Origin: Dehalococcoidia bacterium
GTDB taxonomy: Bacteria > Chloroflexota > Dehalococcoidia > Bin125
NCBI GenBank assembly: GCA_965218115.1
Contig: OZ244584.1
Span: 1,646,576-1,710,575, forward strand
Length of the DNA: 64,000 nt
Direction of reading: 5' to 3'
Notes under the pieces: generated by a model
What the model saw: only the letters and a program-made list of their open reading frames with translations
Told to the model about the DNA's origin: nothing
The model's database searches: none
In this document: positions 1 to 64,000 of the stretch, piece after piece
How positions within the stretch are numbered: position 1 is the stretch's first letter
Layout: each line of letters begins with the position of its first letter
Translations under genes and position numbers: made by a program

Positions 1-1062
1 CTCGAGGATGGAGCGCGAAGAAAGCGCATCGGAAATCGTGCGCGCAGCACTCAAACCGACTTCGGCGATCCTGATCTCGTGCCTTTTTCGCCCTCCTCCC
101 CCTCCTCCTCCGCTGCGTTTCGCGTCGTCCGCCGCGAGCTGTGCATCGATCGCCTTGTACGCCGTTTCAGGCAATACCTCCACGTTGATCATGGCGATCG
201 TCGCTGCTCGAATACTCACTTTAAACCGACGGGCCGCCTTCTTGGCTTGCTCAAGATCCGAGAGCTTCGCAATCGTCTCTCGATGAGCAAACGAAGCCAC
301 ATCATCACGGGGTATGAGCACGGCATTGGCCGTTTGATCACACCACCGCTCGATTGCAACGGCCTCTTGCCGCAAGCTCAGGCAACTCTGCTGCTCGCCA
401 AGCCCCAGATGCGCCATCTCGTGCCAGAGGGTGAACGAACGGGCGGGGAACGACTCGGCGCTGTTCACCGCTGCTACCGGAGCGAACGCATCAGGGAGTG
501 TGAACCCGCGAAGGCCATTGCGGCCCAGCGCCAGCTGCATTGGCATTACTCGGCGGAACTCTAACGCGCCCCGCCAAGCCTGAAACGCTTCCGAATCGCT
601 GCCCCACTCATACTGCTCTCCAACGGAGATGGTCGACCATTCGCGCAGGACGCCGCCCGCCTCGTGTGGGGACATCTCTCTGCTCAGGCGCGGAAGTTCG
701 ACCGGTCCATTGTTCTCACGAAGTTCGGAGATCAACGCCTGGCGCCGCATCGCGCGACGAATCGACAAGCGCTCTTCTGGGCGAAGTACTCGCGGCTCGC
801 GCCCCTGGGCCACCCGCAGCCCGGTCGGCAGCGACGCATCCTGCGGAGGCGATTTGAGATAGAACAGGGTGAACGGCCGATGCAACTTGGCGGCCAGCTT
901 GGTCAATTGCCCTCTCGTCGGAGTTGAGCCGCCGTCTACCCAGCTTTGGACCGCCTCGCACGACACCCTGACAGACTTGGCGATCTCGTCGGGAGTGAAA
1001 CCGGACTCGTCGATCGCCCACGCGATGACTTCTGCGTTCGTCCGCGTCTGCGTGGCTGCCAT
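1..1062 (-). CDS. XRE-family HTH fused to an ImmA/IrrE-type (COG2856) zinc metallopeptidase domain. The CDS is partial: the N-terminus is at 1062 and the C-terminus runs off the window.
   Basis: I translated the minus strand by hand from the ATG at 1062: MAATQTRTNAEVIAWAIDESGFTPDEIAKSVRVSCEAVQSWVDGG... (HTH), then ...FTLWHEMAHLGLGEQQ (HEXXH motif), then ...SGGGGGGGRKRHE. No stop was seen before position 1. It is absent from the ORF track because it has no stop inside the window. Confidence 0.5.
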   Translation of the reverse strand, partial: MAATQTRTNAEVIAWAIDESGFTPDEIAKSVRVSCEAVQSWVDGGSTPTRGQLTKLAAKLHRPFTLFYLKSPPQDASLPTGLRVAQGREPRVLRPEERLSIRRAMRRQALISELRENNGPVELPRLSREMSPHEAGGVLREWSTISVGEQYEWGSDSEAFQAWRGALEFRRVMPMQLALGRNGLRGFTLPDAFAPVAAVNSAESFPARSFTLWHEMAHLGLGEQQSCLSLRQEAVAIERWCDQTANAVLIPRDDVASFAHRETIAKLSDLEQAKKAARRFKVSIRAATIAMINVEVLPETAYKAIDAQLAADDAKRSGGGGGGGRKRHEIRIAEVGLSAARTISDALSSRSILE

Positions 1063-1108
1063 CTGCTGCTGCCTTCTGTCCAAGCCAGCTTAAGGCTCCT
1101 GACTCCAG

Positions 1109-1372
1109 TCAGCCGCCGCTGATCTGCGGCACGATCGCGATCTCAGCATCCTGCGGGACGCGCGTGATCAGGCCGGTGCTGACGATGTCGCCGTTGATCG
1201 CGAGGCTGATGCCGCGGCCGATCCGGCCGTTTTCGACCAGGCGGGCGGAGAGCTTGGGGTAGCGCTCGCCGAGATCGGCGATCACGCTGCGCAGGTTATG
1301 GCCGCTGGCCTGAATCTCTGCGTCGCCGTCGCTGAGCGTGCGGAGCATCACCGGGATCAAGACCTTGACCAC
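1109..1372 (-). CDS. MoaD/ThiS-family sulfur-carrier protein
   Basis: 87 aa with a C-terminal Gly-Gly (…IVPQISGG). It sits immediately downstream of the molybdoenzyme operon. Confidence 0.55.
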   Translation of the reverse strand: MVKVLIPVMLRTLSDGDAEIQASGHNLRSVIADLGERYPKLSARLVENGRIGRGISLAINGDIVSTGLITRVPQDAEIAIVPQISGG

Positions 1373-1411
1373 GGTGATGCTCCGCCGCTCTGCGGTGTAT
1401 GAGCGGCTTGC

Positions 1412-3700
1412 TTAGACCTCCGCGGGCAGCGTTGCCTCGAGGATCGCGCGCGGCGACATCGGCAGCGCGCTCATCCGCAGGCCGATCGCGTCGGCGATCG
1501 CGGCCTGGATGGCCGGGGCCGGCGGGATGATCGGGACCTCGCCGACGCCGCGCACGCCGTAAGGGTGCCCGGGGTTCGGCACCTCGACGATGATCGGCTC
1601 GATCATCGGCAGGTCGAGCGCGGTCGGCATGCGGTAGTCGAGCAGGCTGGCGTTCTTCAGGTCGCCCGTCTCGTCGTAGTAGTACTCCTCGTTCAGCGCC
1701 ATGCCGATGCCCTGCGTCGCGCCGCCCTGCATCTGTCCTTCGACGTATGCGGGGTGAATCGCGGTGCCGGCGTCCTGGACGGCGGTGTAGCGAAGAATCT
1801 CGACCTTGCCCGTGTCGGGGTCGACCTCGACATCGACGATGTGGGTCGCGAAGGCGGGACCCGAAGAGGTCTTGTTCACGTCGGCGCGGCCGACGATGTG
1901 GCCGCCGCTGGCGGCGAGCTGGCCGGCCAGCTCCTTGAAGCTGAACGTGCGCTCATTGCCGTCGTCATCCGCGGGGCCGCGAATCATCGCGTCGTCGCCG
2001 TAGCTGACATCGTCGGCGTCGACCTCCCAAATCTGCGCGGCCCGCTGCTCCATCTGACGGCGGATGTCCATCGCGCACTCGTAGGCGGCCCAGCCGCCGG
2101 CGAAGGTCGTGCGGCTGCCGCCGGTGACCATCGTGTAGCCGACGCTGTTGGTGTCGACGACGTGCGGGTGCACTTCCTCGGCGGCGATGCCGAGCGTCTC
2201 GGCGAGCTGCATGGCGATCGAGGCGCGCGTGCCGCCGATATCGGTGGAGCCGAGCACCAGCGGAACCTTGCCGTCGCCGTTGACCTGCGCGTAGGCGCTC
2301 GATTCAAAGCCGATGTTGAACCAGAAGCCCTGCGCCACGCCGCGGCCCTGGTTGGGCCCGGACAGCTCGGAGTTCCAGTGCGAGCTGCTCTGCGCCGCCT
2401 CCATGCAGTCGACGTTGCCGATGATCCCGTAGGTGAAGCCGTCGGCGCGCGATGCGCCCTCAACAGAGGCGTTCTTGAGCCGCAGCTCGAGCGGGTCGAG
2501 CTGAAGTTGCTCGGCCAGCTCGTTGATCACGGCCTCCGTCGCGAACTCCGACTGGGGCGCGCCCGGCGCGCGGTAGGCGGCGGTCTTCGGCTTGTTGACG
2601 ACCACGTCGTAGCCGTCGATGAGCTGATTGGGGATGTCGTAGGGGGCGAGGGCGCACATGGCTCCGGCGCCGACCGGCGAGCCGGGGTAGGCACCGGCCT
2701 CGAAGGCGAGGTAGACCTCGCCGGCGGTCAGCCTGCCGTCGCGCATTGCGCCGATCTTGACCCGCATGTAGGTGCCGGAGGTCGGGCCGGTGGCCAGCAG
2801 GACCTCTTCGCGGTTCATGGTCAGCTGCACGGGGCGGCCGGTGTCACGCGAGAGAATCGCGGCGAGCGGCTCGAGATAGACGGGAATCTTCCCGCCGAAG
2901 CCGCCGCCGATCTCCATCGGCGTGACCTTGACCTGTGAGGGCGAGAGCTGCACCAGCGGCGCGACCGAGTCGCGCACCACGAACGAGCCCTGCGTGCTGG
3001 TCCAGACATCGAGCGTGCCGTCGGCGCGCCAGTAGGCGGTGCCGTTGTGCGGCTCGATGTAGCCCTGGTGCGCCATCGAGGTCTCGTACTCGCGCTCGAT
3101 TACCACATCGGCCTCGGCGAAACCCGCGTCCATGTCGCCCTTGGCGAAGCGCAGGTGCGAGGCGGTGTTGCTGTCACTGTCGCTTAGCGAACCGTCCATC
3201 TCGCCGGTCTTCATGCCGTCGTGCAGCTTGGGCGCCGTGTCGAGCATCGCGTCGCGCACGTCGAGGACCGGCGGGAGCACTTCGTATTCGACCGTGATCA
3301 GCTCGATCGCGTCCTCGGCGATGTGGTGATCGGTCGCGGCGACGGCGGCCACTGCGTGACCCTTGTAGAGCACCTTGTCGGAGGCGATCACGTTGTCGAG
3401 CAGCCAACTGAGCTGCGCGGAGCCTTCGCCGGTGTCGATCACCTCATCGGAGGCGCGCGGGAAGTCGGCGTTGGTGATCACGGCCTTGACGCCGGCCAGC
3501 GCGCTGGCCTTGCTGGTGTCGATGCTGAGGACCCTGGCGTGCGCGTGGGGGCTGCGCAGGACGCGGCCGTAGAGCATGCCGGGCAGCTGCAGATCGGCCC
3601 CGTACTGCGCGGCGCCGGTGACCTTGTCAACGCCGTCGTGACGGATCGGTCGGGTGCCGATGACTTTGTACTGTGTGTGCTGACGGTCGGCGGTAACCAT
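1412..3700 (-). CDS. Molybdopterin-binding large subunit of the xanthine dehydrogenase/CO dehydrogenase family (CoxL-like); substrate unclear
   Basis: 762 aa. The N-terminus (YKVIGTRPIRHDGVDKVTGAAQYGADL) and overall features are typical of XDH/CoxL large subunits. The loop reads …AAYRAPGAPQ…, which is neither the form I VAYRCSFR nor the form II AYRGAGR signature. Confidence 0.85.
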   Translation of the reverse strand: MVTADRQHTQYKVIGTRPIRHDGVDKVTGAAQYGADLQLPGMLYGRVLRSPHAHARVLSIDTSKASALAGVKAVITNADFPRASDEVIDTGEGSAQLSWLLDNVIASDKVLYKGHAVAAVAATDHHIAEDAIELITVEYEVLPPVLDVRDAMLDTAPKLHDGMKTGEMDGSLSDSDSNTASHLRFAKGDMDAGFAEADVVIEREYETSMAHQGYIEPHNGTAYWRADGTLDVWTSTQGSFVVRDSVAPLVQLSPSQVKVTPMEIGGGFGGKIPVYLEPLAAILSRDTGRPVQLTMNREEVLLATGPTSGTYMRVKIGAMRDGRLTAGEVYLAFEAGAYPGSPVGAGAMCALAPYDIPNQLIDGYDVVVNKPKTAAYRAPGAPQSEFATEAVINELAEQLQLDPLELRLKNASVEGASRADGFTYGIIGNVDCMEAAQSSSHWNSELSGPNQGRGVAQGFWFNIGFESSAYAQVNGDGKVPLVLGSTDIGGTRASIAMQLAETLGIAAEEVHPHVVDTNSVGYTMVTGGSRTTFAGGWAAYECAMDIRRQMEQRAAQIWEVDADDVSYGDDAMIRGPADDDGNERTFSFKELAGQLAASGGHIVGRADVNKTSSGPAFATHIVDVEVDPDTGKVEILRYTAVQDAGTAIHPAYVEGQMQGGATQGIGMALNEEYYYDETGDLKNASLLDYRMPTALDLPMIEPIIVEVPNPGHPYGVRGVGEVPIIPPAPAIQAAIADAIGLRMSALPMSPRAILEATLPAEV

Positions 3701-3754
3701 TGCGGGTGTCCCTTCTGTGGTCGGGCGTGGTCGACGTTGTTCAGGTCGGCTGAG

Positions 3755-4243
3755 TTATTGCTGTCCGGCGGCGAGTTGCACGGCGCGGATGATCTTGTCG
3801 TAGCCGGTGCAGCGGCAGAGGTTGCCGGCCAGCCAATAGCGGATTTCGTGTTCCGTCGGGTCCGGGTTCTGCTCGAGCAGCGCCTCCGCGGCGACGAGGA
3901 AGCCCGGGGTGCAGATGCCGCACTGCAGCGCGGCCTCTTCGAGGAACGCGTTCTGCAGCGGTGAGAGCTGGTCGCCGTCGGCGAGGCCCTCGACGGTGAG
4001 CACGTCGGAGCCTTCGACTTCGGCAGCCATCACCAGGCAGGAGTTGACGATTCGGCCGTCGAGGTTCACGCAGCAGGCGCCGCAGTTGCCGTTGTTGCAG
4101 CCTTCCTTGGCCCCGGTCAGGCCAATCCGGTCGCGCAGCGCTTCGAGCAGGCTGTCGCGCTCGTTGGCGAGGAAGACCGTCGGCTCACCGTTGATGGTGG
4201 TGTTGACGACGATGTGGGTCGTTGCGGGCGAGGTCTGGGTCAC
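3755..4243 (-). CDS. (2Fe-2S)-binding small subunit (CoxS-like)
   Basis: 162 aa with cysteine motifs CNNGNCGACCV…C and CGICTPG…CRCTGY. Confidence 0.85.
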   Translation of the reverse strand: MTQTSPATTHIVVNTTINGEPTVFLANERDSLLEALRDRIGLTGAKEGCNNGNCGACCVNLDGRIVNSCLVMAAEVEGSDVLTVEGLADGDQLSPLQNAFLEEAALQCGICTPGFLVAAEALLEQNPDPTEHEIRYWLAGNLCRCTGYDKIIRAVQLAAGQQ

Positions 4244-4278
4244 AGTGGCGACTCCCTACGAAAAGCTGTGCTGAATGT

Positions 4279-5142
4279 CTAGGCCGCGCGCTCGGCGGCC
4301 TGGCGGATGGTTCGTTCGGTCAACACGCCGGCCAAGTGGCGGCGCTGGCGGATCGATCCGCGCATGTCGCTGATCGGGACAGCGGCGGCGCGCGATGCGG
4401 CCGCTGCGGCTTCGATCGTCTCGTCGCTGAGCGGCTGGCCGACCAGCGCGGCGGCGGCGTCATCGACGAGCAGCGGGATCGGGGCGACCGCGCCGATCGA
4501 GACGCGCGCCCAAGTCACCGTGCCGTCTTCAATCCGCACCTGCGTGGCGGCGTTGGTGACGGCGATGTCCATCTCGTTGCGCGGGATGAAGCGCAGGAAG
4601 CGGGCGCCGCTACCGGCGGCCGGCGTCGGCACGTTGAGCGAGACGACGAACTCGCCCGTCTCCAGCACGTTGCGCCCGGGGGCAGTGCAGAAGTCCTCAA
4701 CGGCGACGCTGCGGCGGCCGTTGGGGCCGGCGATCTCAACGGTCGCCTCCAGCACGATCAGCGTGGGGATGCCGTCGGCGGCGGGCGACGAGTTGCAGAG
4801 GTTTCCGCCGAGGCTGGCGCGGCCCTGGATCGCCGTGCCGCCGATCAGCGAGGTCGAGTCGACGATCGACGGGTAGAGATCGCGGACGGTCTCGCTCGCG
4901 TAGATGTCGTAGCAGGGGGTGGCCGCGCCGATGGTCAGGCCGGAGTCGGCGTCGTATGAGAGCGCCATGACTTCGGGGATGTGCTTGATGTCGACGAACA
5001 GATCGATGTCGCGCGTGCGTTCACGCGCCTGGACGATCACGTCGGTTCCGCCGGCCAGCACGCGGGCTCCGACGCCGCCTTCGGCGAGCAATCGGGAAGC
5101 CTCTTCGACACTGGCGGCGCGTGCGTACTTGACGGCTTGCAC
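4279..5142 (-). CDS. FAD-binding medium subunit (CoxM-like)
   Basis: 287 aa. It has the FAD-binding molybdopterin-dehydrogenase layout (…LAGGTDVIVQ…) and lies in an operon with the small and large subunits. Confidence 0.8.
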   Translation of the reverse strand: MQAVKYARAASVEEASRLLAEGGVGARVLAGGTDVIVQARERTRDIDLFVDIKHIPEVMALSYDADSGLTIGAATPCYDIYASETVRDLYPSIVDSTSLIGGTAIQGRASLGGNLCNSSPAADGIPTLIVLEATVEIAGPNGRRSVAVEDFCTAPGRNVLETGEFVVSLNVPTPAAGSGARFLRFIPRNEMDIAVTNAATQVRIEDGTVTWARVSIGAVAPIPLLVDDAAAALVGQPLSDETIEAAAAASRAAAVPISDMRGSIRQRRHLAGVLTERTIRQAAERAA

Positions 5143-5273
5143 GTGTCCCGCCTCCTACCGTGAAATTTGGCGCGTGGCGCAGCATCTTGAGCGCACACAA
5201 CGCACACGCCGGAACTCCGGCGTGCGTTGGGAGGATAGCGCATCGTGGGGGGCGGGCTGTCGGTCGGTGGGGC

Positions 5274-6722
5274 TCAGTCGGCGCTCGCGGCGACCGGGGG
5301 CGCCTCGGTTTCGACGATCGCCTCGGAGGGCGCGAGGCGCCCGCCCCTGGTGATCCTCAGCACCGCGTAGCCCAGCAGGGCCGCGATGATCGAGGCGGCA
5401 AAGACGCCCATCTTGGCCGCTTCGAGCGAGGTCACACCTGAGGGGTCGTCGAGATCGAAGGAGAGATTGGCGATAAAGATGGCGACGGTGAAGCCGATCC
5501 CGGCGAGCAGCGCGGCGCCGGCGAGGTGCGTCCAGGTTAGCGAGGGAGGCTTGATCGCGATCCTGAAGCGAATCGCGAGCGCCGAGACGAGCAGAATCCC
5601 GCCGAATTTGCCCAGTAACAGGCCGAGGAAGATGCCCCAGGCGACGTTGGAGCTGACGGCGGCGGAGATGCTGTCGCCGCTGATCAGGATGCCCGCGTTG
5701 GCCAGCGCGAAGAGCGGTACCACGAAGAACGCCGAGATCGGGGCTGCCTCTTCCTCGAGGCGCTCGAGTGGACTCATGCCCTCGTGGGCGACGTGACGCA
5801 CGCCGCGCAACGCTTCTTGCGAGTCGGCTGCGGCGACACGCGGGTCCTCATCGCCCATCGCGTGGCGCAGACGCTGCAGAAAGTAGTCGATCCGCCGAGA
5901 CGTGCCTTCGTGGTTGTACAGCGAGCTTGCCGGCACGATCAGGCCGAGGATCACCCCGGCGAGCGTGGAATGAATGCCGGCTTCCCACAACGTGAGCCAG
6001 AGAATTGCACCACCGATGGCGTGCACCCCGAAGTGTCGGACCCCGACCCGCTTCAGCAGCAGCAAGAACGCGACAGCGCCGAGCAGGCCGCCGATCCACT
6101 CGATCCGGATGTTCTCGCTGTAGAAGATGGCGATGATCAGAATCCCGCCCACGTCGTCGGCCACCGCGAGTGTGAGCAGGAAGATCTTCAGCTGCACCGG
6201 GATTCGCGGCCCGACCAGCGCGAGCACACCGAGGGCAAAGGCGATGTCCGTGGCGACGGGGATGCCCCACCCGGCGCTGCCGGCGCCGCCGGCGTTGAAC
6301 GCCGCGTAGATGGCTGCGGGCACGATCATGCCGCCCAGCGCCGCAGCGATCGGCAGGGCCGCCTGGCGCGGGTTCTGCAGCTCGCCGTGCACGACCTCGC
6401 GCTTGATTTCGGCGCCGACGACTAAAAAGAAGACCACCATGAGCACGTCGTTGACGACGTGTTGCAGGCTGACTCCGCTGCCGGGGTGGAGTTTGTCCTC
6501 GAACGCCCAGATCGCCAGATCGAGGCGAACCTCCGCATGCCAGAACGACGTGTAGGCGTCGGGCGCGGCGTTCGCCCAAATCATCGCCACGACCGCAGCC
6601 GCGACCAGCACGATCCCGCCGGCGGCCTCGACCTGCATGAAGCGCAGGGTCGGTTCGACGACGAGCCGACGGATCGGCCCGGAGCCCTGCATCCACGGTG
6701 GTCGGTAGAGGTCGGCCATCAC
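5274..6722 (-). CDS. nhaA: Na+/H+ antiporter NhaA
   Basis: 482-aa polytopic membrane protein with NhaA-family sequence features. Confidence 0.8.
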   Translation of the reverse strand: MMADLYRPPWMQGSGPIRRLVVEPTLRFMQVEAAGGIVLVAAAVVAMIWANAAPDAYTSFWHAEVRLDLAIWAFEDKLHPGSGVSLQHVVNDVLMVVFFLVVGAEIKREVVHGELQNPRQAALPIAAALGGMIVPAAIYAAFNAGGAGSAGWGIPVATDIAFALGVLALVGPRIPVQLKIFLLTLAVADDVGGILIIAIFYSENIRIEWIGGLLGAVAFLLLLKRVGVRHFGVHAIGGAILWLTLWEAGIHSTLAGVILGLIVPASSLYNHEGTSRRIDYFLQRLRHAMGDEDPRVAAADSQEALRGVRHVAHEGMSPLERLEEEAAPISAFFVVPLFALANAGILISGDSISAAVSSNVAWGIFLGLLLGKFGGILLVSALAIRFRIAIKPPSLTWTHLAGAALLAGIGFTVAIFIANLSFDLDDPSGVTSLEAAKMGVFAASIIAALLGYAVLRITRGGRLAPSEAIVETEAPPVAASAD

Positions 6723-6844
6723 GCTCCTCCGCGCAAGCGAACGTTAGCCAAGCGTGGCCGCCGGGTCATGCTCCCCCGGACAGACGGGAGTTCGGCGCAA
6801 CGCGAGACGGTCGTCGCAGGCGCTTGGTTCTGAAGGCACTTGGT

Positions 6845-9800
6845 TCAGATCGTGAAGTAGTGCGCATCGGGGTGGTGGACGATCAGTGCGGAGGTCGATT
6901 GCTCGGGCTCGATCTGCCACTCCTCGGAGAGCGTCGCGCCGATCCGCTCGGGCTCGAGGATGCGCCAGAGCTGCACCTGGTCCTCGAGATTCGGGCAGGC
7001 CGGGTAGCCGAACGAGTAGCGCGCGCCGCGGTAGGTGGTCTTGAACAGGTCCTGCGGGGTCGGGCCGTCGGCGTCGGCGATGCCCAGCTCGGCGCGCATC
7101 CGGCGGTGCCAGAACTCGGCCAGCGCCTCGGCCAGCTCGACGCCGAAGCCGTGCCAGTAGAGGTAGTCCTGATAGCGGTCGGCGGCGAACAGCTCGGCGG
7201 TGTGCCGGGAGACGCGCCGGCCCATCGTGACGACGTGGAAGCCGACCGCGTCGGTCCGGCCCGATTCGACGGAGCTGAAGTAGTCCGAGAGGCAGAGCCC
7301 CTGTTTGCCGTCCTGACGCGGGAAGCTGAAGCGGGCGAGCTCGCCCTCAGCGCCGGGTCGGTAGACGATCAGGTCGTCGCCGGAGGACTGGGCGGGGAAA
7401 TAGCCGTAGACGACGGCGGGTTCGAGGATGCCCGAGCTGATCGCTTCGGCCTGGAGCCGGCGCAGTGCGGGCCGCGCCTCCTGCTCCACCAGCTCGGCCC
7501 AGGCGTCCTGTCCGTCGCGGCTGCGGAAGCCCCACTGCCCGCGGAAGAGGGTGGTCTCGTTGATGTAGGGGAAGAGCTCGGCGAGCGCGAGCCCGCGCAC
7601 GACGCGCGTGCCCCAGAACGGGGGCACGGGAATCTCGGCGACCGGGGCGATTGGGCGGGGCTCGGCGAGGGCCGTCGCGGCCCGCCTGGGCTTCGCGCGG
7701 CGCGCGACCGGCGCGTGGTCGGGCGGGTCGCCGTCGGCCAGGGCGTTCATGATGCGCAGGCCCTCGAAGGCGTCCTGACCGTACCAGACACGGCCCTCGA
7801 AGCGCTCGCGCAGGTCGGCTTCGACGTAGCTGCGGGTCAGCGCCGCGCCGCCGAGCAGAATCGGCCAGCGCTCAGCGAGATCGCGGCGGTTGAGTTCGTC
7901 GAGGTCTTCCTTCATCACGAGCGTCGACTTGACCAGCAGCCCCGAGAGGCCGATGGCGTCCGCATCGTGCTCGATCGCGGCCTCGATGATCGGACCGATC
8001 GGCTGCTTGATGCCGAGATTGACGGTGCTGAATCCGTTGTTGCTGAGAATGATGTCGACGAGATTCTTGCCGATGTCGTGCACATCCCCGCGCACGGTCG
8101 CGAGCACGATCGTGCCCTTGCCCGCCGCGTCCGCCTTCTCCATGTGCGGCTCGAGCCAGGAGACCGAGGACTTCATCGTCTCGGCCGATTGCAGCACGAA
8201 GGGCAGCTGCATCTTGCCCGCGCCGAAGAGGTCGCCGACCTCCTGCATCGCGGGCAGCAGCAGGCCGTTGATGATCTCGAGAGCCGAGCGCGCCTCGAGC
8301 GCTTCGTCAAGGTCGTCGTGCAAGCCCTCGCGCAGGCCGTCGACGATGCGGCGGTGCAGGCGTTCTTCGACCGTCAGCTCGGCGATGTCGCTCTCGTCGC
8401 GGCGCAGCGAGACGCCCTCGAAGAGGGCCATGAACTCGGTCAGCGGGTCAGCGCCATCGACCCATTCGTCGTGGATCAGCCGCAGGGCGGCTCGGCGATG
8501 CCGCTCGTCGATCTGGTGCGCCGGCAGAATCTGGGCAGCGTGCACGATCGCGGCCGAGAGGCCGCGCTCGACCGCCTCCTGTAGGAAGACGCTGTTGAGT
8601 ACCTGTCGCGCCGCCGGGCTGAGACCGAACGAGACGTTGCTGACGCCGAGGATCGTCTGGGAGCGCGGGAAGCGGCGGGTGATCTCGCGGATCGCGTCGA
8701 GCGTCTCGATCGCGTCGCGGCGCAGGTCTTGTTGCCCGCTGCCCAGCGGCATGGTCAGCGCGTCGAAGAACAGGTCCTCGGGAGGCAGGCCGTAATCGTT
8801 GGTGGCGATGCCGTAGAGCCGCTCGGCGATCGCGAGCTTGCGCTCGCAGGTGCGGGCCTGGCCGACCTCGTCGATCGAGAGCGCGACGACGCTGGCGCCG
8901 AAGCGCACGGCCGCGGAGAGCGTCTGGTCGAGCCGCTTGCCGCCATCTTCGAGGTTGATCGAGTTGACGATCGCCTTACCGCCGAGCAGCTTGAGGCCGG
9001 CCTCGATGACCGGCGGCTCGGTCGAGTCGAGCATCAGCGGCAGCGTCGAGAGCCCGCGCGCCTTGCGCACCAGCTCGTCCATGTCGGGCACCCCGTCGCG
9101 GCCGACGAAGTCGACGCAGAGATCGGCGACGTGCGCGCCCTCGCCGGCCTGGTCGCGCACGACGTTGGCCATCTGCTCCCACTGCTCTTCATCGAGCAAG
9201 CGCTTGAAGCGGCGTGAGCCGTTGGCGTTGGCGCGCTCGCCGACGATCAGGAACGAAGCGTCCTGGCGGTAGGGCACGGCGCTGAACAGCGACGCGGCGG
9301 CCGCCGGGAGACGGGGATCGCGTCGCGCCCGTTCGACGCCCTGGACGGCATCCTTGACCGCGCGCACGTGCTCGGCCGTGGTGCCGCAGCAGCCCCCGAC
9401 GATGCTGACGCCGTAGTCGCGAATGAAGCTGGCCTGCGCGTCGGCGAGCGCGTCGGGCGTGAGGTCGTAGACGGTCCGGCCGTCCTCGACGTGGGGCAGG
9501 CCCGCGTTGGGCGAGCAGAGCAACGGCAGCGGGGCGCTCTCGGCGAGGAAGCGCAGCGGTTCGTGCATCAGGTCGGGACCGGTGGCGCAGTTCAGCCCGA
9601 TCCCGGCGAGCCCGAGCGGGGCGAGCGCCGTCAGCGCTGCGCCGATCTCGCTGCCGACCAGCATCTGACCGGTCGTCTCGATCGTGACGGTGGCGAAGAC
9701 GGGGGTGTCGAGGCCGCGCTCGGCCAGGGCATCGCGGCAGGCGAGGATCGCGGCCTTGCCCTGCAGGAGGTCATAGACCGTCTCGACCAGCAGTGCATCG

Positions 9801-10255
9801 ACGTCGCCGTCGAGCAGCCCGCGGGCCTGTTCGAGGTAGGCGGCGTGCACTTCGTCGAAGTCGACGTGCCCGAGGCTGGGCAGCTTGGTGCCGGGGCCGA
9901 TCGAGCCGATCGTGAAGCGCGGCGCGTCGGCGGTCGCGAAGCGATCGGCGGCGGCGCGGGCGTGGCGGGCGGCGGCGGCGTTGATCTCGCGTGCGCGCGC
10001 CGCGAGGTCGTATTCGCCAAGCGTGATCGAGGATGCGCCGAAGGTGTTGGTCAGCACCGCGTCCGCGCCCGCCTCGAGGTAGGAGACATGCAGCGCCTCG
10101 ATGGCCTGCGGGCAGCTCAGGTTGAGGATTTCGTTGCAGCCCTCGAGCCCCTCGAAGTCCGAGAGCGGGAGGTCCATCGCCTGGATGCCGGTGCCCGTGG
10201 CGCCATCGAGCACGACGGCGCGGCGGGCGGCGAGATCAAGCAGCTTGGGACGCAC
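6845..10255 (-). CDS. metH: Cobalamin-dependent methionine synthase
   Basis: 1136 aa with homocysteine S-methyltransferase, pterin-binding, B12-binding (…GDVHDIGKN…) and AdoMet-activation domains in the canonical order. Confidence 0.9.
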   Translation of the reverse strand: MRPKLLDLAARRAVVLDGATGTGIQAMDLPLSDFEGLEGCNEILNLSCPQAIEALHVSYLEAGADAVLTNTFGASSITLGEYDLAARAREINAAAARHARAAADRFATADAPRFTIGSIGPGTKLPSLGHVDFDEVHAAYLEQARGLLDGDVDALLVETVYDLLQGKAAILACRDALAERGLDTPVFATVTIETTGQMLVGSEIGAALTALAPLGLAGIGLNCATGPDLMHEPLRFLAESAPLPLLCSPNAGLPHVEDGRTVYDLTPDALADAQASFIRDYGVSIVGGCCGTTAEHVRAVKDAVQGVERARRDPRLPAAAASLFSAVPYRQDASFLIVGERANANGSRRFKRLLDEEQWEQMANVVRDQAGEGAHVADLCVDFVGRDGVPDMDELVRKARGLSTLPLMLDSTEPPVIEAGLKLLGGKAIVNSINLEDGGKRLDQTLSAAVRFGASVVALSIDEVGQARTCERKLAIAERLYGIATNDYGLPPEDLFFDALTMPLGSGQQDLRRDAIETLDAIREITRRFPRSQTILGVSNVSFGLSPAARQVLNSVFLQEAVERGLSAAIVHAAQILPAHQIDERHRRAALRLIHDEWVDGADPLTEFMALFEGVSLRRDESDIAELTVEERLHRRIVDGLREGLHDDLDEALEARSALEIINGLLLPAMQEVGDLFGAGKMQLPFVLQSAETMKSSVSWLEPHMEKADAAGKGTIVLATVRGDVHDIGKNLVDIILSNNGFSTVNLGIKQPIGPIIEAAIEHDADAIGLSGLLVKSTLVMKEDLDELNRRDLAERWPILLGGAALTRSYVEADLRERFEGRVWYGQDAFEGLRIMNALADGDPPDHAPVARRAKPRRAATALAEPRPIAPVAEIPVPPFWGTRVVRGLALAELFPYINETTLFRGQWGFRSRDGQDAWAELVEQEARPALRRLQAEAISSGILEPAVVYGYFPAQSSGDDLIVYRPGAEGELARFSFPRQDGKQGLCLSDYFSSVESGRTDAVGFHVVTMGRRVSRHTAELFAADRYQDYLYWHGFGVELAEALAEFWHRRMRAELGIADADGPTPQDLFKTTYRGARYSFGYPACPNLEDQVQLWRILEPERIGATLSEEWQIEPEQSTSALIVHHPDAHYFTI

Positions 10256-10377
10256 TTTGGGCCCTCCGCGTTATCGATTCAGCGTAGCTACGTTCGGCGG
10301 ACGCTCGTCTCAACACTCTGTCACGCGCGCGACGCGGGGGAGCGGGCCGACCGGCCTGCCAGGAAAGCTTTGAACAA

Positions 10378-10590
10378 CTCTCCCCCCGCGCTGCGGGGGG
10401 AGATGCCGAAGCCTGCCCCTGCGCAGGCAGGGGGCAGAGGGCGGCTGCGCCGCCGACTCACTGCCGTCGCTGTATCTGGTCGGACAGGATCGGGCCCCCC
10501 TCTGTCCCTACGGGACATCTCCCCCCGCTCTGCGGGGGGAGAGGAGATCCGGATTCCGCTGACCACTCAATGTGGTCAGCGGGGGGGGAG
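10378..10590. repeat. Cluster of GC-rich palindromic REP/MITE-like elements: family A core TCTCCCCCCGC..GCGGGGGGAGATGCCGAAG, plus the palindromes CCTGCCCCTGCGCAGGCAGGGGGCAGG and GCTGACCAC..GTGGTCAGC
   Basis: Inverted repeats were read directly. The same cores recur at ~30768, 31040, 37941, 47140-47580 and 50336. Confidence 0.7.
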
Positions 10591-10623
10591 AGCGGATCTG
10601 GCTTGTTCAGAGCTTTCCCAGGA

Positions 10624-11247
10624 TCACCGCTTGCCGCGCAGCAGGCCGCGCAGGCCGCTGCTGCGGAGCTGTTTGAGTTCGGCCTCTGCAGCGCTCGCGG
10701 ACTGCGTCGCCTTCTCGTGTTCGCGGCGCAGGCGGTTCATCTCGCGGCGCCGCTCGTCGAACGCGCTCTCGTGTTCCTCGACCACGCCGGCCGCGTGAGC
10801 CTCGGCGGCGGCGGCCCTCGCGGTGGCTTCTTCCGCCGTTGCTTCGGCGGCCGCCAGCCGCGTCTGCAGACCTGCAACCTGCTCTGCCAGCCGCGTCCGG
10901 TCGGCTTCGGCGGTGCTCAGCGATTCCTGCGCGGTGGCCAGCGCGGCCTCGGTCTGGGCCTTGCCTTCGGCGACGGCGGTCTGCACGGCCAGCTCCGATG
11001 TTGCACGCTCCAGCGCCGCGCTGAGCTCCGCGACCCGGGCGCGCAGCGGCTCGACATCCTGGCCGGCGGTCGCGAGCCGATCGGCCAGTTTCTCGGCGCG
11101 CGCCTGGGCTTCGGCCGCGCGCGCCGCGGCGGCGCGTTCGCGCCGGTCGTAGGCGTTGGCCCGTTCGACGGCCACGCGGCGGCCCTGTTCGGCGCGCTCG
11201 GCGACAAGCCCGGCATCTCGCAGTTGATCACGCAGACTGCGGCTCAC
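10624..11247 (-). CDS. Ala-rich coiled-coil protein (hypothetical)
   Basis: 207 aa with heptad-like A/E/L/R repeats, on the same strand as its neighbours. The overlapping plus-strand ORF is Gly/Arg-rich and looks like a GC artefact. Confidence 0.4.
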   Translation of the reverse strand: MSRSLRDQLRDAGLVAERAEQGRRVAVERANAYDRRERAAAARAAEAQARAEKLADRLATAGQDVEPLRARVAELSAALERATSELAVQTAVAEGKAQTEAALATAQESLSTAEADRTRLAEQVAGLQTRLAAAEATAEEATARAAAAEAHAAGVVEEHESAFDERRREMNRLRREHEKATQSASAAEAELKQLRSSGLRGLLRGKR

Positions 11248-11333
11248 GGCGCACTCCGTCGCTGTGTGGTGGCGTTCAGTGTTGGTCGGATTTGGTCAGC
11301 GTTGGTCGATGGTGGTCGTGGTGGCGGGGCGGC

Positions 11334-12548
11334 TCAGCCGCCCGCCTGGACCTGGGCGATCGCCTCATCCCAGCGGGCCTCAAGCTGCGAATCGCGCACG
11401 GTATCGACGACGTAGTCGCCATAGTCGGCGGTCGTCGCGCCGGTGTTGCGGCCCGTCATGACCAGTTTCTTTTCGTATTGCCCGCAGAGGTCCATCGCCT
11501 TTTCGAGGCGCTGACCGAGCTCGACGTAGCCGATGTGGCTGAGCAGCATCGCGCCGGCGCGCAGCATCGAGGAGGGGTCGGCGTAGATATCGCGGCCTTC
11601 GCGGACCATCCGCGGCGCGGAGCCGTGGATCGCCTCGAACATCGCGGTCCTGGTCCCGATGTTGGCCGCGCCGGCGGTGCCGACGCCGCCCTGGAACTCG
11701 GCTGCCTCGTCGGTCAGGATGTCGCCGTAGAGGTTGGGCAGCGCGAAGACCTGGAAGTTGGCGCGACGCTTGGGGTCGACCAGCTTCGCGGTCATGATGT
11801 CGATGTACCAGCCCTCCCACTCGATCTCTGGGTAGTCCTCGGCGACGCGGCGGGCCGCGTCGAGGAACGCGCCGTCGGTGGTCTTGATCACGTTGGCCTT
11901 GGTCACCACGGTGACGCTGGTCTTGCCGTTCTGGCGGGCGAACTCGAACGCCGCGCGGATGATCCGCTCGCTGCCCGGGTTGGAGAGGATCTTGAAGTCG
12001 ACGTTGAGGTCGCCGAGGCTGAGGCCCTCGCTGCCGACGGCGTAGAGGTCTTCGGTGTTCTCGCGGAAGAAGGTCCAGTCGATCCCCTCGGCGGGGACGC
12101 GCACGGGTCGCACGTTGGCGAACAGGTCGAGGACCTTGCGCATCGCGACGTTGGCGCTCTCGATGTTGGGCCAGCCGTCGCCCTGCTCGGGGGTCGTGGT
12201 CGGACCCTTGAAGGTCACATCGCACTCGTTGATTTCGGCGAGCACCTCTTCGGGGATGGCGGCGAGTTCTTCGGCGCGGCGCTCGATGGTGAGGCCGTCG
12301 ATGGTGCGGAAGATGACCCGGCCGGAGGCGACCGGTTCGGCCAGCAGCTCTTCGAGCACGCGCTGGGATTCACGGGCGATGGAGGGCCCGATGCCGTCGC
12401 CGCCGAGCACGCCGATGGTGATCGTGTCGAGCTTGGTGTAGTCGGTCGGCGGGCCCTCGGACTTGATTCCGTCGACTCGCGCCTGCTGAGCCTCGAGCAG
12501 CGCGCCGAAGTGTTGCTTGGCCTGCTCAATCGAGTTCAATTCGGGCAT
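11334..12548 (-). CDS. icd: NADP-dependent isocitrate dehydrogenase
   Basis: 404 aa. It has the KGPTTTP…RPVR, FRENTEDLY and NLYGDILTD motifs of the β-decarboxylating dehydrogenase family, closest in pattern to ICD. Confidence 0.85.
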   Translation of the reverse strand: MPELNSIEQAKQHFGALLEAQQARVDGIKSEGPPTDYTKLDTITIGVLGGDGIGPSIARESQRVLEELLAEPVASGRVIFRTIDGLTIERRAEELAAIPEEVLAEINECDVTFKGPTTTPEQGDGWPNIESANVAMRKVLDLFANVRPVRVPAEGIDWTFFRENTEDLYAVGSEGLSLGDLNVDFKILSNPGSERIIRAAFEFARQNGKTSVTVVTKANVIKTTDGAFLDAARRVAEDYPEIEWEGWYIDIMTAKLVDPKRRANFQVFALPNLYGDILTDEAAEFQGGVGTAGAANIGTRTAMFEAIHGSAPRMVREGRDIYADPSSMLRAGAMLLSHIGYVELGQRLEKAMDLCGQYEKKLVMTGRNTGATTADYGDYVVDTVRDSQLEARWDEAIAQVQAGG

Positions 12549-12791
12549 GTCGGCTCCTCCTCAGGGTGACGCGACGGGGTCGCGCAGTTGGTCGGTCAGT
12601 GTGGCCCGCAGCACAGGCCGCCCCCGATGATACCCGCCCCGCGCGACGGATATCCGTCAGCGGACGGCGTGGCCAGGCCGCGGGCCCGCGGGTCGTGACC
12701 CTATCGACCCTGGCGCAGTCAATCAGCAGCCGATGGGCACTGGACTTCAACAGGTCATGTCAGCGCTCGGCGTCCGCGGGATCCCCAACCG

Positions 12792-13364
12792 TCAACGAGG
12801 AGGGGAAATCCGCTGAGCACTCTGCCATGAGGTCAGTCGCCGGACGCCCACGTTCCAGACAGCGAATGCTGCAAGGAACACACCCTTAGGAATCCCGCCG
12901 GACACAGTCTTCGGCTCCATTGCGTACCTCCAATCGACGAATGCAGTGTCCGCCGTGGCGAAGACCACGTCGATGTCGTGCTCGCTCCACCACGACGCCC
13001 ACTGTGCCTGTATGGCAGCAAACTCCGCTCGGACCTCGTCTTGTACGTCTTGGTCGAGCCGTTCGAACAGCGTATGTAGGCCATGCGTACCACGCTTGCC
13101 TTTGGGATCGGCTCCCGGATCTGTCTGTGCGATGAGTGTCTTGATCGCGATCTCCGCTCCGTGTGTCGTCAAGAGGATCGCCGACGTCTGGATGCCGAGT
13201 TCGCTCGGGTGTTCCTCCTTCGCATCGACGCGTTGCCTCATGTGTGGCTCCGCTTTTTCGATCACCATTTTCATTACTTCGAGCTCACCCAACAAGGATT
13301 TGAGCGCCAGCGGCACGTTCCAGTGAGGGTTTATGCTCGGTCCGCCCAGATACCAATGAGCCAC
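12792..13364 (-). CDS. Hypothetical protein in a lower-GC patch, with a possible HEPN-like Rx5H motif
   Basis: 190 aa. The region is visibly more AT-rich than the flanking genes. It contains KRGTHGLHTLFERL, and no confident family assignment was possible. Confidence 0.4.
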   Translation of the reverse strand: MAHWYLGGPSINPHWNVPLALKSLLGELEVMKMVIEKAEPHMRQRVDAKEEHPSELGIQTSAILLTTHGAEIAIKTLIAQTDPGADPKGKRGTHGLHTLFERLDQDVQDEVRAEFAAIQAQWASWWSEHDIDVVFATADTAFVDWRYAMEPKTVSGGIPKGVFLAAFAVWNVGVRRLTSWQSAQRISPPR

Positions 13365-13701
13365 CGTATGTCCCTTCGACTCAGATATATGATTATGCCA
13401 CAGCTCTCAACGATGTTGGGTGGCTTTCCGTTTGGATGATGCGACGTGCATGTCTCACCAGGTGCTGAGTCACATGCGTGTGGTGAGACCCCACAGATAG
13501 GATCGGCGACGTTGGGCTGGACGCTGCCGCCGCGGATGCCGGTGGCATCTGGGATGGTGTGCTCTGCTCGCTTATTGACACACAGAGCGCTGCGGCCTAC
13601 TCGCCGATGTACCAATATGATTCGTCGAGCTAGTCTAGCGTCTTGTCCCGCCTCGCCAACCAGGGGACTGTGAAGCGTTCGAGGGCCGCGACCAGACCTA
13701 T

Positions 13702-15687
13702 TCACATACTGAGGCCCAGATCGCGCAGGAAGGCTTCGGGGGAGGGGTCGCGGCCGAGGAAGCTGCGGACTAGCTGCTCGCCATCCTGGGCGCCGCCTCG
13801 TTCGAGGATTGCGGAGCGGTATTCACGGCCGACCGACTCTGGGGATGCCGCTGAGCCCTCGAATCTGGTGAACATGTCGTCGCCGTAGACGCGCGACCAG
13901 AGGTAGCCGTAGTAGCCCGCGTCGTAGCCGAAGAGGTGGCCGAAGCCGGCCTGGAAGTGCGTGTCGGGCGGGAAGGCGAAGCCGGTGATGGGGTGCAGCT
14001 CGCGCGCGATCGCGTCGGTGTCCTTGCTCGCGCCGGGGCCGTGGTAGGCGAGGTCGAGACGTGCGAAGTAGACCTGCCGCAGCGTGGCGATCCCGCTGCT
14101 CACGTACTTGGCCGCGATCAGCCGGTCGATCAGGTCGCCGGGCAGCGGGCTGCCGGTCTGCCAGTGGCGGCTGAAGCCGGCCAGCACGTCGCGCTCCCAG
14201 CACCAGTGCTCGAGCATCTGCGAGGGCGCCTCGACGAAGTCGCGTTCGACGCGGGTGCCGGAGAAGCGGGTGAAGCGCGCGCGCGTCAGCGTCTGGTGCA
14301 GGATGTGTCCGAACTCGTGGAAGAGCGTGACCACCTCGGTGTGGCGCAGCAGCGAGGGCGAGCTCTCGGTCGGCTTGGTGAAGTTGGCGACGATCGCCGA
14401 GACGGGTCGCTGGTAGCCGCCACCGGCGAGGTCGCGCCCGCCGCGCAGCGTGAAGGCGGCGGCGTGGCCGAACTTGCCGGGCCGGGGGTGTAGGTCCATG
14501 TAGAAGCGCGCCAACGTCTCGCCGCCGGCGTTGTCGACGATGTCGAAGGGCCGAGCGTCGGGATGCCAGGCGTCAGCCGCGGCGTCGTCGCGCGGCACGA
14601 ACGTCACGCCGACGAGCCGCTGGTAGACGTCGAACATGCCCTCCAGCACGGCATCGAGCGGGAGGTAGGCGGCGACCTCGAAGGGGTCGACCTGGTGCTG
14701 CTCGAGCAGGACGCGGTTGGTGTAGTAGCGCCAGTCCCAGATCTTGACGTCGCCCGACGCGCCGGTGCGCCGCTCCTGTTCGCGCTTGAGCAGGTCGAGG
14801 TCGGCTGCGAGCTTGGCCCCGAGCCGAGCTTCCAGGTCGGTGAGGAACTCCATCACGCTGTCGGGCGACTTGGCCATCCGCAGCTCGAGCACGTAGGCGG
14901 CCCAGGAGGGATAGCCGAGCCGCCGCGCAATCTCGTCGCGCACGCCGATCGCTTCTTCGAGCAGCGCGATGTTATCGCCGGCTGCCTTGTTGTGGTTCTT
15001 GAGAAAGATCTCGCGTCGCAGCTCGCCGTCGTCGGCGGAGTCGAGGAAGGGGTGCAGCTCGGGGTAGTCGAGCGAGACGCGGTAGCTGGTCGCGCCGTTG
15101 TGCTCGCTGCTCTGGAGCCGCTCGATGTACGAATCGGGCAGGCCACTGAGCTGGCCGCGCGAGACCGTGATGTGGTCCTCGTAGTCGTCGATGTTGCGGC
15201 GGAACTGGATGCCGAGCCGGACCAATCGCTCGTGCAGCTCCTGCACGGCGTCGCGTTCCTTGGCGGGCAGGTCGAAGCCGTTGCGACGGTAGTCGCGCAG
15301 GCAGAACTCGAGTAGCCGAGCGGCATCGTCGGGCAGGGCCTGAGTCTCGGCGCGGGTCGCGTAGGCCTTGAGCGCGCGGTCGATCTCCTCACGAAAGCCG
15401 AGGCCGCTGGCGAACAGATCGAGGCGCTCTTCCTGCTCGTGGGCCACGCTGCGCAGGGCGGGCTCGGCCGCGACCTGCGAGAGGAATCCGAACTGACCGC
15501 TGGCCTGTCCGATCAGGTCTGAGATGCCGTCGAGCGCGAGCACGGTGTTCTCGAAGTCGCGCCGGCCATCGGGTACCGAGGCGATCGCGTCGACGTGACG
15601 CTCGGCCTCGTCGATCGTCGCTGCGACCCCGCTGCGGATGGCGTCGGCGTCGATTTCGGACCAGTTCGGCGTGTCGAGCTCAGTCAT
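13702..15687 (-). CDS. M3-family metallopeptidase (oligopeptidase A / peptidyl-dipeptidase Dcp type)
   Basis: 661 aa with the HEFGHILH zinc motif and M3-like length and layout. Confidence 0.85.
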   Translation of the reverse strand: MTELDTPNWSEIDADAIRSGVAATIDEAERHVDAIASVPDGRRDFENTVLALDGISDLIGQASGQFGFLSQVAAEPALRSVAHEQEERLDLFASGLGFREEIDRALKAYATRAETQALPDDAARLLEFCLRDYRRNGFDLPAKERDAVQELHERLVRLGIQFRRNIDDYEDHITVSRGQLSGLPDSYIERLQSSEHNGATSYRVSLDYPELHPFLDSADDGELRREIFLKNHNKAAGDNIALLEEAIGVRDEIARRLGYPSWAAYVLELRMAKSPDSVMEFLTDLEARLGAKLAADLDLLKREQERRTGASGDVKIWDWRYYTNRVLLEQHQVDPFEVAAYLPLDAVLEGMFDVYQRLVGVTFVPRDDAAADAWHPDARPFDIVDNAGGETLARFYMDLHPRPGKFGHAAAFTLRGGRDLAGGGYQRPVSAIVANFTKPTESSPSLLRHTEVVTLFHEFGHILHQTLTRARFTRFSGTRVERDFVEAPSQMLEHWCWERDVLAGFSRHWQTGSPLPGDLIDRLIAAKYVSSGIATLRQVYFARLDLAYHGPGASKDTDAIARELHPITGFAFPPDTHFQAGFGHLFGYDAGYYGYLWSRVYGDDMFTRFEGSAASPESVGREYRSAILERGGAQDGEQLVRSFLGRDPSPEAFLRDLGLSM

Positions 15688-16643
15688 GCGGCGGCGACTC
15701 CCTCGGATTCCCAGGCGCGGTCGCGATGACCGAAGTCGAAGCGTCCGGGGTGCAGGATTTTGGCGATGATGTCAAGCGTTTCGACGACCCGCGGGCCCGG
15801 CCGATTGACGTACTGATTGCCGTCGATCAGCGCGACGCGGCCCTCGCGCACCGCGCGCAGCGTTGTCCAGCGCGGATTGGCGCGCAGCAGCTGCGCATCG
15901 CGACGGGTCTGCGGGAGGCCGTAGCCGTACGGCGCGACGATGATGATGTCGGGGTCGGCCGTCTCGAGATCGTCGATGCTGAAGTGCAGCGACTCGCCGC
16001 GGGGAGACCCGATCACGGGTCGGCCAGCGGCCAGCTCGATCAGCTCCATGGTCCAATGCCCGGCGGTCATCAGTGGGTCGGCCCACTCGACAACGGCGAC
16101 GCTGGGCCCCGTTGCTGAGCCGGAGGCCTGCTCCGAGATCTCGGTGATGCGGCGCCGGTAGCCCTCGACGGCGGCGCGTCCCAGATCAGCGCGGTCGAGC
16201 GCACCGGCCGTGCGTTGGATGTCGTCCCAGATATCGCCGAGCGAATTCGGCGCCAGTGAGACGATCCGTGATTCGATGCCGGTCAGCGTGGCGACGGCGC
16301 GTTCGACGTCGCGCAGCGAGACGGCGCAGACTTCGCATTGAGTCTGCGTGACGATGTGCGTGGGACGCAGTTCGCGGAGCAGCACAGTGTCGATCGCGTA
16401 GACGCCGAGCGCATCGGCCTCGTTGGCGTCGCGCGCCGCCCGGGCGAGCTCGCGGACGCGACGATCGATCTCCGCGCTGTCGGGGGTCGCGGCAAATCGC
16501 GGCGTGGTGAGGGCGGGCAGCGACTCCACGCCGGCGGGGAAGTCGCACTCGTGCGAACGGCCGACGAGCTGGTCCTGGAAGCCGAGCGCGCAGACGATCT
16601 CGGTCGCGCTGGGGAGCAGTGAAAAGATGCGTGGCTCGGTCAT
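15684..16643 (-). CDS. ABC-type periplasmic binding protein (Peripla_BP_2; cobalamin/iron-siderophore class)
   Basis: The conserved start is MTEPRIFSLLPSATEIVCALG. The ORF track extends further upstream, but the conserved start is preferred. No obvious signal peptide was seen. Confidence 0.6.
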   Translation of the reverse strand: MTEPRIFSLLPSATEIVCALGFQDQLVGRSHECDFPAGVESLPALTTPRFAATPDSAEIDRRVRELARAARDANEADALGVYAIDTVLLRELRPTHIVTQTQCEVCAVSLRDVERAVATLTGIESRIVSLAPNSLGDIWDDIQRTAGALDRADLGRAAVEGYRRRITEISEQASGSATGPSVAVVEWADPLMTAGHWTMELIELAAGRPVIGSPRGESLHFSIDDLETADPDIIIVAPYGYGLPQTRRDAQLLRANPRWTTLRAVREGRVALIDGNQYVNRPGPRVVETLDIIAKILHPGRFDFGHRDRAWESEGVAAA

Positions 16644-16700
16644 TTCGCTCCTCAATGCCTGGCTGGCGTCACGGTAGCTTGTGTCCGAGGGGAAGCCGCA

Positions 16701-17027
16701 GTGGACTACGGCGTGCGCTGGTTGACCTAGAATGACGCATCTGAAGACGAACTCGCTGATCATGGTCTGTCGGTTGACAATGCGCTGGATGTGTTGGTGG
16801 GACAACCGCGGTTTCACGAGCAGAAGGCCAGCCTGGTGACGCGGGACGACGGAACCGTTCGTTGGCGGCGCCGACGGCTCCACATGATTGGGCGAGACGG
16901 TTCAGGGCGGTTCTTGGTGATCGTGATGGAATTTCCGGACGCGAACGGGGATGCGCATGTGGTGACTGGCTGGCCTGGCGACGGGTCGACGCGAGTCCGT
17001 TACCGTCGGCTTGGAGGGAGACTGTAA
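16701..17027 (+). pseudogene. BrnT-like (DUF497) toxin paralog interrupted by an in-frame TAG at 16728-16730. A GTG at 16791 could restart a truncated 78-aa product.
   Basis: Hand translation gives VDYGVRWLT*NDASEDELADHGLSVDNALDV…HVVTGWPGDGSTRVRY. This aligns across the stop with the intact paralogs at 26450-26788 and 36928-37263. Confidence 0.5.
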
Positions 17028-17266
17028 TGAGCTGTCAGGACGAGGATGTAAGCGCCCTCCAAGGGGAGGCGGTGCACGTTGACACTTCACAGTTTCAGGG
17101 TGTGAAGATCGAGGTGGAGTTCGGAGTGGACGAGATTCGATCGGTCTTCGCGGTTCGACGTCAGGGGGAGAAGACGACTTCGCTGATTCGCGAGGCAGTC
17201 CTCGCGCTGGTCAGGCAGCGGGAGTCGGACACCGCCGGAGCAGTGTTGCCTGACGCAGGCTCATGA
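17027..17266 (+). CDS. BrnA-like antitoxin paralog
   Basis: MSCQDEDVSALQGEAVHV…KIEVEFGVDEIRSVF…LIREAVLALVRQRE is homologous to 26202-26453 and 36677-36931. Its start overlaps the toxin stop (TAATG). Confidence 0.5.
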   Translation: MSCQDEDVSALQGEAVHVDTSQFQGVKIEVEFGVDEIRSVFAVRRQGEKTTSLIREAVLALVRQRESDTAGAVLPDAGS

Positions 17267-18216
17267 CGGACATTTCGCACTCGACGGTTCAGCTTTCGAC
17301 GGGCATCAACATGCATGTCGCCGAGGCTGGCAGCGGCCCGGCGGTCGTGATGTGCCACGGTTTTCCGGAGCTGTGGTACTCGTGGCGGCATCAGATCCCC
17401 GCGCTCGCGGAGGCGGGCTTCCGAGCGATCGCGCCCGATATGCGCGGGTACGGCGGGACCGACGCGCCGGAAGCGATCGAGGACTACACGCAGGAGGCGA
17501 TCTGCGGCGACATGGTCGCGCTGCTCGACGCGCTGGGTGAAGCGACGGCCGTGTTCGTCGGTCACGACTGGGGTGGCGCGGTGGTCTGGAGCATGGCCCA
17601 ACACCATCCCGATCGGGTGCGCGCGGTGGCCGGAATCAACACCCCGGCCTCGCAGCGCGCCCCGATCAGTCCGCTCGACGCCATGAAGATGGACCCCGGG
17701 CGTTTCGACTACCAGCTCTACTTCCAGGAGCCGGGCGTGGCCGAGGCGGAGCTGAGCGCGAATGTACGTCGCGTCTTCACGCTGCTGCTGCGCACATCCA
17801 AGCCCGAGGATGGGATGGATGCGCTGTCGGGCACGGCCGGGGTGCGCGAGCGCGGCGGGCTGCTCGTCGGCGCGCCTGAGACGGCGCCGCGCAGCATCAT
17901 GCTGACCGAGGAGGACCTGCAGACGTTCGTCGAGACATTCGAGCGCACGGGCTTCCGCGGCGGTCTCAACTGGTACCGCAATCACGGCCGCAACTGGGAG
18001 TGGAGCGGGACGCTGACCGAGGAGACGATCAGCCAGCCCGCGCTGATGGTCACCGCCGGCCGCGACCCGGTGCTGCTGCCCGCGATGTCGCACGGGATGG
18101 AGGACTGGATCCCCAACCTCAGCCGCGGCCACATCGAAGAGTGCGGCCATTGGACGCAGCAGGAGGAGCCCGACGAGCTGAATCGGATCCTCGTTGAGTG
18201 GCTAGACTCATTGTGA
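17263..18216 (+). CDS. Alpha/beta hydrolase of the epoxide-hydrolase-like family
   Basis: 317 aa with HGFPELWYSWRHQIP…DMRGYG and a GHDWGG nucleophile elbow. Confidence 0.8.
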   Translation: MTDISHSTVQLSTGINMHVAEAGSGPAVVMCHGFPELWYSWRHQIPALAEAGFRAIAPDMRGYGGTDAPEAIEDYTQEAICGDMVALLDALGEATAVFVGHDWGGAVVWSMAQHHPDRVRAVAGINTPASQRAPISPLDAMKMDPGRFDYQLYFQEPGVAEAELSANVRRVFTLLLRTSKPEDGMDALSGTAGVRERGGLLVGAPETAPRSIMLTEEDLQTFVETFERTGFRGGLNWYRNHGRNWEWSGTLTEETISQPALMVTAGRDPVLLPAMSHGMEDWIPNLSRGHIEECGHWTQQEEPDELNRILVEWLDSL

Positions 18217-18255
18217 CTCAAGAGCTTGGGCAGTACGAGGTAAAGGGAGTAGGCC

Positions 18256-19470
18256 ATGTCCACCCCCATGCTTCGTCGCTTGATTCTCAAGAGCTTTCGA
18301 AGTGTGCATGCGGCCGCGATCGATCTTGACAACCCGACGCTCCTAGTTGGGCAAAATGGCGCGGGCAAGAGCAACGTCGTCGACGCGCTTGCATTTCTGG
18401 CCGAGCTGATGTCGTCTCCGCTGTCCGCCGCATTCGACAGGCGGGGCGGAATTGCGGCAGTCCGGAATCGCCGCCTCGGACAAAGCCACCCACCGAACAT
18501 GGGATTCCGAGTGGACGTGTCGCAGCCGGACGTCAACACAAAGGAGGCTATGTACGCCTTCGACGTACGGGCACGAAAGAACTACGGCTTTGAAATAGTG
18601 AGAGAACAATGCGCCGTGGTCGACCTAGACGGGTTCACCACATGGTGGTTCGACCGGCGCCGTGATGGAGAGTTCAGCAGCAACGCAAGTTCGTTGAGCC
18701 CCGCATTGGAACCGGAAGCGCTAGCGCTTCCACTTATCGGCGGCGACTCGAGATTTAGACCCATCGTTCAGTTCCTCAGCGACATGCGAGTATACAGAAT
18801 AGAGCCGGTCGTGCTCAGGGAGATGCAGGAACCTGATAGCGGTTTGCGCCTCAACCCGGACGGTAGCAACACAGCGAGCGTGCTCAGAGAGATCGAACGG
18901 AACTCTCCTCACGGGCGTCAGCAGATACTAGCTTTGTTAGAACATATTGTCCCGAACACTGTCGATGTCAAGCCGAAAGCACACGGCAACAAGCTGGCAC
19001 TTGAGTTCGCTCAGCAATGGCCGGACGCACGGAGCATCAAATTCGAGGCCTTCAATATGTCCGACGGAACGCTTCGCGCACTCGGGCTACTGGCTGCGGT
19101 GTTCCAGCAGGCACGACCTTCCGTCTTGGTCATCGAGGAACCCGAAGCCACCATTCATCCCGGTGCGATCGAGGCCGTGCTGGATTTGTTAGAGCATGCG
19201 ACCAGAGATATGCAAGTTATCGCAACCACACATAGTCCAGACCTGCTCGATGCCAAGTGGATCGAAGATCGATTCCTCAAGATCGTCCGCTCGGAAAGGG
19301 GCGCCACAATGGTCTCCCCGGTTTCTCCAGAAGTCAGAAGCGCATTGCAACAGCACCTCATGGGAGCGGGGGAGCTTTTACGAGCGAATGCGCTGACCCC
19401 CATCAGCTCCAGCGATTTGTTCATCCGTGACCCCCGGCAGTTACGTCTTTTCGAGTCACTTTCGTCGTGA
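18256..19470 (+). CDS. ABC/AAA_21-type ATPase of the OLD/AriA-like family
   Basis: 404 aa with Walker A LLVGQNGAGKSN, the ABC signature NMSDGTLR, Walker B VLVIEEPEATIHP and the H-loop ATTHSP. An RBS (AAGGGAG) lies upstream. GC is visibly lower than in the flanks. Confidence 0.75.
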   Translation: MSTPMLRRLILKSFRSVHAAAIDLDNPTLLVGQNGAGKSNVVDALAFLAELMSSPLSAAFDRRGGIAAVRNRRLGQSHPPNMGFRVDVSQPDVNTKEAMYAFDVRARKNYGFEIVREQCAVVDLDGFTTWWFDRRRDGEFSSNASSLSPALEPEALALPLIGGDSRFRPIVQFLSDMRVYRIEPVVLREMQEPDSGLRLNPDGSNTASVLREIERNSPHGRQQILALLEHIVPNTVDVKPKAHGNKLALEFAQQWPDARSIKFEAFNMSDGTLRALGLLAAVFQQARPSVLVIEEPEATIHPGAIEAVLDLLEHATRDMQVIATTHSPDLLDAKWIEDRFLKIVRSERGATMVSPVSPEVRSALQQHLMGAGELLRANALTPISSSDLFIRDPRQLRLFESLSS

Positions 19471-20105
19471 AGATAGTCCCAGTAGTGGAGGGGGAGGGTG
19501 AAGTTAAGGCAGTGCCTATCTTATTGCGCCGGATGATTGCACTGGTAGAGGCGTTCGAATCGATACAGGTCGGCCGGCCTATCCGCAAACCGCGCAGCCA
19601 ACTAACTAAGCGCGAGGGAATGGTTGAGGTCTTGAAGCTTGCCCGCATTCAGGGGGCGGACTCGGTTTTGTGCCTCTTTGATAGCGATGGTGTATGCCCA
19701 GTCAATCTGGCAGCGTGTTTACTGAACTGGGCGAGGGAGGAAGCATCGGACTTGGACTGTCATGTGGTAGTTGCCCATCAAGAATACGAGGCGTGGTTTT
19801 TGGCATCTATTCCTTCGCTTCGAGCGCACCCTGCGATGAGAGACGATGCAGAGTGCCATCCGAATCCAGAAGCGCGTCAAGGCGCGAAAGAACAGCTACA
19901 TAGCCGCATGCAGACTGGCAGCAGTTATTCACCAACGGCTCACCAAGCGGCATTCACCGCCAGCTTTGACATGGCATCCGCATACGCACATTGTCGATCA
20001 TTTCGAAAATTGACTAGCGCATTCGGCCAGATTCTCAGTAGGGTCGATTCGAACGTTGCTCACTGGCCACCAAGAGAATGGTCGGACACGATCATCCCCG
20101 AGTAA
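19467..20105 (+). CDS. TOPRIM-like small protein (DUF4276-like), partner of the upstream ATPase
   Basis: 212 aa with a GTG start overlapping the ATPase stop (GTGA). The N-terminus KIVPVVEGEGE resembles the TOPRIM catalytic Glu strand, CLFDSDG resembles the DxD motif, and HQEYEAWFL resembles the conserved DUF4276 HEFEALLF region. Confidence 0.6.
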   Translation: MKIVPVVEGEGEVKAVPILLRRMIALVEAFESIQVGRPIRKPRSQLTKREGMVEVLKLARIQGADSVLCLFDSDGVCPVNLAACLLNWAREEASDLDCHVVVAHQEYEAWFLASIPSLRAHPAMRDDAECHPNPEARQGAKEQLHSRMQTGSSYSPTAHQAAFTASFDMASAYAHCRSFRKLTSAFGQILSRVDSNVAHWPPREWSDTIIPE

Positions 20106-20139
20106 AGACGGTCGCGTCGTACATCCGGGCTCGACTCCT

Positions 20140-21180
20140 TCAGCCTGCCAGTGGTTCGATGTCTCGGCTTTGCCCCGTGCTCCAGGACTCCCAGACGGCA
20201 TCCGTAAAGCGCATGTAGCGGACGCCGTCCTCGAAGTTTGTAAGGGTCACTGGGGCGCCATCGCGGACTGAGTCGATGAAGTCGCGCTCGACCTGCCAGC
20301 CGTGGGCGGTGCCGGGGTCCGGCTCGATGGCGGTGAGCTCGTCGCCGTGGCGTTGCCACTCGCCGGTGTCGCCGAAGCGCCACTGGATCCGGCCGGCGGT
20401 GCCGTAGACCTCGATCGAGGGCGGTCCGGGGGCGCCCTCGGTCACGGCGCTCACCCGGTAGGTGCAGCGCGCGCCGTTGGCCATGTCGGCGAAGATGCCG
20501 AGGCTGTCGGGAATCTCGATCGACATCCGCTCGCCGCTCTCGCCGTCGACCCGCGACGTGACGAAGGTCCGCGCGTGCGCGGTGACCCACGTGGTGTCGC
20601 CCAGCCAGCGCTGGATCGTCTCGTTGAAGATGCCCAGCTGCATCATGTTCTTGCCCGAGTAGTCGGTCCGGTGGCGCCAGTGCAGCGGGCCCTCGGGGTC
20701 GAGCCCGCCGCCGTTGAGCAGGGTCAGATGCACCTCGAGGATTGAGCCCAACGAGCCGTCGGCGCAGATCCGCTTGATCGTCTTGCCCAGGCGGAAGTCG
20801 AACGGGGCCGGCACAAGCTGAGCAACCAGGTCGGGATGCGCGCGGCTGGCCGCCAGCATCTGTTCGGCCTGCGCGGCGTCGTTCGCCATCCGCGCTTCGC
20901 AGAGCACGTGCTTGCCGGCGGTGAGTGCGGCCGCGGTGAACTCGAGATGGCGGTAGGGCCAGGTGCCGATGCAGACGGCGTCGACGGCGGGGTCGTCGAG
21001 CAGCTGCTCGACGCTGTCCGAGACGCGCGGGATGCCGTACTCCGTGGCCACGGCCTCGCCGCTCGCGCGCGAGCGGTTCACGACGTTGACGATCTCGACG
21101 TCATCGATCTCGTGAAAGCCGGGAATGTGTCGCAGCCGCTGATTGCCGCCTGCCCCGATCAAGCCGATTCCGAAGGCCAT
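20140..21180 (-). CDS. Gfo/Idh/MocA-family oxidoreductase
   Basis: 346 aa with the N-terminal Rossmann motif GIGLIGAGG and the family layout. Confidence 0.8.
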   Translation of the reverse strand: MAFGIGLIGAGGNQRLRHIPGFHEIDDVEIVNVVNRSRASGEAVATEYGIPRVSDSVEQLLDDPAVDAVCIGTWPYRHLEFTAAALTAGKHVLCEARMANDAAQAEQMLAASRAHPDLVAQLVPAPFDFRLGKTIKRICADGSLGSILEVHLTLLNGGGLDPEGPLHWRHRTDYSGKNMMQLGIFNETIQRWLGDTTWVTAHARTFVTSRVDGESGERMSIEIPDSLGIFADMANGARCTYRVSAVTEGAPGPPSIEVYGTAGRIQWRFGDTGEWQRHGDELTAIEPDPGTAHGWQVERDFIDSVRDGAPVTLTNFEDGVRYMRFTDAVWESWSTGQSRDIEPLAG

Positions 21181-21293
21181 GTCTACTCCTGACGATCACG
21201 CGCTGCATCGCGGTCAGACTAGACGCGACCTGTCGTATGCTGCTGGCGATAGCGAAAAACAGCCGAATCACGAGACGATTCAAGGAGAACATC

Positions 21294-21737
21294 ATGGCAA
21301 CTGCAGATGAACTGCGCGAGGGCGTGTCGGGCGCGCGAGCGGCGCTGAGGGCGGCGATCGCGGCCTCGGCGGACAACTGGGAGACAGCGAAGGGCACGGC
21401 AGACGACGGCGAGGCGGGTTGGTCGCCGCGCCAGGTCGCGGAGCATGTGATCCCGTCCGAGATGATGTTCGCGACCGGGATCTGCACCGCGTGCGGCTAC
21501 GACGGCCCCGAGAACCCGCTCACGAGCACCGAGTTCGCCAGCGCCGAGGACGCGATCGCGGCGCTGGAGGCCGTGACGGCGGCCGTCAACTCGAAGGTCA
21601 ACTACGTGCAGGACGAAGAGCTCGGCAAGGCTGCCGGCGACGAGGGCATGGCCGCCGTGCCGGTCGCTGGTCTGCTGACGATGAACACCTGGCACCTGGC
21701 CGACCACGCCGCCCAGATGATCACCCCGATGGTCTAG
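21294..21737 (+). CDS. DinB/YfiT-like protein
   Basis: Likely start at MATADELREG with AAGGAG upstream. It has the HxxxE…H-type pattern (QVAEHVIPSE…WHLADHAAQ). Confidence 0.5.
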   Translation: MATADELREGVSGARAALRAAIAASADNWETAKGTADDGEAGWSPRQVAEHVIPSEMMFATGICTACGYDGPENPLTSTEFASAEDAIAALEAVTAAVNSKVNYVQDEELGKAAGDEGMAAVPVAGLLTMNTWHLADHAAQMITPMV

Positions 21738-21739
21738 CC

Positions 21740-21934
21740 ATGCGGCGCAAGCTGGCCGCTGTCGCGTTCGCGCTGATCGGGCTGCTGCTCGGCAGCGGCG
21801 TTGCGCTCGCCGCCGAGGGCGGCGGCGGGCTGGGCGCCGGGCCGATCATCGGCATCGTGATCTCGATCACGCTCGCGGTGCTGTTGATCGGCGGCTCGTT
21901 GGGCTACATCCTGCCCAAGCCGCCCAAGCGGTGA
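21740..21934 (+). CDS. Small hydrophobic membrane protein (hypothetical)
   Basis: 64 aa, MRRKLAAVAFALIGLLLGSGVALA…GIVISITLAVLLIGG, with two predicted transmembrane segments. Confidence 0.3.
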   Translation: MRRKLAAVAFALIGLLLGSGVALAAEGGGGLGAGPIIGIVISITLAVLLIGGSLGYILPKPPKR

Positions 21935-22593
21935 GCGACGAGTCGCCCTTTCGGCCCGAACACTTCCGCAAGTACGACGAGTCCGACGACGCGCGGTTCT
22001 ATGTCGAGCCGCGCTTCGTCGCGCACATCGACGAGACCGCGATCGCGGCGCTCTCTGAGTACTACGCGCAGGTCCTGAAGCCCGAGGACCGGGTGCTCGA
22101 CCTGATGTCGTCGTGGGTCTCGCATCTCCCGGCGGGCTACCAGCCTGCGCGCGCCGTCGGCCTGGGGATGAACGCCGATGAGCTGTCGCGCAACCCGGCG
22201 CTCGACGACTGGGTGGTGCACGACCTCAATCGCGAGCCGACGCTGCCGTTCGAGGACGCCAGTTTCGACGCGGTGCTGATCGCGGTCTCGGTCCAATACC
22301 TCCAGCGTCCTTTGGAGGTCTTCGCGGAGATCGCTCGTGTGCTCGAGCCGGGCGGCCGCTGTGTCGTCTCGTTCTCGAACCGCTGCTTCCCGACCAAGGC
22401 GGTGGCGCTCTGGCAGGGCCTCAACGATTCAGGCCACGTCCAGGCGGTGGGCGCCTACTTCCAGCATGCGGGCGGCTTCGAGGCCGCCGAATGGCTCGAG
22501 CGCAAGACGCCCGGCACGGACCCGCTCTACATCGTGCAGGCGCGGACGCCGGTGGGGAACGAAGCTACTGAGCGGACGCGGTCGCCCGCTTAA
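21931..22593 (+). CDS. Class I SAM-dependent methyltransferase
   Basis: 220 aa with VLDLMSSWVSHLP…FDAVLIAVSVQYL…LEPGGRCV, which are methyltransferase motifs I and post-I. Confidence 0.7.
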   Translation: MSDESPFRPEHFRKYDESDDARFYVEPRFVAHIDETAIAALSEYYAQVLKPEDRVLDLMSSWVSHLPAGYQPARAVGLGMNADELSRNPALDDWVVHDLNREPTLPFEDASFDAVLIAVSVQYLQRPLEVFAEIARVLEPGGRCVVSFSNRCFPTKAVALWQGLNDSGHVQAVGAYFQHAGGFEAAEWLERKTPGTDPLYIVQARTPVGNEATERTRSPA

Positions 22594-23125
22594 GATTGAG
22601 CGTGAGCAACAGCTCCAGCATCTCGTCGTCGCCGATATCGGGGGGCCAGCCGTAGGCGGCGAAGACGGCGGCGTCGAGTGTTGCGTGGAGGTTGGCGAGC
22701 CAGGTGGGGCGTTCGTTGTAGAGATTGGTCAGCGTGCGCTTGCGGAGCTGTTTTTCGGCGTGTTCGTCGACGGGCAGCAGACGCGGCGGCAGCGAGGGAA
22801 TCACGTCGGGCTCCTCGCGCACCCACTCGGGCGGGTTGAGCCAGAGGCGACGCTTCGAGTCCAGCTCGCGCGCCGCCTCGCCGATGGCGTCGCGGTGGGC
22901 GCGTTGTTCGGGGGTCAGCGCATCATCGGGTGTGTTGAGCGGCCAGGGGAATGGGAAGGTCTCGAACGTGGTGGTCGGCGTGTAGCGAGGGCGGTCCTCA
23001 AGGCTGTCTCCCATTCGCAAGGACCAGAATTCGTACGCAGGTGAGTCTGGCATCGAGGCAAAGTAGACGACGCATATGTCGCGCGGACGCCGCGTCACAT
23101 GCAGCCCGTTGACCCATGAGCCCAC
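22565..23125 (-). CDS. C-terminal fragment of an MmeI/PglX-family (type IIG/IIL restriction-modification, BREX-type) enzyme
   Basis: 186 aa with TFETFPFPWP…LTNLYNERPTWLANLHATLDAAVFAAYGW…DDEMLELLLTLNLKRA, matching the conserved C-terminus of MmeI-family proteins. GC is high, as in host genes. Confidence 0.6.
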   Translation of the reverse strand: MGSWVNGLHVTRRPRDICVVYFASMPDSPAYEFWSLRMGDSLEDRPRYTPTTTFETFPFPWPLNTPDDALTPEQRAHRDAIGEAARELDSKRRLWLNPPEWVREEPDVIPSLPPRLLPVDEHAEKQLRKRTLTNLYNERPTWLANLHATLDAAVFAAYGWPPDIGDDEMLELLLTLNLKRATASAQ

Positions 23126-23270
23126 GCCTCAGGCTCCCTCCGTAGGTCACCCGCATCCCACCCGCCGCCCGAACAGGCACTACTTCGACATGCAACGCAG
23201 CGCTAGGCAGTCAGAAAGGGTCATCAGTCCCGTGGAAACACTCACATTCCACCAGGCGCATACATTTATC

Positions 23271-24194
23271 TCACGGATTTCTGTTCGTAAGGTCCTTTAA
23301 GCGACGCGTCAACATCTCTTTGAGCCCTGTCATGTTGTCGTACTCAGGGCAATTGTATTCACTTAAGTCGAAGTGGAGCTTAGTCCCTCGTTTCCGGTAT
23401 AGTATCACCCTTTTGTCAAGCGCATGAGCGTATCCGACTTCGTAGTACACGTTCGGCTTTTCATTGGTCAAGTCAGCCATGAGGAATTCGGACTTGTTGA
23501 TCCTTTCTCTGACTTTATCTGTTATTCTGCCCTCGTGTTCGATTTCATCAGCACGCACAGCGGCTATTGAGAAATCACCGAAGCAATCGCGGATCGTATT
23601 GTAAGTGTCTTCGAGACCAGGATCGTCCCGATCAATGGCCATCATGACGAATGCCGAGTTTGGTTCGTACGATGTGGTGGATTGGGGGTTGGCTCGCCAC
23701 TCTTCAGTGACGAAGGTTGGGGAGACATCGAGGAGTTCAACCAAGCCCAGTATATTTTCGATGTCGCGCTGGTAATTGCGAAGTGCGATCTTGGGATGAA
23801 CGGGCGTCGTATCTGATTGACTGGCGGGTTGAAATCCGAGCACTTCGCCCTCATCGTGCAATACTTCCGGTTCCGAAAACTCGTAAAGCCGCAACCGAAG
23901 TGATGCGCGCGTTGACTTTGTCCACGTTCCAAGGTCTCGGTGGTCAACATCGGTCACCAGGGCCGAATACTTGAGTGAGTTCGCGATTGGCTTGATCGCC
24001 TTGAGGATCTGGCTCTGGAGGTCGGCGGACTGACTTTTCAAATCATCGTCCAGCTGGGACCAGAAATGGTCAGGCTCGATTTCCCAATACGGACGCTCAT
24101 CGTCATCCAGGTGCATTGCACGTTTGAAGAAGGTTCCGCCGTCGTCTCGGATCTGGGCGAATAGGCTGCGGTAAGGGGTGAAGTCGAGAGTCAT
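23271..24194 (-). CDS. Protein with a C-terminal nucleoside 2-deoxyribosyltransferase-like / TIR-like (SLOG-superfamily) domain and an unassigned N-terminal domain
   Basis: 307 aa. The C-terminus reads FVMMAIDRDDPG…LMADLTNEKPNVYYEVGYAHALDKRVILY, which follows the NDT pattern (…D.gt.fEvGyA.algKpvi.l). GC is clearly lower than in the flanking fragments. Confidence 0.55.
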   Translation of the reverse strand: MTLDFTPYRSLFAQIRDDGGTFFKRAMHLDDDERPYWEIEPDHFWSQLDDDLKSQSADLQSQILKAIKPIANSLKYSALVTDVDHRDLGTWTKSTRASLRLRLYEFSEPEVLHDEGEVLGFQPASQSDTTPVHPKIALRNYQRDIENILGLVELLDVSPTFVTEEWRANPQSTTSYEPNSAFVMMAIDRDDPGLEDTYNTIRDCFGDFSIAAVRADEIEHEGRITDKVRERINKSEFLMADLTNEKPNVYYEVGYAHALDKRVILYRKRGTKLHFDLSEYNCPEYDNMTGLKEMLTRRLKDLTNRNP

Positions 24195-24372
24195 CTTGTT
24201 CCGCCGATGGGAAAGGTGCGCGTCTTCGGCAAGTCATTCAGCGTCATGTTGGTGGAGTTGCTGAGCATTTCCCACGCCTAAGCCTATCCAGTTCTCCCTC
24301 GCGGCCCCCCTGCGGTTCCGCTGAACGAAACCGCACCGCGCCTTCCGTGAGTGGGCTTCAATCGCCCGAACC

Positions 24373-25155
24373 CTAACACTGATTCAGGTGACAGAGGCGA
24401 ACGCGCTTTGCCGTGTCGGCTTCCGGCGGCGGCTTTCGGCTCATCAAGTCAACGTTGTCGGGTTTGTCGGCGCGCGATCCGATCAGGTCGGTGATCAGGC
24501 GCTTGGGCAGCAGACCAACGTCCTCGGCGAAGAGGCAGAACAGCACACGATTGAGGAAGTGCGCGACCGGTTCGGGTTCGTGTCCGCGTTGCTGCATGGA
24601 GCGGGCGAGTTCGGCGAACCGCGAGGCCGCCGCGTCCGTGACCTCATCGGGGGTCTGTCGCGGACGCAGCGCCTGCGGCTCGCTCATCACTGCGCGCAGG
24701 ATGCGCAGCGCTCCCGCGGTCTTGTCCCCGCCGGCAGCAAGGTCTTCGAGCGTCAGCGAGTGGATGGTGGGACGGGTGTTGGTGAAGTTGGTGTGGACCT
24801 CGATCCGGTCCATGTCGCTGACGACGAGCACGGGCGGATTCTCGAGGTCTTCGCGGTAGTCAAGCAGTTGCCGATAGGCGGCGGCGAGGTCGGCGTGGTC
24901 GCCCTTGTACTCCCAACCGAAGTGTCGGCGCTTCCAGACGTCAGCCCAACCCTGGTTCCCGGTGCTCAGTCGTTCGGCGCCAGCCTCGAAGGTGTACCGC
25001 TCACCGGTCGGGTCGGCCTCGTTTGGGGTCTGGACGCCGAGCATGCGGCAGAGGTCGATGAAGTGCTCCTGCGAGGAGGCACGCTCGCGACGGGCGTTGT
25101 CGCGCCACTTGGCGGCGAATTGGGCAGCGGAGAGTGATCCAGGCGAAGCCGCCAT
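24373..25155 (-). CDS. N-terminal fragment of an MmeI/PglX-family enzyme: PD-(D/E)xK nuclease domain plus helical spacer, with the methyltransferase core missing
   Basis: 260 aa with AAQFAAKW…FIDLCRMLGV…ADVWKRRHFGWEYKG (D…ExK), VLVVSDMDRIEVHTNFTNT and RVLFCLFAEDVGLLP. All are hallmarks of the MmeI-family N-terminus and helical domain. It ends with a stop where the methyltransferase domain should begin. Confidence 0.65.
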   Translation of the reverse strand: MAASPGSLSAAQFAAKWRDNARRERASSQEHFIDLCRMLGVQTPNEADPTGERYTFEAGAERLSTGNQGWADVWKRRHFGWEYKGDHADLAAAYRQLLDYREDLENPPVLVVSDMDRIEVHTNFTNTRPTIHSLTLEDLAAGGDKTAGALRILRAVMSEPQALRPRQTPDEVTDAAASRFAELARSMQQRGHEPEPVAHFLNRVLFCLFAEDVGLLPKRLITDLIGSRADKPDNVDLMSRKPPPEADTAKRVRLCHLNQC

Positions 25156-25172
25156 GGGTCCTACTTGGCGAC

Positions 25173-26114
25173 CTAGCGGAACTCGGGGATGACGGTTTCG
25201 GCGAAGGCTTGGGCGGGCTCGATGGTGTCGCGGCCGAAGAACTCGATCATGAACATGTCGCAGCCGAGGTCGACGTGCTTCTGGACGCGTTGCTTGATCA
25301 TGTCGGGCGTGCCGGTCAGCGCCATCTCGCCGGCGGGGTTGCCCATGTGGCCGCCGAAGATCCTCTGAGCACGGTCGACCATCGGGCCGAGCTGCTCTTC
25401 ATTCTCGACGATCGTGACGAGGCACTGCTGCGAGACGCGCAGCTCGGCGGGGTCGCGGCCGAGTCGCTCGGCGTGGCCGTGCAGCACATCCACCTTGTGC
25501 TCGATGTCGTCCTGGCTACCGGCTGAGTTGTTCCAGATGTCGGCGTACTGCGCCGCGATCCGCATGGTGACCTGCTCGCCGCCGCCGCCGACCAGAATCG
25601 GCACGTCGCGCGGGGGTTTCGGCTGGGTGACGAGGTTTTCGGTGTGGAAGTGCTCGCCCTCGAAGGAGACTTCGTCCTGATCGGCGTCCCACATCGCCTT
25701 GAAGATCTGCAGGCCCTCTTCAAGCTGGCGCAGCCGTTCGCGGGTCTCCGGGAAGGGCATCCCGAAATCGGTGAACTCACGCGGCATCCAGCCCGAGCCG
25801 AAGCCGGGGATGACCCGCCCGCCGGCGATGTTGTCGACGGTGGCGATCATCTTGCCGGTGTGGGCCGGGTTGCGCATCCCAACCGGGGTGACCAGCGTGC
25901 CGATCTCGGCCCGCTCAGTGATGGCGGCGATGCCCGCCGCGAGCGTCCAGGCCTCCAGCATCGGGATCGCCGGTGACTGCGGACCGTAGAGGTGATCGTT
26001 GACCCAGAGCGAGTCGAAGCCCATCTCTTCGAAGGCTTCCGAGGCTCGCTTGGCCTCGGCCCAGCTGCGCTTGATCTGCGGCACCATCACGCCAAAATGC
26101 ACGCCGTCGCTCAT
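25173..26114 (-). CDS. LLM-class F420/flavin-dependent oxidoreductase
   Basis: 313 aa luciferase-like monooxygenase pattern (FDSLWVNDHL…GFGSGW). Confidence 0.8.
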   Translation of the reverse strand: MSDGVHFGVMVPQIKRSWAEAKRASEAFEEMGFDSLWVNDHLYGPQSPAIPMLEAWTLAAGIAAITERAEIGTLVTPVGMRNPAHTGKMIATVDNIAGGRVIPGFGSGWMPREFTDFGMPFPETRERLRQLEEGLQIFKAMWDADQDEVSFEGEHFHTENLVTQPKPPRDVPILVGGGGEQVTMRIAAQYADIWNNSAGSQDDIEHKVDVLHGHAERLGRDPAELRVSQQCLVTIVENEEQLGPMVDRAQRIFGGHMGNPAGEMALTGTPDMIKQRVQKHVDLGCDMFMIEFFGRDTIEPAQAFAETVIPEFR

Positions 26115-26201
26115 GGGGAATTCCTCTCGCCGCTGGAGCGGTGAATTTCAAGTCCACGTGTCTGAGGCAGGGTAGCAGCGCGGCGTGCGACGACCGTGCA
26201 A

Positions 26202-26453
26202 TCAGTCGGCAGCGTGCAGACCATCGCCCGACTTGGCCTCGGCTTCGCGGTCCGCGGTTTCGAGCGCTGCGCGCTTGATGAAACGAATCAGTGGTCCACG
26301 GGGGTGTCGGCCACGGAGGCGTTCGACCTCCTCGCGATTGAATTCAATCTCGATGCCCAGCACGCCGGGACCCTTCTTCGCAGGGTCGTAGGGAATCTCT
26401 TCCGCATCGGCGATCGGCGTGTCAATGTGCAGCTTGCTGTGTTGCTTGGTCAT
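26202..26453 (-). CDS. BrnA-like antitoxin
   Basis: 83 aa downstream of the BrnT-like gene with a 4-nt overlap. It has the conserved …IEIEFNREEVERLR…RFIKRAALE…REA…. Confidence 0.5.
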   Translation of the reverse strand: MTKQHSKLHIDTPIADAEEIPYDPAKKGPGVLGIEIEFNREEVERLRGRHPRGPLIRFIKRAALETADREAEAKSGDGLHAAD

Positions 26454-26788
26454 CGCCTGCGCATCCTTCCTCCAGGTTGATGGTATCGCGTTCGTTCCTC
26501 ATCGTCAGAAATCCAACCGGTCACCACATGGGACATCCGATCCTGGTCGGAAGGCTCCAGGACGAAGGTCAACAGGAGGCCGGTTCTGTCGGGCCCGATC
26601 ATTTTCACTCGCTCCGGCTGAAAGCGAACGTTTCCCAGCTCGTCTTCGCGTTGCCTCGCTGGTTGGGCAAAGTACTTCGCCGGTCCTTCCCAGACGTCAT
26701 CGGCGTCATCGAGCGACAGCCCGTGCGCCCAGAGTTCATCATCGCTCGCATGGTTTCCGGTCACACCGCCGTATGGGATCTCAGGCAT
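26450..26788 (-). CDS. BrnT-like (DUF497) toxin
   Basis: 112 aa with …DELWAHGLSLDDADDVW… and …MIGPDRTGLLLTFVLEP…SHVVTGWISDDEERTRY. It follows the BrnT pattern (HG[ILV]xFxxA…; R[VI]IS.R.A…E…Y) and has toxin-first gene order, as in brnTA. Confidence 0.55.
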   Translation of the reverse strand: MPEIPYGGVTGNHASDDELWAHGLSLDDADDVWEGPAKYFAQPARQREDELGNVRFQPERVKMIGPDRTGLLLTFVLEPSDQDRMSHVVTGWISDDEERTRYHQPGGRMRRR

Positions 26789-26863
26789 TTCGATTCAAAC
26801 TTGATGACACGACGAAGCCCAGCCTTGCGGCTGGGCCTCGTGTTGAGCGCCGTTGTTGGAGAA

Positions 26864-28174
26864 CTAGACGCGCGCGGGCTCCGCGTCGAACTGCGCGGCC
26901 TCGGTCGAGCCGCTTAGCGCTGCGGTTGACGCCTGGCCCTCGGTGACGGTGAGCAGCACCTCGTCGAAGTAGGACGTGCCTGCCTCGCGCTGGTGCTTGG
27001 TCGCGGTGTAGCCCTCGGCCTCGGCGGCGAACTCGCCCTCCTGCAGCTCCACGTAGGCGGACATGCCGCGCTCGCGGTAGCCGTTCGCGAGGTTGAAGGT
27101 GTGGTAGTTGATCCCGTGCCAGCCAGCCAGCGTGATGAACTGGAAGCGGTAGCCCATGTCGGCGAGCTGCTCCTGGAACGTCGCGATCGTGGCCTCGTCG
27201 AGGTGACGCTTCCAGTTGAACGACGGCGAGCAGTTGTAGGAGAGCATCTTCTCGGGGAACTCGGCGTGGATCGCGTCGGCGAACTGGCGCGCCTCGTCGA
27301 TGTCCGGCGTTGAGGTCTCGCACCAGATCAGGTCGGCGTGGGGCGCGTAGGCGAGGCCCCGTGCGATCGCGGACTCGATGCCGCCGGTGACCGAGAAGTA
27401 GCCCTCGGCGGTGCGCTCGCCGGTGATGAACTCACGGTCGCGCTCGTCGATATCGGTGGTCAGCAGGGTCGCCGACAGCGCGTCGGTGCGGGCCATCACG
27501 ATCGCCGGCACGTCCATCATGTCGGCGGCGAGGCGGGCGGCCTGCAGCGTGCGCACGTGCGCGGAGGTGGGCACGAGCACCTTGCCGCCCATGTGGCCGC
27601 ACTTCTTCTCGGCCGCGAGCTGGTCCTCGAAGTGCACGCCGGCGGCGCCCGCTTCGATCATGTTGCGCATCAGCTCGAAGGCGTGGATCGGGCCGCCGAA
27701 GCCTGCCTCGGCGTCGGCCACGATCGGCAGGTAGTAGTCGAAGCGCGTGCGGCCTTCCAGGCGGTCCACCTGGTCGGCGCGCATCAGCGCGTTGTTGAGC
27801 CGCTTGACCAGCGAGGGGACGCTGTTGGACGGATACAGGCTCTGGTCCGGATAGGTGTGCTGCGCCAGGTTGGCGTCGGCCGCGACCTGCCAGCCGCTGA
27901 CATAGATCGCCTCGAGGCCGGCCTTGGCCATCTGCACGGCCTGGGCACCGGTCACGGCGCCGAAGGTGCGTACAAACGGGCGGTCCTGGAGCGAGTCCCA
28001 GAGCCGCTCCGCGCCGGCGCGGGCGAGGGTCGACTCGGGCAGGATCGACGGGCGCAGCTTGAGCGCGTCGGCCGCGCCATAGTTGCGTTCCACACCGCGC
28101 CAGCGCGCGTCGCGCTGCCAGGCGCGGTCCAGCGCCGATGCGTCAGTTGCCTGGTCCGTCCCGTTCTGCGTCAT
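26864..28174 (-). CDS. aceA: Isocitrate lyase
   Basis: 436 aa with the KKCGHMGGK catalytic motif. Confidence 0.9.
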
Positions 28175-28243
28175 TCGGAGTCCCCTCTGTATGCCCGGCC
28201 GGTCGTCGATGACCGGTTGGTTCCGTGCTGATCGCGCGCATTC

Positions 28244-29833
28244 TCAGTCGAGATACGCGTAAGCCGGCTGCGTCAGAAACTCGGTGAACTCCTCGTTGAG
28301 GATCAGACCGTCGAGGATCTCGCGGGCGACGCCATAGCGCGACTCCGCGTCGCCGCCGAGCGCCTCGAGCTCCTCGTCGCGAATCTGCTCGTACAGCTCA
28401 GCGGTGATCACCCGGCCGTCGTCGAGCGTGGCGCCGTGATGGAGCCACTGCCAGATCTGGCCGCGCGAAATCTCCGCCGTCGCGGCGTCCTCCATCAGGT
28501 TGTTGATCGCGGCCGCGCCGTTGCCGTTGAGCCAGGAGTTCAGGTACTGCAGCGCCACACTGATGTTGAGCCGCAACCCGGCCTCCGTGATCGTGCCGCC
28601 GCTCTGGTCGAGCGAGAGCAGCTGCGGCGCCTCGATTTCAACATCGTCGCGCATCCGCTCGCGCTGATTGGGCTCGCCGTCGAGCGCCTCGGCGAAGATC
28701 TCGCGCGCGATCGACACGAGGTCGGGGTGAGCGACCCAGGTGCCGTCGAAGCCGTCGCTCGATTCGCGCTCCTTGTCGGCGCGGACGCCGGAGAGCGCGA
28801 TCTCGTTGATCGCGGGGTCGCGCCGGGAGGGAATGAAGGCGGCCATGCCACCCATCGCGTGGGCCCCGCGCTTGTGGCAGGTCTTGACCAACAGCTCGGT
28901 GTAGGAGCGCATGAACGGCGTCGTCATCGTGACCTGGACGCGGTCGGGCAGGGCGAACGTGGGCTGCGACTTGAAGCGCTTGACCGCGCTGAAGATGTAG
29001 TCCCAGCGGCCCGCGTTGAGGCCGGCGGAATGGTCGCGCAGTTCGTAGAGAATCTCTTCCATCTCGAACGCGGCGGGCAGCGTTTCGATCAGCACCGTGG
29101 CGCGGACGCTGCCCTGGGGCACGCCCAGCTCATCCTGCGCGGCGACGAACACATCGTTCCAGAGCCGCGCCTCGAGGTGGCTCTCCAGCTTCGCCAGGTA
29201 GAAGTAGGGGCCGGTCCCGCGGGCGACCCGCTCGGCCGCGTTGTGGAACATGTAGAGACCGAAGTCGAACAGGCTGGCCGAGATCGGCTCATCGTCGACC
29301 GTCACATGCTTTTCGTCGAGGTGCCAGCCGCGCGGACGGATCAGCAGCGTCGCGATCGTGTCGTTCAGCGTGCGGACGCTGCCGTCGGGGTTCTCGAAGG
29401 TGATCTCGCGGCGCACTGCATCGCGCGCGTTGATCTGGCCATTCACCACATTCGACCAGGTCGGCGAAAGCGAGTCCTCGAAGTCGGCCATGAATGCGTC
29501 GGCGCCGGAGTTCAGCGCGCCGATCATCATCTTGCGGTCGACCGGCCCGGTGATCTCGGCCCAGCGCTGCTGCAGGTCTTGCGGCGTCGGCGCGACCTTC
29601 CAGGCCCCGAAGCGAATCTCTTCGGTGTCGGAGAGAAAGTCGGGCATCACGCCGGCATCGAACTCGACCTGGCGCACGTCGCGGCGGGCCAGCAGCTCGC
29701 GTCGTCGTGCATTGAAGCGTCGGTGCAGCGCGGCGAGGAACGCCAACGCGTCCTCCGTCAGCACCGCTTCGAATCCCTCACTCAGCTCGCCGTGTACGTT
29801 CACGCCCCGTGGCAGCGTTAGCTCCGTCATCAT
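28244..29833 (-). CDS. aceB: Malate synthase A
   Basis: 529 aa with malate synthase A layout, immediately upstream of aceA. Confidence 0.9.
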
Positions 29834-30095
29834 CGTTCCAGCTCTCCGTGCTCTGCTCTCAGGAATGTTCCGCGATCCGGGCCCGACGGCCCGGGTGATC
29901 GGCGCGGATGTGAACGCCAGATTAAGCTAATCCGCCGCTCGCTCGCGTCAATGACTCGTGGGCCTCCCTATCGACAAGTTCAATACATACACGCACCAGC
30001 GCGATAGAGGGTCAGCGCCGACGTCCGCGGCGCGCGGTTCGGTAAACTGAATGCACGCGCCGCTGCCGGCGCCCAGCACATGATCGAGGTGTGGA

Positions 30096-30680
30096 ATGCC
30101 GCTCAAGAACAGCAAGACCACCGGTGACTTTGAGGTCACCGGCGTCAACCACCTCGCGCTGGTCTGCAGCGATATGCAGCGCACAGTCGACTTCTACACC
30201 GAGGTCCTCGGCTTCCCACTGATCAAGACGATCGAGCTGCCCAATGACATGGGCCAGCATTTCTTCTTCGACATGGGCAACGGCGCGAGCCTCGCGTTCT
30301 TCTGGTTCCCCGGAGCACCGGCGCCGCACCCGGGCATTTCGTCGCCCGACCCGAACACCTTCTTCGATCCCAGCGCGGAGCTGACCACCGCGATCGCCTC
30401 GATGAACCACATCGCCTTCGACGTGCCGGCGGACAAGATCGAGGCCTATCGGGACAAGCTGCTCGACCACGGTGTGCGCTGCACGCCGATCATGAACCAC
30501 GACGACTCGCCGCGCGGGATCAGCCGCGGGGTGAACGACACCACGTTCGTGCGGAGCGTCTACTTCTACGACCCGGACGGGATCATGCTCGAGTTCGCGG
30601 CCTGGACGCGCGAACTCCACGAGGGCGACGTAAGCCACGCCCCGGCCCGCGCCCTGGAGGCCGCCCTCTCCGGCGACTGA
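30096..30680 (+). CDS. VOC-family protein (glyoxalase/bleomycin-resistance/dioxygenase fold)
   Basis: 194 aa with VNHLALVCSDMQRTVDFYTEVLGF and paired βαβββ modules. Confidence 0.75.
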   Translation: MPLKNSKTTGDFEVTGVNHLALVCSDMQRTVDFYTEVLGFPLIKTIELPNDMGQHFFFDMGNGASLAFFWFPGAPAPHPGISSPDPNTFFDPSAELTTAIASMNHIAFDVPADKIEAYRDKLLDHGVRCTPIMNHDDSPRGISRGVNDTTFVRSVYFYDPDGIMLEFAAWTRELHEGDVSHAPARALEAALSGD

Positions 30681-30767
30681 GCGGGCGCGGCGCCGCCGGA
30701 CACGGAGCGGGCAGCCACTCGGTCGACGAGCAGCTGAGGCGGGCGGCAACTAATGAAGCTTCGAATA

Positions 30768-31300
30768 ACTCTCCCCCCGCTCTGCGGGGGGGAGATGTCA
30801 CGGAGTGACAGAGGGGGGCTCCCCCGCTCACCAACGGATCGCCCCCCTCTGCCTTCGGCATCTCCCCCCGCTTCGCGGGGGGAGAGGGGATCCAACGTGT
30901 TCACGGGATGCCTAATGCCTAACGGTCGCTTTGGGGTTGAACGGCATGAACGGAACCTGAACGAATCCGAACGCGGCTGAACGGCGACGATCCTGTCCCT
31001 GAGGCTGATCCTCGTATCTGGTAGCGATCCTCCGGGTCCTCTCTCCTCCCGCAGAGCGGGGGGAGATGCCACACGCAGAGGGGGGCTCGCGGCGCCCCCT
31101 CCGTCATTCCTGGGCCCCTCCGTCATTCCTGCGCAGGCAGGAATCCAGGCGATCTGTGGGGGGCAAGGGCTCTCCCAATGTTCGACGGCGCCCGCTTACG
31201 CGCGGTGAGCTGGGGCCTCTGATGGGCCGTCGGGCGGATGGAGGCTCGTCGCATGGTTAGGCGGTCGCATGGATTCCTGCCTCCGCAGGAATGACGGGGG
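30768..31300. repeat. Cluster of REP/MITE-like palindromic elements: family A copies, including a ~120-nt composite nearly identical to 37941-38040, and family B palindromes CATTCCTGCGCAGGCAGGAATC and GGATTCCTGCCTCCGCAGGAATG
   Basis: The inverted repeats and their recurrences were read directly from the sequence. Confidence 0.7.
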
Positions 31301-31524
31301 GGCAACAGCGCTGACTGGGTTGATCTGCAACACAGTTGCTCTGTCCCTCCGGGACCCCAGCGAAATTGGCCAACTGCTTACGCGCACGTAGCAGTCGCCA
31401 CACACGCGGCGTAGAGCCTGACTCACACGCGGGAACAAATCGGCGCCCGCGAGCGTACGGTAACTGTGCTCGAATAGCCCCTGATCCCGAGACGAACAGG
31501 GGCATGCGGCACGAAGGGAGGCGA

Positions 31525-33021
31525 ATGATGACGAACGAGAACCGGACGGAATCCGCTGCCCTCTTTGATGAGGTGGCTGTCTCCGAGGTGCGCGGCCCGA
31601 ACCGCCACCGCGCGGCGGATCGCCGCGCACGCGGGCGCGCTTCGATGCCGGACGAGACGGGACTGGGGAAGATCGACTGGGGCTTCGCCGAGGACGCCGA
31701 AACGGCGCCCGCGCGCGCACGCTCGCGGCGCACCGAACTGCCCGACACCGACGACCTGGTACGGCAGTATTTCACCGACATCGGCCAGCACGCGCTGCTG
31801 ACCCGCGAGGACGAGCAAGAGCTCGGTCGCGACATCGAGGCGGCGCACTGGCTGTACGGCGTCGAGGAGTCGCTTGAGGCCACGCTCGGCGTGCGACCGA
31901 CCGTCCGCCAGACCTGGATCGAGCTGCTCCGCCAGCTGTCCGAGCTGATGCCCGTCCTGCGCATCGTCGCCGGCGAACTCGGGATCTCCTACCGGCACCT
32001 GCACGAGCTGACCGCCGACCCTGACTTCCGCGAGATGATCGACGGCGCGATCAACCAGACGCTCGCCGTCAAGATCGCCGCGGAGCGCGGGATCGAGCAG
32101 TCCGGCGCCGAGGACCAGCTGATTGGACTGTCGGTCGTCACCGACCTGCTCACGCCGCGGCTGATCGCGGCGACCAGCCGGATGCTGGGCGGCGACCGTC
32201 AACTGCAGTCTCCGATCGGCGAAGCCAGCGCCGAGCTGCTCACGCCGCTCGACGGACGGATCCGCCGGCACCTGCGGCGGGTCAAGACGGCGGGCTACGA
32301 GGCCGAACAGCGGATGCTCGAGTCGAACCTGCGGCTCGTCGTGGCCGTGGCCAAGAAGTACCGCAACACCGACCTCGGCCTGCTCGACCTCGTGCAGGAG
32401 GGCAACGTCGGCCTGATTCGCGCCGTCGAGAAGTTCGACTACCGCCGCGGCAACAAGTTTTCCACCTACGCCACGTGGTGGATTCGCCAGGCGGTGACGC
32501 GCTCGATGGCGGACGCGGGGCGGGTGATCCGCATCCCGGTCCACACCAGCGAGCTGCTCAACAAGCTGCAGCGCGCGGAGCGGCGGTTCACGCAGGAGTA
32601 CCAGCGCGATCCCAACGAGACCGAGCTGTCCGAGCTGCTCGAACTGCCGATCGAGCGCGTGCGCGAGCTGCGCGCGATCAGCCGCACCCCGACCTCGCTC
32701 GACAAGGGCCTGGCGGAGGACGACGACACCGCGCTGGAGGACTTCATCGCCGACGAGCAGACGCCGTCGCCCGAGGAGGTCGCCACCCAGCGGGCCGGGT
32801 CGGCGGCGCTCGAGGACGCCCTAGACGCGCTTGACGAGCGCGAACGTGCGGTCATCTCGCTGCGCTTTGGGCTGGTCGACGGCGAGAGCCGCACGCTCGA
32901 ACAGGTCGGCAAGGAGTTCGACCTGACGCGCGAGCGGATTCGCCAGATTCAGGCCAACGCGTTCCGCAAGCTGCGCCGCCCGGAGCAGCTCAGCGCGCTG
33001 CGCGAGTACCTGTCGGCCTAG
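31525..33021 (+). CDS. Principal (group 1/2) sigma-70 family RNA polymerase sigma factor, RpoD/SigA-like
   Basis: Regions 2-4 are present (…DLVQEGNVGLIRAVEKFDYRRGNKFSTYATWWIRQ… and …LTRERIRQIQ…). The likely start is the in-frame ATG ATG at 31525, which follows a GGGAGG RBS. The ORF itself opens at 31336. Confidence 0.8.
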   Translation: MMTNENRTESAALFDEVAVSEVRGPNRHRAADRRARGRASMPDETGLGKIDWGFAEDAETAPARARSRRTELPDTDDLVRQYFTDIGQHALLTREDEQELGRDIEAAHWLYGVEESLEATLGVRPTVRQTWIELLRQLSELMPVLRIVAGELGISYRHLHELTADPDFREMIDGAINQTLAVKIAAERGIEQSGAEDQLIGLSVVTDLLTPRLIAATSRMLGGDRQLQSPIGEASAELLTPLDGRIRRHLRRVKTAGYEAEQRMLESNLRLVVAVAKKYRNTDLGLLDLVQEGNVGLIRAVEKFDYRRGNKFSTYATWWIRQAVTRSMADAGRVIRIPVHTSELLNKLQRAERRFTQEYQRDPNETELSELLELPIERVRELRAISRTPTSLDKGLAEDDDTALEDFIADEQTPSPEEVATQRAGSAALEDALDALDERERAVISLRFGLVDGESRTLEQVGKEFDLTRERIRQIQANAFRKLRRPEQLSALREYLSA

Positions 33022-33085
33022 TCATCGATGACGCAGCCTGCCGTCGCGGGGCCTCCGGCCCTGCGGCGGCTACGCTGCGCAGCAC

Positions 33086-33157
33086 GCGGGGGTAGCTCAG
33101 GGGTAGAGCTCCTGCCTTCCAAGCAGGTGGCCGCGGGTTCGAATCCCGTCCCCCGCT
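33086..33157 (+). tRNA. tRNA-Gly (anticodon TCC)
   Basis: Cloverleaf by eye: GCGGGGG acceptor, GCTC/GAGC D-stem, CCTGC-cttCCaa-GCAGG anticodon arm, GGTTCGAATCC T-loop and a U discriminator. The CCA end is not encoded. Confidence 0.8.
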
Positions 33158-33263
33158 CCCCGAATCGCCCAAGCAGGGCGATCCGGCATCGGGCCTTGCC
33201 ACAAGCGCGTCGACCCTCAACATCACGCAGACATCGGACCGCATCGGGAGATGCTCTGGTGCG

Positions 33264-34337
33264 CTATCTGAGGGGCCAGATGACCTCGGTGAGCCACTTG
33301 GAGGGGTCGGGCTCGGCGCCGGGGTCGGTGAGGTAGCGCTCGCGCGGCTCGCCGCTCAATTCGCGCCCGCTCTCCGCGCTCCAGGCCATGATCGCCTCGT
33401 AGGCGGTGGAGAGGGCTTCGTAGGGTCCGTAGTAGTCGACCTTGGCCGCTTCGCCGGCGGGCAGCTCGAGCACCGCCAGCGGCGGCTCCGGGGCGTAGCC
33501 GGCGCCCACTTCGAGGCCGGCCGACATGTCGGCGCGCTCGCTGTCCATGAAGTGGTAGACGGCCGTCGGGACGCCGATCTCGGGCGCGCCCTCGCGCTGC
33601 ATCTGCCCGTACGCGCCGGGGAACATGCGCGCGAACGCCTGCGCGAGGTCGGCCGTGGCGACCTCCTCGCGGAACGCCGCCAAGAACTGAGTGGGTAGCT
33701 GCACCAGCTGAACATCAAGCGTCATCGATCGCTCCTTCAACCGTGCACTGCCAATCGGGCCGCGCGAGCACCATATTACCTGCAATTCGGTCACAATCGC
33801 GTCGACGCGGCGGTCGCTGCCGGTCATCGGGACGGCGTCCAACACCTGCATGTCATATCCCAGCCCAACCCGAATCGCCGTCGATTCGGCGAGCAGGCGG
33901 TCGTAGTAGCCACGCCCGATGCCCAGTCGTCCGCCGGTGCGATCGAACGCGAGACCCGGCAGCAGGAACAGATCGACCTCCGCCGGCTCGACGACCTGTG
34001 TACGCGTCGGGTCTGGCTCGAGCAGGCCGAACGAAGCGGGAACCAGCTGGTCGAGATCGCTGACGCGACGCAGCTCGAGATCGGGGCCCGCGACACGCGG
34101 GCAGACGAGCGTCTTGCCGGCTGCGAGGCAGATCCGGGCCAGCTCGAGTGTCTCCACCTCTCCGGGCAACGCGCCGATGAAGAGCTGGACGGTCGCGGCG
34201 GCCTGCCACGGCCTGAACGACGCGACTCGCGCCGCGATCGCCGATGACCAGGCTCGTCGCAGCTCGGGCGGCAGCGCGGCGCGCGAGCGCCGCTGCGGCG
34301 CGCGCAGTTCCGCTTTTGCCTCGCTCAGATCGTCCAT
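33264..34337 (-). CDS. 5-formyltetrahydrofolate cyclo-ligase (N-terminal ~190 aa) continuous in frame with a GyrI-like/AraC-effector-binding domain (C-terminal ~150 aa, internal start MTLDVQ at 33725). This is either a fusion or two overlapping genes.
   Basis: The N-terminus has 5-FCL motifs (…GIGRGYYDR…). The C-terminus has the GyrI-like fold pattern (…VYHFMDSE…YYGPYEAL…). There is no stop between the two domains. Confidence 0.55.
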   Translation of the reverse strand: MDDLSEAKAELRAPQRRSRAALPPELRRAWSSAIAARVASFRPWQAAATVQLFIGALPGEVETLELARICLAAGKTLVCPRVAGPDLELRRVSDLDQLVPASFGLLEPDPTRTQVVEPAEVDLFLLPGLAFDRTGGRLGIGRGYYDRLLAESTAIRVGLGYDMQVLDAVPMTGSDRRVDAIVTELQVIWCSRGPIGSARLKERSMTLDVQLVQLPTQFLAAFREEVATADLAQAFARMFPGAYGQMQREGAPEIGVPTAVYHFMDSERADMSAGLEVGAGYAPEPPLAVLELPAGEAAKVDYYGPYEALSTAYEAIMAWSAESGRELSGEPRERYLTDPGAEPDPSKWLTEVIWPLR

Positions 34338-34343
34338 TCGGCC

Positions 34344-35252
34344 CTAGGGCAGCCCGGCTCCGCCGACCTCGACATCGAACGCGCGGATCCGGCCGGTGCG
34401 CGGGTCGCCGGGCTGCGGCGCGGCGGTCACCGCTTCGAGCGTGAATAGCGTCTTGCGTTCGGGTCCGCCGAGCATGCAGGCGTAGACGCCGAAGTCCTCG
34501 ACATCGATTCGCTCCAGCAGCTCGCCGCCCTCTGCGACGCGCGCGACGGCGCCCGGCGTGGTCGGCACCGCAACCCAGATGCAGCCCTCGGCGTCGAGGC
34601 AGATGCCGTCGGGCGGGAACCCGAGATCGGCCCAGACGCGCTGATTGCTCAGCGAGCCGTCGGCCTCGATGTCGAACGCGGTCAGGCGCTGGCCCATGCT
34701 TTCGCCGACGATCAGCGTCTTGCCGTCGGGTGTGATCACCGTGCCGTTGGGGAACTCGATGCCATCGGCCACGACGCGCGCGTCACCATCGGGGGTGACC
34801 AGCACGATCGTCGTGGCGCGCGGCGATTCGCCCGCCTGGAAGTTGAAGCCGAAGTTGCCGATGTAGGCATTGCCCTCGGCGTCGACCACCATGTCGTTGC
34901 AGTGGTACGGCGCGTATTGGCTGATGTCGGCGACTTCGTAGAGCCCGTCCGGGTCGAGGCGCAGCAGCTTGCGGTCGACCATCGAAACCACGAGCAAGCG
35001 ACCGTCGGGCAGCCAGCCCAGCCCCGACGGTTGCTGCGGGACCTCGACGATCGTTTCGCGGTTGCCGTCCATGTCGACGGCCACGACCTCATGCGCGTGC
35101 ATGTCGGAGAACCACAGCCGCCCCTCATGCCAGCGCGGCCCCTCCGGAAAGACCAAGTTGCCCAGGATCAAGTGTGGCTCGCTGGTCATGGGGACCTCAT
35201 CTCCTCTTAGGGCAGTGTAGAACTCAGGGCGCCGACCCCCGATAGAATCCAT
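34344..35252 (-). CDS. SMP-30/gluconolactonase/LRE-family protein
   Basis: 302 aa with six-bladed β-propeller repeats (…EGPRWHEGRLWFSD…, …CNDMVVDAEGNAYIGN…). Confidence 0.8.
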   Translation of the reverse strand: MDSIGGRRPEFYTALRGDEVPMTSEPHLILGNLVFPEGPRWHEGRLWFSDMHAHEVVAVDMDGNRETIVEVPQQPSGLGWLPDGRLLVVSMVDRKLLRLDPDGLYEVADISQYAPYHCNDMVVDAEGNAYIGNFGFNFQAGESPRATTIVLVTPDGDARVVADGIEFPNGTVITPDGKTLIVGESMGQRLTAFDIEADGSLSNQRVWADLGFPPDGICLDAEGCIWVAVPTTPGAVARVAEGGELLERIDVEDFGVYACMLGGPERKTLFTLEAVTAAPQPGDPRTGRIRAFDVEVGGAGLP

Positions 35253-35260
35253 GTGCCGAT

Positions 35261-35881
35261 GTGAAGGCCGACCCGATCAGGCGACGTAGAACGGTGCGGT
35301 TCGATACGAGCATTCTCGTTGCGGCCATTCCTGTGGCACTAGCCGGATCTGCATACGCAGCATCACGGCCGGATACGACCACGGCGCTCTCTTACTACAG
35401 GGCGGGTGCCGATCTCAAACTTGCAGGTGAGGCAAACGCGATGTCTGTGATCCCGAAATCTGGCCCTTCACCGGTGGTCGTCGTAGGACCGGCACTCTAC
35501 GTAAGAACAACAGAGTCTATCGCGATGATCGTGTTTGAGTGCACGCCGGACGCTCTTGGGGACTTTGTCGCACTCGGCCCGCGCTCTTGTCTTGCGGGAT
35601 CAGCCGTCTCGAGCTTGGCATTGCCATCTGACAAAGCAGGCCACACTAACCACGCGGCTACTTTCACCACCGATGCAAGAGCGCTTGGAGATTTCGCCAG
35701 ATTTAGTGATGTTGAGCGGCGAAATCTCCTGCGCACCGCCCACGAACACCACTCAGAAGCTAGCACACCGATTGTGATCAGTCCAACACTCGCATCGCCG
35801 CCGCGTCCGATTGGTGTCATGTATATTTCAGGGAACTTGAAGAAGTCAGCAATCCTCAACTACTTTCTCAAGTGTCGCTGA
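35261..35881 (+). CDS. Hypothetical, probably exported, protein in a lower-GC patch
   Basis: 206 aa with an N-terminal RRRR…hydrophobic…AYAAS signal-like segment. No family was recognised. Confidence 0.35.
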   Translation: MKADPIRRRRTVRFDTSILVAAIPVALAGSAYAASRPDTTTALSYYRAGADLKLAGEANAMSVIPKSGPSPVVVVGPALYVRTTESIAMIVFECTPDALGDFVALGPRSCLAGSAVSSLALPSDKAGHTNHAATFTTDARALGDFARFSDVERRNLLRTAHEHHSEASTPIVISPTLASPPRPIGVMYISGNLKKSAILNYFLKCR

Positions 35882-36676
35882 GTCAGGAACGGCAGGCACC
35901 TATCGCGTCGCTTTATTCGCGATCGCTGTCGCTCCCGAGTTGAGGTCGGAGAACGAAATGGTGGAGATCATCATCGGTACAGTCGTCGGGGGAGTCATTC
36001 TTACTGCGTTAGGATGGGCCGTCCCGCGCCTTCCTAGGATTTACGCACGTCACATCCGCCCCTCGTATGGGCCACACTTCTTGATCGCGACAACTAGTCC
36101 GTGGGACGATCCTGACCCTCCGCCATATCCTGACAACTGGAGTGCTCGACTGATCGAAGCGATCAAATCGGGTTGGGCCAACATCTCGGTCTGCCTGAGG
36201 CTACGGAGAATGTAGCTGTGATGCGTGGAGACTCCACGAGCTGACGCTTGTGGACCGTGTTGCGACGATGACCACCGACGGCGATCAGCAGACACCGACA
36301 GCCACGTGTCGGCGGGCAGTGGTTCAGAGCAGCGAGCCACAGGGAAAGCGGCGAAACTGTATCGCCCCTAAAGGAACACAGCCCAGACCGACCACCACAG
36401 CCCGGACTCCGACCTACGCCTCGGTTCGCGGTCGGTCAGCTCAAGCGCGGCCCCCATGACAAAGCGCGTGATCCCCTCCGGGCAGCAGGGGTACCTGCCG
36501 GCAGTCGATCGATTCCCCCGGTGCTGAGTTGGACCTCAATGACGATCGAACCGGTCCCCGTCTACGAACGGTCGTAGGCGATCACTTCGGCCTCCTCAAT
36601 CGGCGAATTCACGACGTGTGCCGAATCTTCGCGCTCGCTCATCTGCCGAGCACCGTCCCACCGCGGCTACGGCGGC

Positions 36677-36931
36677 TCAGGCGGACTCGCGCAGCCGCTG
36701 CTCGGCCTTGCGCTTGGCCTCGCGGTCGGCCAACTCCAGGGCGGCGCGCTTGATGAAACGGGCATACCTGCCGCGAGTGACAGCCTCCCTGAGCCGGTCG
36801 ATCTCCTCAGAACTGAACTCAACCTCAATCACGAACGAGCCGGGCCCCATCTGTGATGGATCGTATGCAACCTCTTCCGCCTCCCCGATCGGCGGGTCAA
36901 CAATGTGGACAGGCTCCAAGCGTTCGCTCAT
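36677..36931 (-). CDS. BrnA-like antitoxin
   Basis: 84 aa, …IEVEFSSEEIDRLREAVTRGRYARFIKRAALELADREAKRKAEQRLRESA, with a 4-nt overlap with the upstream toxin. Confidence 0.5.
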   Translation of the reverse strand: MSERLEPVHIVDPPIGEAEEVAYDPSQMGPGSFVIEVEFSSEEIDRLREAVTRGRYARFIKRAALELADREAKRKAEQRLRESA

Positions 36932-37263
36932 CTGATCCGCATCCTTCCTCCAGGCCGATCGTAGCGCGTTCGTTCCTCATCGTCCGACTCCCATCCGGTC
37001 CCCACATGTGAGCGGCCGTTGGAGTTCGGAAGTTCGATTACGAACGTCAACAGCCGGCCGCCACGATCCGGACCGATCATCAGCAACCGGCTCGGTTGCC
37101 TAGACACCTGACCGGATGCGTTGATTCGATCGCGCGCGGGCTGCCTGAAGTATTTGGCCGAGCCTCGCCACACGTCGCGGGCATGGGCGAACTCGAATCG
37201 GTGATTCCACAGCTCTTCATCGGTAGCGTCGTTGCCCGCGATCCCTCGCTCCGGGATGTCCAT
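36928..37263 (-). CDS. BrnT-like (DUF497) toxin
   Basis: 111 aa, a close paralog of 26450-26788 (…MIGPDRGGRLLTFVIELP…SHVGTGWESDDEERTRY). Confidence 0.55.
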   Translation of the reverse strand: MDIPERGIAGNDATDEELWNHRFEFAHARDVWRGSAKYFRQPARDRINASGQVSRQPSRLLMIGPDRGGRLLTFVIELPNSNGRSHVGTGWESDDEERTRYDRPGGRMRIR

Positions 37264-37330
37264 GCACTCAGTGTATGGCTGAAACTGGCGAAGTCCCGCC
37301 GGGAAGAGCGTCGGGCTCGAGGGTCACGGC

Positions 37331-37555
37331 TCAGGCGGACTCGCGCATCCGTTCCGCTGCCTTGCGCTTGGCCTCGCGCTCGGCCAACTCCAGGGCGGCG
37401 CGCTTGATGAAGCGGGTGATCCCCTCGGGACCGCGCGTATAGCCGGCGCGGAGACGCTTCACTTCCTCGGCATCGAACTCGACTTCGATCATCCAGTGGC
37501 CCGGCTCTCTGTTCGCGACCTCAATGCTGGGCGGTGGGCTGGCTGCTGAGTTCAC
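37331..37555 (-). CDS. Orphan BrnA-like antitoxin paralog
   Basis: 74 aa, …WMIEVEFDAEEVKRLRAGYTRGPEGITRFIKRAALELAEREAKRKAAERMRESA. There is no adjacent toxin gene. Confidence 0.45.
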   Translation of the reverse strand: MNSAASPPPSIEVANREPGHWMIEVEFDAEEVKRLRAGYTRGPEGITRFIKRAALELAEREAKRKAAERMRESA

Positions 37556-37797
37556 GCGGATTCGCGCAACGCTTCGTCCTGCTTCTCGGCCTCGGCGGCT
37601 GCCCGCCGATCCGCTTCGGCAAGGGCAGCCTGCCTGATAAATCCGGTGATTCGCGTACCGCGTTCCACGCCGCGTTTCAGTCGTTGCACGTCCTCAGGCG
37701 AAAACTCCACCTGAATGATCATCCGACCGGGCCGCTGGCGCTCGCAGACCAGCTCCACAGTGTTCGGTGTCATTGGTTCGTCTTCGTGCCTGCTCAT
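37552..37797 (-). CDS. Orphan BrnA-like antitoxin paralog
   Basis: Conserved core …MIIQVEFSPEDVQRLKRGVERGTRITGFIRQAALAEADRRAAAEAEK… Start taken at MSRHEDEP (37797). The ORF track extends to 37860. Confidence 0.45.
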   Translation of the reverse strand: MSRHEDEPMTPNTVELVCERQRPGRMIIQVEFSPEDVQRLKRGVERGTRITGFIRQAALAEADRRAAAEAEKQDEALRESA

Positions 37798-37940
37798 CGG
37801 CGACGCGTCCTTCCACCGGGGCGAGCGTAGCGCGTTCGCTCGTCTTCGCCGGACTCCCATCCAGTGACGAGATGCGACACGCCGTCCGCTCCAGGGAGTT
37901 CAAGAACGAAGCTAAGAATCCTCTGAACAAGTCGGACACC

Positions 37941-38040
37941 ATCTCCCTCTGCTCTGCGGGGGGAGATGTCACGGAGTGACAGAGGGGACCGCGGCCCCCC
38001 TCTGCCTTCGGCATCTCCCCCCGCTTTGCGGGGGGAGAGT
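37941..38040. repeat. ~100-nt composite REP/MITE-like element, a near-copy of 30768-30895
   Basis: CTCTGCTCTGCGGGGGGAGATGTCACGGAGTGACAGAGGGG…CCCCCCTCTGCCTTCGGCATCTCCCCCCGCTTTGCGGGGGGAGAG, made of nested inverted repeats. Confidence 0.7.
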
Positions 38041-38073
38041 TATTCACAGCTTTCCTAAGCAGTCGCGAGGCGT

Positions 38074-38871
38074 CTAGGCGCGGCCGTAGACGTCCAGCAG
38101 ATCGAAGCGGGGGCCGTCGCGGCAGCAGAGCTTGACGCCGCGACGGGTGAAGACGGCGCAGCCGTAGCAGATGCCAGTGCCGCAGGCCATCTCGGTCTCC
38201 ATCAGGATCTGCACCGCGCGGCGCATGCCGTCGGCGCGTACGACCGACCCCATGCTGCGGAACATCGGCACGGGACCGCAGGCGAACGACTGGTCGGCCC
38301 AGGCGAGGTGCTCGGCGAACAGCTCGGTGACCAGGCCCTGGCGACCGAGCGAGCCGTCTTCGGTGCTGACGTAGTACTCGACCTGCGGTGGCAGCAGGCC
38401 GGCGGGGAAGACGCCGGCCGCGGCGCGGGCGCCGAAGCAGAGCACGATCGAGCGTCCGCGCTCAACCTGCTGGTCGGCCAGCGCCACGAGCGGCGCGATG
38501 CCGACCCCGCCGCCGACCAGCAGCAGGCTGCGGGCGTTGCGATTGACCTCGAAGCCGCGACCCAGCGGGCCGGTCATCCAGAGCTGGTCGCCGGGCTGCT
38601 GCCGCGCCATCGCCTCGGTGACGCGCCCGATGACCGCGTAGAGCAGCGCGAACTGGCGCTCGCCCTCAACCCCGTCGGTCCGGCGAAAGCGATAGTAGGA
38701 GAAGGCGCGCGGCAGCAGCGGGTCGAACGATCCGGCCTCCCAGCCGGGATCGACCATCACGAACTGCCCCGGGGTGGCGCCGGCGGCGAGCGACGGCGCG
38801 TCGTACCAGGTGACGAACACACCCGGGGTGATCTCGGTGGTTTCGAGCACCAGCGCCGCATCGCGCTGCAT
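38074..38871 (-). CDS. pyrK: Dihydroorotate dehydrogenase electron-transfer subunit
   Basis: 265 aa with an FAD/NAD-binding ferredoxin-reductase fold and the C-terminal 2Fe-2S cluster CGTGICYGCAV…C. It lies immediately downstream of carB. Confidence 0.8.
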   Translation of the reverse strand: MQRDAALVLETTEITPGVFVTWYDAPSLAAGATPGQFVMVDPGWEAGSFDPLLPRAFSYYRFRRTDGVEGERQFALLYAVIGRVTEAMARQQPGDQLWMTGPLGRGFEVNRNARSLLLVGGGVGIAPLVALADQQVERGRSIVLCFGARAAAGVFPAGLLPPQVEYYVSTEDGSLGRQGLVTELFAEHLAWADQSFACGPVPMFRSMGSVVRADGMRRAVQILMETEMACGTGICYGCAVFTRRGVKLCCRDGPRFDLLDVYGRA

Positions 38872-38880
38872 CGCGCGCGC

Positions 38881-41800
38881 TCAGACCTGCCCGCTGAGGT
38901 AGGCGGGCAGCGGGGCCACGTTGTAATCGTGCTGGCGCGCGACGGTCGCGCGGACGGCGTGGACGGCGGTCTCGATGCTGGTGAAGCAGGGGATGCGCTG
39001 CTCTGTGGCGGCGCGGCGGATGTGGAAGCCGTCGCGGATCGTGACGCTGGTCTGCTCGGGCGTGTTGATCACCAGATCGACGCGGCCCGCGCGGATCAGA
39101 TCGATCACGTCGGGGTCGCCGCCGACCTCGCGCTTGGGTTGCTCCTGGACGGGATAGCCGAGACCGCGGATGAGGCTGGCGGTGCCGGCGGTGGCGTGGA
39201 GCTGGTAGCCGGCCTCGCCGAGGTCGCGGATCAGCGGGATCGCCTGCGCCTTGTCCTTGTCGGCGATGCTGAGCAGCGCGCTGCCGCATTCGGGCAGGCT
39301 CATGCCGGCGGCCTGCAGGGCCTTGGTCAGCGCGCGGTCGTAGTCGACATCGACGCCCATCACTTCGCCGGTTGACTTCATCTCGGGGCCGAGGTGGGTG
39401 TCGACACCGCCCAGCTTGGACATGCTGAAGACGGGCGCTTTGACGGCGACGAGCGGCGGCGACGGCCAGAGACCGCTGGGATAGCCCTGCTCGCGCAGGC
39501 CCTCGCCGAGCATGGCGCGGACCGCGACCTCGACCATCGGCACTCCGGTGACCTTGCTGAGGAACGGGACCGTGCGGCTGGCGCGGGGGTTGACCTCGAT
39601 CACGTAGACATCGCCGTCGCGATCGGCGCCGTTGCGCATCACGACGTACTGGATGTTCATCAACCCGCGCACGCCCAGGCTGACGCCGATCTGGCGCGTG
39701 TATTCGATGATCGCGCCGACTTCGCCGGGGAAGAGGTTGGGGGCGGGGTAGATCGCCATCGAGTCGCCGGAGTGCACGCCGGCGCGCTCGATGTGCTCCA
39801 TGATGCCGGGAATCAGCACCTCGTCGCCGCTGCAGATCGCGTCGACCTCGACCTCGATGCCGGCGAGATACTTGTCGATCAGCACGGGCTTGCCGGGGGC
39901 CGCTTCCTGGGCCTGGGTGACGAAGCGGGCGAGATCGCCGCTGCCCTGGACGATCTCCATGGCGCGACCGCCGAGCACGTAGGAGGGCCGCACGAGCACC
40001 GGGTAGCCGATCGTGTCGGCGGCGAGGATCGCTTCATCAACGCTGTTGACGCCGGTGCCGGGCGGCTGGGGGATGCCGAGGTCGGCGAGGAAGCGCTCGA
40101 AGCGGCGGCGGTCTTCGGCGAGGTCAATCGCCTCGGCGGCCGAGCCGAGGATCGGGTGGGCGGCGGAGGTCAGCGGACCGGCGAGGTTGATCGCGGTCTG
40201 GCCGCCGAACTGCAGGATTGAGGCGACCTCGTCATGCGGCCCGTCCTCAGTCTCCTCGTTCTCGATGATGTCGCGCACCGACTCTTCGTCGAGCGGCTCG
40301 AAGTAGAGCCGGTCGGAGGTGTCGAAGTCGGTCGAGACGGTCTCGGGGTTGCTGTTCGCCATGATCGCCGACCAGCCGGCGGCGTGCAGCGCCTGCGCGG
40401 CCTTGACGGAGGCGTAGTCGAACTCGATCCCCTGGCCGATCCGGATCGGCCCGCTGCCGATCACGAGCGCCCGCTTGCCCGGCTGGGCCGTGGCCTCGTT
40501 TTCGTCTTCATAGGTCGAGTAGAAGTAGGGGGTAACGGCGTCGAACTCGGCGGCGCAGGTATCGACCATCTTGTAGACGGGCAGGATGCCCGAGGCATGG
40601 CGCTGTTCGCGGACGCGCTCGGTGACGGTGCCGGCGAGGTTCGCGATCTGCTCATCGGCGAAGCCCATGCGCTTGGCGGCGCGCATCAGGGCGGGCGCGA
40701 GCGGCTCCGAGAGCAGCCGCTGCTCCATATCGATCAGAGCCTGGAAGCGGTCGAGGAACCACGGGTCGATCGCGGAGCGTTCGGCCAGCTCGGTCAGGCC
40801 GGCGCCGCTGCGAATCGCCTGCAGCACGTGCCAGAGCCGGTTATCGGTCGGGACCGCGGCGGCGGCGATCGGGTCGGCTTCGGCGTCGCGGTCCTCCCAG
40901 AGCACCGAGCGGCTACCGACCTCGAGCGAGCGCACGGCCTTCTGGAGCGCGGCCTCGAAGGTGCGGTCGATCGCCATGACCTCTCCGGTGGCCTTCATCT
41001 GGGTGCCGAGCACGCGGTCGCCGGCGCTGAATTTGTCGAACGGCCAACGGGGAATTTTGACCACGACGTAGTCGAGCGCGGGCTCGAACGCGGCCTGCGT
41101 GCGGCCGGTGACCTGGTTGGCGATCTCGTCGAGCCGCTTGCCGGCGGCGATCTTGGCCGCGACCCGGGCGATCGGGTAGCCGGTCGCTTTGCTGGCCAGC
41201 GCCGAGGAGCGGCTGACCCGCGGATTGACCTCGATCACGTAGTAGGGCAGCGGGGCGTCGTGCGGGCTGAGCGACGGGTCGGGCTCGACCTCGTCGCGCC
41301 AGGGCACGACATCGGGGCGCGGGGCCAGCGCGAGCTGCACGTTGCAGCCGCCCTCGATGCCGAGCGAGCGGATGATGTTCAGCGAGGCTGTGCGGAGCAG
41401 CTGATAGTCCTTGTCGGAGAGCGTCTGGCTCGGCGCGACCACGATCGAGTCGCCCGTGTGGACGCCCATCGGGTCGATGTTCTCCATGTTGCAGATCGTG
41501 ATGCAGGTGTCGGCGGCGTCGCGCATCACCTCGTACTCGACCTCCTTCCAACCCTGCAGCGAGCGCTCGATCAGGACCTGCGTGATCGGGCTGGCGGCGA
41601 GGCCGGACTTCACGATCCGCTCGAATTCGTCGACGTGGCGCGCGAAGCCGCCGCCGGTGCCGCCGAGCGTGTAGGCGGGTCGAATGGCGACCGGCAGGCC
41701 GATCTCGCCGAGCGCCTCGCGCGCCTGTTCGAGGGTCGTGACGACCTCGCTGGGCGGGACCGGTTCGCCGATGTCGCGCATCGCCTGGCGGAACAGCTCA

Positions 41801-42177
41801 CGGTCTTCAGCGCGGCGGATCGCGTCGAGCGGCGTGCCGAGCAGGCGCACGTTGAACTCGTCGAGGATGCCCGCGTCGTGCAGTTCGACGGCGAGATTGA
41901 GCCCGACCTGGCCGCCCAGGGTGGGCAGCAGGCCGTCGGGCCGCTCGCGCTCGATCACGCGGCGCAAGACTTCGACGGTCAGCGGTTCGATGTAGGTGAC
42001 ATCCGCGACGCCCTCGTCAGTCATGATCGTGGCGGGATTGGAGTTGACGAGGATCGAGCGGACGCCCTCCTCGCGCATCGCCTTGCAGGCCTGCGTGCCG
42101 GCGTAGTCGAACTCGGCGGCCTGGCCGATCACGATCGGCCCGCTGCCGATGATCAGCACTGATTCAGGCTTGGTCAC
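38881..42177 (-). CDS. carB: Carbamoyl-phosphate synthase large subunit
   Basis: 1098 aa with duplicated ATP-grasp halves and an MGS-like C-terminus. Confidence 0.95.
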
Positions 42178-42235
42178 TGCCGCGCTCCACGGCCGCCGGG
42201 GTTCGGCTCGGCGTCGGCCTCCGGGCTGAGCGCGC

Positions 42236-42694
42236 TCACAGCGGCAGCTCGAAGCGTGATTCGGGGTTGATCAGCGGCGCGAGTGCGCCGATCGCGCTGA
42301 GGAACGAGAGCGCGGCCTCGTTGTTGTCCGGGAGGCTGCCGACGATCCGGCGGAAGCCCTGCTCGCGTCCGTGATCGAGCAGGTACTCGGCGAGCACCGT
42401 GCCGATCCCGCGGCGGCGCCACTGGGAGCGCAGCCAGACACCGAGCGTGGCGGTCTCGGGCTGTTGGGTGTTGAAATCGAGCGAGCCGAAGCCGATCACC
42501 TCGCCGTCCTCCTCGGCGACCCAGATCGCGCCGCTCTGACCGAGCCGCGACATCCAGGCGGAGACCTGCTCGGGGCTCAGCGGACGGTCGAAGACCACGG
42601 GGTTGGGGCCCTCGACGACCTCGCGGATGACCGCGGCCACGGCCTCGGCGTCGGTCTCAACCGCGCGCCGGTAGATGAGTTCGGGATCTGCCAC
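42236..42694 (-). CDS. GNAT-family N-acetyltransferase
   Basis: 152 aa with the acetyl-CoA-binding motif (…[21 protein letters not shown]…). It is inserted between carA and carB. Confidence 0.7.
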
Positions 42695-42712
42695 TTCAGG
42701 GTGCTCCAGTCA

Positions 42713-43812
<1,100 letters not shown>

Positions 43813-43822
<10 letters not shown>

Positions 43823-45189
43823 CCGCCTTGCACGGCGTTCTGCGAGGCGTCTTGCGGGCGTCCGTCCCAGACGAGCTCGCCGCGCAGCAGCGTGGCGGAG
43901 ACGACGCCGGTCAGGCGCTGGCCGGCGAGCGGCGTGTTCTTGCCGCGCGAGGCCCAGAGCTGCGGGTCGACGATCGTCTGGACGGTGGGCGCAAGCAGCA
44001 CGACGTCGCCGGGCGCGCCGACCTGCAACGTGCCGAGGCCGCGCAGGGACTCGCCGGAGGGCATCGTGCGGCGGTCGAGCGCCCAGGCATCAACCGGGCC
44101 GATCGTGAGGCGCTCGAGGGCCTGGATCAGCGTGAGGCGGCGGGCCGCGACGAGCGAGCCGACGACGCTCCAGGCGCTTTCGAGGCCGGAGATTCCGAAG
44201 GCGGCTGCGTCGAACTCGCAGTGTTTGTCCGGCGCGGCGTGCGGTGCATGGTCGGTCGCCACGGCGTCGACGACGCCGGCCGCCAGGGCGTCGATGCAGG
44301 CGTCGACATCGGCGCGGGTGCGCAGCGGTGGGTTGACCTTGGCGGCGGTGTCGTAGGCGAGTTGCTCGCCGCAGCCGGCCACGGCGGCGTGGTCGAGCCA
44401 GAGGTGGTGCGGCGTGACCTCGGCGGTGACTCGCACTCCGCGGCTGCGGGCGCGGTCGACGGAGTCGAGCGCGGCGGCGGTCGAGAGATGGCAACAGTGC
44501 AGCGCCGCTCCGGCGGCTTCGGCCAGGGCGATGTCGCGTTCGACGATGCTCAGTTCGGCGAGGCTCGGCTGTCCGCGCAGGCCGAGGCGGGCCGAGATCA
44601 CGCCGTCGTGCATGACGCCTCCGCCGGAGAGGCGCGGGTCCTCGCAGTGCTCGGCGAGCGGGATGTCGAGGTCGGCCAGATATTCGAAGGCGCGGCGCGC
44701 GACGCCTGCGTCGGCGACCGCGTCGCCGTCGTCGGAGACGGCGACCGCGCCGGCATCGCGCAGGGCGGCCAGCTCAGCGAGCTCGCGGCCCTGACGGCCG
44801 AGCGTCACGGCGCCGATCGGCAGGACGCGCGCGGCGCTGCCGCGCGCGGCGTCGAGCACGCTGGCGACCATCGGCGGGGCGTCGACGGCTGGCACGGTGT
44901 TGGGCATCGCGCAGACGGTCGTGAAGCCGCCGCGGCTGGCGGCGGCTGTGCCCGTTGCGATCGTTTCTTTGTGCTCCTCGCCGGGGACGCGGAGGTGGGT
45001 GTGGAGGTCGACGAAGCCGGGTGCGACCACGAGGCCGGAGGCGTCGATTTCGTGGTCGCGGTCGCCGGGGGCGAGATCGACGCCCAGCTCCGCGACGCGG
45101 CCGTTGAGGATGCGGATGTCGAGCGCGGCGTCGAGCCCCACGGACGGATCGATCAGGCGTCCGCCGCGGATCAGTGCGTCGCCGCTCAT
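43813..45189 (-). CDS. pyrC: Dihydroorotase
   Basis: 458 aa amidohydrolase (…DLHTHLR…) within the pyr operon. Confidence 0.85.
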
Positions 45190-46208
45190 GACGCGCCCCG
45201 GACCAGCAGGAAGAGCACGGCCATGCGGATCGCGAGGCCGGCGGCGACCTGAGCCTCGATCCGGCTCTGCTCGCCATGCGCGACCTCGGAGGCGATTTCG
45301 ACGCCCTCGTTCATCGGGCCGGGGTGCATGACGACGGCGTGCGGCGCGGCAGTGGCGATGCGCTCGGCGGTGAGCTGGAAGCGGCGCGCGTACTCGGCGG
45401 CCGAGGGCAGCAGCGCGCCGCGCATCCGCTCACGTTGGATGCGCAGGGCCATCACGGCGTCGGCGCCGACGATCGCGCAGTCGAGGTCCGATTCGCATTG
45501 GACGTTGGGCAGCGCCAGCGGGTGCTCGCGCTCGTCTGCGCCGCGAGCCAGCCAGGAGGGCAGCAGCGGGCGCGGGGCAACCAGCGTCACGTCGGCGCCG
45601 AGTCGGGTCAACGCCCAGATGTTGGAGCGGACGACGCGCGAGTGCAGCACGTCGCCGACGATCACGACGCGGCGGCGGTCGAGCGTCCCGAAAGCGTCCT
45701 GCAGGATGTAGGCGTCCAGCAGCGCCTGCGTGGGGTGCGCATGCTGGCCGTCGCCGGCGTTGATCACGTGCGCGTCGATCGTCTGCGCGACCAGATAGGG
45801 CGCGCCGGAGGCGGGATGGCGCACGACCACCACATCGGCGCCGATCGCCGCGATCGTCTTGACGGTATCGACGAGCGACTCGCCCTTGTCGACGCTGGAG
45901 CCGTCGGCGCTGACGTTGATCACATCGGCGCCGAGCACCTTGCCGGCCAGCTCGAAGGAGGCCCGGGTGCGGGTGCTGGCTTCGTAGAAGAGGTTGCAGA
46001 CGGTCACGCCGCGCAGCGCGGGGGTGCGGGGGACCGGGCGATCGAGCACCTCGCGCATCGTTCGGGCGGTCTCGAGCACACGCTCGATCTCGCCGCGTTC
46101 GAGATGGTCGACATCGAGCAGGTTGCGGTGCCGCCAGGGCTGGACGTCGACCGCGACCGTCGGCGGCGTTTCGAACACTGGAGACGCAGGAGTGCGTTCG
46201 GCGACCAC
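45186..46208 (-). CDS. pyrB: Aspartate carbamoyltransferase catalytic subunit
   Basis: 340 aa with STRTR and HPxQ motifs (…[10 protein letters not shown]…, …HPTQAL…). Confidence 0.9.
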
Positions 46209-46210
46209 GG

Positions 46211-46811
46211 TCAGCTCCGCTCAGTCGGGGGCAGGCCGACGGGGGCCGGGTGAACGATCACGTCATCGAGCCCGTCAACCTCGTGGAGGCGCACGCGTAC
46301 ATCGTCGCCGCGGCGCGTGGGGATGTTCTTCCCGACGTAGTCGGGGCGAATCGGCAGTTCGCGGTGGCCGCGGTCGATCAGCACGGCCAGCTCGATCGCG
46401 GCGGGCCGGCCGTAGTCGATCAGCGCGTCGAGCGCGGCGCGGATCGAGCGGCCGGTGTAGAGCACGTCATCGACCAGCACGATCACTGAGCCGTCGATGT
46501 CGCCGGGGATGCGGCTGGGCTGGATCCGGGCGGTGCTGCGGCGAGCGAGGTCGTCGCGGTAGAGGCTGTTGTCGATCGCGCCGGCTGGAATGCGGCGGCC
46601 GTCGATCGCTTCGATCTGCACTGAGAGGCGTTGCGCGAGCGGCACGCCGCGGGTCTGCATGCCCATTAGCACGAGCGGCTCGGGGCCAGGGTGATGCTCG
46701 ACGATCTCATGCGCGATGCGCGTGAGCGCGCGCCGCATGCCGGCGCGATCGAGCGCCGCGGCGGGGCTGGCGCTCTGCGGTCCGCTGCCGTGAACAGGCG
46801 ACGAGCTCATT
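46211..46811 (-). CDS. pyrR: Bifunctional pyr operon regulator / uracil phosphoribosyltransferase
   Basis: PRTase motif [16 protein letters not shown]. The start is taken at MSSSPVHGS… (46811) rather than at the longer Pro-rich ORF extension. Confidence 0.8.
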
Positions 46812-46884
46812 GCAACCCCCGGGCGACGAGGCGGGAGAGTCGGGCCTGAAGGCGGGTCTGAGCGGGGCGTACGCGGGGTCGGCG

Positions 46885-46930
46885 TCGGGCCATGCGGTGT
46901 CCTTCCCGGCCTCACCGGACCGGATTAAAG
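46885..46930 (-). promoter_or_regulatory. Putative PyrR-binding leader RNA hairpin (attenuator element) upstream of pyrR
   Basis: The minus-strand RNA reads UUUAAUCCGGUCCGGUGAGGCCGGGAAGGACAC. This resembles the PyrR binding-loop consensus (R)UCC(A/U)GAGAGGCU within a stem. Confidence 0.3.
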
Positions 46931-47139
46931 TCCAACCGTCGCAGTGATTTGAGCCTATCAGCGGACGCGCCCGGAACCCGGCGCGCTTCTGTCACCACCG
47001 CTACTCGCGCTACTCGCGCCAGCCGCCTGAGTCGCGCCAGGAACGCTCTGAATGCCGGCGGGTGACGGGGGTTTGGGCAGCGCCCCGGCGGCAGTGCGGT
47101 GGAGCGCGCTCAGGCGGTCAATGCAGGAGGGCTCAGCGA

Positions 47140-47580
47140 GCGCTGACTCGGAAATGGCTCCCCCCCGAGGGGGAGCTGCGCGTAAGTCCCACTGCTCCGA
47201 CCTTCCCTGTCGGTGGCGGTGTCACGAAGTGAAGGTGGGGAGCTTCCGCTATCTGGTGAGGGGGCACCCGGAGCCCCCCTCTGCCTGCGGCATCTCCCCC
47301 CGCGGAGCGGGGGGAGAGGGGAAATGGAGATTACGCGCAGGTCTCCCGAGGGGGAGCTGCCGAAGGCAGAGGGGGAGGCCTTGCGGCGGACCACGCTGGC
47401 GGGGTTGGGAACCTCCCCCTCAGTCGCTGCGCAACAGCTCCCCCGCGGGGGGAGCAGTTGGATCGGACTGCTCGCGCGCTCCCTTAGGCGGTCGCTGCCT
47501 CGATCATCGGCGGCAGCAGCCCCCCTCTGCCTTCGGCATCTCCCCCCGCTTCGCGGGGGGAGATGGGATCCGACTTGATC
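47140..47580. repeat. Dense cluster (~440 bp) of family A REP/MITE-like elements (GGAGCCCCCCTCTGCCTGCGGCATCTCCCCCCGCGGAGCGGGGGGAGAGG etc.)
   Basis: At least five copies or partial copies were read directly. The Gly/Arg-rich ORF 47052-47759 is an artefact of these repeats. Confidence 0.7.
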
Positions 47581-47589
47581 AGAGGATTC

Positions 47590-47796
47590 CTAGCGGCGGC
47601 GGGGGTCGGGGGCGTTCTGCATCTCGGGCGGGAGCAGGTTGGGGATGCCGTCCTCGATCGGGTAGCGGAAGTCGAGCGAGCGTGAGTAGAGGTGGCCGCG
47701 GATCACCTCGCCGTCGGCGGCCTCCTGCTCGACGACGAGCTCGAGCGGCTCGTGGGTGACGGGGCAGACGAGGATCTCGACGAGTTCCTTGCGCAT
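47590..47796 (-). CDS. Trm112-family small protein (DUF343)
   Basis: 68 aa, LVEILVCPVTHEPL…. Confidence 0.7.
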   Translation of the reverse strand: MRKELVEILVCPVTHEPLELVVEQEAADGEVIRGHLYSRSLDFRYPIEDGIPNLLPPEMQNAPDPRRR

Positions 47797-47919
47797 TGCG
47801 GCAGCCTACCCTTCGCCCGCGAGCGCCACGCGCAGCGCATGCGGCGCGAGCAGCTAACCTCTGTCCGCGCCATACTGTACGCGCGAGACGAAGCATCGAG
47901 GAATCGAGGGGTGTGACCT

Positions 47920-48138
47920 GTGGCAGAAGACGTCAAGTCGCCGATGGCCGGCACGATTTTCGAATTACTGGTCGCCCAGGGCGACAGCGTTGATGAGGGC
48001 GATGAGCTGGTCATCCTCGAATCGATGAAGATGGAGATTCCGGTCGAAGCGCCGATCTCCGGCTCGGTCTCGCAGGTGCACATTGGTCAGGGCGACCAGG
48101 TGCAGGAGGGCGATCCGCTCGTCACGATCGACGGTTAG
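47920..48138 (+). CDS. Biotin carboxyl carrier / biotinyl-domain protein
   Basis: 72 aa with the biotinylation motif ESMKME and a hammerhead-fold pattern. Confidence 0.75.
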   Translation: MAEDVKSPMAGTIFELLVAQGDSVDEGDELVILESMKMEIPVEAPISGSVSQVHIGQGDQVQEGDPLVTIDG

Positions 48139-48147
48139 CAGGCCGCC

Positions 48148-49491
48148 ATGTTCAAGCGAGTCTTGATCGCCAATCGCGGCGAGATCGCGGCGCGCGTCTC
48201 GCGCACCTGCCGTCGGCTGGGGATCGAATCGCACGCCATCTACTCGGTGGCCGATGCCGACGCGCTGCACGTGCGTGAGGCGGATGGCGCGACGCACATC
48301 GGCGCGTCGCCGGTGGCCGAGTCCTACATCAACGTTGAGGCGGTGATCGAGGCGGCGGTGCATGCCGGCTGCGACGCGGTGCATCCCGGCTACGGGCTGC
48401 TCTCGGAGAACGCGCACTTTGCTCAGGCCTGCGAGGATCGCGGGATCACCTTTATCGGCCCAGCCGCCGAGCACATGGACCTGATGGGCAACAAAGACCA
48501 GGCGCGGCGCACGATGCGCGACCTGGGCCTGACGGTGATCCCCGGCAGCGAGGGGGCGGTTTCGGACGAAGAGGCTCTCGCGGCCGCTGAGGCGGTGGGC
48601 TACCCGCTGCTGATCAAGGCCTCGTTCGGCGGCGGTGGGATTGGGATGGCCAGCGTCAAGCGGGAGCGGCAGTTTGAGCGATCGCTGCGAAGGGCGCGAT
48701 CGTCCGCGTCGCGGGCGTTCGGCTCGGGCGATGTCTATCTGGAGCGCGAACTGGTCGAGCCGCATCACATCGAGCTGCAGGTGTTCGGCGACGGTCGCGG
48801 CGGCGCACTGATTCTGGGCGACCGCGAGTGCTCGGTGCAGCGGCGGCATCAGAAGGTGATCGAAGAAGCCCCGGCCCCGGCACCGGGCTTTACCGATGCG
48901 CTGCGAGAGCGGCTCTACGCGCAGGTGCAGGCGGCGGTTTCGCAGCTCGGCTACCGCAACGCGGGGACGATCGAGTGCCTGCTTGACGGGTCGGGCGAGA
49001 TGTTCTTCCTCGAGATGAACACGCGGCTGCAGGTGGAGCATCCAGTCACGGAGATGGTCACGGGGCAGGACCTCGTTGAGTGGCAGCTGCGGATCGCGTC
49101 GGGCGAGCCGCTCGCGGAGCTGCCCGTGCCGGACAGGATCAACGGGCACGCGATCGAGACGCGCATCTACGCCGAGGATCCGGTGACGCTGCTGCCCTCG
49201 CCGGGCTCGATCGACGTGCTCGAAGTGCCCGACGAACCATGGCTGCGGCTGGATACGGGCGTCGCGAGCGGCGACGACGTGCCGCATTACTACGACCCGC
49301 TGATGGCGAAGCTGATCGTGCACGGGGACTCGCGCGCGGAGGCGCTGGAGCGGCTCGAGAGCGCGCTGGCCGGCACGCGGATCGAGGGGATCAAGCACAA
49401 TGTGCCCTTCCTCCAGCGTGTGATCGAGACGCCGGAGTTTCAGCAGGGCGACTACACGGTGGCGCTGACCGACGGCTTGCTGAAGGGATGA
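48148..49491 (+). CDS. accC: Biotin carboxylase (acetyl/acyl-CoA carboxylase subunit)
   Basis: 447 aa with an ATP-grasp fold, N-terminus MFKRVLIANRGEIA…. Confidence 0.9.
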   Translation: MFKRVLIANRGEIAARVSRTCRRLGIESHAIYSVADADALHVREADGATHIGASPVAESYINVEAVIEAAVHAGCDAVHPGYGLLSENAHFAQACEDRGITFIGPAAEHMDLMGNKDQARRTMRDLGLTVIPGSEGAVSDEEALAAAEAVGYPLLIKASFGGGGIGMASVKRERQFERSLRRARSSASRAFGSGDVYLERELVEPHHIELQVFGDGRGGALILGDRECSVQRRHQKVIEEAPAPAPGFTDALRERLYAQVQAAVSQLGYRNAGTIECLLDGSGEMFFLEMNTRLQVEHPVTEMVTGQDLVEWQLRIASGEPLAELPVPDRINGHAIETRIYAEDPVTLLPSPGSIDVLEVPDEPWLRLDTGVASGDDVPHYYDPLMAKLIVHGDSRAEALERLESALAGTRIEGIKHNVPFLQRVIETPEFQQGDYTVALTDGLLKG

Positions 49492-49495
49492 GCGG

Positions 49496-50329
49496 ATGAA
49501 GTTCGGCATCTTCGGCCTGGGCTCGGGCGTCGCGGACCCGCAGACGATCACGACGGTCGCGCAGGCCGCTGAAGCGGCCGGCCTGGAGTCACTGTGGACG
49601 GGCGAGCATGTGGTCCTGCCCAAGCCGCGCGTCGCGCCGTCGCCGGCCGACCCCGACCTGCCGTTCCTGCATCCGTCCTCGGTGCTCAGCTATCTGGCGG
49701 CGGTCACCGAGACGGTGATGCTCGGGACCGGCGTCGTGCTGATCGCGCAGCGCAACCCGGTCGTGCTGGCGAAGGAGATCGCGAGCGCGGACGTGCTGAG
49801 CGGCGGACGGGCGATCCTCGGCGTCGGCGCGGGGTATCTGGAGCCGGAGTTCGAAGCGATCGGGGCCGACTTCCACACGCGCGGTGCGCGCACCGACGAG
49901 GCGATCGACGTGCTGCGGGCGCTCTGGAATCAGGAAGACCCGAGCTTCGACGGCGAGTTCAACGAGTTTTCAGGGATCGACGCGCATCCGCGACCGATAC
50001 AGGCCGGCGGCGTGCCGATCGTGATCGGCGGCCACAGCCGCGCCGCGCTGAGGCGCGCAGTGGAGCGGGGCCACGGATGGTACGGGTGGGCGCAGACGCC
50101 GGAGCAGACGCGCGATCTGCTCGCGAAGGTTGAGGAGATCTCGTCGACCGTCGAACGACCGGTGGAACTCGGCGAACTGGAGATCACGATCACGCCGCCG
50201 GCGCGGCTGACCGCGGAAGCGGTCGAGGACTACGCCGAGGCCGGCGTGCACCGGTTGGTCTCGCTGATGTCGCGGCAGGAGCCGGGGATGCTGCGCACGA
50301 TCGAGCTGCTGCACGAGCTCAGCGACTGA
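49496..50329 (+). CDS. LLM-class F420-dependent oxidoreductase
   Basis: 277 aa, …LESLWTGEHVVLP…GVGAGYLEPEF…. Confidence 0.75.
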   Translation: MKFGIFGLGSGVADPQTITTVAQAAEAAGLESLWTGEHVVLPKPRVAPSPADPDLPFLHPSSVLSYLAAVTETVMLGTGVVLIAQRNPVVLAKEIASADVLSGGRAILGVGAGYLEPEFEAIGADFHTRGARTDEAIDVLRALWNQEDPSFDGEFNEFSGIDAHPRPIQAGGVPIVIGGHSRAALRRAVERGHGWYGWAQTPEQTRDLLAKVEEISSTVERPVELGELEITITPPARLTAEAVEDYAEAGVHRLVSLMSRQEPGMLRTIELLHELSD

Positions 50330-51347
50330 GCTGTTCCCAGCTCCCCCCTGCGGGGGGAGCTGCCGAAGGCTGAGGGGGGAGCTCGCGCCCTTCCTCCAAT
50401 CGCCGCAGACACTCTCGCCCAACGCGCTGGACATCGGCCCACGAGTACCAGGGCGGAATGTCGCCGATTTCGGACCAGATGCGGTGGATGACGGCGAGCT
50501 TGTAGAGCTGGTGCAGCATCCAGTAGCGCAGGTCGGCTGGGAGGCGACCGCTGGCGAACAGTGAGGGCCGCGCGAGCGGCATCTGCTCGGGCGCTTCGGG
50601 CGAGCCGCGCAGGGCGGCAAGGGCGCAGATCAGGCCCCAGTCGGAGAGCGGGTCGCCGAGATTGGCCTGCTCCCAATCGACCACCCCGACGATCGCGCCG
50701 TCGTCGCCGACGAGATAGTTGAAGACGTTGATATCGCCGTGGCAGAGCCGTGGCGGCGGGCTGTCGGGCACCGCACCGCGGGCGACCTCGGCGAGTTGGG
50801 TGATGTACGGGTCGGCGTCGCAGGCAAACGAGATGGCGCGGGCGTGCACGGCGTCGAGGTCGCGCTCGGCGGCGTGCGGGCCGGGCGTGGGCGGATCGAG
50901 AAAGTCGAGGCCCGCGGCCCGCCAGTCGACCGCGTGGATCGCGTCGACGGCGGCCCGGTAGGCGTCGAACAGGCCCGGGCTGATCCCGACCTGGCCCATG
51001 TGCGGGGCATCGATCCACTCCATCACGATGCAGGCCGCGTCGAGCGCGGCCGAGTGGGCGGCGCCGCCGAGCATCGCCGGGACGGGCACGGCCGTGTCGG
51101 CGAGCGCGCTCAGGACGCGGCCTTCGCGGAGCACGTCGTAGGGCTGGAAGATGCCGCGCTCGCGTTCGACGCGCAGCACGACCGGATCGCGATCTTCGAG
51201 CGCGAGGCGCCAGGTGAGATTGGAGACGCCGCCATCGAGCCGGTGCAAGGAGGTGACGTGCGCCTTGATGCCGCAGTCTTCAAGCGCGACCGTCGCAAGC
51301 GCAGTGGTGAGCGCCGCAGTGATCGGCGCATTGATTGTCGGAGGCAC
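50319..51347 (-). CDS. Phosphotransferase-enzyme-family protein (APH/ChoK-like kinase)
   Basis: 342 aa with Brenner motif HGDINVFNYL and DWEQAN. Confidence 0.75.
   Translation of the reverse strand: MPPTINAPITAALTTALATVALEDCGIKAHVTSLHRLDGGVSNLTWRLALEDRDPVVLRVERERGIFQPYDVLREGRVLSALADTAVPVPAMLGGAAHSAALDAACIVMEWIDAPHMGQVGISPGLFDAYRAAVDAIHAVDWRAAGLDFLDPPTPGPHAAERDLDAVHARAISFACDADPYITQLAEVARGAVPDSPPPRLCHGDINVFNYLVGDDGAIVGVVDWEQANLGDPLSDWGLICALAALRGSPEAPEQMPLARPSLFASGRLPADLRYWMLHQLYKLAVIHRIWSEIGDIPPWYSWADVQRVGRECLRRLEEGRELPPQPSAAPPAGGSWEQLSR
50336..50395. repeat. Single family A REP-like element
   Basis: CTCCCCCCTGCGGGGGGAGCTGCCGAAGGCTGAGGGGGGAGCTCGC. Confidence 0.6.
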
Positions 51348-51784
51348 TAGCGCGGCCCGCCTCCGCTGGCGCCGATCGAGTAGGTGACGCGGGCCTTCGC
51401 GATCAGCGAGCCGAGCTCGTTGGTGAGGTCGACATCGCCGACGGCGAGGCTGCGGCCCTTTTTGATCACGTTGCTGTCGACGCGAATCAGCTTGCCGGTG
51501 GCGGGCCGCAGGTAGGAGATGTTGAGCTCGGCCGTGCCGCGCATCTGCTCGCCCTCGCGGCAGGTGCTGAGGACGGCGGCGACGACGCCGATGTCGGCCA
51601 GGGAGGCAAGAATCCCGCCATGCACGCCGCCGTTCGCGCCGCCGGCGGTGTGTTGCGTGATGGGCATCTCGAAGACGGTGTGGCCGCGGCCGATCTCGAC
51701 GAGCTGGGCGCCAAAGAGCGTCCCACCGCGATAGGAGGCCTCGATCTGTCCCAGCGGCACCAGCCAGCGCACGTCATCAGGCAT
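51347..51784 (-). CDS. PaaI/hotdog-fold thioesterase
   Basis: …HGGILASLADIGVVAA… Start taken at MPDDVRW (51784). Confidence 0.65.
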   Translation of the reverse strand: MPDDVRWLVPLGQIEASYRGGTLFGAQLVEIGRGHTVFEMPITQHTAGGANGGVHGGILASLADIGVVAAVLSTCREGEQMRGTAELNISYLRPATGKLIRVDSNVIKKGRSLAVGDVDLTNELGSLIAKARVTYSIGASGGGPR

Positions 51785-51840
51785 GGGCGTGATCCTAACC
51801 CTCTCTCGCAGCCCGATTATCATTTGCCACAGGAGAGCCG

Positions 51841-52533
51841 ATGTCACCCGCCGCTGCTGCCCCGCTGGACGTCTTCTACCGTGGCGCCCTGCGAGCCAGG
51901 CTCGTTGCCCCCCTGGCCGGCACCACGCCGAATCAACTCGCGGCGTGGCACCGCCGAAGCATTCTGACCTCCTCCTTCATCAAGGGCCGACGCGGCGTGC
52001 CACGCCTCTACTCATGGATCGACTACCAGAAGGCTCGCGCGCTCGTAATGCTGATCGGGCAAGGGATCGAGCGTCGTCGGTTGGGTCCGCAGATCGCCGC
52101 GCTCGACGCTGAAGTTGACGAATGGTGGAAGCTCCCTCTGCTCGCTTACTCGAACTATGTGATTGTCCCGAGAGACGGTGCTCCGGGATACACCATCATC
52201 GAAAAGCAGGGCGCCATGGACGAATTTATCCGCGATGCGCCACTCCTCTCCGAAGACGTAGCGGCCGACGACGCCGAGCTTGCGATCGACGTCATACGCG
52301 TCCTACGAGCGGAGGGACCCCTGGGGCGACTTGCCGAGTATCGAGAGTTCATCGACATGGATCCCCGCATCCAGGACGGCCACCCGGTCGTATCCGGCCG
52401 CCGCATCGAAACGGGCATGCTGGCGAAACTCAGCGAGTGGGGGCGCGGCTCGGACGAACTCGCCGACCGCTTCGAGCTCGCCACCGAGCAGGTCGAAGCG
52501 GCGCTCGCGTTCGAGCAGGCGCTCGCGGCTTAG
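51841..52533 (+). CDS. DUF433-domain protein (antitoxin-like) with an N-terminal extension
   Basis: The C-terminus reads …IDMDPRIQDGHPVVSGRRIETGML…, the DUF433 signature. Confidence 0.55.
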   Translation: MSPAAAAPLDVFYRGALRARLVAPLAGTTPNQLAAWHRRSILTSSFIKGRRGVPRLYSWIDYQKARALVMLIGQGIERRRLGPQIAALDAEVDEWWKLPLLAYSNYVIVPRDGAPGYTIIEKQGAMDEFIRDAPLLSEDVAADDAELAIDVIRVLRAEGPLGRLAEYREFIDMDPRIQDGHPVVSGRRIETGMLAKLSEWGRGSDELADRFELATEQVEAALAFEQALAA

Positions 52534-52543
52534 ATGAGCGTCG

Positions 52544-52963
52544 ATGCGCCTACTCCTCGACGAAAATATGTGGCGCGACACCGCCATCATCCTTACCCTC
52601 CTCGGCCATCCCTCTCAGCGTTCGATCGACGTCACCGGCCGAGGAGCAAGCGATGTGGCAATCGCGGAGCGAATCGCCGAATACGACGCATTCGTGACCG
52701 CCGACCTTCATCGCCAACCACACGAGCGGCGCGCGATCAACGAAGCGATTGTCGCCGGCGCAAACGTCGTGCGGATCAGATACCGGCGGGGCGAGCCAGA
52801 CGACGCAATGGCTGAAGTTCGCTCGCTTATCTGGAAATGGCCGACCATTCAAGCTGCTGTTCAAGACGACGAAATCGGACTCATCACGGTCTCTGCACAG
52901 GGGAACCGCATCCGCACAAACAGCCGATCTTTCGTCGCTTCGCGGCTGGCCGACGACACGTAG
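52544..52963 (+). CDS. DUF5615-family PIN-like protein (putative toxin partner of DUF433)
   Basis: MRLLLDENM… N-terminus and …AFVTADL… are typical of DUF5615. It sits 10 nt downstream of the DUF433 gene. Confidence 0.55.
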   Translation: MRLLLDENMWRDTAIILTLLGHPSQRSIDVTGRGASDVAIAERIAEYDAFVTADLHRQPHERRAINEAIVAGANVVRIRYRRGEPDDAMAEVRSLIWKWPTIQAAVQDDEIGLITVSAQGNRIRTNSRSFVASRLADDT

Positions 52964-53025
52964 AACCGGGTGACCGCTCGGAAGATCATCGGGTCATCAC
53001 CGCGATCGGTGTGGTGGAGGACACG

Positions 53026-53283
53026 ATGCTCTCCGATGACGCGACGAGGATCGCCGAGTTCGCTGGGCAACGGACCGTCTACACCTACAGCGAGATCGAA
53101 GATCTGGCGCGCCAGGAAACGCTGACGATCCTCTTCCGTCAGGATCGACTCCTTGACACACCGTGGCCGCTCGATGATCTCATCGGCGCAAGAGTCTTGA
53201 ACGCCGCCCCGCAGTCGATCACGCAAATTCACGACAAGGAGCCGATCGAATGGATCAATCGTCAACTCGTCGCATCGCGCTAA
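53026..53283 (+). CDS. Small hypothetical protein
   Basis: ~85 aa from MLSDDATRIAEF…. Its stop overlaps the next gene's start (TAATG). Confidence 0.3.
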   Translation: MLSDDATRIAEFAGQRTVYTYSEIEDLARQETLTILFRQDRLLDTPWPLDDLIGARVLNAAPQSITQIHDKEPIEWINRQLVASR

Positions 53284-53675
53284 TGTCGATCCATCCCCAA
53301 TACGCTGAGGCGCTGCTAAACGGCACCAAGAAGGTTGAGCTCCGCAAGTCGCAATTCTCCGCCGACATCTCGCACATCGTGATCTACGCCACCTCCCCCA
53401 TCAAGCAGGTGTTGGGCTGGGTGAAAGCTTCTCGTATCGAACGGGGCAGCCCGAGCAGAATCTGGGAGACACACAAGGCCCAGACCGGCATCCGCCGGAG
53501 CGCCTACCGCGCCTACTTCCGAGGCCATCCCAATGCGACAGCCATTCACGTGGATTCGCCCGAACGGCTGGCCAACCCATTGCCCCTCTCAGCGATTGAA
53601 GAAGGTCTCATCGCCCCGCGAAGCTGGCGTTACCTGTCCAACGCCGCAGCTCGCACCGTGGGCATTCCGCTGTAG
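53283..53675 (+). CDS. ASCH-domain (PUA-like) protein
   Basis: MSIHPQYAEALLNGTKKVELRK… matches the ASCH N-terminal β-barrel pattern. It lies in a lower-GC patch. Confidence 0.55.
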   Translation: MSIHPQYAEALLNGTKKVELRKSQFSADISHIVIYATSPIKQVLGWVKASRIERGSPSRIWETHKAQTGIRRSAYRAYFRGHPNATAIHVDSPERLANPLPLSAIEEGLIAPRSWRYLSNAAARTVGIPL

Positions 53676-53690
53676 CGTGGACAGCCGGCT

Positions 53691-54626
53691 TCAGAACCCC
53701 GCGATGGCGCGGAGGGCGAAGAGGGCGTTGCTGGGGCGTTCGGCGATGCGGCGGACGAAGTAGGGGTACCAACTCTCGCCGTAGGGGACTGAGACGCGCA
53801 CGCGCTCGCCGCGCTCGATCAGCTCGCGGCGCAGCTGCGGGCGCACGCCGTAGAGCACCTGGAACTCCCACGCCGCTTCGGGCACCTCGCGCTCGGCGAT
53901 CAGCCGGCGGGCAGCGCGGTGCAGCTGCGGGTCGTGGGTGGCGACGCCGACGCTGCCGCCGCCCGCGAGCGCCGGGGTCGAGGTGAGCTGCTCGAGCGCG
54001 CCGCGGTAGGCGCGGCGCACGCGATCGGCGCGCTGCCAGGCGATCTCGCGCGGCTCGGAGTAGGCGCCCTTGACCAGGCGTACGCGGGCGATCTCTTGCT
54101 CCACGAGGCCGGCGACGTCCTCGGGCGTGCGGCGCAGGTAGGCCTGAATCGCGACGCCGGTGAGCTCCGAGCGGGCGGCCGCTGCCCGATAGAGGGCGAG
54201 CGTGTCATCGACGGTCGGCGAGGCTTCCATGTCGAGCTCGAGGATCAGGCCGGCGGTCGTGGCGGCGTCGACGAGCGTGAGCAGGTGCTCGTGCGCGGTC
54301 GCGAACGAGATGGGCAGGCCGAGCAGGCTGGGCTTGACGGCGACGCGGGTGTCGGGCTCGCCGTCCAGCATCGCGATGCCGGCGATCAGCTCGAGGTATT
54401 GCTCGGTGGCGGCTGCGGCGGCCGCCGGGTCGGTGATGTCCTCACCGAGCAACGCGAGGGAGGCGCGGCAGCCCGCGGCGCCGAGGCGCTGCGCGACGGT
54501 GACTGCATCAGTGTGGCTGGGGCCGGCGATGAACCGCCGAATCAGGGTGCGGCCAAGATGGGAACGCTCGAGCGCGTCGCCGAGCCAGGCTTCCCGCGAG
54601 ATCCGAATGAGCGCCGTCCGCAGCAT
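53691..54626 (-). CDS. Proline dehydrogenase (monofunctional)
   Basis: 311 aa, …VKPSLLG…GVRPQLRRELIERGERVRVSVPYGESWYPYFVRRIAERPSN. Confidence 0.8.
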   Translation of the reverse strand: MLRTALIRISREAWLGDALERSHLGRTLIRRFIAGPSHTDAVTVAQRLGAAGCRASLALLGEDITDPAAAAAATEQYLELIAGIAMLDGEPDTRVAVKPSLLGLPISFATAHEHLLTLVDAATTAGLILELDMEASPTVDDTLALYRAAAARSELTGVAIQAYLRRTPEDVAGLVEQEIARVRLVKGAYSEPREIAWQRADRVRRAYRGALEQLTSTPALAGGGSVGVATHDPQLHRAARRLIAEREVPEAAWEFQVLYGVRPQLRRELIERGERVRVSVPYGESWYPYFVRRIAERPSNALFALRAIAGF

Positions 54627-54662
54627 GTCTCCAGTGTGTCGCGCCGCCGCGCGACCGCCGCC

Positions 54663-54779
54663 TTAGCCCTGCCGCTGTTTGTTGCGCGGATTACGCTTGT
54701 TGATGATGTACACGCGGCCCTTGCGGCGAACGATCTGGTCGCCGCGCGAGCGCTTCTTGACTGATGCACGAACCTTCAC
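54663..54779 (-). CDS. rpmJ: Cys-less (zinc-independent, C- type) paralog of ribosomal protein bL36
   Basis: Hand translation from GTG gives [38 protein letters not shown]. This aligns with bL36 ([37 protein letters not shown]), with all Zn ligands replaced. A GGAGGA RBS lies 7 nt upstream. Confidence 0.7.
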
Positions 54780-54853
54780 GCCAACATCCTCCGTCGCTTC
54801 CACGTCGCCTGGAGTGACGCTATCACACGCCCGATAGACTTCAGCGCGACGAT

Positions 54854-56053
54854 ATGACACAGACGCCGCGCGATCTGACACCCGAGCCGCTGACCCGCCC
54901 TGAGCAGGTCGCGGAGCTGGTCGGATCGATCCGCGAGCATCGCATCTTCGCGCTGGATACCGAGTTCATCACCGAGCACACGTATCGGCCGCAGCTGGCG
55001 CTGGTGCAGGTGGCCACGCCGGATCTCGTCGCCGTGCTCGACCCGCTGGCCGCGGAGGCGGTTGATCAGCCGATCTGGGACGCCGTGGCGGACGCGGAGA
55101 TCGTGACCGTGGTGCACGCGCACGAGCAGGAGTCGCGCTTCTGCGTCCAGCGCTGTGGGCGGCCGCCGGAGAATCTGTTCGATGTGCAGCTGGCGGCGGG
55201 GTTCTGCGGGTATCACTTCCCGATCGCCCACGGCGCGCTCGTGCGCGGCGAACTGGACCGCGAGGTGGCCGCGTCGCAATCGCGCACCGACTGGACGCTG
55301 CGGCCGCTGAGTGAGTCGCAGCTGCGCTACGCGGCCGACGATGTGGCGTGGTTGCTGCCGCTCTACGAGCGGTTTCGCGAGCGGCTCGCGAGCGACGAGC
55401 GGGAGCGCTGGCTGCGCGAGGAGACGGAGACCCGCGCGGCGGCGCTGGAGCCGGACGCGCAGGCGGAGATCCCGCGCTGGCGCAAGCTCTCGGGCCGGCG
55501 GCGGCTCAGCCGGCGCGGGCTGGCGGCGCTGCGCGAGCTGCACGGCTGGCGCGACCGGGTCGCCGCAACCACCGACTCGCCGCTGAAGCGCATCGCGCGC
55601 GACGAGTCGCTGGTCGCGATCGCGTCGACGCTGCCGCGCTCGCTGGACGACCTCGCGCGCGTCCGAGGCGGCGGCGAGGTGGCGCGGCGGCATCGCGCCG
55701 AGATCGTTGAGGCCGTGACGCGGTCACTGGAGCTGCCGGACTCGGAGTTGCCGGAGCGGCTGACCAACACGCCGTCGCCGCCGCGCACGCTGATGTCGTT
55801 CGTGGCGGCGCTGCTGGAATCGCTCTGCGACGATCACGAGATCGACAGCCAGCTGCTGGCGTCGCACGCGGATGTACTGGAGCTGATCAACTGGGCGCGC
55901 CGGCCGCGGCGCGAGGGCGAGCCGCCGCGGCTGCTGCGCGGCTGGCGCCGGGAGCTGGCGGGCGAGACGATCCTGGCGGCGCTGGAAGGTCGGGTGAGCC
56001 TGCGGGTGGGCGACGCGACGGGTCAGCAGCCGCTGGTCGCGGAGCGGCGATGA
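54854..56053 (+). CDS. rnd: Ribonuclease D
   Basis: 399 aa with DEDD 3'-5' exonuclease motifs (…FALDTEF…) and HRDC domains. Confidence 0.85.
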
Positions 56054-56859
56054 GCGCGGCGAGTCGCAGCGAGGCGGTGCTGGCGGCGCGCGGGCTGAGC
56101 GTGGGCTATGGCGGGCGTCACCCGACGGTGGTCCTAAGCGACGTGAACGTTGAGTTGCAGGGCGGGCGCTGCGTGGCGCTGCTGGGCCCGAACGGGTCAG
56201 GCAAATCGACGCTGCTGAGGACGCTGGCGGGGCTACAGCGCCCGTTGGCCGGCGAGGTGTTGCTGGATGGGGCTGACATCGCGCGGCTGAGCGCGGGCGA
56301 GGTCGCGCGGGTCCTGAGCGTGGTGCTGACCGACGCGATCGACGCGGCGCAGCTGAGCGCGTGGGATGTGGTGGCGCTCGGGCGCGCGCCGCACGCGGGC
56401 TTCACGGGGCGGCTGGCGGCGGCGGATCGGGAGGTCGTGCGGGGGGCGTTCGTGGCGACGGCGTCGGCGCATCTGGCGGCGCGGCCGTTGCAGGATTTGA
56501 GCGACGGGGAGCGCCAGCGGGTGCTGATCGCGCGGGCGTTGGCGCAGGAGCCGCGGCTGATTCTGCTCGATGAGCCGACGGCGTTCCTCGACCTGGAGGC
56601 TCGGGCGGACATCGCGCAGCTGCTGCGTGGGCTCGCGCACGGCGACGAGGCGCAGCGGCGAGCGATCGTGATCACAACACATGATTTCGACCTGGCGGCG
56701 CAGATCGCGGATGAGCTGTGGTTGATCCGTCAGGATGGGGTGCTGGTCAGCGGGAGTCCCGACGAGCTGGCGGACCAGGGAGCGTTCGACGCCCTGTTCT
56801 CGCACCACGCGCTGCAGTTCAACCGGGAATCGCGGCGCTTCGACCTGCGCGTTGGGTGA
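56050..56859 (+). CDS. ABC transporter ATP-binding protein (FecE/BtuD-like import class)
   Basis: 269 aa with Walker A GPNGSGKST, the signature LSDGERQR and Walker B LILLDEP. Confidence 0.8.
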   Translation: MSAASRSEAVLAARGLSVGYGGRHPTVVLSDVNVELQGGRCVALLGPNGSGKSTLLRTLAGLQRPLAGEVLLDGADIARLSAGEVARVLSVVLTDAIDAAQLSAWDVVALGRAPHAGFTGRLAAADREVVRGAFVATASAHLAARPLQDLSDGERQRVLIARALAQEPRLILLDEPTAFLDLEARADIAQLLRGLAHGDEAQRRAIVITTHDFDLAAQIADELWLIRQDGVLVSGSPDELADQGAFDALFSHHALQFNRESRRFDLRVG

Positions 56860-56941
56860 CACAGCGCGGCGCTGGAGCGGCGCTGAGGCGGCCCTGGAGC
56901 GTCGCGCGGGTGGGGTGGGCGCGCTACGATTGACGACGCCT

Positions 56942-57017
56942 TGCCCGGTAGCTCAATTGGTAGAGCGGGCGGCTGTTAACCGCTAGGTTGCGGGTTCAAG
57001 TCCTGCCCGGGCAGCCA
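56942..57017 (+). tRNA. tRNA-Asn (anticodon GTT)
   Basis: Cloverleaf by eye: TGCCCGG/CCGGGCA acceptor, GCTC-AATTGGTA-GAGC D-arm, GGCGG-ctGTTaa-CCGCT anticodon arm, GGTTCAAGTCC T-loop. The CCA end is encoded. Confidence 0.8.
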
Positions 57018-57021
57018 CGTT

Positions 57022-57453
57022 TTACGACACTTCCCGCTCCATCAGACGCTTCAGGTCTGTGATCTGCCCGCCGTCGGTGCGGCGGATCGCGAAGCGGATC
57101 AGCGGCGCCAGCAGGCGGTAGTGCAGGCCGCTGAAGTTGCATTCGGCGACAAGGGTGACGCGGGTGGCGGTCTCCCCGACGGGCTCGAGGCTGTAGCTGT
57201 AATCGGCGGTGACGCCGCCCTGCTGCGAGCGCAGCACGAGCGAGCGGCCCGGTTCACAGCTGGCGATCAGAGAATCGCGCTCGGCGCCGCGGGTGTGGAA
57301 GCGGATGCGTGTCCCCTCGGCGGAGTCGCCGTCGGCGGACATGGAGTCGATCCCATTCATCCATCGTGCCGCGGCTGGCCAGTCGGTGAGGGTGGTCCAG
57401 ACGTCGGCGGGGGATCGGTTGATGGTTTCGGTGGCTGCGAATGATTGCGGCAT
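57022..57453 (-). CDS. SRPBCC-family (START/polyketide-cyclase-like) protein
   Basis: Start taken at MPQSFAATETINRSPADVWTTLTDWPAAARWMNGI…, which is a typical SRPBCC N-terminus. Confidence 0.6.
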   Translation of the reverse strand: MPQSFAATETINRSPADVWTTLTDWPAAARWMNGIDSMSADGDSAEGTRIRFHTRGAERDSLIASCEPGRSLVLRSQQGGVTADYSYSLEPVGETATRVTLVAECNFSGLHYRLLAPLIRFAIRRTDGGQITDLKRLMEREVS

Positions 57454-57867
57454 TGGGAGCGCTCCGTCTGCGACGCCGATTCTAAGTGGGGGGAGCAGGT
57501 GGTCGATTGACGCTTCGGAGCGCTGGCGCGCGTGTCGTCTGTGGCCTCGCGGCGCAGGCGGTTTGTCGATCGCTGGAGGAAGCCGGATGCGCCGGCACGC
57601 GGTCGAGATCTGCTGGAGCGACGTTGGCGATGCGTCCGTTGCTGGGGCGCATGAGCCTTCCGGGAAGATCGCGTCGCCCCGCGGTGCTAAGCACGCACGG
57701 CGTAGGCGACCGTTCTGTCGCCGCCACCCCGCCTGCTGGAGTACGCCTACGCTGAATGAGGTGCTTTGCGGCTCGGAGCTCCGCCGCCGGTTGGTGGCGT
57801 CGCGCAACGCACGAACCAACCACCCGATTCCCCTGGAGAGCCCTTGTTAGCTTCACGCGGCTCCCCG

Positions 57868-59640
57868 ATGTCGGAAGGCCCTGCACACGACATGCAAGCA
57901 GATGACGAACGAGGCGATGACGCACCGCCGACGCCTTCGGTAACTGTGGAATCGATGACATTTTCCGATGGAACGACTATTTCGCTCAACCGAGGTGATG
58001 TCGTCGTCTTCGTCGGACCGAACAATGCGGGCAAAAGCCAGGCGCTGCGTGAACTTTCACAGGTCATTTCGGATGCCAACACAGGTCCCGTCTTGAGACG
58101 TGCATCAATCAACCGATTCGGCACCGCCGGCGAAGTCTCACGGTACATCGCAGATCATTCGATCGCGGACCAACAGCCTAGGAAGCTTGTTTATCGTGGC
58201 TACCAATACGCAGTCACCGCGGCACAGATTGCTTCCATGTGGCGGGATCGCCTCGGGCAGCTCGCGCCGTTCTTTTGCCACACTATCTCCACTGCGACTC
58301 GCATTGACGCGAGCAATCCTGCGCAAGCAATCGCATTCCCGAACGAATCCCCGTCGCATCCCATTCACTCCCTGTATCGAGACGATGCTCTCGAACGTCA
58401 GGTTTCCGATTTGTTCGACCGCGCATTCGGCTTGCGCCTATTCGTCTATCGACTAGGCGGATCGCGCATCCCGCTGATCGTCGGACCTGAAGTCCAACTG
58501 AAGCCCGGCGAAGATAGGCTCTCTACGGAATACAACGTGCGCCTCCTCGATAGTACTGTGCCGCTCGAGACGCAAGGAGACGGGATGCGGAGCTTTGCGA
58601 GCGTAATCCTACATATCCTCGCCCCACTGACGGCAAGCATTGTGCTCCTCGACGAGCCTGAGGCGTTCCTGCATCCCCCGCAAGCCCGCCTGCTAGGTGA
58701 GATCATCGCGACAGAGCGGCGTGGCACATCGCAGCTTTTTGTCGCGACCCACAGTCCCGACGTCGTATACGGATTGCTAAATGTAGTCGAGAACGAGCAC
58801 CTGCGGATCATCCGACTTGAACGTGTGGGAGACGAGAACCGCATCAAGGAGCTTGATCGAGCGGGGGCATCTCAGATTGCGAGCGATCCTCTAATGAAGT
58901 ACTCGTCCGTTCTCTCTGGCGTATTTCACCAACGAGTCATCATATGCGAGTCTGACGCCGACTGCATGTTCTATGGCACGCTTCTCCACCTACCGAGCGT
59001 GCGTGGCCCCCGTCACCCAGACGTACTTTTCATCCATCCGAGCGGGAAGCACCGCATGGCGGTTCAGGTGAAGGCACTGCGATCGCTCGGCGTCCCTGTC
59101 GATGTTATCGCGGATATGGACGTCTTAAACGACGTGTCAGTGATCAAGGGTCTATTCGAAGCGTTGGGAGGCGACTGGTCCCTCGTAGAGGCGCAGGTGA
59201 AACACGTAATAGCTGCGATCGAGGAGCGGCACCCTCCCATGACGGCGGGTGACGTGGCTCGGTCGATCCAGGATGCCTTGCATGGTATGGATCATGGTGG
59301 CACTTTTCCGAAGGCTGCCCGCAGGACAATCTTAGATACGCTGCGGGATACGTCTCCGTGGAGTTTTGTGAAGAAATCTGGCGAACACGGTGGAATCCCA
59401 AGCGGTACTCCCAACGAGGAGTACCGCACTGTGCGCGGAGCTTTCGAAAGTGTCGGATTGTGGCTGGTACCGGTGGGCGAGCTTGAGGGCTTCTGCCGCA
59501 ACGTGGGTGGTCACGGGTCCGGATGGGTGCAAAGCGTGGTCGAACAGCACGACTTGGAGCAGTCGCCCGACCTAGAAGACGCACGCGTCTTCGTCCGCAA
59601 AGTGTGGACGGGGGGTGGCCGCTCGCCGACGACGGTCTGA
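57868..59640 (+). CDS. Class-1 OLD-family ATP-dependent endonuclease: ABC ATPase fused to a C-terminal TOPRIM domain
   Basis: Walker A VVVFVGPNNAGKSQ, Walker B IVLLDEPEAFLHP and H-loop VATHSP. The TOPRIM domain has a catalytic Glu (VIICESDAD) and a DxD motif (VDVIADMDVLND). GC is lower than the surroundings. The start is uncertain, with candidates at 57766, 57868 and 57955. Confidence 0.75.
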   Translation: MSEGPAHDMQADDERGDDAPPTPSVTVESMTFSDGTTISLNRGDVVVFVGPNNAGKSQALRELSQVISDANTGPVLRRASINRFGTAGEVSRYIADHSIADQQPRKLVYRGYQYAVTAAQIASMWRDRLGQLAPFFCHTISTATRIDASNPAQAIAFPNESPSHPIHSLYRDDALERQVSDLFDRAFGLRLFVYRLGGSRIPLIVGPEVQLKPGEDRLSTEYNVRLLDSTVPLETQGDGMRSFASVILHILAPLTASIVLLDEPEAFLHPPQARLLGEIIATERRGTSQLFVATHSPDVVYGLLNVVENEHLRIIRLERVGDENRIKELDRAGASQIASDPLMKYSSVLSGVFHQRVIICESDADCMFYGTLLHLPSVRGPRHPDVLFIHPSGKHRMAVQVKALRSLGVPVDVIADMDVLNDVSVIKGLFEALGGDWSLVEAQVKHVIAAIEERHPPMTAGDVARSIQDALHGMDHGGTFPKAARRTILDTLRDTSPWSFVKKSGEHGGIPSGTPNEEYRTVRGAFESVGLWLVPVGELEGFCRNVGGHGSGWVQSVVEQHDLEQSPDLEDARVFVRKVWTGGGRSPTTV

Positions 59641-59705
59641 TCCGCTTTATCCGTTGCAGCGGACCACTATGTGCCGATTCCTCATCGTCCGCTAAAGCTG
59701 ATCGT

Positions 59706-59779
59706 TGGCTGCCGCGCCAGGATTTGAACCTGAACTAAGGGATCCAAAGTCCCTGGTGCTACCGTTACACTACGCGGCA
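59706..59779 (-). tRNA. tRNA-Gln (anticodon TTG)
   Basis: The reverse complement folds as TGCCGCG acceptor … AGGGA-ctTTGga-TCCCT anticodon arm … GGTTCAAATCC T-loop … CGCGGCA-G-CCA. Confidence 0.75.
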
Positions 59780-59780
59780 G

Positions 59781-59867
59781 TGGTACCGAGGGCCGGACTC
59801 GAACCGGCACGGGCATTACACCCAATGGTGTTTGAGACCATCGCGTCTACCATTCCGCCACCTCGGC
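59781..59867 (-). tRNA. tRNA-Leu (anticodon CAA), with a long variable arm
   Basis: The reverse complement folds as GCCGAGG acceptor, GCGG-AATGGTAG-ACGC D-arm, ATGGT-ctCAAac-ACCAT anticodon arm, a long variable arm, GGTTCGAGTCC T-loop and CCTCGGT-A-CCA. Confidence 0.75.
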
Positions 59868-59883
59868 ATTCCCGACCAGTTTA

Positions 59884-61155
59884 TCAGCGCGGCGGCGTCT
59901 CGATCCCGCCCGGGTTGGGCCGTTTACTGAACGAGACCAGCTTGATCCGCCGGTCGTCGGCGTCGACCACGGTCCAGCGGTAGCCGTGCAGGGTGGCCTC
60001 TTCGTTGGGGCGGGGCATGCGGTGGAAGTGGTGGGTGAGCATCCCGGCGACGGTTTCAGCGTCCTCGGCGCTGAGGTCGATGCCGAGTTCGGCGCCCAGC
60101 TCGGTCAGGCCGCGATGACCCTCGACGAACTGCCGGCCCGAGATGCGCACCTGAACCGGCTCGCGGGTGGTGCCCATCTCGCTGCGAATGTTGCCCACGA
60201 CCAGCTCCAGGATGTCCTCCAGCGTGACCAGGCCCGAGGTGTCGCCGAACTCGTCGACCAGCAGCATCAAGTGGTGTCCGGTGGTGCGCATCTCATCGAG
60301 CACGCGCTGGACGGAGGCGCGCTCGGACTCGAAGGGGGCCTCGCGCATCACGTCGCGCACGGCGCGGTCGGGATGGCCCTCGCCGAGCTGCGCGAGCACA
60401 TCGGAGCCGTGCAGATAGCCGACGAACTGGTCGGCGAGATCGGCGGTGACGGGCAGGCGGAGGAAGCCGGCGACGCCGAAGCGGGCGGCGGCCTGGGCGA
60501 GCGTGGCGTCGGAATCGATGCTCTCGATCTGCACGCGCGGCGTCATGATCCGTCGGGCCTGCGTGTCGGTGAGGCGGAGCGCGCCGAGCAGCACGTTGGT
60601 CTCGCCGGGTTCGAGCTCGCCGCGCTCGCGGCCGAGGTCGATGGCGGTGCGCAGCTCGCCGAGCGAGAGCGCGGCCTGTCCCTCGCCGGCGCCGCCCACG
60701 AGCCGAAGCCACACGCGCGTCAAGGTGTCCAGGGCCGCCACGAGCGGCAGGGTCAGCCGCACCCACCAGCGCAGCGGATGCGCGAGCACGCGGACCATCA
60801 TGATGTTGTGGTGCAGCGCGACCGACTTGGGGCCGATTTCACCGAAGATCACGAGTAGCACGGTGACGACCACGGTGGCCGCGAGCAGCGCCGAACCGCC
60901 GGCGATCAGCTCGGCCGCGATGGCCGTACCGACGGCGGCGGCGCCGGTGTTGACGAGGTTGTTGCCGAGCAGGATGGCGGCCAGCAGACGTCGGGGGTCC
61001 TCGAGCAGGGCAGCGGCGCGGCTCGCGCCGGACAGGCCGGCGCGGCGCGCGTGTTCCAGTCGGACCCGCTCGACTGAGAGAAACGCCGTCTCGGCGCTCG
61101 AAAAGACGCCCGAGAAGACGAGCAGCACCACCAGGACGACGACGTAGACCTCCAC
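59884..61155 (-). CDS. CNNM/CorC/HlyC-family transporter (DUF21 + CBS pair + CorC_HlyC)
   Basis: 423 aa with N-terminal DUF21 transmembrane helices, …LLGNNLVN…, then CBS domains and a CorC C-terminus. Confidence 0.85.
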   Translation of the reverse strand: MEVYVVVLVVLLVFSGVFSSAETAFLSVERVRLEHARRAGLSGASRAAALLEDPRRLLAAILLGNNLVNTGAAAVGTAIAAELIAGGSALLAATVVVTVLLVIFGEIGPKSVALHHNIMMVRVLAHPLRWWVRLTLPLVAALDTLTRVWLRLVGGAGEGQAALSLGELRTAIDLGRERGELEPGETNVLLGALRLTDTQARRIMTPRVQIESIDSDATLAQAAARFGVAGFLRLPVTADLADQFVGYLHGSDVLAQLGEGHPDRAVRDVMREAPFESERASVQRVLDEMRTTGHHLMLLVDEFGDTSGLVTLEDILELVVGNIRSEMGTTREPVQVRISGRQFVEGHRGLTELGAELGIDLSAEDAETVAGMLTHHFHRMPRPNEEATLHGYRWTVVDADDRRIKLVSFSKRPNPGGIETPPR

Positions 61156-61393
61156 CGGTGGGTCCTCCGACTCCCCTGCTTACGCTAGCCTGCGGGCATG
61201 ACTACACACGCAGCCCCGCAGACAGTCGATGAAGCCGCCGAGCTGCTCGGGGTTGATCCGAGCGCGCTTGCTGACGCGGTGGCCGCCGCCGTGGTGGAGG
61301 CGGAGCGTCCCAGCGCCAAGGATTGAACGATGCCGGGTCCGGCGCTCAGGGTGAGCGCCTTCGTCGCCGGCAAGTACGTCGTCGCCGAGCGCG

Positions 61394-62119
61394 ATGACCA
61401 GGGCGCGGAGTGGCGTGTCTCGCTCCTCTAGCGAGACTTCGACTGCGGCCGGCGGCGCGCCCGTGAGCGGGGGCTGCCGCTACCGAGCCGTGCTCTTCGA
61501 TCTGGACGGCACGCTGGCCGACACCGAGCCGCTCGTGATCGCCTGCGCGCTGGAGACGATCCGCGCGGCCGGCTATGCGGTCAGCGAAGAGCAGCTGCTG
61601 CGCTACATCGGCCCGCCGATGCCGGTGATGCTGAAGAACATGCTGGGCATGGAGCTGGACGCAGCGCAGCCGCTCTACTTCGACTACCTGGAGCGTTACC
61701 GCACGACCTACATGCCGCGCACGGCGCCGCTGCCGGGCGCGGTGGAGCTGCTCGACCGCCTCGCCGAGCTGGAGATCCCGCTGGCGGTGGTGACGAACAA
61801 GCGCGAGGACGCGGGGCGTCAGTCGGTCGAGGTGCTGGGCTGGTCGGAGCGGTTCGTGACGATCATCGGGGCAGACACGGCGGTTGCGCCGAAGCCGGAC
61901 GCGGCGCCGATTGTCTTCGCGCTGGAGGCGCTGGGGGTCGGAGCGGATGAGGCGGCGATTGTCGGCGACACGGAGTCGGACATGGGCGCGGGCGCCGCGG
62001 CAGGTCTGGCGGGCGTGATCGGGATCGTCGGGGTGCGCTCAGCAGCGTTCCTGCGCGAGCAGGGCGCGACGGAGACGGCGGTGGACCTCGCCGAAGTGGG
62101 GCGAGCGTTGATCGGCTAA
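61394..62119 (+). CDS. HAD-IA family hydrolase (phosphoglycolate-phosphatase-like)
   Basis: HAD motif I VLFDLDGTLAD, motif II VVTNK and motif IV GDTESD. The true start may be downstream of 61394. Confidence 0.75.
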   Translation: MTRARSGVSRSSSETSTAAGGAPVSGGCRYRAVLFDLDGTLADTEPLVIACALETIRAAGYAVSEEQLLRYIGPPMPVMLKNMLGMELDAAQPLYFDYLERYRTTYMPRTAPLPGAVELLDRLAELEIPLAVVTNKREDAGRQSVEVLGWSERFVTIIGADTAVAPKPDAAPIVFALEALGVGADEAAIVGDTESDMGAGAAAGLAGVIGIVGVRSAAFLREQGATETAVDLAEVGRALIG

Positions 62120-62248
62120 ATCGCGCCGTGACGGTCGCGCGGGCAGTCTCGCCGATGCCGCGATGCGGCAAGCCGAACCGCTACCGCCCGCGCGGCGATC
62201 CGCGCGTAAGCCCGGCCAACGCTGGGATGGCGTGGGCGCGTTGGCGCG

Positions 62249-63033
62249 CTACTGGTTGAAGACGGGCGGGCGCTTTTCGAGGAAGGCGGTGACGGCTTCG
62301 CTGTGGGAGGGGAGGCGGCGGGACTCGCGGTCGCGGGCTCCTTCGCGCTCCATCACGCGGTTGAGGTCGGGCTCGGTGGTGTTGTCGTTGAGCAGGGTCT
62401 TGATCTTGCGCACGACCGCGGTGGGATTGCCGGCCAGCTCCTCTGCCTTCGCGAGGGCGGTCTCGAACAGCTGATCGGGCTCGACGACGGCCGAGACGAG
62501 GCCGATGCGGTAGGCCTCCTCGGCCTCAACCATCCGACCGGAGAGGCAGATGTCGGTGGCGTGGCCGAGGCCGACGAGCTGCGAGAGCAGGCGGGTGGAG
62601 CCGAGCTCGGGGACGAGGCCGACTTTGACAAAGCGAATTGAGAGCTTCGCGCCTTCGGCGGCGTAGCGCACGTCGCAGGGCAGCGCGAGCGTGAGCCCGA
62701 CGCCCACTGCGTAGCCCTGGATGGCGGCGATGACGGGCTTCGAGCTGCGGATCAGATTGGTCCAGTTGACGCGCATCCCGGCGCCGCGGCCGGCCGCCTC
62801 GGGGTCGTCCGCCAGGCGCTGATTGAAGCCCTGGAGGTCGGCGCCGGCGCAGAAGGCGCGGCCCTCGCCGGCGATCACCATCGCGCCGATGCTGTCGTCT
62901 TCGTTCCAGGCCTGAATCTGGGTCGACAGCTCATTGGCCATGACGTCAGTCCAGGCGTTGAGCTTTTCGGGTCGGTTGAGGCGCAGCACGCCGACGCGTC
63001 CGCGGGTCTCGGTGAGGATCTGTTCGTAGGTCA
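62249..63033 (-). CDS. Enoyl-CoA hydratase/isomerase-family protein
   Basis: Start taken at MTYEQILTETRGRVGVLRLNRPEKLNAW…, with the oxyanion-hole motif GEGRAFCAGADL. Confidence 0.8.
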
Positions 63034-63126
63034 TGATTCGCTCCTGTGCTGGCCCAGAGTCTATCGCGCAGGACATATGCGCCGGCGCTGTACCGGCGTC
63101 GGGGTGATCGGCGATGATGCAGGGGT

Positions 63127-64000
63127 ATGTCCCTCGCATCCGTGAACCCGAATGGCCAGCCGGCCGGCGCTCCGCCGGACGACGCGCATCGCTGGCGGCG
63201 CAACCTGCGTCTCTACCCGTGGTTCTACTTCTTCCACGACCTCCAGGTCTGGATGCCGATCTGGATCATTTTCAGCACGGACTACATCGGCCTGAACTTT
63301 TCGCAGCTCGGTCTGATCGGGCCGTTTTTCTACCTGATCCTTTCGGTTGGACAAGCGCCCGCGGGCGCGCTCGCCGACCGCTTCGGGCGAGCCAACGCGA
63401 TGCGCCTGGGCGTCTGCTTCTACATCCTGTTCATCGTCGTCTTCGCATTCTCGACCGACATCTGGTGGGTCGCGATCGCCTGGTTCCTGTGGGGTACCGC
63501 GATCGTGATGGTCAGCGGGGCGGACAGCGCGTTCCTGCACGACAGCTTGCAGTCGCTGCGGCGGGAACGCGAGTTTGAGCGTCGCGCGGGCACGGCGTTC
63601 GGCGCGCGTTCGCTAGCAATGCTCACCGCGACGTTTGTGGGCGGCGAGATCGCGGCGCGCGTGGGGCTGCAGAACACCGTGCTGCTGGGCACGGTCGTCA
63701 CGGTGATCGCGCTGCTGATCGCGACGCAGTTCAAGGAACCGCCGCGCCGGGCGCGTGGTCGTCGCGACGGCCACGCCGGGCTGGGCTTCGTCGCGCTGAT
63801 CGGTGAAACGTTGCGACTCGCGTGGCGACGCAAGACGATCCGCTACGCGATGATTTTCGTCGCGATCTCAGGTGCGGCATCGATCCCGGCCGAGTACCTG
63901 CTGCAACCGCTGATCGCCAGCCACGGGATCGAGATCGGCTGGCAGTTCTCATTCCTCCAGGTGCCCAACCGGCTGCTGGCGATGCTTGGAGCATTCACCG
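63127..64000 (+). CDS. MFS transporter (partial; continues beyond the window)
   Basis: Hand translation from the ATG at 63127 gives MSLASVNPNGQ…LYPWFYFFHDLQVWMPIWIIFS…ADRFGRANAMRLGV…, showing MFS TM1-TM6 and loop motifs. No stop occurs within the window. Confidence 0.55.
   Translation, partial: MSLASVNPNGQPAGAPPDDAHRWRRNLRLYPWFYFFHDLQVWMPIWIIFSTDYIGLNFSQLGLIGPFFYLILSVGQAPAGALADRFGRANAMRLGVCFYILFIVVFAFSTDIWWVAIAWFLWGTAIVMVSGADSAFLHDSLQSLRREREFERRAGTAFGARSLAMLTATFVGGEIAARVGLQNTVLLGTVVTVIALLIATQFKEPPRRARGRRDGHAGLGFVALIGETLRLAWRRKTIRYAMIFVAISGAASIPAEYLLQPLIASHGIEIGWQFSFLQVPNRLLAMLGAFT

Follow-up and report, generated by a model that had tools for sequence, protein, structure and literature searches.

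Three kinds of small non-coding palindromic repeat in intergenic DNA of a high-GC Dehalococcoidia clade

The Rickettsia palindromic elements (RPEs) are small mobile palindromic repeats that can lie in frame within genes. The Correia elements of Neisseria are small mobile palindromes that can be co-transcribed at gene ends, folding as long hairpins; they duplicate TA, and a 4-bp duplication is not theirs. Hairpins with a G-N-A triloop are very stable in DNA. For REPs, the definition includes a tetranucleotide tag, GTAG (PMC3733652). The CGTC-1 class is described as having a CGTC tag, an 8-bp stem whose first pairs are A-T and T-A, a 4-nt loop and a CCA tail, and as forming dimers head-to-head; in H. 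neapolitanus, these dimers lie inside palindromes GGGaaGCTT-GAAAaACC...GGTaTTTCgAAGC-gCCC, and CGTC repeats have been reported from five phyla, Chloroflexi not among them (PMC3733652). TM_ECO forms a triplex in vitro and is a marker of variable loci in E. coli (PMC4666352), and the target duplication of IS5 is 5'-YTAR-3' (PMC5009759).

The 64,000-nucleotide stretch analyzed here (the window) contains three kinds of small non-coding palindromic repeat, which are of known general types and common to a high-GC Dehalococcoidia clade. With a probability of roughly 0.7, the region is a mosaic of C6/G6 units, IS5-type MITE composites and CGTC-1 REP dimers, rearranged by recombination. A first-pass annotation had described nested palindromes between genes as a REP/MITE-like family, and the counts and the intergenic census bear this out: nine copies of a ~47-51-nt unit and two to four variant copies occupy five intergenic regions (Table 1), every copy sitting in a gap that separates high-GC3 ORFs. 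The spurious ORFs it mentioned are also seen, as long ORFs cross the elements on both strands (30566-31126(-), 47052-47759(+), 37694-38047(-)).

Table 1. Positions and parts of the repeat elements in the window.
Feature	Position	Strand	Flanks, parts and folding
TIR-bounded composite, 255 bp	10363..10617		flanks CCAG 10359-10362 and 10618-10621; unit(+) 10377-10435 (expanded mini-hairpin), unit(-) 10494-10544, extra hairpin 10556-10582; as RNA one long hairpin, z = -7.95
TIR-bounded inverted doublet, 158 bp	30754..30911		flanks CTAA 30750-30753 and 30912-30915; unit(+) 30768-30819, unit(-) 30841-30887; DNA fold z = -7.21
Solitary, slightly degenerate unit	31040..31086	+	TCTCCTCCCGC-AGA-GCGGGGGGAGA, then TGCCACACGCA, GAGGGGGGC; 56.4 bits in covariance model
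Segment X (second family of the first-pass annotation)	31100..31339		core: head-to-head CGTC-1-type REP dimer
TIR-bounded inverted doublet, 139 bp	37916..38054		flanks CTAA 37912-37915 and 38055-38058; unit(+) 37940-37990, unit(-) 37994-38040; DNA fold z = -4.93
TIR-bounded mosaic, 548 bp	47042..47589		flanks CCAG 47038-47041, CTAG 47590-47593; units 47273-47319(-), 47519-47565(-); type-B doublet 47343-47377(+) / 47413-47457(-), type-B hairpin 47157-47176
'Family 3' composite, ~197 nt	47158..47354		nested in the 47042..47589 mosaic; one unit inside, type-B hairpins at ends
Solitary type-B unit	50338..50380	+	CAGCTCCCCCC-TGC-GGGGGGAGCTG, CCGAAGGC, TGAGGGGGG; between convergent genes

The three cores quoted by that annotation all recur in the window far more often than by chance, as judged against dinucleotide-preserving shuffles: 13 matches to GCATCTCCCCCCGC with at most two mismatches (1.96 expected; none of 100 shuffles gets to 13) and, with at most three, seven each to CCGAAGGCAGAGGGGGG (0.46 expected) and TGTCACGGAGTGACA (1.37 expected). 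A covariance model of the 51-column unit, scanned over the window with filters off, recovered the family in five regions: nine units are full (47-78 bits), with variants at 50338-50380 and 47413-47457. The model gave no convincing unit in the window outside 10.36-10.62, 30.75-31.34, 37.91-38.06, 47.04-47.59 and 50.34-50.38 kb.

The unit starts with an 11-bp C6/G6 hairpin, TCTCCCCCCGC-NNN-GCGGGGGGAGA, followed by a GNA-looped mini-hairpin and AGAGGGGGG; in full, it reads TCTCCCCCC-GCnnnGC-GGGGGGAGA, mini-hairpin TG-stem-GNA-stem-CA, AGAGGGGGG. Perfect 11-bp stems start at 10379, 10518, 30861, 38014, 47293 and 47537, the hairpin at 30770 has one G more, and degenerate copies start at 31043 and 37942. 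The mini-hairpin covaries: in three pairs, both partners change (27 cells, a value that none of 500 shuffles attains), and its loop is a conserved G-N-A in which all four N occur. Units have sharp edges, and each draws ~150-190 BLAST HSPs, spread over 105 loci. Units are found singly or as inverted doublets, in which the inner G-run and C-run pair: the inner sides face each other in 13 doublets (plus 9 probable), against 2 and 2 in the other arrangements, and the hairpin-to-hairpin gap is 49-96 nt. On folding, the doublets give a single long hairpin (z = -5 to -8); the stem of a single unit reaches -17 kcal/mol as DNA. The composites near 30.8 and 37.9 kb, previously called near-identical, agree at 94 positions across the shorter, 100-nt copy (30768-30893 vs. 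37940-38039), differing mainly by spacer indels.

In the window, 16-nt inverted repeats (TIRs), GGAAAGCTCTGAACAA, enclose four composites, and exact 4-bp direct repeats flank three of these: CTAA twice and CCAG once. We read the four as IS5-type MITEs. The TIR adjoins the hairpin in 31 of 37 copies, and the L111 and L064 elements have CTAG/CTAG flanks. The same outer repeats also occur in unrelated metagenome contigs, around different interiors, and exact direct repeats flank 12 of 33 such elements. TTAG/TTAG and CTAA/CTAA, found among these, are non-palindromic, which speaks for a target duplication and against a TIR that merely reaches further out. One contig (L192) carries a 1.17-kb element with the end GGAAAACTCTGAACAAG, 16/17 identical to the window TIR, which encodes an IS5-family transposase (NCBIfam transpos_IS5_4, 355 bits vs. 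a cut-off of 140; Pfam DDE_Tnp_1 and DUF772; 47% identity to E. coli InsH); the annotated ends of E. coli IS5 are GGAAGGTGCGAA(T/C)AAG. Searches of ~1 Mb of clade DNA gave neither an IS5-family transposase (phmmer, E <= 1) nor an ORF in multiple copies. The flanks are imperfect in several TIR-bounded copies; two have CTAA...TTAG, which a 2-bp TA duplication fits equally well as decay. About 80% of the hairpin units lie outside any recognizable TIR shell, without target duplication, and solitary units show none.

The second family, reported beside the first, is confirmed as an inverted repeat (31114-31152 / 31265-31303, 92% complementary). It holds CGTC-1-type REPs at 31121-31147(+) and 31270-31296(-), head-to-head, each with CGTC, an 8-bp stem ATTCCTGC, a 4-nt loop and a CCA tail; on these features, it is a textbook CGTC-1 REP head-to-head dimer. 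In the relative L076, segment X is inverted and located inside the 30.8-kb doublet.

The family is not genome-specific, as had been proposed: at least 19 species-level genomes of Dehalococcoidia/Chloroflexota carry the hairpin, mostly together with the rest of the unit, and the TIRs extend to the unrelated contigs mentioned above. It was not found in viral contigs. Element content at three sites varies among relatives that are 94-96% identical in the flanking genes. The 30754..30911 doublet is present in L076 and L111 and absent from L107, L110, L112, L108 and L109; the site of the 37916..38054 doublet lacks the element in L107, L110, L111, L112, L108 and L109. At 47042..47589, L107 and L111 have a 158-bp doublet, L112 a 347-bp allele without positions 47180-47364, and L109 an empty site; the L087 site orthologous to 50338..50380 is also empty. 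The 'family 3' composite is 89-93% identical to copies at at least four unrelated loci of OZ253504.1. Further polymorphisms include singlet versus doublet, tandem hairpin gain and nested insertion. At window sites A and C, the match of filled to empty alleles falls short of base precision; against more distant relatives, clean filled/empty differences are seen. Many units occupy orthologous positions in species of only 85-93% identity. Over 16 orthologous pairs, identity is 100% in the purine and mirror domains, 71% in loop 1 and 58-66% in the flanks; this full conservation points to selection or gene conversion, not simple selfish turnover.

Of 125 hairpins with two called neighbors, 79 lie between co-directional, 40 between convergent and 6 between divergent genes (background intergenic counts: 263, 78 and 68). 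Units are also found inside genes, in frame, and the TAG stop (47590-47592) of a Trm112-like gene on the minus strand lies inside the mosaic's right-hand CTAG. The claim that the elements mark borders of accessory patches holds in part: one adjoins the small-gene cassette array, and the regions upstream of rpoD and pyrR are hypervariable among relatives, but the three low-GC defence-like islands of the window have no element. The cassette ORFs, labeled toxin-antitoxin before, have no Pfam match. The pyr operon, thought to be cut short at an element, is not truncated, because pyrK is its end in all relatives, element or none.

According to the mosaic reading, a doublet would fold as one long hairpin or cruciform, REPIN- or BIME-like. 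Some singles, doublets and larger mosaics, carrying IS5-type 16-nt TIRs and 4-bp YTAR-type target duplications, would be non-autonomous MITEs. We infer that an IS5-family DDE transposase inserts these composites in trans, with a preference for the rare sites CTAG/CTAA, most of which are stop codons at 68% GC. CGTC-1 REP dimers and other modules would be interleaved with the units, and recombination between shared hairpins may exchange, duplicate and delete modules, leading to hypervariable intergenic regions in the host. What this reading builds on was observed directly: how the elements are put together and distributed, their direct repeats, TIRs that match a genuine IS5-family element, and genomes of ~95% identity that differ in alleles and in whether a copy is there at all. 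Against it weigh the ~80% of units outside a TIR shell, the transposase not found in ~1 Mb, the imperfect flanks, the units at orthologous positions in species of 85-93% identity, the fully conserved domains, and the comparisons at sites A and C. On this reading, any role for the host, be it as a hairpin at transcript 3' ends, a donor of ribosome-binding sites or a protein linker, would be incidental. The first-pass annotation had overlooked the IS5-type TIRs and 4-bp duplications, the CGTC-REP identity, the GNA covariation and the triplex-type mirror layout.

That unrelated low-complexity G/C runs resemble each other in a 68% GC genome has practically no probability. The window has 58-73% GC and the cores are rich in G/C homopolymers, but the shuffles never attain the observed counts, 40 aligned units have 85% per-column identity with invariant stems, covariance scores rise to 78 bits, and the 47-nt unit returns in at least 19 species genomes; together, these refute it. 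A more serious, though not likely, alternative is that the unit is maintained for its DNA structure, an intrastrand triplex of class II (purine motif) as in BoxC/PIT/TM_ECO. The hairpin would consist of the pyrimidine and purine arms, and the mirror purine arm would fold back onto the duplex via the mini-hairpin linker, stalling replication and making the site recombinogenic, hence the mosaicism and hypervariability. The core unit has the three-part layout of such a motif, the triplex itself being a candidate: of 125 oriented units, 113 have in AGAGGGGGG an exact 9-nt mirror image of GGGGGGAGA, and TM_ECO (CCCTCNCCC N3-6 GGGNGAGGG N3 GGGNGAGGG) is likewise built from 9-nt domains in the order Y - loop - R - loop - mirror R. 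The mirror is retained in the type-B variant (G6AG ... GAG6) and in an unrelated proteobacterial family having the same hairpin, the third domain persists in solitary units although no pairing partner is nearby, and unit-bearing sites are strikingly polymorphic among ~95% relatives. However, in doublets, the third domain is more simply one arm of the central stem, the mirror is of low complexity (G6 plus AGA), loop 2 (10-14 nt) is beyond the range examined for TM_ECO, and gene conversion or recent copying could account for the conservation.

It is rather improbable that the elements are mainly functional RNA hairpins at 3' ends or between cistrons (terminators, 3'-exonuclease blocks or translation regulators, as proposed for E. 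coli REPs). At least one gene lies upstream of the hairpin, co-directional or convergent, in 119 of 125 classifiable cases, units fill intercistronic spacers, the stems are very stable, unit positions are conserved across species, and in L087, the G-run lies 6 nt ahead of an ATG, Shine-Dalgarno-like. Nevertheless, nothing directly supports the terminator role suggested earlier: the stem is not followed by a T-run in any element, and none of the nine terminator-like sites in 30.5-50.45 kb is an element. Moreover, orientation relative to transcription is weakly biased (25 vs. 12 solitary units), close relatives lack elements at the same sites, some units are in frame within genes, and no Rfam family matches, only sub-threshold miRNA-precursor look-alikes. 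Slightly less probable still is a REPIN-RAYT system, with the IS5-type shell secondary and the units as REPs whose doublets are copied by a single-copy HUH-Y1 tyrosine transposase recognizing the hairpins as single-stranded DNA. The predominance of doublets, their inverted geometry and long-hairpin fold, the persistence and constant sequence of the family across species, the G-N-A triloop with compensatory stems, the lack of target duplication at solitary units and the REP-like depletion between divergent genes agree with it. Against it, the unit end has no GTAG or equivalent tag, an E. coli RayT query gave no match in 8176 ORFs (clade loci and window, E <= 10), and none of ten hairpin-flanked ORFs has a Y1_Tnp domain. 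A HUH...YxxNP motif scan was empty too, and no RAYT was found in the ~1 Mb sampled, these searches being weak for distant RAYTs.

Compared with known systems, the C6/G6 unit resembles the REP/BIME/REPIN elements of E. coli and Pseudomonas (PMC3116915, PMC3733652) as a short extragenic palindrome that stands alone, pairs up as an inverted dimer or forms clusters with other motifs in between, is over-represented where the neighboring genes are co-directional or convergent, has termini that sometimes provide stop codons, and is occasionally intragenic. It differs in its missing GTAG tag, its undetected RAYT and its greater length (47-51 nt, two hairpins and a G-run). With BoxC/PIT/TM_ECO (Hoyne et al. 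2000; Holder et al. 2015, PMC4666352), it shares a G/C-rich intergenic setting, the order of pyrimidine arm, loop, purine arm, loop and mirror purine arm with 9-nt domains, inverted tandem pairs, an association with locally variable loci, and no known dedicated transposase. Unlike them, it reads TCTCCCCCC/GGGGGGAGA, not CCCTCNCCC/GGGNGAGGG, its second loop, 3 nt in TM_ECO, is 10-14 nt long and folds into a GNA mini-hairpin of its own, and it occurs in Chloroflexota, not Proteobacteria, with the triplex as a candidate structure. RPEs and Correia elements are likewise small palindromic repeats, in frame (RPE) or as gene-end long hairpins (Correia), with unrelated sequences and hosts.

IS5-family MITEs are matched by the ~16-nt TIR GGAAAGCTCTGAACAA(G), which agrees with the L192 element at 16/17 and with E. 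coli IS5 (GGAAGGTGCGAACAAG) at 13/16 positions, by the 4-bp YTAR-type direct repeats, by lengths of 69-550 bp without coding capacity, and by insertion polymorphism among close relatives. In contrast, the interiors are C6/G6 units or other palindromic modules, not IS-derived, one window copy has the non-YTAR repeat CCAG, and the cognate transposase was not found in the clade (~1 Mb sampled). The second family has all the listed features of CGTC-1 REPs such as Neisseria dRS3 (Di Nocera et al. 2013). Its host belongs to Chloroflexota, unlike the five phyla of PMC3733652, and the H. neapolitanus palindromes around CGTC-1 dimers resemble the TIR shell of the window.

Three components make up the mosaics of GC-rich palindromes between the genes of the window: a three-domain unit that resembles BoxC and is arrayed in the manner of REPINs, CGTC-1 REP dimers, and outer shells of the IS5-type MITE kind. 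The REP/MITE-like class proposed in the first-pass annotation is correct, and the repeats it described are real. Core GCATCTCCCCCCGC has 13 matches in the window at up to two mismatches (1.96 expected; shuffles never reach 13), while cores CCGAAGGCAGAGGGGGG and TGTCACGGAGTGACA, at up to three mismatches, each match seven times (0.46 and 1.37 expected, respectively; no shuffle as high). According to a hairpin scan, their common denominator is a palindrome with an 11-bp stem, TCTCCCCCCGC-NNN-GCGGGGGGAGA. A structure-based covariance model counted nine full units and two clear variant units, and no convincing unit elsewhere in the 64 kb. The two composites noted as near-identical, at 30.8 and 37.9 kb, share 94 identical positions over the 100 nt of the shorter copy, the length of the spacer being the main difference.

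On a gene map built from third-position GC and from Pfam searches of the neighbouring genes, all window copies fall in intergenic gaps: hypothetical/metH, glyoxalase/rpoD, small-gene cassettes/pyrK, pyrR-like/Trm112-like and luciferase-like/APH. Since every copy maps to such a gap, the long ORFs that cross the elements are spurious, as had been suspected.

Coordinates of the repeats and of neighbouring features (window positions, unless preceded by an L-number, the handle of a related genome locus or metagenome contig)
Feature	Position	Remarks
Perfect hairpin copies	starts 10379, 10518, 30861, 38014, 47293, 47537	hairpin scan
Hairpin copy with one extra G	30770	hairpin scan
Degenerate hairpin copies	starts 31043, 37942	hairpin scan
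Variant stems AGCTCCCCC(C)...GGGGGGAGCT	47157, 47343, 47437, 50338	hairpin scan
Shell element	10363-10617	left CCAG, right CCAG; exact direct repeats, not YTAR
Shell element, site A	30754-30911	left CTAA, right CTAA; exact direct repeats
Shell element, site C	37916-38054	left CTAA, right CTAA; exact direct repeats
Shell element, site B	47042-47589	left CCAG, right CTAG; inexact flanks
CGTC-ATTCCTGC-GCAG-GCAGGAAT-CCA	31121-31147	inverted partner 31270-31296, CGTC ends outward
Low-GC (58-60%) defence-like island	18256-20105	AAA_21/AAA_15 ATPase and DUF4276
Low-GC (58-60%) defence-like island	24373-25155	260-aa MmeI-type fragment, N-terminal and helicase-spacer domains only
Low-GC (58-60%) defence-like island	57766-59640	second AAA_21 ATPase, by tRNA-Gln and tRNA-Leu
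In-frame units in tandem-fused CoA-transferases	L104:825-3290; L071:515-3094; L038:4557-7178; L098:1-1371	

One hairpin-pattern scan of species-representative genomes returned at least 105 related loci, against which five window regions were compared by BLAST. In the loci listed, the repeating entity is a unit of ~47 nt with sharp edges (~150-190 HSPs); larger composites are 5-20 times rarer. Oriented, the unit reads (C)CTCTCCCCCCGC-nnn-GCGGGGGGAGA-TG[stem]-G-N-A-[stem']CA-GAGGGGGG(C). Versions of its mini-hairpin keep pairing, and the G-N-A loop occurs with all four N: TGCC-GAA-GGCA (56 copies), TGTCAC-GGA-GTGACA (18), TGCC-GCA-GGCA (17), TGTCCC-GTA-GGGACA (11) and TGTCGC-GGA-GCGACA (1). Paired cells amount to 98.9% in a 40-sequence alignment of the unit, where three mini-hairpin pairs carry changes on both sides (27 cells), unmatched by any shuffle or slid register. 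Between orthologous copies, the main hairpin often has its 3-nt loop replaced by the reverse complement (AAA vs. TTT; compare L078:4655 with L086:3844). Loops complementary to each other (AGA/TCT, GGA/TCC and GAA/TTC) are frequent in the units, as though the perfect palindrome flipped in place.

Thirteen clear and nine probable inverted doublets have their mini-hairpin/G-run sides inward, against two and two for the other arrangements. The two hairpins lie 49-96 nt apart, and the central stem of the doublet is formed by GAGGGGGGC paired with GCCCCCCTC. Single-stranded doublets fold into one long hairpin (DNA z = -7.2 at 30.8 kb and -4.9 at 37.9 kb), as does the 10.4-kb composite as RNA (z = -7.95). 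Inverted doublets folding as one hairpin are a trait that the units have in common with REPINs. However, the conserved terminal GTAG tetranucleotide of the GTAG-superfamily REPs is missing: no GTAG occurs at the unit ends (..TTCCCCT/CTCCCCCC and GGGGGG/CTCCCC, slash at the edge), and it was seen only within one mini-hairpin variant.

Four window composites end in 16-nt terminal inverted repeats (TIRs) with the consensus GGAAAGCTCTGAACAA(G) / TTGTTCAGAGCTTTCC (short form GGAAAGCTCTGAACAAG). Counting the window and the clade loci listed, 37 TIR copies were found, 31 of them with a hairpin 2 or 12 nt away. The TIR elements measure 69-551 bp, with palindromic modules inside, and are too short for a transposase. 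A scan of metagenomes with the TIR pattern gave ~20 contigs with 99-289-bp elements, with the same ends around quite different interiors; most single matches there are probably chance 16-mers, so that only these ~20 inverted-pair contigs and two IS copies were used. The latter are ~1.2-kb elements with shell ends in two metagenome contigs. In the characterised copy (L192), the end GGAAAACTCTGAACAAG matches the TIR consensus, the flanks are CTAG and TTAG, and an ORF of 328 aa scores 355 bits against NCBIfam transpos_IS5_4 (cut-off 140). The encoded protein shares 47% identity with E. coli InsH and contains Pfam DDE_Tnp_1 and DUF772; the annotated ends of E. coli IS5 are GGAAGGTGCGAA(T/C)AAG.

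The target duplication of IS5 is 5'-YTAR-3' (PMC5009759). Exact 4-bp direct repeats flank three of the four window TIR elements (those of 30754-30911, which the TIR pattern missed, were taken from the sequence), and L111, with an element at the same site as 47042-47589, has CTAG/CTAG flanks. Exact 4-bp flanks are also present in 4 of 15 pattern-caught clade elements and in 12 of 33 metagenome TIR pairs; in two copies, the flanks are CTAA...TTAG, which are not direct repeats. The non-palindromic TTAG/TTAG and CTAA/CTAA among the metagenome pairs speak for duplication of the target and against an extended inverted repeat. Four-bp YTAR-type duplications, as in an IS5-family MITE, are thus present, and, with their IS5-type ends, the TIR-bounded composites are IS5-family MITEs by sequence.

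An IS630/Tc1-type identity and a TA duplication of 2 bp had been considered for the outer repeats; this reading was dropped because an IS5-family element has the same ends, and also on account of the non-palindromic 4-bp repeats CTAA, TTAG and CCAG. At 68% GC, YTAR sites are scarce and frequently overlap stop codons, which fits the position of the elements next to gene ends. The CTAG flanking the 47042-47589 element includes the TAG stop of the Trm112-like gene (47590-47592). The element may have truncated this gene by 13 codons: the frame fits, but the protein tails do not align. Alternatively, it may have inserted into a CTAG that already contained the original stop, which fits L111.

The second family, downstream of the doublet at site A, agrees with CGTC-1 REPs (PMC3733652) in every feature: CGTC at the end, a stem of 8 bp whose positions 1-2 are A-T pairs, a loop of 4 nt, a CCA tail and dimers arranged head to head. 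Chloroflexi is not among the five phyla described with CGTC repeats (PMC3733652), and the range of these REPs, as well as that of triplex-layout repeats, is here widened to Chloroflexota. In H. neapolitanus, CGTC-1 dimers sit within palindromes GGGaaGCTT-GAAAaACC...GGTaTTTCgAAGC-gCCC (PMC3733652), which look like the TIR shell of the window composites. CGTC-type REP dimers also lie inside the shell in four metagenome contigs (L157, L201, L210 and L214). Three others (L193, L198 and L231) carry 112-bp elements with IS5-type ends around the palindrome GTGGGAGCGAGCTTGCTCGCGA, typical of Pseudomonas repeats. The shell seems to pick up whichever REP family is local.

Contrary to the first-pass annotation, the repeats are not genome-specific. 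The loci listed represent at least 19 Dehalococcoidia/Chloroflexota assemblies and at least 8 others, and most hairpins in the listed Chloroflexota loci come with the full unit. The non-Chloroflexota matches listed (Phenylobacterium, Dyella, Anaeromyxobacter, proteobacterial MAGs and one Thermoanaerobaculia MAG) have the same hairpin followed by GGGT(A/T)GGGTGAGGGGGG, a different family. An identical 25-nt C6/G6 hairpin with this continuation was seen in L010, L014, L018, L020, L023, L030, L036, L072, L090, L093 and L096, from proteobacterial and Anaeromyxobacter genomes. With its four G-runs, this family is also a canonical G-quadruplex pattern, and it has the same three-domain mirror layout, near the published TM_ECO pattern.

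Close relatives differ from one another at the insertion sites. An exact match to the accC protein of the window is not on record. The window is syntenic with OZ253504.1 (L076) at 94% identity and 95-96% identical to four ENA contigs; several relatives have bin names in what is presumably sponge-metagenome style. Sites A, B and C are polymorphic among the window, L076, L107, L110, L111 and L112, with flanking genes 94-96% identical. The doublet of site A (glyoxalase/rpoD) is present in the window, L076 and L111 and absent or different in L107, L110, L112, L108 and L109. At site B (Trm112/pyrR), with the same ends and position, the window has a 548-bp mosaic, L107 and L111 a canonical 158-bp doublet, and L112 a 347-bp element of type B (variant hairpin stems), while L109 is empty. 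The element of site C, downstream of pyrK, exists only in the window and is absent in all other relatives compared. The empty sites A and C are not base-perfect, since filled and empty relatives also disagree over the adjoining ~10-45 nt. In L076, the doublet of site A encloses the segment with the CGTC dimer, which is placed precisely between GAG and GGGGGG; the window has this segment inverted and 230 nt downstream of the doublet. The window mosaic of site B combines both alleles with a 185-nt 'family 3' element, 89-93% identical to copies at no fewer than four other OZ253504.1 loci.

In the ~75%-identical relative L087, filled/empty differences with the window are clean, in both directions. 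The accC/luciferase-like spacer holds a unit in L087 (1600-1665) and 4 nt in the window (49486-49500), and the genes abut in L087 where the window has the 50338 unit. In that L087 spacer, the terminal GAGGGGGG of the unit is 6 nt before the ATG, the Shine-Dalgarno position. Other polymorphisms are singlet vs. doublet, tandem hairpin gain and mini-hairpin loss. Many units, on the other hand, occupy orthologous positions in species 85-93% identical. For 16 orthologous pairs, the purine and mirror domains are 100% identical and the pyrimidine domain 94%, vs. 71% for loop 1 and 58-66% for the flanks; the units are therefore constrained or homogenised. An 8-kb block (L102, OZ253504.1:480001-488000) contains 12 or more hairpin units, its credible ORFs are few (3.0-4.5 and 6.8-7.6 kb), and it resembles a large cluster or graveyard of repeats.

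Two called neighbours are available for 125 of the 176 hairpins in the listed Chloroflexota loci. These hairpins lie between co-directional genes in 79 cases, convergent genes in 40 and divergent genes in 6 (background 263/78/68), matching the classical gene-context pattern of REPs. Solitary units show a weak orientation bias relative to transcription (25 vs. 12). The suggested role as terminators was not borne out: no element has a T-run after its stem, the stems running instead into TGCC.. or GGGGA.., and none is flagged among the nine terminator-like sites of 30500-50450. Rfam at the gathering threshold detected only four tRNAs in the window and no element, and at E <= 1 only miRNA-precursor look-alikes, with 13-27 bits against cut-offs of 60-140. 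In several paralogous and orthologous fused CoA-transferases of other loci, some units are in frame in the stretch that links one CoA_transf_3 domain to the other, recalling the palindromic elements inside Rickettsia genes. The predicted product would include stretches such as SPPAKRGEMPKAEGG.

About 80% of the units are outside any shell and have no target duplications; the shell accounts for only part of the dispersal. A RAYT was sought in ~1 Mb of clade DNA by three routes of low sensitivity, all negative: the RayT of E. coli as a phmmer query, a motif regex, and Pfam on 10 hairpin-flanked ORFs; a large RayT homologue search gave only enterobacterial proteins at least 65% identical, of no use for a broader profile. 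Among 11170 ORFs of the window and clade loci (~1 Mb), phmmer with the L192 protein and with InsH detected no IS5 transposase at E <= 1. Multi-copy ORFs near units, a possible sign of an IS, were only old paralogues in ~1 Mb of clade DNA, and viral contigs gave no match to the unit.

No repeat unit borders any of the three low-GC islands. Three tandem paralogous small-gene cassettes (36300-37910) have a fourth copy 10 kb away (26198-26790; repeat families D1 and D3). Among the ~95%-identical relatives, L107 has one copy, L110 and L112 two, L111 a different pair and L109 none. Pfam gave no matches for the cassette ORFs, which had been called 'toxin-antitoxin'. Upstream of rpoD (30930-30990), short GAAC-rich repeats, TGAACGG...GAACGAATCCGAAC, are visible, and the corresponding place in L109 (15700-16000) is occupied by CCCGAACAAAGCTGTACAAACCCGAACAA, repeated three times in tandem as ~100-nt copies; the promoter region here may be regulatory or prone to repeats.

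The interest of these repeats is moderate. They yield long spurious Gly/Arg/Pro-rich ORFs and occupy stop codons, the spacers between cistrons and even, in frame, the linkers between protein domains; masking them would help gene prediction in this uncultured and little-studied clade. Their presence or absence among ~95%-identical genomes is a ready strain marker and flags local rearrangement hotspots. They also connect the literatures on three kinds of repeat (the IS5-type MITE shell, the CGTC REP and the BoxC-type triplex motif) and provide a neat candidate for triplex biophysics: a simple 47-nt oligonucleotide is a test case for whether an intrastrand triplex is possible with a hairpin-containing linker.

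The unit consists of a pyrimidine arm, a purine arm and a mirror of the purine arm (TCTCCCCCC / GGGGGGAGA / AGAGGGGGG). An exact 9-nt mirror is found in 113 of 125 units in the loci listed, and the mirror is kept by the type-B variant and by the proteobacterial family. The unit could be a selected class II purine-motif intrastrand triplex with the GNA mini-hairpin as loop 2, a tentative reading to which we give a probability of about 0.2. It would have been long kept in a clade within the Dehalococcoidia as a programmed fragile or recombinogenic site exchanging modules, IS5-type shells and small cassettes, and even domesticated as a protein linker, stop-codon donor or ribosome-binding site. 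If true, a triplex with a self-folding GNA mini-hairpin loop would be a design outside the loop range searched so far. The TM_ECO pattern, CCCTCNCCC N3-6 GGGNGAGGG N3 GGGNGAGGG, forms a triplex in vitro and is a marker of variable loci in E. coli (PMC4666352). The unit shares with BoxC/PIT/TM_ECO the order pyrimidine, purine and mirror (reverse-Hoogsteen) purine on one strand (class II). However, its arm sequence differs, and loop 2 is a mini-hairpin of 10-14 nt, whereas the loops in the search range of that study had 1-6 nt. Moreover, the third arm in doublets also has an ordinary Watson-Crick partner, and the ViennaRNA folding covers secondary structure only. Because of these differences and of the pairing of the third arm, triplex formation is a tentative reading. 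The components themselves are fresh members of already known repeat types, with nothing surprising in kind.

Follow-up and report, generated by a model that had tools for sequence, protein, structure and literature searches.

The locus at 16701-17266 of the window (the whole 64,000-nt stretch of DNA analysed here) raises the question of how an interrupted toxin gene came to lie directly upstream of an intact antitoxin gene, and whether the interruption changed the control of the hydrolase gene that follows. The explanation that we favour as a whole, and regard as probable, is a recent nonsense mutation of Trp10 in a BrnT-fold toxin of a rare, unannotated type II toxin-antitoxin (TA) family, by which the antitoxin was left as an orphan. 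The features of the locus and of the other copies in the window are listed in Table 1.

Table 1. Coordinates of the T1-A1 locus, its neighbours and the related modules in the window.
Feature	Coordinates	Strand	Remarks
M3 peptidase	13702..15687		Follows the binding-protein gene
Periplasmic binding protein (Peripla_BP_2)	15684..16643	-	Divergent neighbour
Divergent intergenic region, 57 bp	16644..16700	.	From binding-protein gene to toxin GTG; presumed promoter/operator (inferred role); holds the Shine-Dalgarno-like GAGGGG of the toxin
psi-T1, toxin pseudogene	16701..17027	+	BrnT-fold ORF of 108 codons; GTG start, TAA stop; broken at codon 10
Premature TAG, codon 10	16728..16730	+	TGG (Trp10) in six close relatives
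Residual ORF, 78 codons	16791..17027	+	Opens at GTG (codon 31), the earliest restart in frame
Shine-Dalgarno GGAGGGAG	17013..17020	+	6 nt ahead of the antitoxin ATG; conserved in L081
Antitoxin A1, 79 aa, intact	17027..17266	+	Stop TGA at 17264-66; TAATG overlap with the toxin stop
Alpha/beta hydrolase, 317 aa (Abhydrolase_1, epoxide-hydrolase-like)	17263..18216	+	ATG at 17263-65 overlaps the antitoxin TGA (ATGA)
Intact pair T2 (26450..26788) and A2 (26202..26453)	26202..26788	-	
Intact pair T3 (36928..37263) and A3 (36677..36931)	36677..37263	-	
Second decayed module: toxin remnant (37806..37925), then A5 (37552..37797) and A4 (37331..37555)	37331..37925	-	Remnant is 5'-deleted, last ~40 aa left

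A single stop codon interrupts the toxin gene

The preliminary description of this DNA held that the toxin gene was broken by an in-frame TAG, and this was confirmed in the sequence. The TAG is in frame with both the GTG at 16701 and the terminal TAA at 17025-27, and it is the sole interruption of the ORF. One G>A change at position 16729, within an ancestral CCTGG, accounts for the lesion. TAG is an ordinary stop codon here and terminates 19 of 53 high-GC3 ORFs, and no suppressor tRNA was found within the window. No Rfam families were found at the toxin-antitoxin locus.

The GTG at 16791 is the first in-frame ATG, GTG or TTG past the TAG, and the sequence holds no Shine-Dalgarno upstream of it. 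It had been pointed out that a restart there would remove the N-terminal strand of the protein. The AF2 model of paralogue T3 and the alignment bear this out and indicate that the loss would extend beyond strand 1 to helix 1, to His21 and to the greater part of helix 2. Because it lacks these elements as well as a Shine-Dalgarno sequence, the residual ORF is unlikely to give a functional product.

The conceptual T1 product was compared with the window by tblastn. It was aligned without gaps to T2 (44% identity, E 8e-21) and T3 (40% identity, E 4e-20), sequence matches that lie far beyond chance, and it also matched a C-terminal toxin fragment near 37827-37922. The residue-by-residue alignment with two intact paralogues, first proposed by eye, therefore holds across the stop when computed. 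The residues assigned to the column of the TAG had to be revised: T2 and T3 have Gly there (GGA/GGC) and not Asn or His, the Asn being encoded by the next codon. The true orthologues have Trp (TGG) in this column, and Trp is also its commonest residue across the toxin family (14 of 43 members). The window contains five antitoxin genes in total versus two intact toxin genes.

Judged from the sequence, 16701-17027 is best read as a recent nonsense pseudogene, with the toxin dead and the antitoxin intact, and the module 16701-17266 as a degraded type II TA locus with an orphan antitoxin.

The ancestral allele and the age of the mutation

A profile search with the antitoxin gave a cluster of seven members 95% identical to A1, and the contigs of these members were compared with the window. 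They shared 94-98% nucleotide identity with window positions 16644-17266. In the six clean contigs (L081-L086) the toxin gene had the GTG start and a complete ORF of 108 codons, with TGG at the position of the TAG in 6 of 6. The seventh contig (L087) had 1x coverage and was frameshifted in the toxin gene, and it was left out. The more distant orthologues in L004 and L005 (57-58% identity) also had Trp in this column.

Among the seven close sequences, the toxin had a pN/pS of 0.23 and the antitoxin one of 0.29. Private substitutions were counted in a four-way alignment of 4177 bp comprising the window and its relatives. The window had 74 of them (1.8% of 4177 bp) versus 60-90 in the relatives, and GC>AT transitions were the dominant class (33 of the 74). 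Only two window-private substitutions fell in the toxin gene (327 bp), the nonsense change and one other. Since the toxin gene carries just these two private changes and its pN/pS is 0.23, purifying selection acted on the toxin until very recently, and the gene shows no decay since the stop arose. The TGG>TAG change is thus a private and recent transition in the host genome. The CCTGG motif in which it lies is a hot spot for deamination of 5-methylcytosine.

The TAG might instead be an artefact of the assembly or of the consensus, or the assembler might have fixed a minority allele, in an organism that truly carries the TGG toxin; we consider this unlikely. An error would fit a lesion of one base in an otherwise pristine gene, which has only 2 private substitutions and none that is synonymous against the nearest relative (L084), and it would fit the TGG found in all six relatives. 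The affected base also lies inside an ancestral CCWGG motif, whose methylation is a possible trap for some long-read basecallers, and the contig of 1x coverage has an error-like frameshift in the same gene. However, the count of private differences in the window matches that of the relatives, and the change belongs to the class that dominates among real mutations. Of the 74 private differences a single one falls within CCWGG, while 10 such sites are intact across the 4.2 kb compared and 185 across the whole window; a systematic error at this motif was rejected on that ground. Independent lesions that inactivate the toxin are moreover common in the family, as described below. With a true mutation as the preferred reading, the locus would document the first step of decay with the ancestral allele known: one TGG>TAG transition and no later decay.

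The toxin is a remote relative of BrnT

The window toxins did not reach the gathering score of the Pfam family PF04365 (BrnT/DUF497), which is 34.5 bits. The highest scores were 15 bits for the L004 orthologue and 14.2 bits (E 0.057) for the repaired T1 orthologue, followed by 13.6 bits (E 0.086) for T2; T1 and T3 gave no match to PF04365, and NCBIfam and PADLOC returned nothing for the window toxins. When 1.84 billion cluster representatives were searched exhaustively with a profile, only 71 relatives of the toxin emerged. The top match of this search, P0001 (4370 aa, 21 stretches), was discarded as spurious, being a repeat protein with repeats that resemble VVTGW..D.E..R. The repaired toxin gave no match in a word-indexed search, probably because gene callers leave the toxin ORF uncalled in the related contigs. 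The toxin is often missed by gene callers.

The profile of the toxin family (43 members) matched the PDB chain 7vd7_A at E 6.7e-4, and 7vd7_A is itself a PF04365 protein (E 4.6e-22). The same profile reached 11 proteins annotated as PF04365/DUF497, with E values from 1.8e-8 to 7.6e-5 in 5.8e9 sequences. Weak contact with PF04365 (E<=1) was seen in 21 of the 43 members, the best at 1.9e-6. The AF2 model of T3 had a pLDDT of 95.2, and the top two PDB matches of this model in Foldseek were 7vd7_A and 3u97 (BrnT), both with probability 1.00 and TM 0.66-0.70, the next match having a probability of at most 0.2. The term BrnT-like, used for this toxin from the start, is therefore apt as to remote homology and predicted fold, and fails as to membership of the Pfam family, whose threshold is missed. 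By profile and fold the toxin is a remote relative of BrnT/DUF497 that stays below formal Pfam membership.

In the HMM alignment to 7vd7_A, which is not a structural superposition, His21 of T1 aligns with the His of the K-H-G motif, the catalytic His of BrnT-family proteins. This column holds His in T1 and 28 of the 43 members, and Arg in 13. The column of BrnT Lys16 is variable in the toxin family, with Asp in T1, and the column of BrnT Arg72 (the 'SAR' arginine) is W, Y or F in 41 of 43 members, both according to the same kind of alignment. K16, H17 and R72 of BrnT are reported to be important for toxicity (cited in PMC13284704). Because the equivalents of Lys16 and Arg72 are not conserved, the biochemical activity of the toxin may differ from that of BrnT.

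The antitoxin belongs to an unnamed family

The antitoxin gene was described at the outset as intact, and we found it to be a complete ORF. Its ATG at 17027 shares the A with the toxin stop TAA. Since A1 has its own Shine-Dalgarno sequence, its translation would be independent of that of the toxin. The core motif of A1 is IEVEF..DEI....FIReAvLAL, with a predicted beta-alpha-alpha topology, and the core of the family is I-E-V-E-F..(D/E)E(I/V)..L....FI(K/R).AAL. The family comprises at least 135 unnamed proteins that co-occur beside the toxins. A1 is only 19-25% identical to A2 and A3, and its N-terminal half is unrelated to theirs.

No domain database recognised these proteins. There were no Pfam domains among the 120 listed homologues of A1, and A1-A3 gave no match to Pfam or NCBIfam. 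The metagenome scans with the antitoxin found nothing. The antitoxin had been called BrnA-like; 0 of 49 family members matched BrnA or a ribbon-helix-helix family of Pfam at E<=1, the antitoxin profile found nothing below E 0.26 in the PDB, and the fold search against the PDB gave no significant match, so that the name is left with the position of the gene as its support. The model of the antitoxin (pLDDT 65.5, moderate) has an extended segment followed by two helices; a ribbon-helix-helix fold is plausible for it.

Matches to the toxin profile and the antitoxin profile were adjacent in L001, L004/L005, L013, L023, L024 and L081-L086, and in T2/A2 and T3/A3 of the window. As far as sequence goes, the T1-A1 locus has the generic layout of a type II TA module, with small, adjacent, co-directional and overlapping genes whose families co-occur.

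Coupling with the hydrolase gene predates the lesion

The overlap between the antitoxin stop and the hydrolase start, already recorded in the preliminary description, was verified (Table 1). That description went on to suggest that the hydrolase may therefore now, after the lesion, be driven by the TA promoter. In close relatives with an intact toxin, the order of the binding-protein gene and the toxin-antitoxin-hydrolase genes is the same, with an identical GCTCATGAC junction. Because these relatives share the order and the ATGA overlap, the coupling predates the lesion; the idea that it is a consequence of the lesion is thus corrected, and the arrangement is ancestral. The TA promoter may drive the hydrolase.

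The core of the 57-bp divergent region was conserved in L081-L086. No promoter-like sequence (including the sigma-70 consensus), terminator-like sequence or inverted-repeat operator was detected around 16600-16760. A -10-like TAGAAT made by the mutation was considered and dropped, as it had no usable -35 or TG extension and was not listed by the promoter scan.

Other loci were collected by searching a single genome from each species with the neighbouring peptidase, which also placed the window in Dehalococcoidia. The spacer between the hydrolase and the peptidase proved to be a hot spot for differing alleles of the TA family. L001 and L013 carried a toxin of 108 aa and a double-core antitoxin of 141 aa with an overlap of 8 nt with the hydrolase start, and in L012 and L023/L050 the antitoxin had an overlap of 4 nt with it. 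The TA module of L004/L005 and L002/L003 was located beyond the binding-protein gene. The majority of the remaining genomes scanned were without TA, and their divergent hydrolase and peptidase genes were ~90 bp apart.

Toxin loss recurs in the family

Further losses of the toxin were found when all the loci collected were searched with the profiles and translated directly. The toxin of L050 differs from the intact L023 by a CGA>TGA change and by the substitution of two invariant glycines (Gly>Val and Gly>Glu), and the antitoxin is kept. In L002/L003 a deletion of the 5' part left 27 codons of the toxin, also with the antitoxin kept. The remnant at 37806..37925 of the window is a third further loss, in which two antitoxin copies were retained. 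In L036, toxin and antitoxin are decaying together. These sequences indicate that toxin loss with retention of the antitoxin arose independently several times in the family. Orphan antitoxins are abundant in other bacteria, for example in a survey of Klebsiella (PMC7192599). The present locus is an ordinary case of an orphan antitoxin, on a common route of decay for chromosomal TA pairs.

A broader view would be that a Dehalococcoidia-centred TA family repeatedly inserts into the divergent promoter region ahead of the conserved hydrolase gene and supplies it with a promoter and a regulator, toxin loss then leaving the antitoxin as a domesticated repressor; we regard this as decidedly improbable. 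It is likewise very improbable that A1 itself was retained by domestication, either as a transcription factor of the hydrolase or in an anti-addiction or cross-neutralising role towards T2 and T3. In favour of domestication are the conservation, among alleles and species, of the ATGA overlap with the hydrolase, the persistence of antitoxins beside dead toxins in L050, L002/L003 and window 37331-37797, the excess of antitoxin copies over intact toxins in the window, and the antitoxin pN/pS of 0.29 between a toxin-deleted and a toxin-intact lineage. On the other hand, the lesion in T1 is too recent for retention of A1 to signal selection. The binding-protein gene separates the antitoxin from the hydrolase in L002-L005, and genomes without TA express the hydrolase from the ~90-bp divergent spacer. 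The low identity of A1 to A2 and A3, its unrelated N-terminal half and the joint decay in L036 also speak against domestication. That a shortened or read-through toxin is still active, through restart at GTG 16791, from which 78 codons are open, or through suppression of the TAG, is extremely improbable given the missing Shine-Dalgarno and structural elements, the normal use of TAG as a stop and the lack of a suppressor tRNA in the window.

With a recent nonsense mutation and an orphan antitoxin as the preferred explanation, the following course may be proposed. The toxin has an RNase T1/RelE-like BrnT fold, and the small antitoxin encoded downstream is probably a ribbon-helix-helix protein. 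The ancestral state is still present in sister populations, with toxin, antitoxin and hydrolase genes co-directional and overlapping (TAATG, ATGA). The three genes would most likely form one transcript that starts in the 57-bp region between the toxin gene and the divergent binding-protein gene. The G>A change turned Trp10 (TGG) into TAG, and translation of the toxin would end after 9 residues. A restart at codon 31 would have neither a ribosome-binding site nor His21, so that presumably no active toxin is made, and the antitoxin, with its own strong Shine-Dalgarno sequence, could still be translated as an orphan. The lesion, its ancestral state and recent origin, the fold, the older gene order and the repeated loss of the toxin are shown by the data, whereas RNase activity, neutralisation, autoregulation and co-transcription with the hydrolase are inferred.

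Comparison with known systems

The module shares with BrnT/BrnA of Brucella abortus (3U97) and with the BrnT-family complex of Salmonella (7VD7) the order with the toxin first and a small, overlapping antitoxin. Its toxin has the predicted fold and the profile homology in common with these BrnT proteins, as well as, by alignment, the His of the K-H-G motif at His21. It differs in its length, with ~20-30 additional residues and a beta-hairpin region inserted at model residues ~37-56, in scoring below the Pfam threshold, and in the residues at the two other positions, Lys16 not being conserved and Arg72 being replaced by Trp, Tyr or Phe. Neither BrnA nor any Pfam family shows detectable similarity to the antitoxin, and T1 of the window, unlike BrnT, is a pseudogene.

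RelS-RelI of Mycobacterium tuberculosis (PDB 9SDC; PMC13284704) likewise has a BrnT-like toxin that is encoded first and an antitoxin outside known families; RelS cleaves 16S rRNA (PMC13284704). The toxin profile and RelS (9sdc_C) shared a local motif, LLVIGPDQTGRLLELV versus R.LMIGPDRSGRLLTFV, at E 0.066 over 22 residues only, which is not significant, and the antitoxin profile had no match in the 9sdc chains. RelI is an HTH protein, whereas the antitoxin described here is predicted to be beta-alpha-alpha.

Taken alone, the locus is a routine example of TA decay and of modest value. It exposed a rare family of BrnT-fold toxins with its partner family of antitoxins, found mostly in Dehalococcoidia and covered by no domain database. 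The orphan antitoxins and degraded TA loci of the Klebsiella survey (PMC7192599) likewise have an inactivated toxin and an intact antitoxin in its original context. What distinguishes the present case from those loci is that the ancestral allele, the exact mutation and the parallel independent losses are directly shown, the same outcome having been reached independently several times within one small family.

Sequences flanking the disrupted toxin gene

The homology between the window and its relatives of 94-98% identity stops near 18203. An AAA_21 ATPase and a DUF4276 protein are encoded at 18256-20105 (+), and the pair matches the PADLOC candidate defence system HEC-01 A/B with E values of 1e-108 and 7e-61. 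GC content of this segment is about 0.55, compared with 0.69 in its flanks. In the same relatives, a different HEC-01-like pair occupies the equivalent slot on the opposite strand. The segment looks like a swapped defence cassette directly 3' of the alpha/beta hydrolase gene.

Upstream of the BrnT-fold toxin pseudogene T1, 3 of the 74 substitutions private to the window were located in the 57-bp intergenic region 16644-16700. As about 1 was expected, this number is not statistically remarkable. One of the three, an A>G change at 16690, converts GAGAGG to GAGGGG in the ribosome-binding region of T1.

Toxin and antitoxin homologues in related contigs and other loci

The related contigs L081-L087 contain an intact 108-codon toxin ORF with a GTG start (e.g. 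L082:2618-3000), which was missed by gene callers in every one of them, and protein databases therefore hold no close relative of this toxin. Its GC3 is 0.67 versus about 0.88 in neighbouring genes.

At the hot spot between the hydrolase and peptidase genes, loci L001 and L013 (7083-7508) encode a 141-aa antitoxin that carries the core motif in two tandem copies and whose gene shares 8 nt with the start of the hydrolase gene. At L024:2515-3078, a single 187-codon ORF contains both toxin and antitoxin homologues. It appears to be a fusion of the two genes or to reflect a toxin gene that lost its stop codon.

Other copies in the window

The intact pair T2-A2, at 26202-26788 (-), is flanked by genes for isocitrate lyase and a luciferase-like monooxygenase. 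In the equivalent slot of another Dehalococcoidia genome (L036:940-1465), the toxin is frameshifted and the antitoxin truncated. The other copies form a tandem array at 36677-37925 (-), listed in order below.

Components of the tandem toxin-antitoxin array
Feature	Position	Strand	Remark
Toxin remnant	37806-37925	-	5'-deleted
Antitoxin A5	37552-37797	-	ATGA overlap with stop of toxin remnant
Antitoxin A4	37331-37555	-	GTGA overlap
Toxin T3	36928-37263	-	intact
Antitoxin A3	36677-36931	-	

At about 38000-38040, directly upstream of the toxin remnant, there are G-rich hairpin-like repeats (CTCCCCCCGCAAAGCGGGGGGAG).

Within the region 23000-25155, a GC trough (0.48-0.55) at 23200-24000 contains a 307-aa ORF with a weak match to nucleoside deoxyribosyltransferase. 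Of an MmeI-type restriction-modification enzyme, the adjoining 260-aa ORF retains just the N-terminal domain and the helicase-spacer domain; it is probably a truncated remnant.

Follow-up and report, generated by a model that had tools for sequence, protein, structure and literature searches.

Between two conserved neighbours, the window studied here (the whole stretch of Dehalococcoidia DNA that was analysed, 64,000 nucleotides in length) carries a pair of overlapping genes coding for an ABC ATPase and for a small protein of the DUF4276 family. A first-pass annotation had taken this pair for a PARIS-like candidate antiphage cassette in a defence islet. The locus thus raises the question of which system the pair belongs to, and of what it would do in the cell. 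We show here that the cassette belongs to HEC-01, a candidate antiphage system already catalogued in PADLOC. The new point concerns its chromosomal site, which in related Dehalococcoidia-like genomes holds this cassette, a deeply divergent HEC-01 subtype in inverted orientation, or nothing.

An intact cassette of atypical composition

The two reading frames are present as first described, including the overlap between the GTG start of gene 2 and the gene 1 stop codon (Table 1). They constitute a real and intact two-gene cassette under purifying selection. Estimates of dN/dS are 0.12-0.14 for gene 1 and 0.13-0.15 for gene 2, and the resulting range of 0.12-0.15 is comparable to that of the flanking housekeeping genes. 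The cassette is also AT-richer than its neighbours, as had been claimed, with a GC content of 0.562 versus 0.676 and 0.683 in the flanks; at third codon positions, the GC3 of its genes is 0.65 and 0.55, versus 0.88 and 0.905. The Shine-Dalgarno-like motif upstream of gene 1 has a counterpart at the corresponding position in 45 of the 80 homologous loci that we collected. Around the cassette, we detected no promoter-like site; terminator-like sites (four, versus 2.6 expected) were at chance level, and so were all matches to flanking direct or inverted repeats.

Table 1. Features of the cassette and of its insertion site (window coordinates; conservation refers to 46 homologues of gene 1 and 49 homologues of gene 2)
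Feature	Position	Strand	Description
Variable insert between conserved flanks	18204-20175	.	blastn breakpoints; GC 0.56 vs 0.68; also takes in the last 4 hydrolase codons and about the last 12 GFO/Idh/MocA codons
Shine-Dalgarno-like GGGAG	18245-18249	+	6 nt 5' of the gene 1 ATG; sequence reading
Gene 1	18256-19470	+	404 aa, ATG start; ABC ATPase, PADLOC HEC-01A, Pfam AAA_21/AAA_15
Walker A GQNGAGKS, residues 32-39	18349-18372	+	G32, N34, G35, G37, K38, S39 invariant
ABC signature SDGTLR, residues 269-274	19060-19077	+	all six residues invariant
Walker B / D-loop VLVIEEPE, residues 290-297	19123-19146	+	E294, E295, P296, E297 invariant
H-loop TTHSP, residues 324-328	19225-19239	+	T324 to P328 invariant
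GTGA, gene 2 start codon / gene 1 TGA stop overlap	19467-19470	+	translational coupling
Gene 2	19467-20105	+	212 aa, GTG start; DUF4276 protein, PADLOC HEC-01B
E8 codon	19488-19490	+	Glu right after strand beta1 (model strand 2-7); nearly invariant
D72-S73-D74 codons, DxD	19680-19688	+	right after strand 66-72; D72 invariant, D74 is D/N
E106-Y107-E108 codons, EYEAWFL block	19782-19790	+	after strand 97-103; E106, E108 invariant

Assignment of the pair to HEC-01

Profile searches of both proteins recovered the expected Pfam families, AAA_21 (1.2e-31) and AAA_15 (1e-17) for gene 1 and DUF4276 for gene 2, and the PADLOC profiles identified the two as HEC-01A and HEC-01B. Gene 1 matches PDLC04178 (HEC-01A) with an E-value of 1e-108 over residues 3-385 of 404 (profile positions 6-385 of 399), and gene 2 matches PDLC04196 (HEC-01B) with an E-value of 7.1e-61 over residues 1-191 (profile positions 1-193 of 197). 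The A and B genes adjoin on the same strand with a 4-nt overlap, as expected of HEC-01. It is therefore nearly certain that the cassette is a member of the HEC-01 family, with the ATPase as HEC-01A and the DUF4276 protein as HEC-01B.

The name stands for Hma-embedded candidate 01 (Payne, Hughes, Fineran & Jackson 2024, 10.1101/2024.01.29.577857). The first-pass annotation held that a DUF4276 partner had not been experimentally characterised. This turned out to be wrong, since the pair corresponds to PADLOC HEC-01, for which Payne et al. (2024) provided both a structural analysis and an experimental test. The annotation had also allowed for the cassette matching a characterised system under another name, and the match to HEC-01 bears this out in part.

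Gene 1 codes for an ABC ATPase

The ATPase motifs LLVGQNGAGKS, SDGTLR, VLVIEEPE and TTHSP, read at first sight from the sequence, are all found in the translation of gene 1, on columns conserved across 46 homologues. The AF2 model of the protein has a pLDDT of 87.4, and its closest solved folds according to Foldseek are the heads of SMC and Rad50, together with PtuA (E about 1e-13). The similarity to SMC and Rad50 heads would also suit a housekeeping ATPase-nuclease of DNA repair or recombination, similar to SbcCD, RecF or RecN, and gene 1 has weak NCBIfam matches to RecF and RecN, limited to the Walker A region. These matches lie far under their cutoffs (30.8 versus 172 for RecF, 23.6 versus 408 for RecN), and defence-system profiles are the best matches by about 80 orders of magnitude. 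The cassette also has atypical codon usage, and close relatives may carry it, lack it or have another allele in its place (see below); both points argue against a housekeeping role. Because relatives have empty sites, we consider this explanation effectively refuted, and give it hardly any credence.

Gene 2 and its relationship to Toprim

The product of gene 2 is predicted to be a Toprim-like metal-dependent nuclease. Its membership in DUF4276 (PF14103), first proposed by eye, was borne out by Pfam with an E-value of 5.1e-16 (59.9 bits, above the gathering score of 30.2) over profile positions 1-189 of 192, and all 49 members of the gene 2 family (49/49) match DUF4276. The segments KIVPVVEGEGE, CLFDSDG and HQEYEAWFL, singled out before, are all present in the translation, in alignment columns with little or no variation. 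In the AF2 model (pLDDT 92.3), two hallmarks of Toprim are found in place: a conserved Glu right after strand beta1 (E8), and a DxD motif right after strand beta3 (D72-S-D74). Both DUF4276 and RloB have been proposed as Toprim families in which E and DxD are conserved (PMC12065111), and HEC-01B and BpOLD were described to have a common metal-binding site (10.1101/2024.01.29.577857).

Our own tests of the link to Toprim are only partly supportive. The placement of the conserved Glu and of DxD agrees with the TOPRIM-like nature suggested for gene 2 at the outset, but a profile bridge to the Toprim of OLD proteins did not emerge. For this comparison we used the second OLD-family gene, which is indeed present in the window (ORF 57766-59640, ATG at 57868) and matches AAA_21 (8.8e-19) and PADLOC Old (8e-19), with OLD-like_TOPRIM appearing only at 1.1e-3, under the gathering score. 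When the DUF4276 alignment was compared by hhalign to the C-terminal region of this protein, the probability was 1.4% with the single sequence and 2.5% with a profile of 147 sequences. Judging from these alignments, DUF4276 appears to have no sequence-level bridge to OLD Toprim. Searching the PDB by structure (Foldseek) with the gene 2 model was uninformative: the matches were all generic flavodoxin-like folds such as lumazine synthase and PurE, and not one reached E <= 1e-3. Searching it by sequence with the DUF4276 profile gave no real match and no DUF4276 protein with a solved structure. The literature that we searched contained no biochemical characterisation of any DUF4276 protein. At E <= 1, the only Pfam match of gene 2 besides DUF4276 is a weak one to RloB (PF13707; E 1.3e-3, 19.3 bits, below the gathering score of 31.5).

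The two genes form a conserved unit

In all 80 homologous loci (80/80), distributed over many phyla, the two genes are adjacent and co-oriented. The ATPase match is in one piece in 78 of them and split in 2; the genes overlap in 61 loci, and in 56 of them by the same 4 nt of stop and start codon. The protein distance matrices of gene 1 and gene 2 are correlated across the 80 loci (Mantel r 0.76, 0/999 permutations). Across the same loci, we saw no conserved non-coding ends beyond the sequence of shared neighbouring genes. One ATPase homologue, 55% identical (L092), is without a DUF4276 partner. An insert of atypical composition carrying a pair conserved as a unit fits the defence islet envisaged in the first-pass annotation.

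A DUF1156 gene lies directly upstream of the pair in 16 of the 80 loci, and a DUF499 gene downstream in 13. We take these neighbours to be Hma components, and DUF1156 to be the Hma methylase; on this tentative assignment, they would be in line with the Hma context from which HEC-01 was first described. Such neighbours also suggest that the pair could be an accessory effector of a methylation-based system, orphaned in this genome or cooperating with a nearby MmeI-type IIG enzyme. A precedent is MADS, in which mad3 and mad4 are required for defence, and loss of the methylase gene mad5 is lethal except in a background that also lacks mad2 or mad3 (10.1101/2023.03.30.534895). Since Mad3-Mad4, and possibly the pairs flanked by DUF1156/DUF499, act in methylation-based systems, a standalone pair may not be autonomous. 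Relatives with a filled site (L081, L083) carry an intact MmeI-type gene 3-4 kb away from it, and relatives with an empty site (L084, L088) have none, although with no more than three clades in the sample, phylogeny confounds this co-occurrence. However, about four fifths of the 80 loci are without a DUF1156 or DUF499 neighbour, and in the window the MmeI-type gene near the cassette is broken, yet the pair is under purifying selection. In addition, HEC-01 is treated as an independent embedded system by Payne et al. (10.1101/2024.01.29.577857). We thus deem it unlikely that the pair depends on a methylation system, and favor a defence role of the standalone pair, as detailed further below.

One chromosomal site with several alleles

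The flanks of the insert are, as originally noted, an alpha/beta (epoxide-hydrolase-like) hydrolase gene and a convergent GFO/Idh/MocA gene. By blastn, homology to L083 (other allele) and to L084 (empty site) ends at 18203 and restarts at 20172-20179, and L063 has breakpoints identical to those of L083/L084. Close relatives with backbone genes 92-96% identical carry allele A, an inverted allele B or an empty site, always with identical breakpoints. The site is empty in L084, L088 and L089, and in L083, L090 and L087 it is occupied by a different HEC-01 subtype, inverted. We read it as a polymorphic site of long standing between two convergent housekeeping genes. By ATPase identity, at least four alleles can be distinguished: three lineages belong to type A (92%, 76% and 52%), and the inverted type B stands at 26%. 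Three other contexts of the hydrolase orthologue (L085, L086, L093) have a different right flank, and are therefore uninformative on the site. For the decayed toxin-antitoxin locus that the first-pass annotation placed next to the cassette, the candidates are two small ORFs that overlap each other (16791-17027 and 17027-17266) and have a longer pair of paralogues at 36677-37263 (E 9e-18). Neither the small ORFs nor their paralogues have a Pfam match, so that the toxin-antitoxin label is a tentative one.

A very recent acquisition of the cassette was ruled out, as a more distant relative, L001 (backbone 78-81% at the amino acid level), carries the same allele as the window with matching divergence (76% and 66%). 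Because the divergence of this allele follows that of the backbone, the low GC of the cassette is a lasting feature and not a recent import. The site contains no integrase, transposase or repeats. As a speculation, which we judge quite improbable, the hydrolase-GFO/Idh/MocA site may be a long-lived balanced polymorphism, filled only by ATPase+DUF4276 pairs. HEC-01 cassettes could then replace one another by an intrinsic nuclease-assisted route, for instance gene conversion of the homing kind driven by the Toprim nuclease, instead of being passive cargo of a generic hotspot.

A probable defence role and its possible mechanism

We consider it somewhat probable that the cassette has a role in defence, and that it works as a nuclease controlled by the ATPase. 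The mechanism that we propose is modelled on PARIS and on RloB-type pairs, in which an ATPase acts as sensor or antitoxin and a Toprim protein as effector or toxin; nuclease activity, A:B interaction, trigger and target are all inferred. An oligomer of the ATPase would bind the small nuclease and hold it inactive. A phage-derived cue, sensed via the variable inserts of the ATPase, would then lead to ATP-dependent release or activation of the nuclease. Its acidic cluster (E8, D72/D74, E106/E108), together with a divalent metal, would cut host or phage nucleic acid, be it tRNA, other RNA or DNA, so that the infection would be halted.

The same two components could also make up a selfish addiction module similar to toxin-antitoxin systems, with the DUF4276 nuclease as toxin and the ATPase as antitoxin, persisting by post-segregational or anti-deletion effects without a dedicated antiphage role. 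In NetFlax experiments, RloB-type Toprim toxins were neutralised by their cognate AAA/ABC ATPase (PMC10440598), and the weak RloB cross-match of gene 2 recurs in 11 of 49 family members. The tight coupling of the two genes points in the same direction, as does the negative outcome of the first defence test of HEC-01, which gave zero protection in E. coli against all phages tried (Payne et al. 2024, 10.1101/2024.01.29.577857). Nonetheless, protection against one or more of the phages T4, T5 and T7 is reported, in qualitative terms, for a different HEC-01 representative (Nat Commun 2026, PMC12881386), and phage defence by MADS needs mad3 and mad4 (10.1101/2023.03.30.534895). Moreover, on a Streptomyces plasmid (L095) the pair adjoins other defence-like genes, and the existence of empty sites in relatives implies that loss of the cassette is tolerated. 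Toxin-antitoxin behaviour is in any case compatible with abortive-infection defence, as seen for PARIS. A purely selfish module thus seems to us a doubtful explanation, and a role in defence remains our preferred one.

By itself, the cassette hardly enlarges the known repertoire of defence systems, given that PADLOC already lists the pair as HEC-01 and that the related Mad3-Mad4, AbiL and PARIS are published. Still, as a compact and conserved subtype (404 + 212 aa) with models of pLDDT 87 and 92, it is a reasonable target for a first study of mechanism in this group of ATPase-Toprim systems. The locus, with allele A, inverted allele B or an empty site at identical breakpoints, constitutes a clean natural experiment, and could serve the study of defence-gene turnover in uncultured Dehalococcoidia-like bacteria.

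Comparison with known systems

OLD nucleases, both of class 1 (P2 Old) and of class 2 (Gabija GajA), carry ATPase and nuclease in a single polypeptide, whereas the cassette has a gene for each. Membership in this group was rejected, as gene 2 is without OLD-like_TOPRIM (PF20469) and the profile comparison with the OLD C-terminal region remained at the low probability given above. Closer in architecture are AbiL (AbiLi/AbiLii) and RloA/RloB, which resemble the cassette in joining an ABC ATPase to a small RloB-type Toprim-like protein. The cassette could be assigned to neither, with RloB under the gathering score for gene 2, a partial match to PADLOC AbiLi (9e-26) and none to AbiLii.

The Mad3-Mad4 proteins of MADS (Pseudomonas aeruginosa SMC4386) are, like those of the cassette, an ABC ATPase of the AAA_15/21 type and a DUF4276 protein. 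Mad3-Mad4 acts inside an 8-gene methylation-associated operon, whereas the cassette is flanked by metabolic genes. We rejected membership in MADS: gene 1 scores 120.3 bits against the NCBIfam model MAD3, with a cutoff of 420, and no other mad genes are nearby. Gene 2 has no match among the NCBIfam models.

The best-understood model for such a pair is PARIS, which is likewise a two-gene operon with a split ABC ATPase and Toprim nuclease. The label "PARIS-like" given in the first-pass annotation is valid as an analogy, but not as an assignment. The PARIS effector AriB belongs to DUF4435, whereas gene 2 belongs to DUF4276 and lacks DUF4435 (PF14491), and no AriB model is found among the 13 PADLOC matches of gene 2. 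Gene 1 has no AriA-specific match either: the AriA model PDLC02979 covers only residues 5-50 (2.5e-18), with HEC-01A ahead by over 75 orders of magnitude, and PDLC02980 aligns to precisely the segment that the generic Pfam AAA_21 covers. There is no AriA chain among the top 50 structural neighbours of gene 1 (Foldseek). Phage satellites and prophages are frequent carriers of PARIS, whereas the HEC-01-like family hardly occurs in the collections of phages and plasmids that we searched. In PARIS, the ATPase forms a scaffold that holds the nuclease until a trigger frees it, and tRNA is then cleaved (PMC11464382).

With HEC-01, the cassette has in common the complete two-gene architecture, in which the gene for a small Toprim-like DUF4276 protein comes after that for an ABC ATPase. 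HEC-01 was discovered embedded in Hma (helicase-methylase-ATPase), a context not required for its detection, whereas the copy in the window is standalone. HEC-01 spans many sub-profiles, and the subtype found here has an ATPase only about 26% identical to that of the other subtype (PDLC04175 / PDLC04188) which relatives carry at the same site.

A new member of the HEC-01 family

Between a hydrolase gene and a convergent oxidoreductase gene, the window carries a compact cassette coding for an ABC ATPase (gene 1) and a small DUF4276 protein (gene 2). The first-pass annotation had placed both ORFs exactly and named both neighbors correctly; all the sequence motifs it quoted are found in the two proteins, in columns that alignments of 46 and 49 homologs show to be invariant or nearly so, and the low GC content it described is borne out (0.562 in the cassette; flanks 0.676 and 0.683). 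For GC3 the values are 0.65 (gene 1) and 0.55 (gene 2), against comparison values of 0.88 and 0.905. A Shine-Dalgarno-like GGGAG lies 6 nt 5' of the gene 1 ATG and no such motif precedes gene 2, which fits translational coupling. For a bacterial and a vertebrate protein, the match between the product of the flanking hydrolase gene and the C-terminal epoxide-hydrolase domain of EPHX2 (vertebrate soluble epoxide hydrolase) is unusually close, at 53%-58% identity.

Pfam assigns gene 1 to AAA_21 (1.2e-31) and AAA_15 (1e-17) and gene 2 to DUF4276 (5.1e-16; 59.9 bits, gathering score 30.2), with RloB also matching gene 2 below threshold. In PADLOC-DB, gene 1 matched HEC-01A (PDLC04178, 1e-108) and gene 2 HEC-01B (PDLC04196, 7.1e-61), both over their full length and with the HEC-01 profiles far ahead of AriA, Old, GajA, AbiLi, and mad3. 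In NCBIfam, gene 1 matched MAD3 only below cutoff (120 bits; cutoff 420), and gene 2 had no match. We assign the cassette, as a new member, to the known candidate family HEC-01 ("Hma-embedded candidate 01"), in which Payne et al. (bioRxiv 10.1101/2024.01.29.577857) described an ABC ATPase paired with a TOPRIM-like protein.

The predicted structure of gene 2 (pLDDT 92.3, pTM 0.89) consists of alternating beta-alpha units, with E8 after the first strand, D72-x-D74 after strand 66-72, and E106/E108 after strand 97-103; the acidic residues in this model are placed as would be expected in a Toprim fold. For gene 1 (pLDDT 87.4), the model shows an ABC ATPase head whose first insert is rich in beta structure. 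Among solved structures, SMC heads, Rad50 heads, and the Septu/retron PtuA come closest to it (E ~1e-13); AriA is not among its top 50 structural neighbors, and the best PDB sequence match is the OLD-family protein 6p74 (4e-8).

Conservation of the gene pair

We found more than 600 homologs of gene 2 (~209 aa, all DUF4276) and more than 3,700 of gene 1 at E <= 1e-10. Scanning one genome per species yielded 80 loci, which span Chloroflexota, Acidobacteriota, Planctomycetota, Actinomycetota, Pseudomonadota, Latescibacterota, Verrucomicrobiota, Elusimicrobiota, and others. A gene-1-like ATPase lies immediately upstream of the DUF4276 gene and on the same strand in all 80 (the ATPase match is in one piece in 78 and split in the other 2), and the stop and start overlap by 4 nt in 56. 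Pairwise distances for the one protein track those for the other (Mantel r 0.76; 0 of 999 permutations as high), which shows that the two are co-inherited. Two lookups from the ATPase side gave one locus with the pair (L091) and one without it (L092, 4001-7524), where an ATPase of 426 aa, 55% identical to gene 1, has no DUF4276 gene and is followed by an HsdM-like N6 methyltransferase and then a Schlafen/AlbA_2-HATPase protein. In L091 (4001-8313), a second AAA_21 ATPase (372 aa) is encoded 0.7 kb downstream from the pair, past one flavodoxin-like gene, and has a partner of its own, a 209-aa protein of DUF3226 (Pfam 1.5e-63). Because two members of the DUF4276 alignment weakly match DUF3226, it may represent a further family of small partners like DUF4276.

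A DUF1156 gene is immediately upstream in 16 of the 80 loci and a DUF499 ATPase downstream in 13, the remainder, window included, having other gene contexts; we take DUF1156 to be the Hma methylase and DUF499 the Hma ATPase. Neither Pfam name occurs in the text of Payne et al. (10.1101/2024.01.29.577857). Phage and plasmid collections hardly contain the family: they yielded one weak IMG/VR locus, a single phage record, and three large Streptomyces plasmids, whose copies RefSeq names "AAA family ATPase" and "DUF4276 family protein."

An allelic series at one site

Two metagenomic contigs (L081 and L082) are collinear with the window, at ~90%-92% nucleotide identity across flanks and cassette. 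Further relatives were located through hydrolase orthologs. The site is empty in L084, L088, and L089 (backbone 83%-87% identical at the amino acid level), with a hydrolase-GFO spacer of 99-101 nt; such empty sites effectively exclude a housekeeping repair complex as the role of the pair. A deeply divergent pair in the opposite orientation (type B, as distinct from type A of the window) occupies the site in L083 and L090 (backbone 93%-94%) and in L087 (81%-85%). The type B ATPase (374-388 aa) is ~26% identical to gene 1, and its DUF4276 protein (211-215 aa), with a canonical HEFEALLF block, has no BLAST similarity to gene 2. PADLOC also assigns type B to HEC-01, through other sub-profiles (PDLC04175, 1.4e-113; PDLC04188, 2e-61). 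Two MAGs labeled Dehalococcoidia have type A at the same site: L001, at 76%/66% identity (backbone 78%-81%), and L063, at 52%/42% (backbone 75%-76%).

The homology breakpoints are identical in all comparisons (window 18203 and ~20172-20179), and no integrase, transposase, flanking repeats, or tRNA was found around the cassette. With dN/dS of 0.12-0.15 (0.07-0.17 for flanking genes), the cassette is under purifying selection. Since the L001 allele has diverged in step with the backbone, type A has probably long been resident at this site, and its low GC would therefore be a persistent property rather than the mark of very recent import.

Between L081 and L082 (cassette at 8790-10639 in both), dS is 0.044-0.050 for the cassette and 0.15-0.18 for flanking genes, a deficit that suggests the cassette was recently exchanged between lineages by recombination. 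Comparing type B in L083 (6981-8749) and L090 (5981-7749), the DUF4276 proteins are 63% identical, the ATPases 86%, and backbone genes 94%-96% (nucleotide); the sequence of the putative effector changes, by divergence or reassortment, much more quickly than sensor and genome. The main interest of the locus lies in this natural series of A, B, and empty alleles, and in the DUF4276 proteins, for which a PDB sequence search found no solved structure and a literature search no published biochemistry.

Other defense-type genes and variable patches

The MmeI-type gene, broken in the window, is intact in L081 (976 aa). In place of its central methyltransferase part (L081 14102-15916), the window has segment 22992-24466 (GC 0.48-0.55). 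The core of one defense-type gene appears to have been replaced by another. The second, fused OLD-family gene claimed earlier is present, with an OLD-like_TOPRIM match (1.1e-3) below gathering score. It forms a low-GC islet of its own (0.57-0.60 versus 0.68-0.75 in the flanks), and the C-terminal region of its product has 1,663 homologs at E <= 0.001, mostly in proteins of ~560-590 aa.

The small ORFs preceding the hydrolase gene have paralogs in a longer pair: the first aligns at 43% identity over 75 aa (E 9e-18) and lacks ~33 N-terminal residues relative to its paralog, and the second matches only weakly (E 0.006). These pairs have a toxin-antitoxin-like architecture, and no ORF of either group (16791-17266 and 36677-37860) has a Pfam family. 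A second variable spot lies between an Iso_dh (isocitrate/isopropylmalate dehydrogenase-family) gene and a Peptidase_M3 gene. In the window it holds a low-GC patch (12801-13800); in L083 (1390-2709) and L087 (start of the locus) it holds an N6_N4 methyltransferase-HNH fusion gene (PADLOC MTase_II, 2.6e-57). Other low-GC patches are at 35201-36400, 52601-53600, and 26201-26800 (minimum 0.555-0.60 versus a window mean of 0.671).

Features of the window (positions in nucleotides)
Feature	Position	Strand	Remarks
ORF in second variable spot	12792-13364	-	190 aa; no family match
Two small overlapping ORFs	16791-17266	+	78 and 79 aa; TAATG overlap; SD GGAGGGAG
Alpha/beta hydrolase	17263-18216	+	Epoxide-hydrolase-like
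Gene 1	18256-19470	+	404 aa
Gene 2	19467-20105	+	212 aa; GTG start overlaps gene 1 TGA
GFO/Idh/MocA oxidoreductase			Convergent
Broken MmeI-type IIG restriction-modification gene	22534-25155	-	
MmeI C-terminal fragment (ORF)	22565-23125	-	PADLOC 6e-35
ORF in replacement segment	23271-24194	-	307 aa; C-terminal nucleoside-deoxyribosyltransferase/TIR-like domain, Pfam 3.5e-5; PADLOC TIR effector 4.7e-10
MmeI N-terminal fragment (ORF)	24373-25155	-	MmeI_N + MmeI_hel; PADLOC REase_MTase_IIG 2.6e-57
ORF in low-GC patch	35261-35881		206 aa; no Pfam match
Longer paralogous pair	36928-37263, 36677-36931	-	
Two more antitoxin-like copies	37331-37555, 37552-37860	-	
Single-gene OLD-family ATPase-nuclease	57766-59640	+	Probable ATG 57868; AAA_21 8.8e-19; PADLOC Old 8e-19
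tRNAs bracketing OLD-family islet	56942-57017, 59706-59779, 59781-59867		tRNA-Asn on one side, tRNA-Gln/tRNA-Leu on the other

Proposed mode of action and known systems

It is established that the catalytic motifs of the cassette are intact, that its two genes are strictly paired, translationally coupled, and under purifying selection, and that it shows the hotspot behavior typical of defense genes. By analogy with PARIS and with RloB-type Toprim toxins, which are neutralized by their own ATPase (PMC10440598), an ATPase oligomer would keep the nuclease inactive, sense a phage cue, and release or activate the nuclease in an ATP-dependent manner; the nuclease would then cut RNA or DNA, and the infection would be aborted. 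The same pairing could be read, less probably, as a purely selfish toxin-antitoxin-like module. The pair might also serve, again less probably, as accessory effector to a methylation-based system. MADS is the precedent: there, deletion of mad3 or mad4 weakens defense and the methylase gene mad5 can be deleted only if mad2 or mad3 is also gone (10.1101/2023.03.30.534895). As to phage defense by HEC-01 itself, it protected against 0 of the tested phages in an E. coli assay, and the metal site predicted for it aligns with the one in Burkholderia OLD (Payne et al., 10.1101/2024.01.29.577857); a cold-seep study reports protection of E. coli B by one randomly chosen representative, effective against at least one of T4, T5, and T7 (Nat Commun 2026, PMC12881386).

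The first-pass annotation had regarded the DUF4276 partner as an unnamed, uncharacterized variant, a view made out of date by the accounts of HEC-01 and MADS and by two others: the PARIS paper counts "AbiL and MADS3-4" among ABC-ATPase-plus-TOPRIM systems and marks DUF4276 partners on its tree of ATPases (PMC11464382), and in the Menshen study DUF4276 and RloB are put forward as newly recognized Toprim members and Mad4 is given as a DUF4276 protein (PMC12065111). What stands is the interpretation as a defense candidate, an ATPase with a Toprim-like partner in an islet, which is PARIS-like by analogy only and belongs by name to HEC-01.

Follow-up and report, generated by a model that had tools for sequence, protein, structure and literature searches.

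Recognition domains of type I HsdS subunits and of type IIG enzymes are swapped by recombination between conserved flanks. In MmeI, residues 156-300 form a helical spacer, and cleavage requires a site-bound, dimerizing, full-length enzyme (PMC4833311). Defence genes are found embedded in restriction-modification (R-M), BREX or Hma clusters ('guilt by embedding', Payne et al., bioRxiv 10.1101/2024.01.29.577857); TgvAB, for example, is embedded in a type I R-M cluster of Vibrio cholerae and, expressed on its own, still protects, although against several phages the protection is 10- to 100-fold lower (PMC11411939), and PrrC is embedded in EcoprrI (PMC3710099). There are also precedents for NDT-like defence effectors (PMC3710099; bioRxiv 10.1101/2023.08.16.553469).

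The locus described here belongs to a Dehalococcoidia bacterium represented by a metagenome-assembled genome (assembly GCA_965218115.1, contig OZ244584.1), from which we analysed one stretch of 64 kb (which we refer to as the window). We interpret the locus, with a probability of about 0.7, as a solitary MmeI-family (type IIG/IIL) gene that was inactivated recently and whose two ends now enclose a candidate defence gene, self-contained and below called the middle gene. An intact 978-aa orthologue has the same domain order as MmeI (PDB 5HR4). Still present in the window copy are the nuclease motif D-X9-E-X-K, the spacer motif LFCLFAED and the C-terminal helical bundle; the methyltransferase, however, is missing altogether, as are half of the spacer and almost the entire recognition domain, and foreign DNA splits the gene in two. 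The copy cannot be a working member of the family. The middle gene resembles the embedded defence genes in that its close homologues sit in type I operons and that it too lies within an R-M locus, but whereas the known embedded genes stand between intact genes of a working system, this one lies inside a single fused R-M reading frame, which it destroys.

Remnants of an MmeI-family gene

Three open reading frames, all on the minus strand and all present as the preliminary description had claimed, make up the locus: an N-terminal remnant of 260 aa (24373-25155), the middle gene of 307 aa (23271-24194) and a C-terminal remnant of 186 aa (22565-23125). The two outer frames are confirmed to derive from a single gene, a solitary R-M gene of the MmeI type (type IIG/IIL), whose ends they represent. 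The N fragment matches Pfam MmeI_N (4.3e-11, 43.9 bits, cut-off 27), MmeI_hel (2.8e-8, profile positions 2-40 of 75, that is, an incomplete spacer) and the PADLOC model REase_MTase_IIG PDLC03627 (2.6e-57, profile positions 4-269 of 1136); it comprises the PD-(D/E)XK nuclease domain and about the first third to half of the helical spacer, with an intact D-X9-E-X-K motif, ADVWKRRHFGWEYK, that aligns through the orthologue with D70/E80/K82 of MmeI. The C fragment, which holds the end of TRD-C and the C-terminal helical bundle, matches PDLC03627 at positions 888-1028 (6.2e-35), and its score on Pfam MmeI_C (17.5 bits) is below the cut-off of 27.

The related loci L002 and L003, from sister Dehalococcoidia genomes, have an intact single reading frame (978 and 977 aa, respectively) at the identical position, in a gene order that they share with the window: malate synthase, isocitrate lyase, two small ORFs, a luciferase-like gene, the MmeI gene, a methyltransferase, DinB and GFO genes. 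The N fragment is 94% identical over residues 1-232 to aa 1-232 of the L002 orthologue, and the C fragment is 86% identical over residues 21-185 (22571-23065 of the window) to its aa 811-977. These same-position frames are direct proof that the core of the gene was replaced in situ, as had been proposed from the window. The orthologue is MmeI-like (PDB 5HR4 at 1e-41; PADLOC type IIG model at 3e-284), and most of the 81 related loci carry an intact MmeI gene.

The preliminary description had the N fragment ending exactly where the methyltransferase begins. In fact, homology to intact orthologues covers the first 240 or so residues and stops in the middle of the spacer; the remaining 20 or so are new sequence encoded by the inserted DNA. 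In L002 spacer and linker extend to about aa 378, and the Pfam MTase domain begins at aa 379. The C-fragment reading frame opens with a scrap of the target-recognition domain, 14 aa long (WVNGLHVTRRPRD; 23076..23116, minus strand), which is fused in frame to the C-terminal region and matches aa 700-712 of L002 (best nucleotide match L020, 88% over 41 nt), and this indicates a second internal deletion of about 95 aa (roughly aa 713-810). The gene carries two separate lesions. The recognition domain survives only as this scrap and roughly 40 final residues of TRD-C. The losses sum to about 560 codons and take in half of the helical spacer and the methyltransferase in its entirety, besides most of the recognition domain. 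A tblastn search with seven intact orthologues as queries found no segment of the gamma-class N6-adenine methyltransferase domain (motifs DPACGSGNFL and NPPF) in the 64 kb window, nor is there any further recognition-domain sequence in it. With both domains absent the enzyme cannot recognize or methylate DNA, and R-M function is therefore gone.

In place of about 1.7 kb of spacer, methyltransferase and recognition-domain sequence stands a foreign low-GC segment of about 1.34 kb (23126..24466). The contrast in composition noted in the preliminary description is clear (GC 0.46-0.55 over 23250-24300 versus 0.65-0.70 in the flanks), and GC3 is 0.61 in the middle gene, 0.81-0.82 in the two MmeI fragments and 0.86-0.94 in host genes. 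The two remnant frames are 1.25 kb apart, with the foreign gene between them, and their domains are not in one polypeptide. At the nucleotide level the insert matches none of the MmeI loci; direct or inverted repeats at its ends, a transposase and a nearby tRNA were looked for and not found, and a mobile-element enzyme was probably not involved in the acquisition.

The dN/dS of the fragments (0.09-0.18) is the same as that of the flanking housekeeping genes, and window-specific codon changes are distributed alike in fragments (N3/S9) and flanks (N13/S53; Fisher P = 0.70) and differ from the neutral expectation (P = 0.006). Together with the GC3 of the insert, which has not shifted from 0.61 toward the host value of about 0.9, these sequence signatures suggest that inactivation was recent. 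The clean remnant reading frames, the intact nuclease motif and the signature of purifying selection fit a recent event and continued function equally.

At the N edge of the insert, L002 and L088 match the window at 93-100% nucleotide identity up to 24527; the figure drops to 87-90% in 24497-24526 and falls to 67-70% in 24467-24496, where L012-type alleles reach 87% (nine mismatches in 30 nt versus a background of 4.3%, P = 3e-6). This final MmeI-homologous DNA before the insert (24467..24526, minus strand) is of an allele type unlike that of the sister strains, which makes homologous recombination between diverged MmeI genes the most likely route by which the disrupted allele, or its core, came in; this reading draws on just 30-60 nt at the N side. 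On the C side, L002 and L088 match at 93-100% below 22969 and at 53-70% in 22970-23052, a divergence that falls in a zone already variable among sister strains. Two protein searches returned neither a donor allele nor a second copy of the three-ORF arrangement, and they did not return the fragments' own sequences or the internal deletion of the C fragment.

The MmeI locus turns over. At L087, which is 92% identical to the window across the flanking sequence, a different cargo of 1.8 kb lies between the same two MmeI ends, and recognition domains (nt 1530-2400 of the gene) differ by 30-50% between strains in which the flanking gene parts are 94-99% identical, the pattern expected of cassette exchange. 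The cores of the window and L087 depart from recognition-domain swapping in that they are unrelated cargo rather than another methyltransferase-recognition module, and in that their left boundary (about nt 630-720) does not coincide with the left edge of the recognition domain (near nt 1530).

The middle gene and its relatives

The foreign DNA carries an intact, uncharacterized gene, a candidate anti-phage gene; it retains the residues that are invariant in its family. The preliminary description had called it unrelated to MmeI and NDT/TIR-like, and both the fold of its C-terminal domain and a conserved glutamate bear this out. This domain (aa 177-303; 23286-23666, minus strand) has the NDT/TIR-superfamily N-glycosidase fold, a flavodoxin-like NDT fold with MilB, DNPH1 and NDT as the closest folds. 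Its residues 209-293 score 24.4 bits on Pfam Nuc_deoxyrib_tr (PF05014), below the cut-off of 28.8, and most homologues carry a precomputed match to this family; the same residues match the PADLOC TIR-effector model (4.7e-10), and no Pfam TIR model matches. The predicted catalytic residue, Glu252 (23439-23441, minus strand), is invariant in 30 homologues and aligns with the glutamate of the ELG motif of Leishmania NDT and human DNPH1. At the other end of the protein, aa 1-157 (23724-24194, minus strand) form a domain made of a four-helix bundle and a beta-meander, for which neither structure nor sequence comparison gave an informative relative. PADLOC 2.0 holds no model for the full-length family, with only the C-terminal domain matching its TIR model. 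Among known systems the nearest are NDT, DNPH1 (Rcl), MilB and the TIR-domain NADases, a group that takes in the retron Ec86 effector and AbiJ-NTD-NDT fusions; sequence identity to solved structures is 10-19%, and, unlike in retron Ec86 and Thoeris, there is no retron RT, ncRNA or ThsA partner near the middle gene.

The closest homologues (55-61% identity) lie mostly between hsdM and hsdS in type I R-M operons (L082, L083, L084, L177 and L178). Type I R-M clusters account for six of the nine close-homologue loci, with the gene directly after hsdM in five and within an hsdM cluster in L180; one further homologue (L179) is clustered with Vsr, a GHKL ATPase and a C5-methyltransferase, and that of Nitrosomonas stands alone. 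Among the distant homologues, type I R-M genes are nearby in 1 of 88 loci and the neighbours are otherwise diverse. Since these distant homologues have no conserved neighbour, the middle gene appears to be self-contained.

Recurrent break point and alternative readings

Five independent MmeI remnants (the window, L087, L065, L181 and L182) break within about 70 nt after the LFCLFAED-GLLP motif. All keep the N-terminal part and, in the DNA examined, lose homology between about aa 213 and 240; under uniformly placed breaks such clustering has a chance of about 3e-6. Four of the five start at or near the normal start codon. The stub is followed by recognizable but differing genes in the window, L087 and L182, the successors across loci including the NDT-like gene of the window, an AMIN-like gene and an MNT/HepT pair; in L181 it is followed by an inverted MmeI piece, with a DUF4160/DUF2442 pair further downstream, and in L065 by uncharacterized low-GC DNA (which contains one putative terminase-like ORF). 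This recurrence in at least five lineages is not predicted by simple decay and is left unexplained by our reading. It gives some weight to the idea that the nuclease and half-spacer form a selected stand-alone module that works with or alongside the cargo behind it, as do the open reading frame of the stub, its intact D-X9-E-X-K motif, its dN/dS of 0.10-0.18 and the protein P0188, in which the N part is joined in frame to the C end at the same two landmarks. We nevertheless consider such a module quite unlikely: the break falls inside the helical spacer rather than at a domain boundary, the tails beyond it vary in sequence and length, the L181 stub has lost its first residues as well and is rearranged beside an IS110 element, and among 59 truncated protein matches the peak at aa 220-239 is only mild. 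The need of MmeI for a full-length enzyme speaks against it too, and so does the lack of any conserved partner, the relatives of the middle gene never adjoining MmeI stubs. The earlier suggestion of a nuclease module co-expressed with an effector therefore survives only as to the stubs, which do recur at the same extent in other lineages; a conserved three-gene unit was not found, the middle gene being in none of the 80 loci retrieved through the MmeI N fragment and MmeI fragments in none of the just under 100 loci that carry middle-gene relatives.

The middle protein might instead be a guard like PrrC, silenced between hsdM and hsdS by the type I enzyme and triggered to fire when phage anti-restriction proteins disable that enzyme; orphaned here, it would be inactive or re-wired to the MmeI remnants. 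The R-M contexts of its close homologues, its own position inside an R-M gene and the PrrC-EcoprrI precedent favour this reading, and a MilB/DNPH1-like fold would suit an enzyme that attacks the hydroxymethyl-pyrimidine nucleotides of restriction-evading phages. It is nonetheless unlikely, given the solitary Nitrosomonas homologue, the near absence of type I genes around the distant homologues and the lack of hsdM or hsdS remnants in the flanks of the insert, and embedding alone is no proof of dependence, as TgvAB illustrates. That the locus is a chimera of metagenome assembly is very improbable. A single contig on record encodes this exact middle protein, and the frameshifted MmeI copies of three related long-read contigs (L001, L004 and L088) could be read errors; yet the two junctions are just 1.3 kb apart inside a 3.1 Mb contig, the flanking gene order is perfectly conserved, the MmeI sequence stays in frame as far as both junctions, the second deletion preserves the frame, and the independent contig L087 records the same kind of event. 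We can discard almost entirely the PglX/BREX part of the label originally given to the remnants, and with it a decayed BREX system. PglX and MmeI share a gamma-class methyltransferase motif, and weak PglX matches (1e-8 to 1e-4) are confined to aa 376-461 of the orthologue, but against its type IIG score stand at most 34.4 bits on the NCBIfam PglX models (cut-offs 400-900), and the window fragments match PglX models not at all. The N-terminal nuclease is of the MmeI type, the intact orthologues stand alone amid housekeeping genes, and neither brxA/B/C/L nor pglZ was found among the 44 other ORFs of the window at E < 1e-9.

Proposed history and function of the locus

The best explanation remains an inactivated MmeI-family gene enclosing a defence candidate, in keeping with the 'decayed R-M component' of the preliminary description. 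About 1.3 kb of low-GC DNA, acquired horizontally, has taken the place of codons 241-699 of the orthologue, a further deletion has removed the stretch behind the recognition-domain scrap, and the flanking reading frames are, on this explanation, relics. The working unit would be the middle gene alone, encoding a one-protein candidate anti-phage effector in which the helical N-terminal domain would sense or regulate and the C-terminal domain would cut the N-glycosidic bond of a nucleotide by means of Glu252. By analogy with MilB, DNPH1 and the NDT-like effector of retron Ec86, the substrate may be NAD+ or a (d)NMP, whether modified or not, and the outcome may be nucleotide depletion or abortive infection. 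Transcription might start in the 265 nt upstream of the gene, run through from the old R-M gene, or do both. On this reading the arrangement would represent ordinary turnover at a defence locus, from which the breaks at the same spot in several unrelated genomes stand apart.

Remnants of a solitary type IIG gene

The three open reading frames (ORFs) lie where the preliminary description placed them, all on the minus strand, and profile searches bear out the MmeI-family identity that it gave to the outer two. The N-terminal remnant (24373-25155, minus strand, 260 aa) matches Pfam MmeI_N (4.3e-11) and MmeI_hel (2.8e-8, profile positions 2-40 of 75), as well as positions 4-269 of the 1136-position PADLOC type IIG model (2.6e-57). 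The C-terminal remnant (22565-23125, minus strand, 186 aa) covers positions 888-1028 of the same PADLOC model (6.2e-35), with Pfam MmeI_C alone remaining sub-threshold. Between the two, GC content drops from 0.65-0.70 to 0.46-0.55 (over 23250-24300), and GC3 is 0.61 in the middle gene (23271-24194), 0.81-0.82 in the two fragments and 0.86-0.94 in host genes. Protein searches with both fragments found neither sequence recorded as a called protein. Among the matches listed none is longer than about 1.75 times its query, apparently a length limit of the search, so short matches were not taken to mean that fragmentation is widespread; in the unfiltered representative protein search match lengths range from 183 to 1311 aa.

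A scan with the N fragment, taking one genome per species, returned 80 loci, chiefly from Dehalococcoidia and other Chloroflexota metagenome assemblies (MAGs). The window shares its gene order (malate synthase, isocitrate lyase, two small ORFs, a luciferase-like oxidoreductase, the MmeI-like gene, a methyltransferase, DinB and a GFO-type oxidoreductase) with two sister loci, L002 (OZ253504.1) and L003 (OZ250140.1), at 90-97% nucleotide identity, and with L011 and L023 at lower identity. The MmeI-like gene is one uninterrupted ORF in the sisters (978 aa in L002 and 977 aa in L003) and is intact in most of the 81 loci. The L002 protein matches the type IIG model at 3e-284 and aligns with MmeI (PDB 5HR4) at 1e-41, and its Pfam layout comprises MmeI_hel (aa 196-268), MmeI_Mtase (379-626) and a recognition domain extending up to 852. 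At 17 of the 81 MmeI-like loci (L001-L081) the N- and C-terminal matches are not in a single open frame, and a further seven end at a contig edge or have no C-terminal match; because several of these loci come from long-read assemblies, read errors and not genuine pseudogenisation may account for some of the breaks.

The PglX/BREX label attached to the gene in the preliminary description was not sustained. Against PglX models the orthologue scored 34 bits, from the AdoMet motif only, where the cut-offs are 400-900; the intact gene is solitary, with housekeeping genes on both sides; and no BREX core gene was found in the remainder of the window. The ancestor was therefore a solitary MmeI-type restriction-modification (R-M) enzyme, not a BREX component.

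Compared with L002, the window retains aa 1-232 (94% identity) and aa 811-977 (86%), with nothing matched between, and nucleotide homology to the orthologues ends at 24467 and restarts near 22990-23050. The break falls midway through the helical spacer and about 140 residues short of the orthologue's Pfam methyltransferase domain; the preliminary description, which put it precisely at the methyltransferase start, is inaccurate here (MmeI residues 156-300 form the spacer and the methyltransferase runs from 301 [PMC4833311]). The C-fragment ORF starts with WVNGLHVTRRPRD, a scrap of recognition domain (L002 aa 700-712) whose best nucleotide match is in another MmeI-like locus, L020 (88% over 41 nt), and which is joined in frame to the region preceding HELWSL. 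There are thus two lesions: roughly aa 241-699 are replaced and roughly aa 713-810 are deleted. The rest of the 64 kb window has no methyltransferase or recognition-domain sequence, and the gene could therefore not be rebuilt by excising the insert. Two lesions, the missing essential domains and the orthologues that are intact at this position together give good support to reading the locus as a decayed R-M gene.

In sister loci the MmeI stop codon and the convergent methyltransferase gene are separated by an additional segment of about 0.55-0.87 kb (L002:12969-13833; L087:8879-9433, the latter in a related contig and containing a retropepsin-like ORF of 126-144 aa). The window is without this segment, and its positions 22534-22554 align to both segment sides. 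At the same spot, L023 has a second copy of the pair of 112-aa and 83-aa genes seen in the window at 26202-26788.

The 307-aa gene as a candidate defence effector

The middle gene belongs to a family with at least 864 detectable homologues; among those listed, the proteins are full-length (300-330 aa) and 43-61% identical, and the window copy keeps all family-invariant residues. In AlphaFold models (pLDDT 82.6 for the whole protein and 89.2 for the N domain) a helical-bundle and beta-meander domain (aa 1-157) is connected by a disordered linker to a flavodoxin-like domain (aa 177-303). In the latter, the invariant Glu252 (YYE[IV]GYA) is aligned with the Glu that is catalytic in NDT and DNPH1. 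No informative relative of the N-terminal domain was found. Matches in PHROGs (to families of unknown function) and in plasmid records (about 32% identity) cover the C-terminal domain only.

The closest homologues lie mostly in R-M surroundings. At four loci (L082, L083, L084 and L177) a homologue of 55-61% identity sits between hsdM and hsdS, followed downstream by a DUF433 gene, a 107-111 aa ORF and hsdR. At L178 the hsdM side is seen before the contig ends, the L180 homologue is in an hsdM cluster with other embedded genes, the L179 homologue adjoins Vsr, GHKL ATPase and C5 methyltransferase genes, and a Nitrosomonas homologue stands alone. Among more distant relatives, type I genes are present at 1 of 88 loci, and the neighbours are diverse (FRG, Cap4 nuclease, HEPN, TacA, resolvase and integrase genes). 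In the four type I operons, the DUF433 gene and the 107-111 aa gene are conserved between hsdS and hsdR, and they are possibly a second embedded module, perhaps a toxin-antitoxin-like pair.

MmeI fragments are absent from all the examined loci with relatives of the middle gene, close or distant. The alternative raised in the preliminary description, a new arrangement in which nuclease module and effector are co-expressed, is, as a three-gene system, without the conservation that such a system would need. The middle gene behaves as a self-contained single-gene module, often lodged in R-M clusters, which agrees with the "embedded defence gene" pattern described in the literature (bioRxiv 10.1101/2024.01.29.577857; PMC11411939; PrrC, PMC3710099). 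NDT-like domains are known or predicted defence effectors (PMC3710099; bioRxiv 10.1101/2023.08.16.553469), and the middle gene is a candidate effector whose substrate and defence role are inferred only. As a single-gene defence candidate the family is widespread and uncharacterised, and in its proteins an NDT/TIR-type N-glycosidase domain is joined to an N-terminal domain that has no match.

Age, route and the recurrent breakpoint

The pairwise dN/dS of the fragments against L002, L003 and the related contigs L087 and L088 is 0.09-0.18 (flanking housekeeping genes, 0.04-0.25), and codon changes found only in the window do not differ between fragments (N3/S9) and flanks (N13/S53; Fisher P = 0.70), the fragment counts being improbable under neutrality (P about 0.006). 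These values indicate either that the disruption is very recent or that the stubs are still constrained, and a recent event is favoured because the GC3 of the insert has not moved towards the host value. That a stand-alone nuclease stub has been kept by selection, which the same codon counts would allow, we regard as improbable.

On the N side the window agrees with the sister alleles at 93-100% as far as 24527 and then at 67-70% in 24467-24496 (P = 3e-6 for the drop), where L012-type alleles reach 87%. The sister strains are 93-96% alike over this stretch, so the N edge derives from another allele. A comparable switch at about 22970 on the C side weighs less, because that zone is already variable between sister strains. 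Insertion by a mobile element was rejected: the junctions have no convincing terminal direct or inverted repeats (just 12-15 nt matches, at chance level), and there is no transposase or integrase gene and no tRNA nearby. When the insert flanks were compared with the type I loci (tblastx and blastn), no hsdM or hsdS remnants emerged, only the middle gene itself aligning. Protein searches for a donor or second copy of the disrupted allele returned neither fragment's own sequence, and among the C-fragment matches listed none is close over the full length of the fragment. The promoter and terminator scan, which is uninformative for this phylum, gave no sigma-70-like site and one weak terminator-like site, below shuffled sequence. 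We infer that the core of the allele was swapped by homologous recombination between diverged MmeI genes, and that it was disrupted already in the donor or soon after arrival.

In all large-deletion MmeI remnants with DNA examined, homology is lost at most about 70 nt past the codons for LFCLFAED(V/A)GLLP, and the DNA after the break is different in each of the five. The window remnant breaks at about aa 240 and is followed by the NDT/TIR-like gene; the others break at aa 213 (L087:6001-6738, then AMIN-like cargo), about aa 222 (L065:10013-10642, then low-GC DNA in which one ORF looked like a candidate terminase), about aa 220 (L181:5932-7049, fused to aa 877-709 in inverted orientation, with an IS110 transposase alongside) and about aa 221 (L182:6001-6969, then an MNT/HepT pair). 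Protein P0188, in which the N part is fused in frame to the C end, runs from GLLPK directly to FRYTP..FETFPFP, and its fusion points fall at the same two landmarks (the LFCLFAED-GLLP side and the RYTP-FETFPFP side). The probability of such clustering of breaks under uniform placement is near 3e-6.

A domain boundary is ruled out as the cause, the break lying inside the spacer (MmeI residues 156-300, PMC4833311). By nucleotide conservation LFCLFAED ranks third among the 24-mers of the gene, and conservation drops steeply after it; the stretch of recognition domain and C-terminal region ahead of the RTLTNLYNE motif has its most conserved island at TFETFPFPW. Crossovers between diverged alleles could therefore resolve at both places. 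Because other islands are equally conserved and have no breaks, conservation explains the recurrent break only partly and was rejected as its full cause. A broader proposal, that MmeI-family genes are recombination scaffolds for defence cargo with the stub kept by selection, we consider unlikely. Under it, the conserved islands encoding LFCLFAED-GLLP and RYTP-FETFPFP would act as portable homology arms, and strains could swap the core that these arms enclose; usually another methyltransferase-recognition module would come in, and sometimes an unrelated gene (the NDT/TIR-like effector in the window, the AMIN-like gene in L087). No mobile-element enzyme would be necessary, and the nuclease stub of about 215-240 aa would perhaps be a working protein. 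Toxin-antitoxin pairs do lie downstream of N-only remnants, directly in L182 and past the inverted MmeI piece in L181.

Turnover at the locus and in neighbouring slots

The related contig L087 is 92% identical to the window across the neighbourhood, and it keeps aa 1-213 and 843-978 of the MmeI gene around a different, lower-GC cargo of 1.8 kb (an AMIN-like membrane protein and an unassigned ORF); the MmeI copy of L088 is full-length and frameshifted. Among the intact orthologues in L002, L003, L088 and L004, the recognition domain (gene nt 1530-2400) is 50-70% identical and the rest of the gene 94-99%, a pattern of cassette exchange that implies frequent exchange of specificity cassettes in this population.

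Other candidate defence genes occur in the window. A HEC-01 pair (18256-20105, plus strand; PADLOC HEC-01A 1e-108, HEC-01B 7e-61) encodes an ABC/AAA_21 ATPase and a DUF4276/TOPRIM-like protein, with GC3 of 0.65 and 0.55 (host about 0.9), between the GFO oxidoreductase and an alpha/beta hydrolase; this spot holds the same pair in L087 and a different, distantly related ATPase in L002 and L003. It is the second slot whose defence content varies, and the MmeI remnant lies 2.5 kb away. A 624-aa OLD/GajA-like ATPase-TOPRIM protein (57766-59640, plus strand; PADLOC Old 8e-19, AriA 6e-21; GC3 0.64) is flanked by tRNA-Asn (56942-57017) and tRNA-Gln/tRNA-Leu (59706-59867), and its gene is probably a small island integrated beside tRNA genes. 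ORFs outside 17-30 kb also have PADLOC matches to MzaA (1.9e-52), PDC-M11A/B (1e-33 to 3e-38) and mad3 (1.2e-31), and low-GC3 ORFs include 12792-13705, 35261-35881, 47052-47759 and 49594-50133; further small islands in the window are likely.

The locus adds one more case to known kinds: a type IIG R-M gene turned pseudogene and, recognised through its embedding, an uncharacterised representative of the NDT/TIR effector class. It is an ordinary example of fast turnover at a defence locus, where the chromosome has lost an R-M gene and acquired, at that address, a different candidate defence gene. Its importance lies less in the broken gene than in the recurrent breakpoint and the candidate defence family. 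The recurrent break after the LFCLFAED-GLLP motif hints that the disruption of fused R-M genes, or their use as landing sites, follows a preferred route, and such a route would matter for the exchange of defence repertoires in bacteria with few classical mobile elements.
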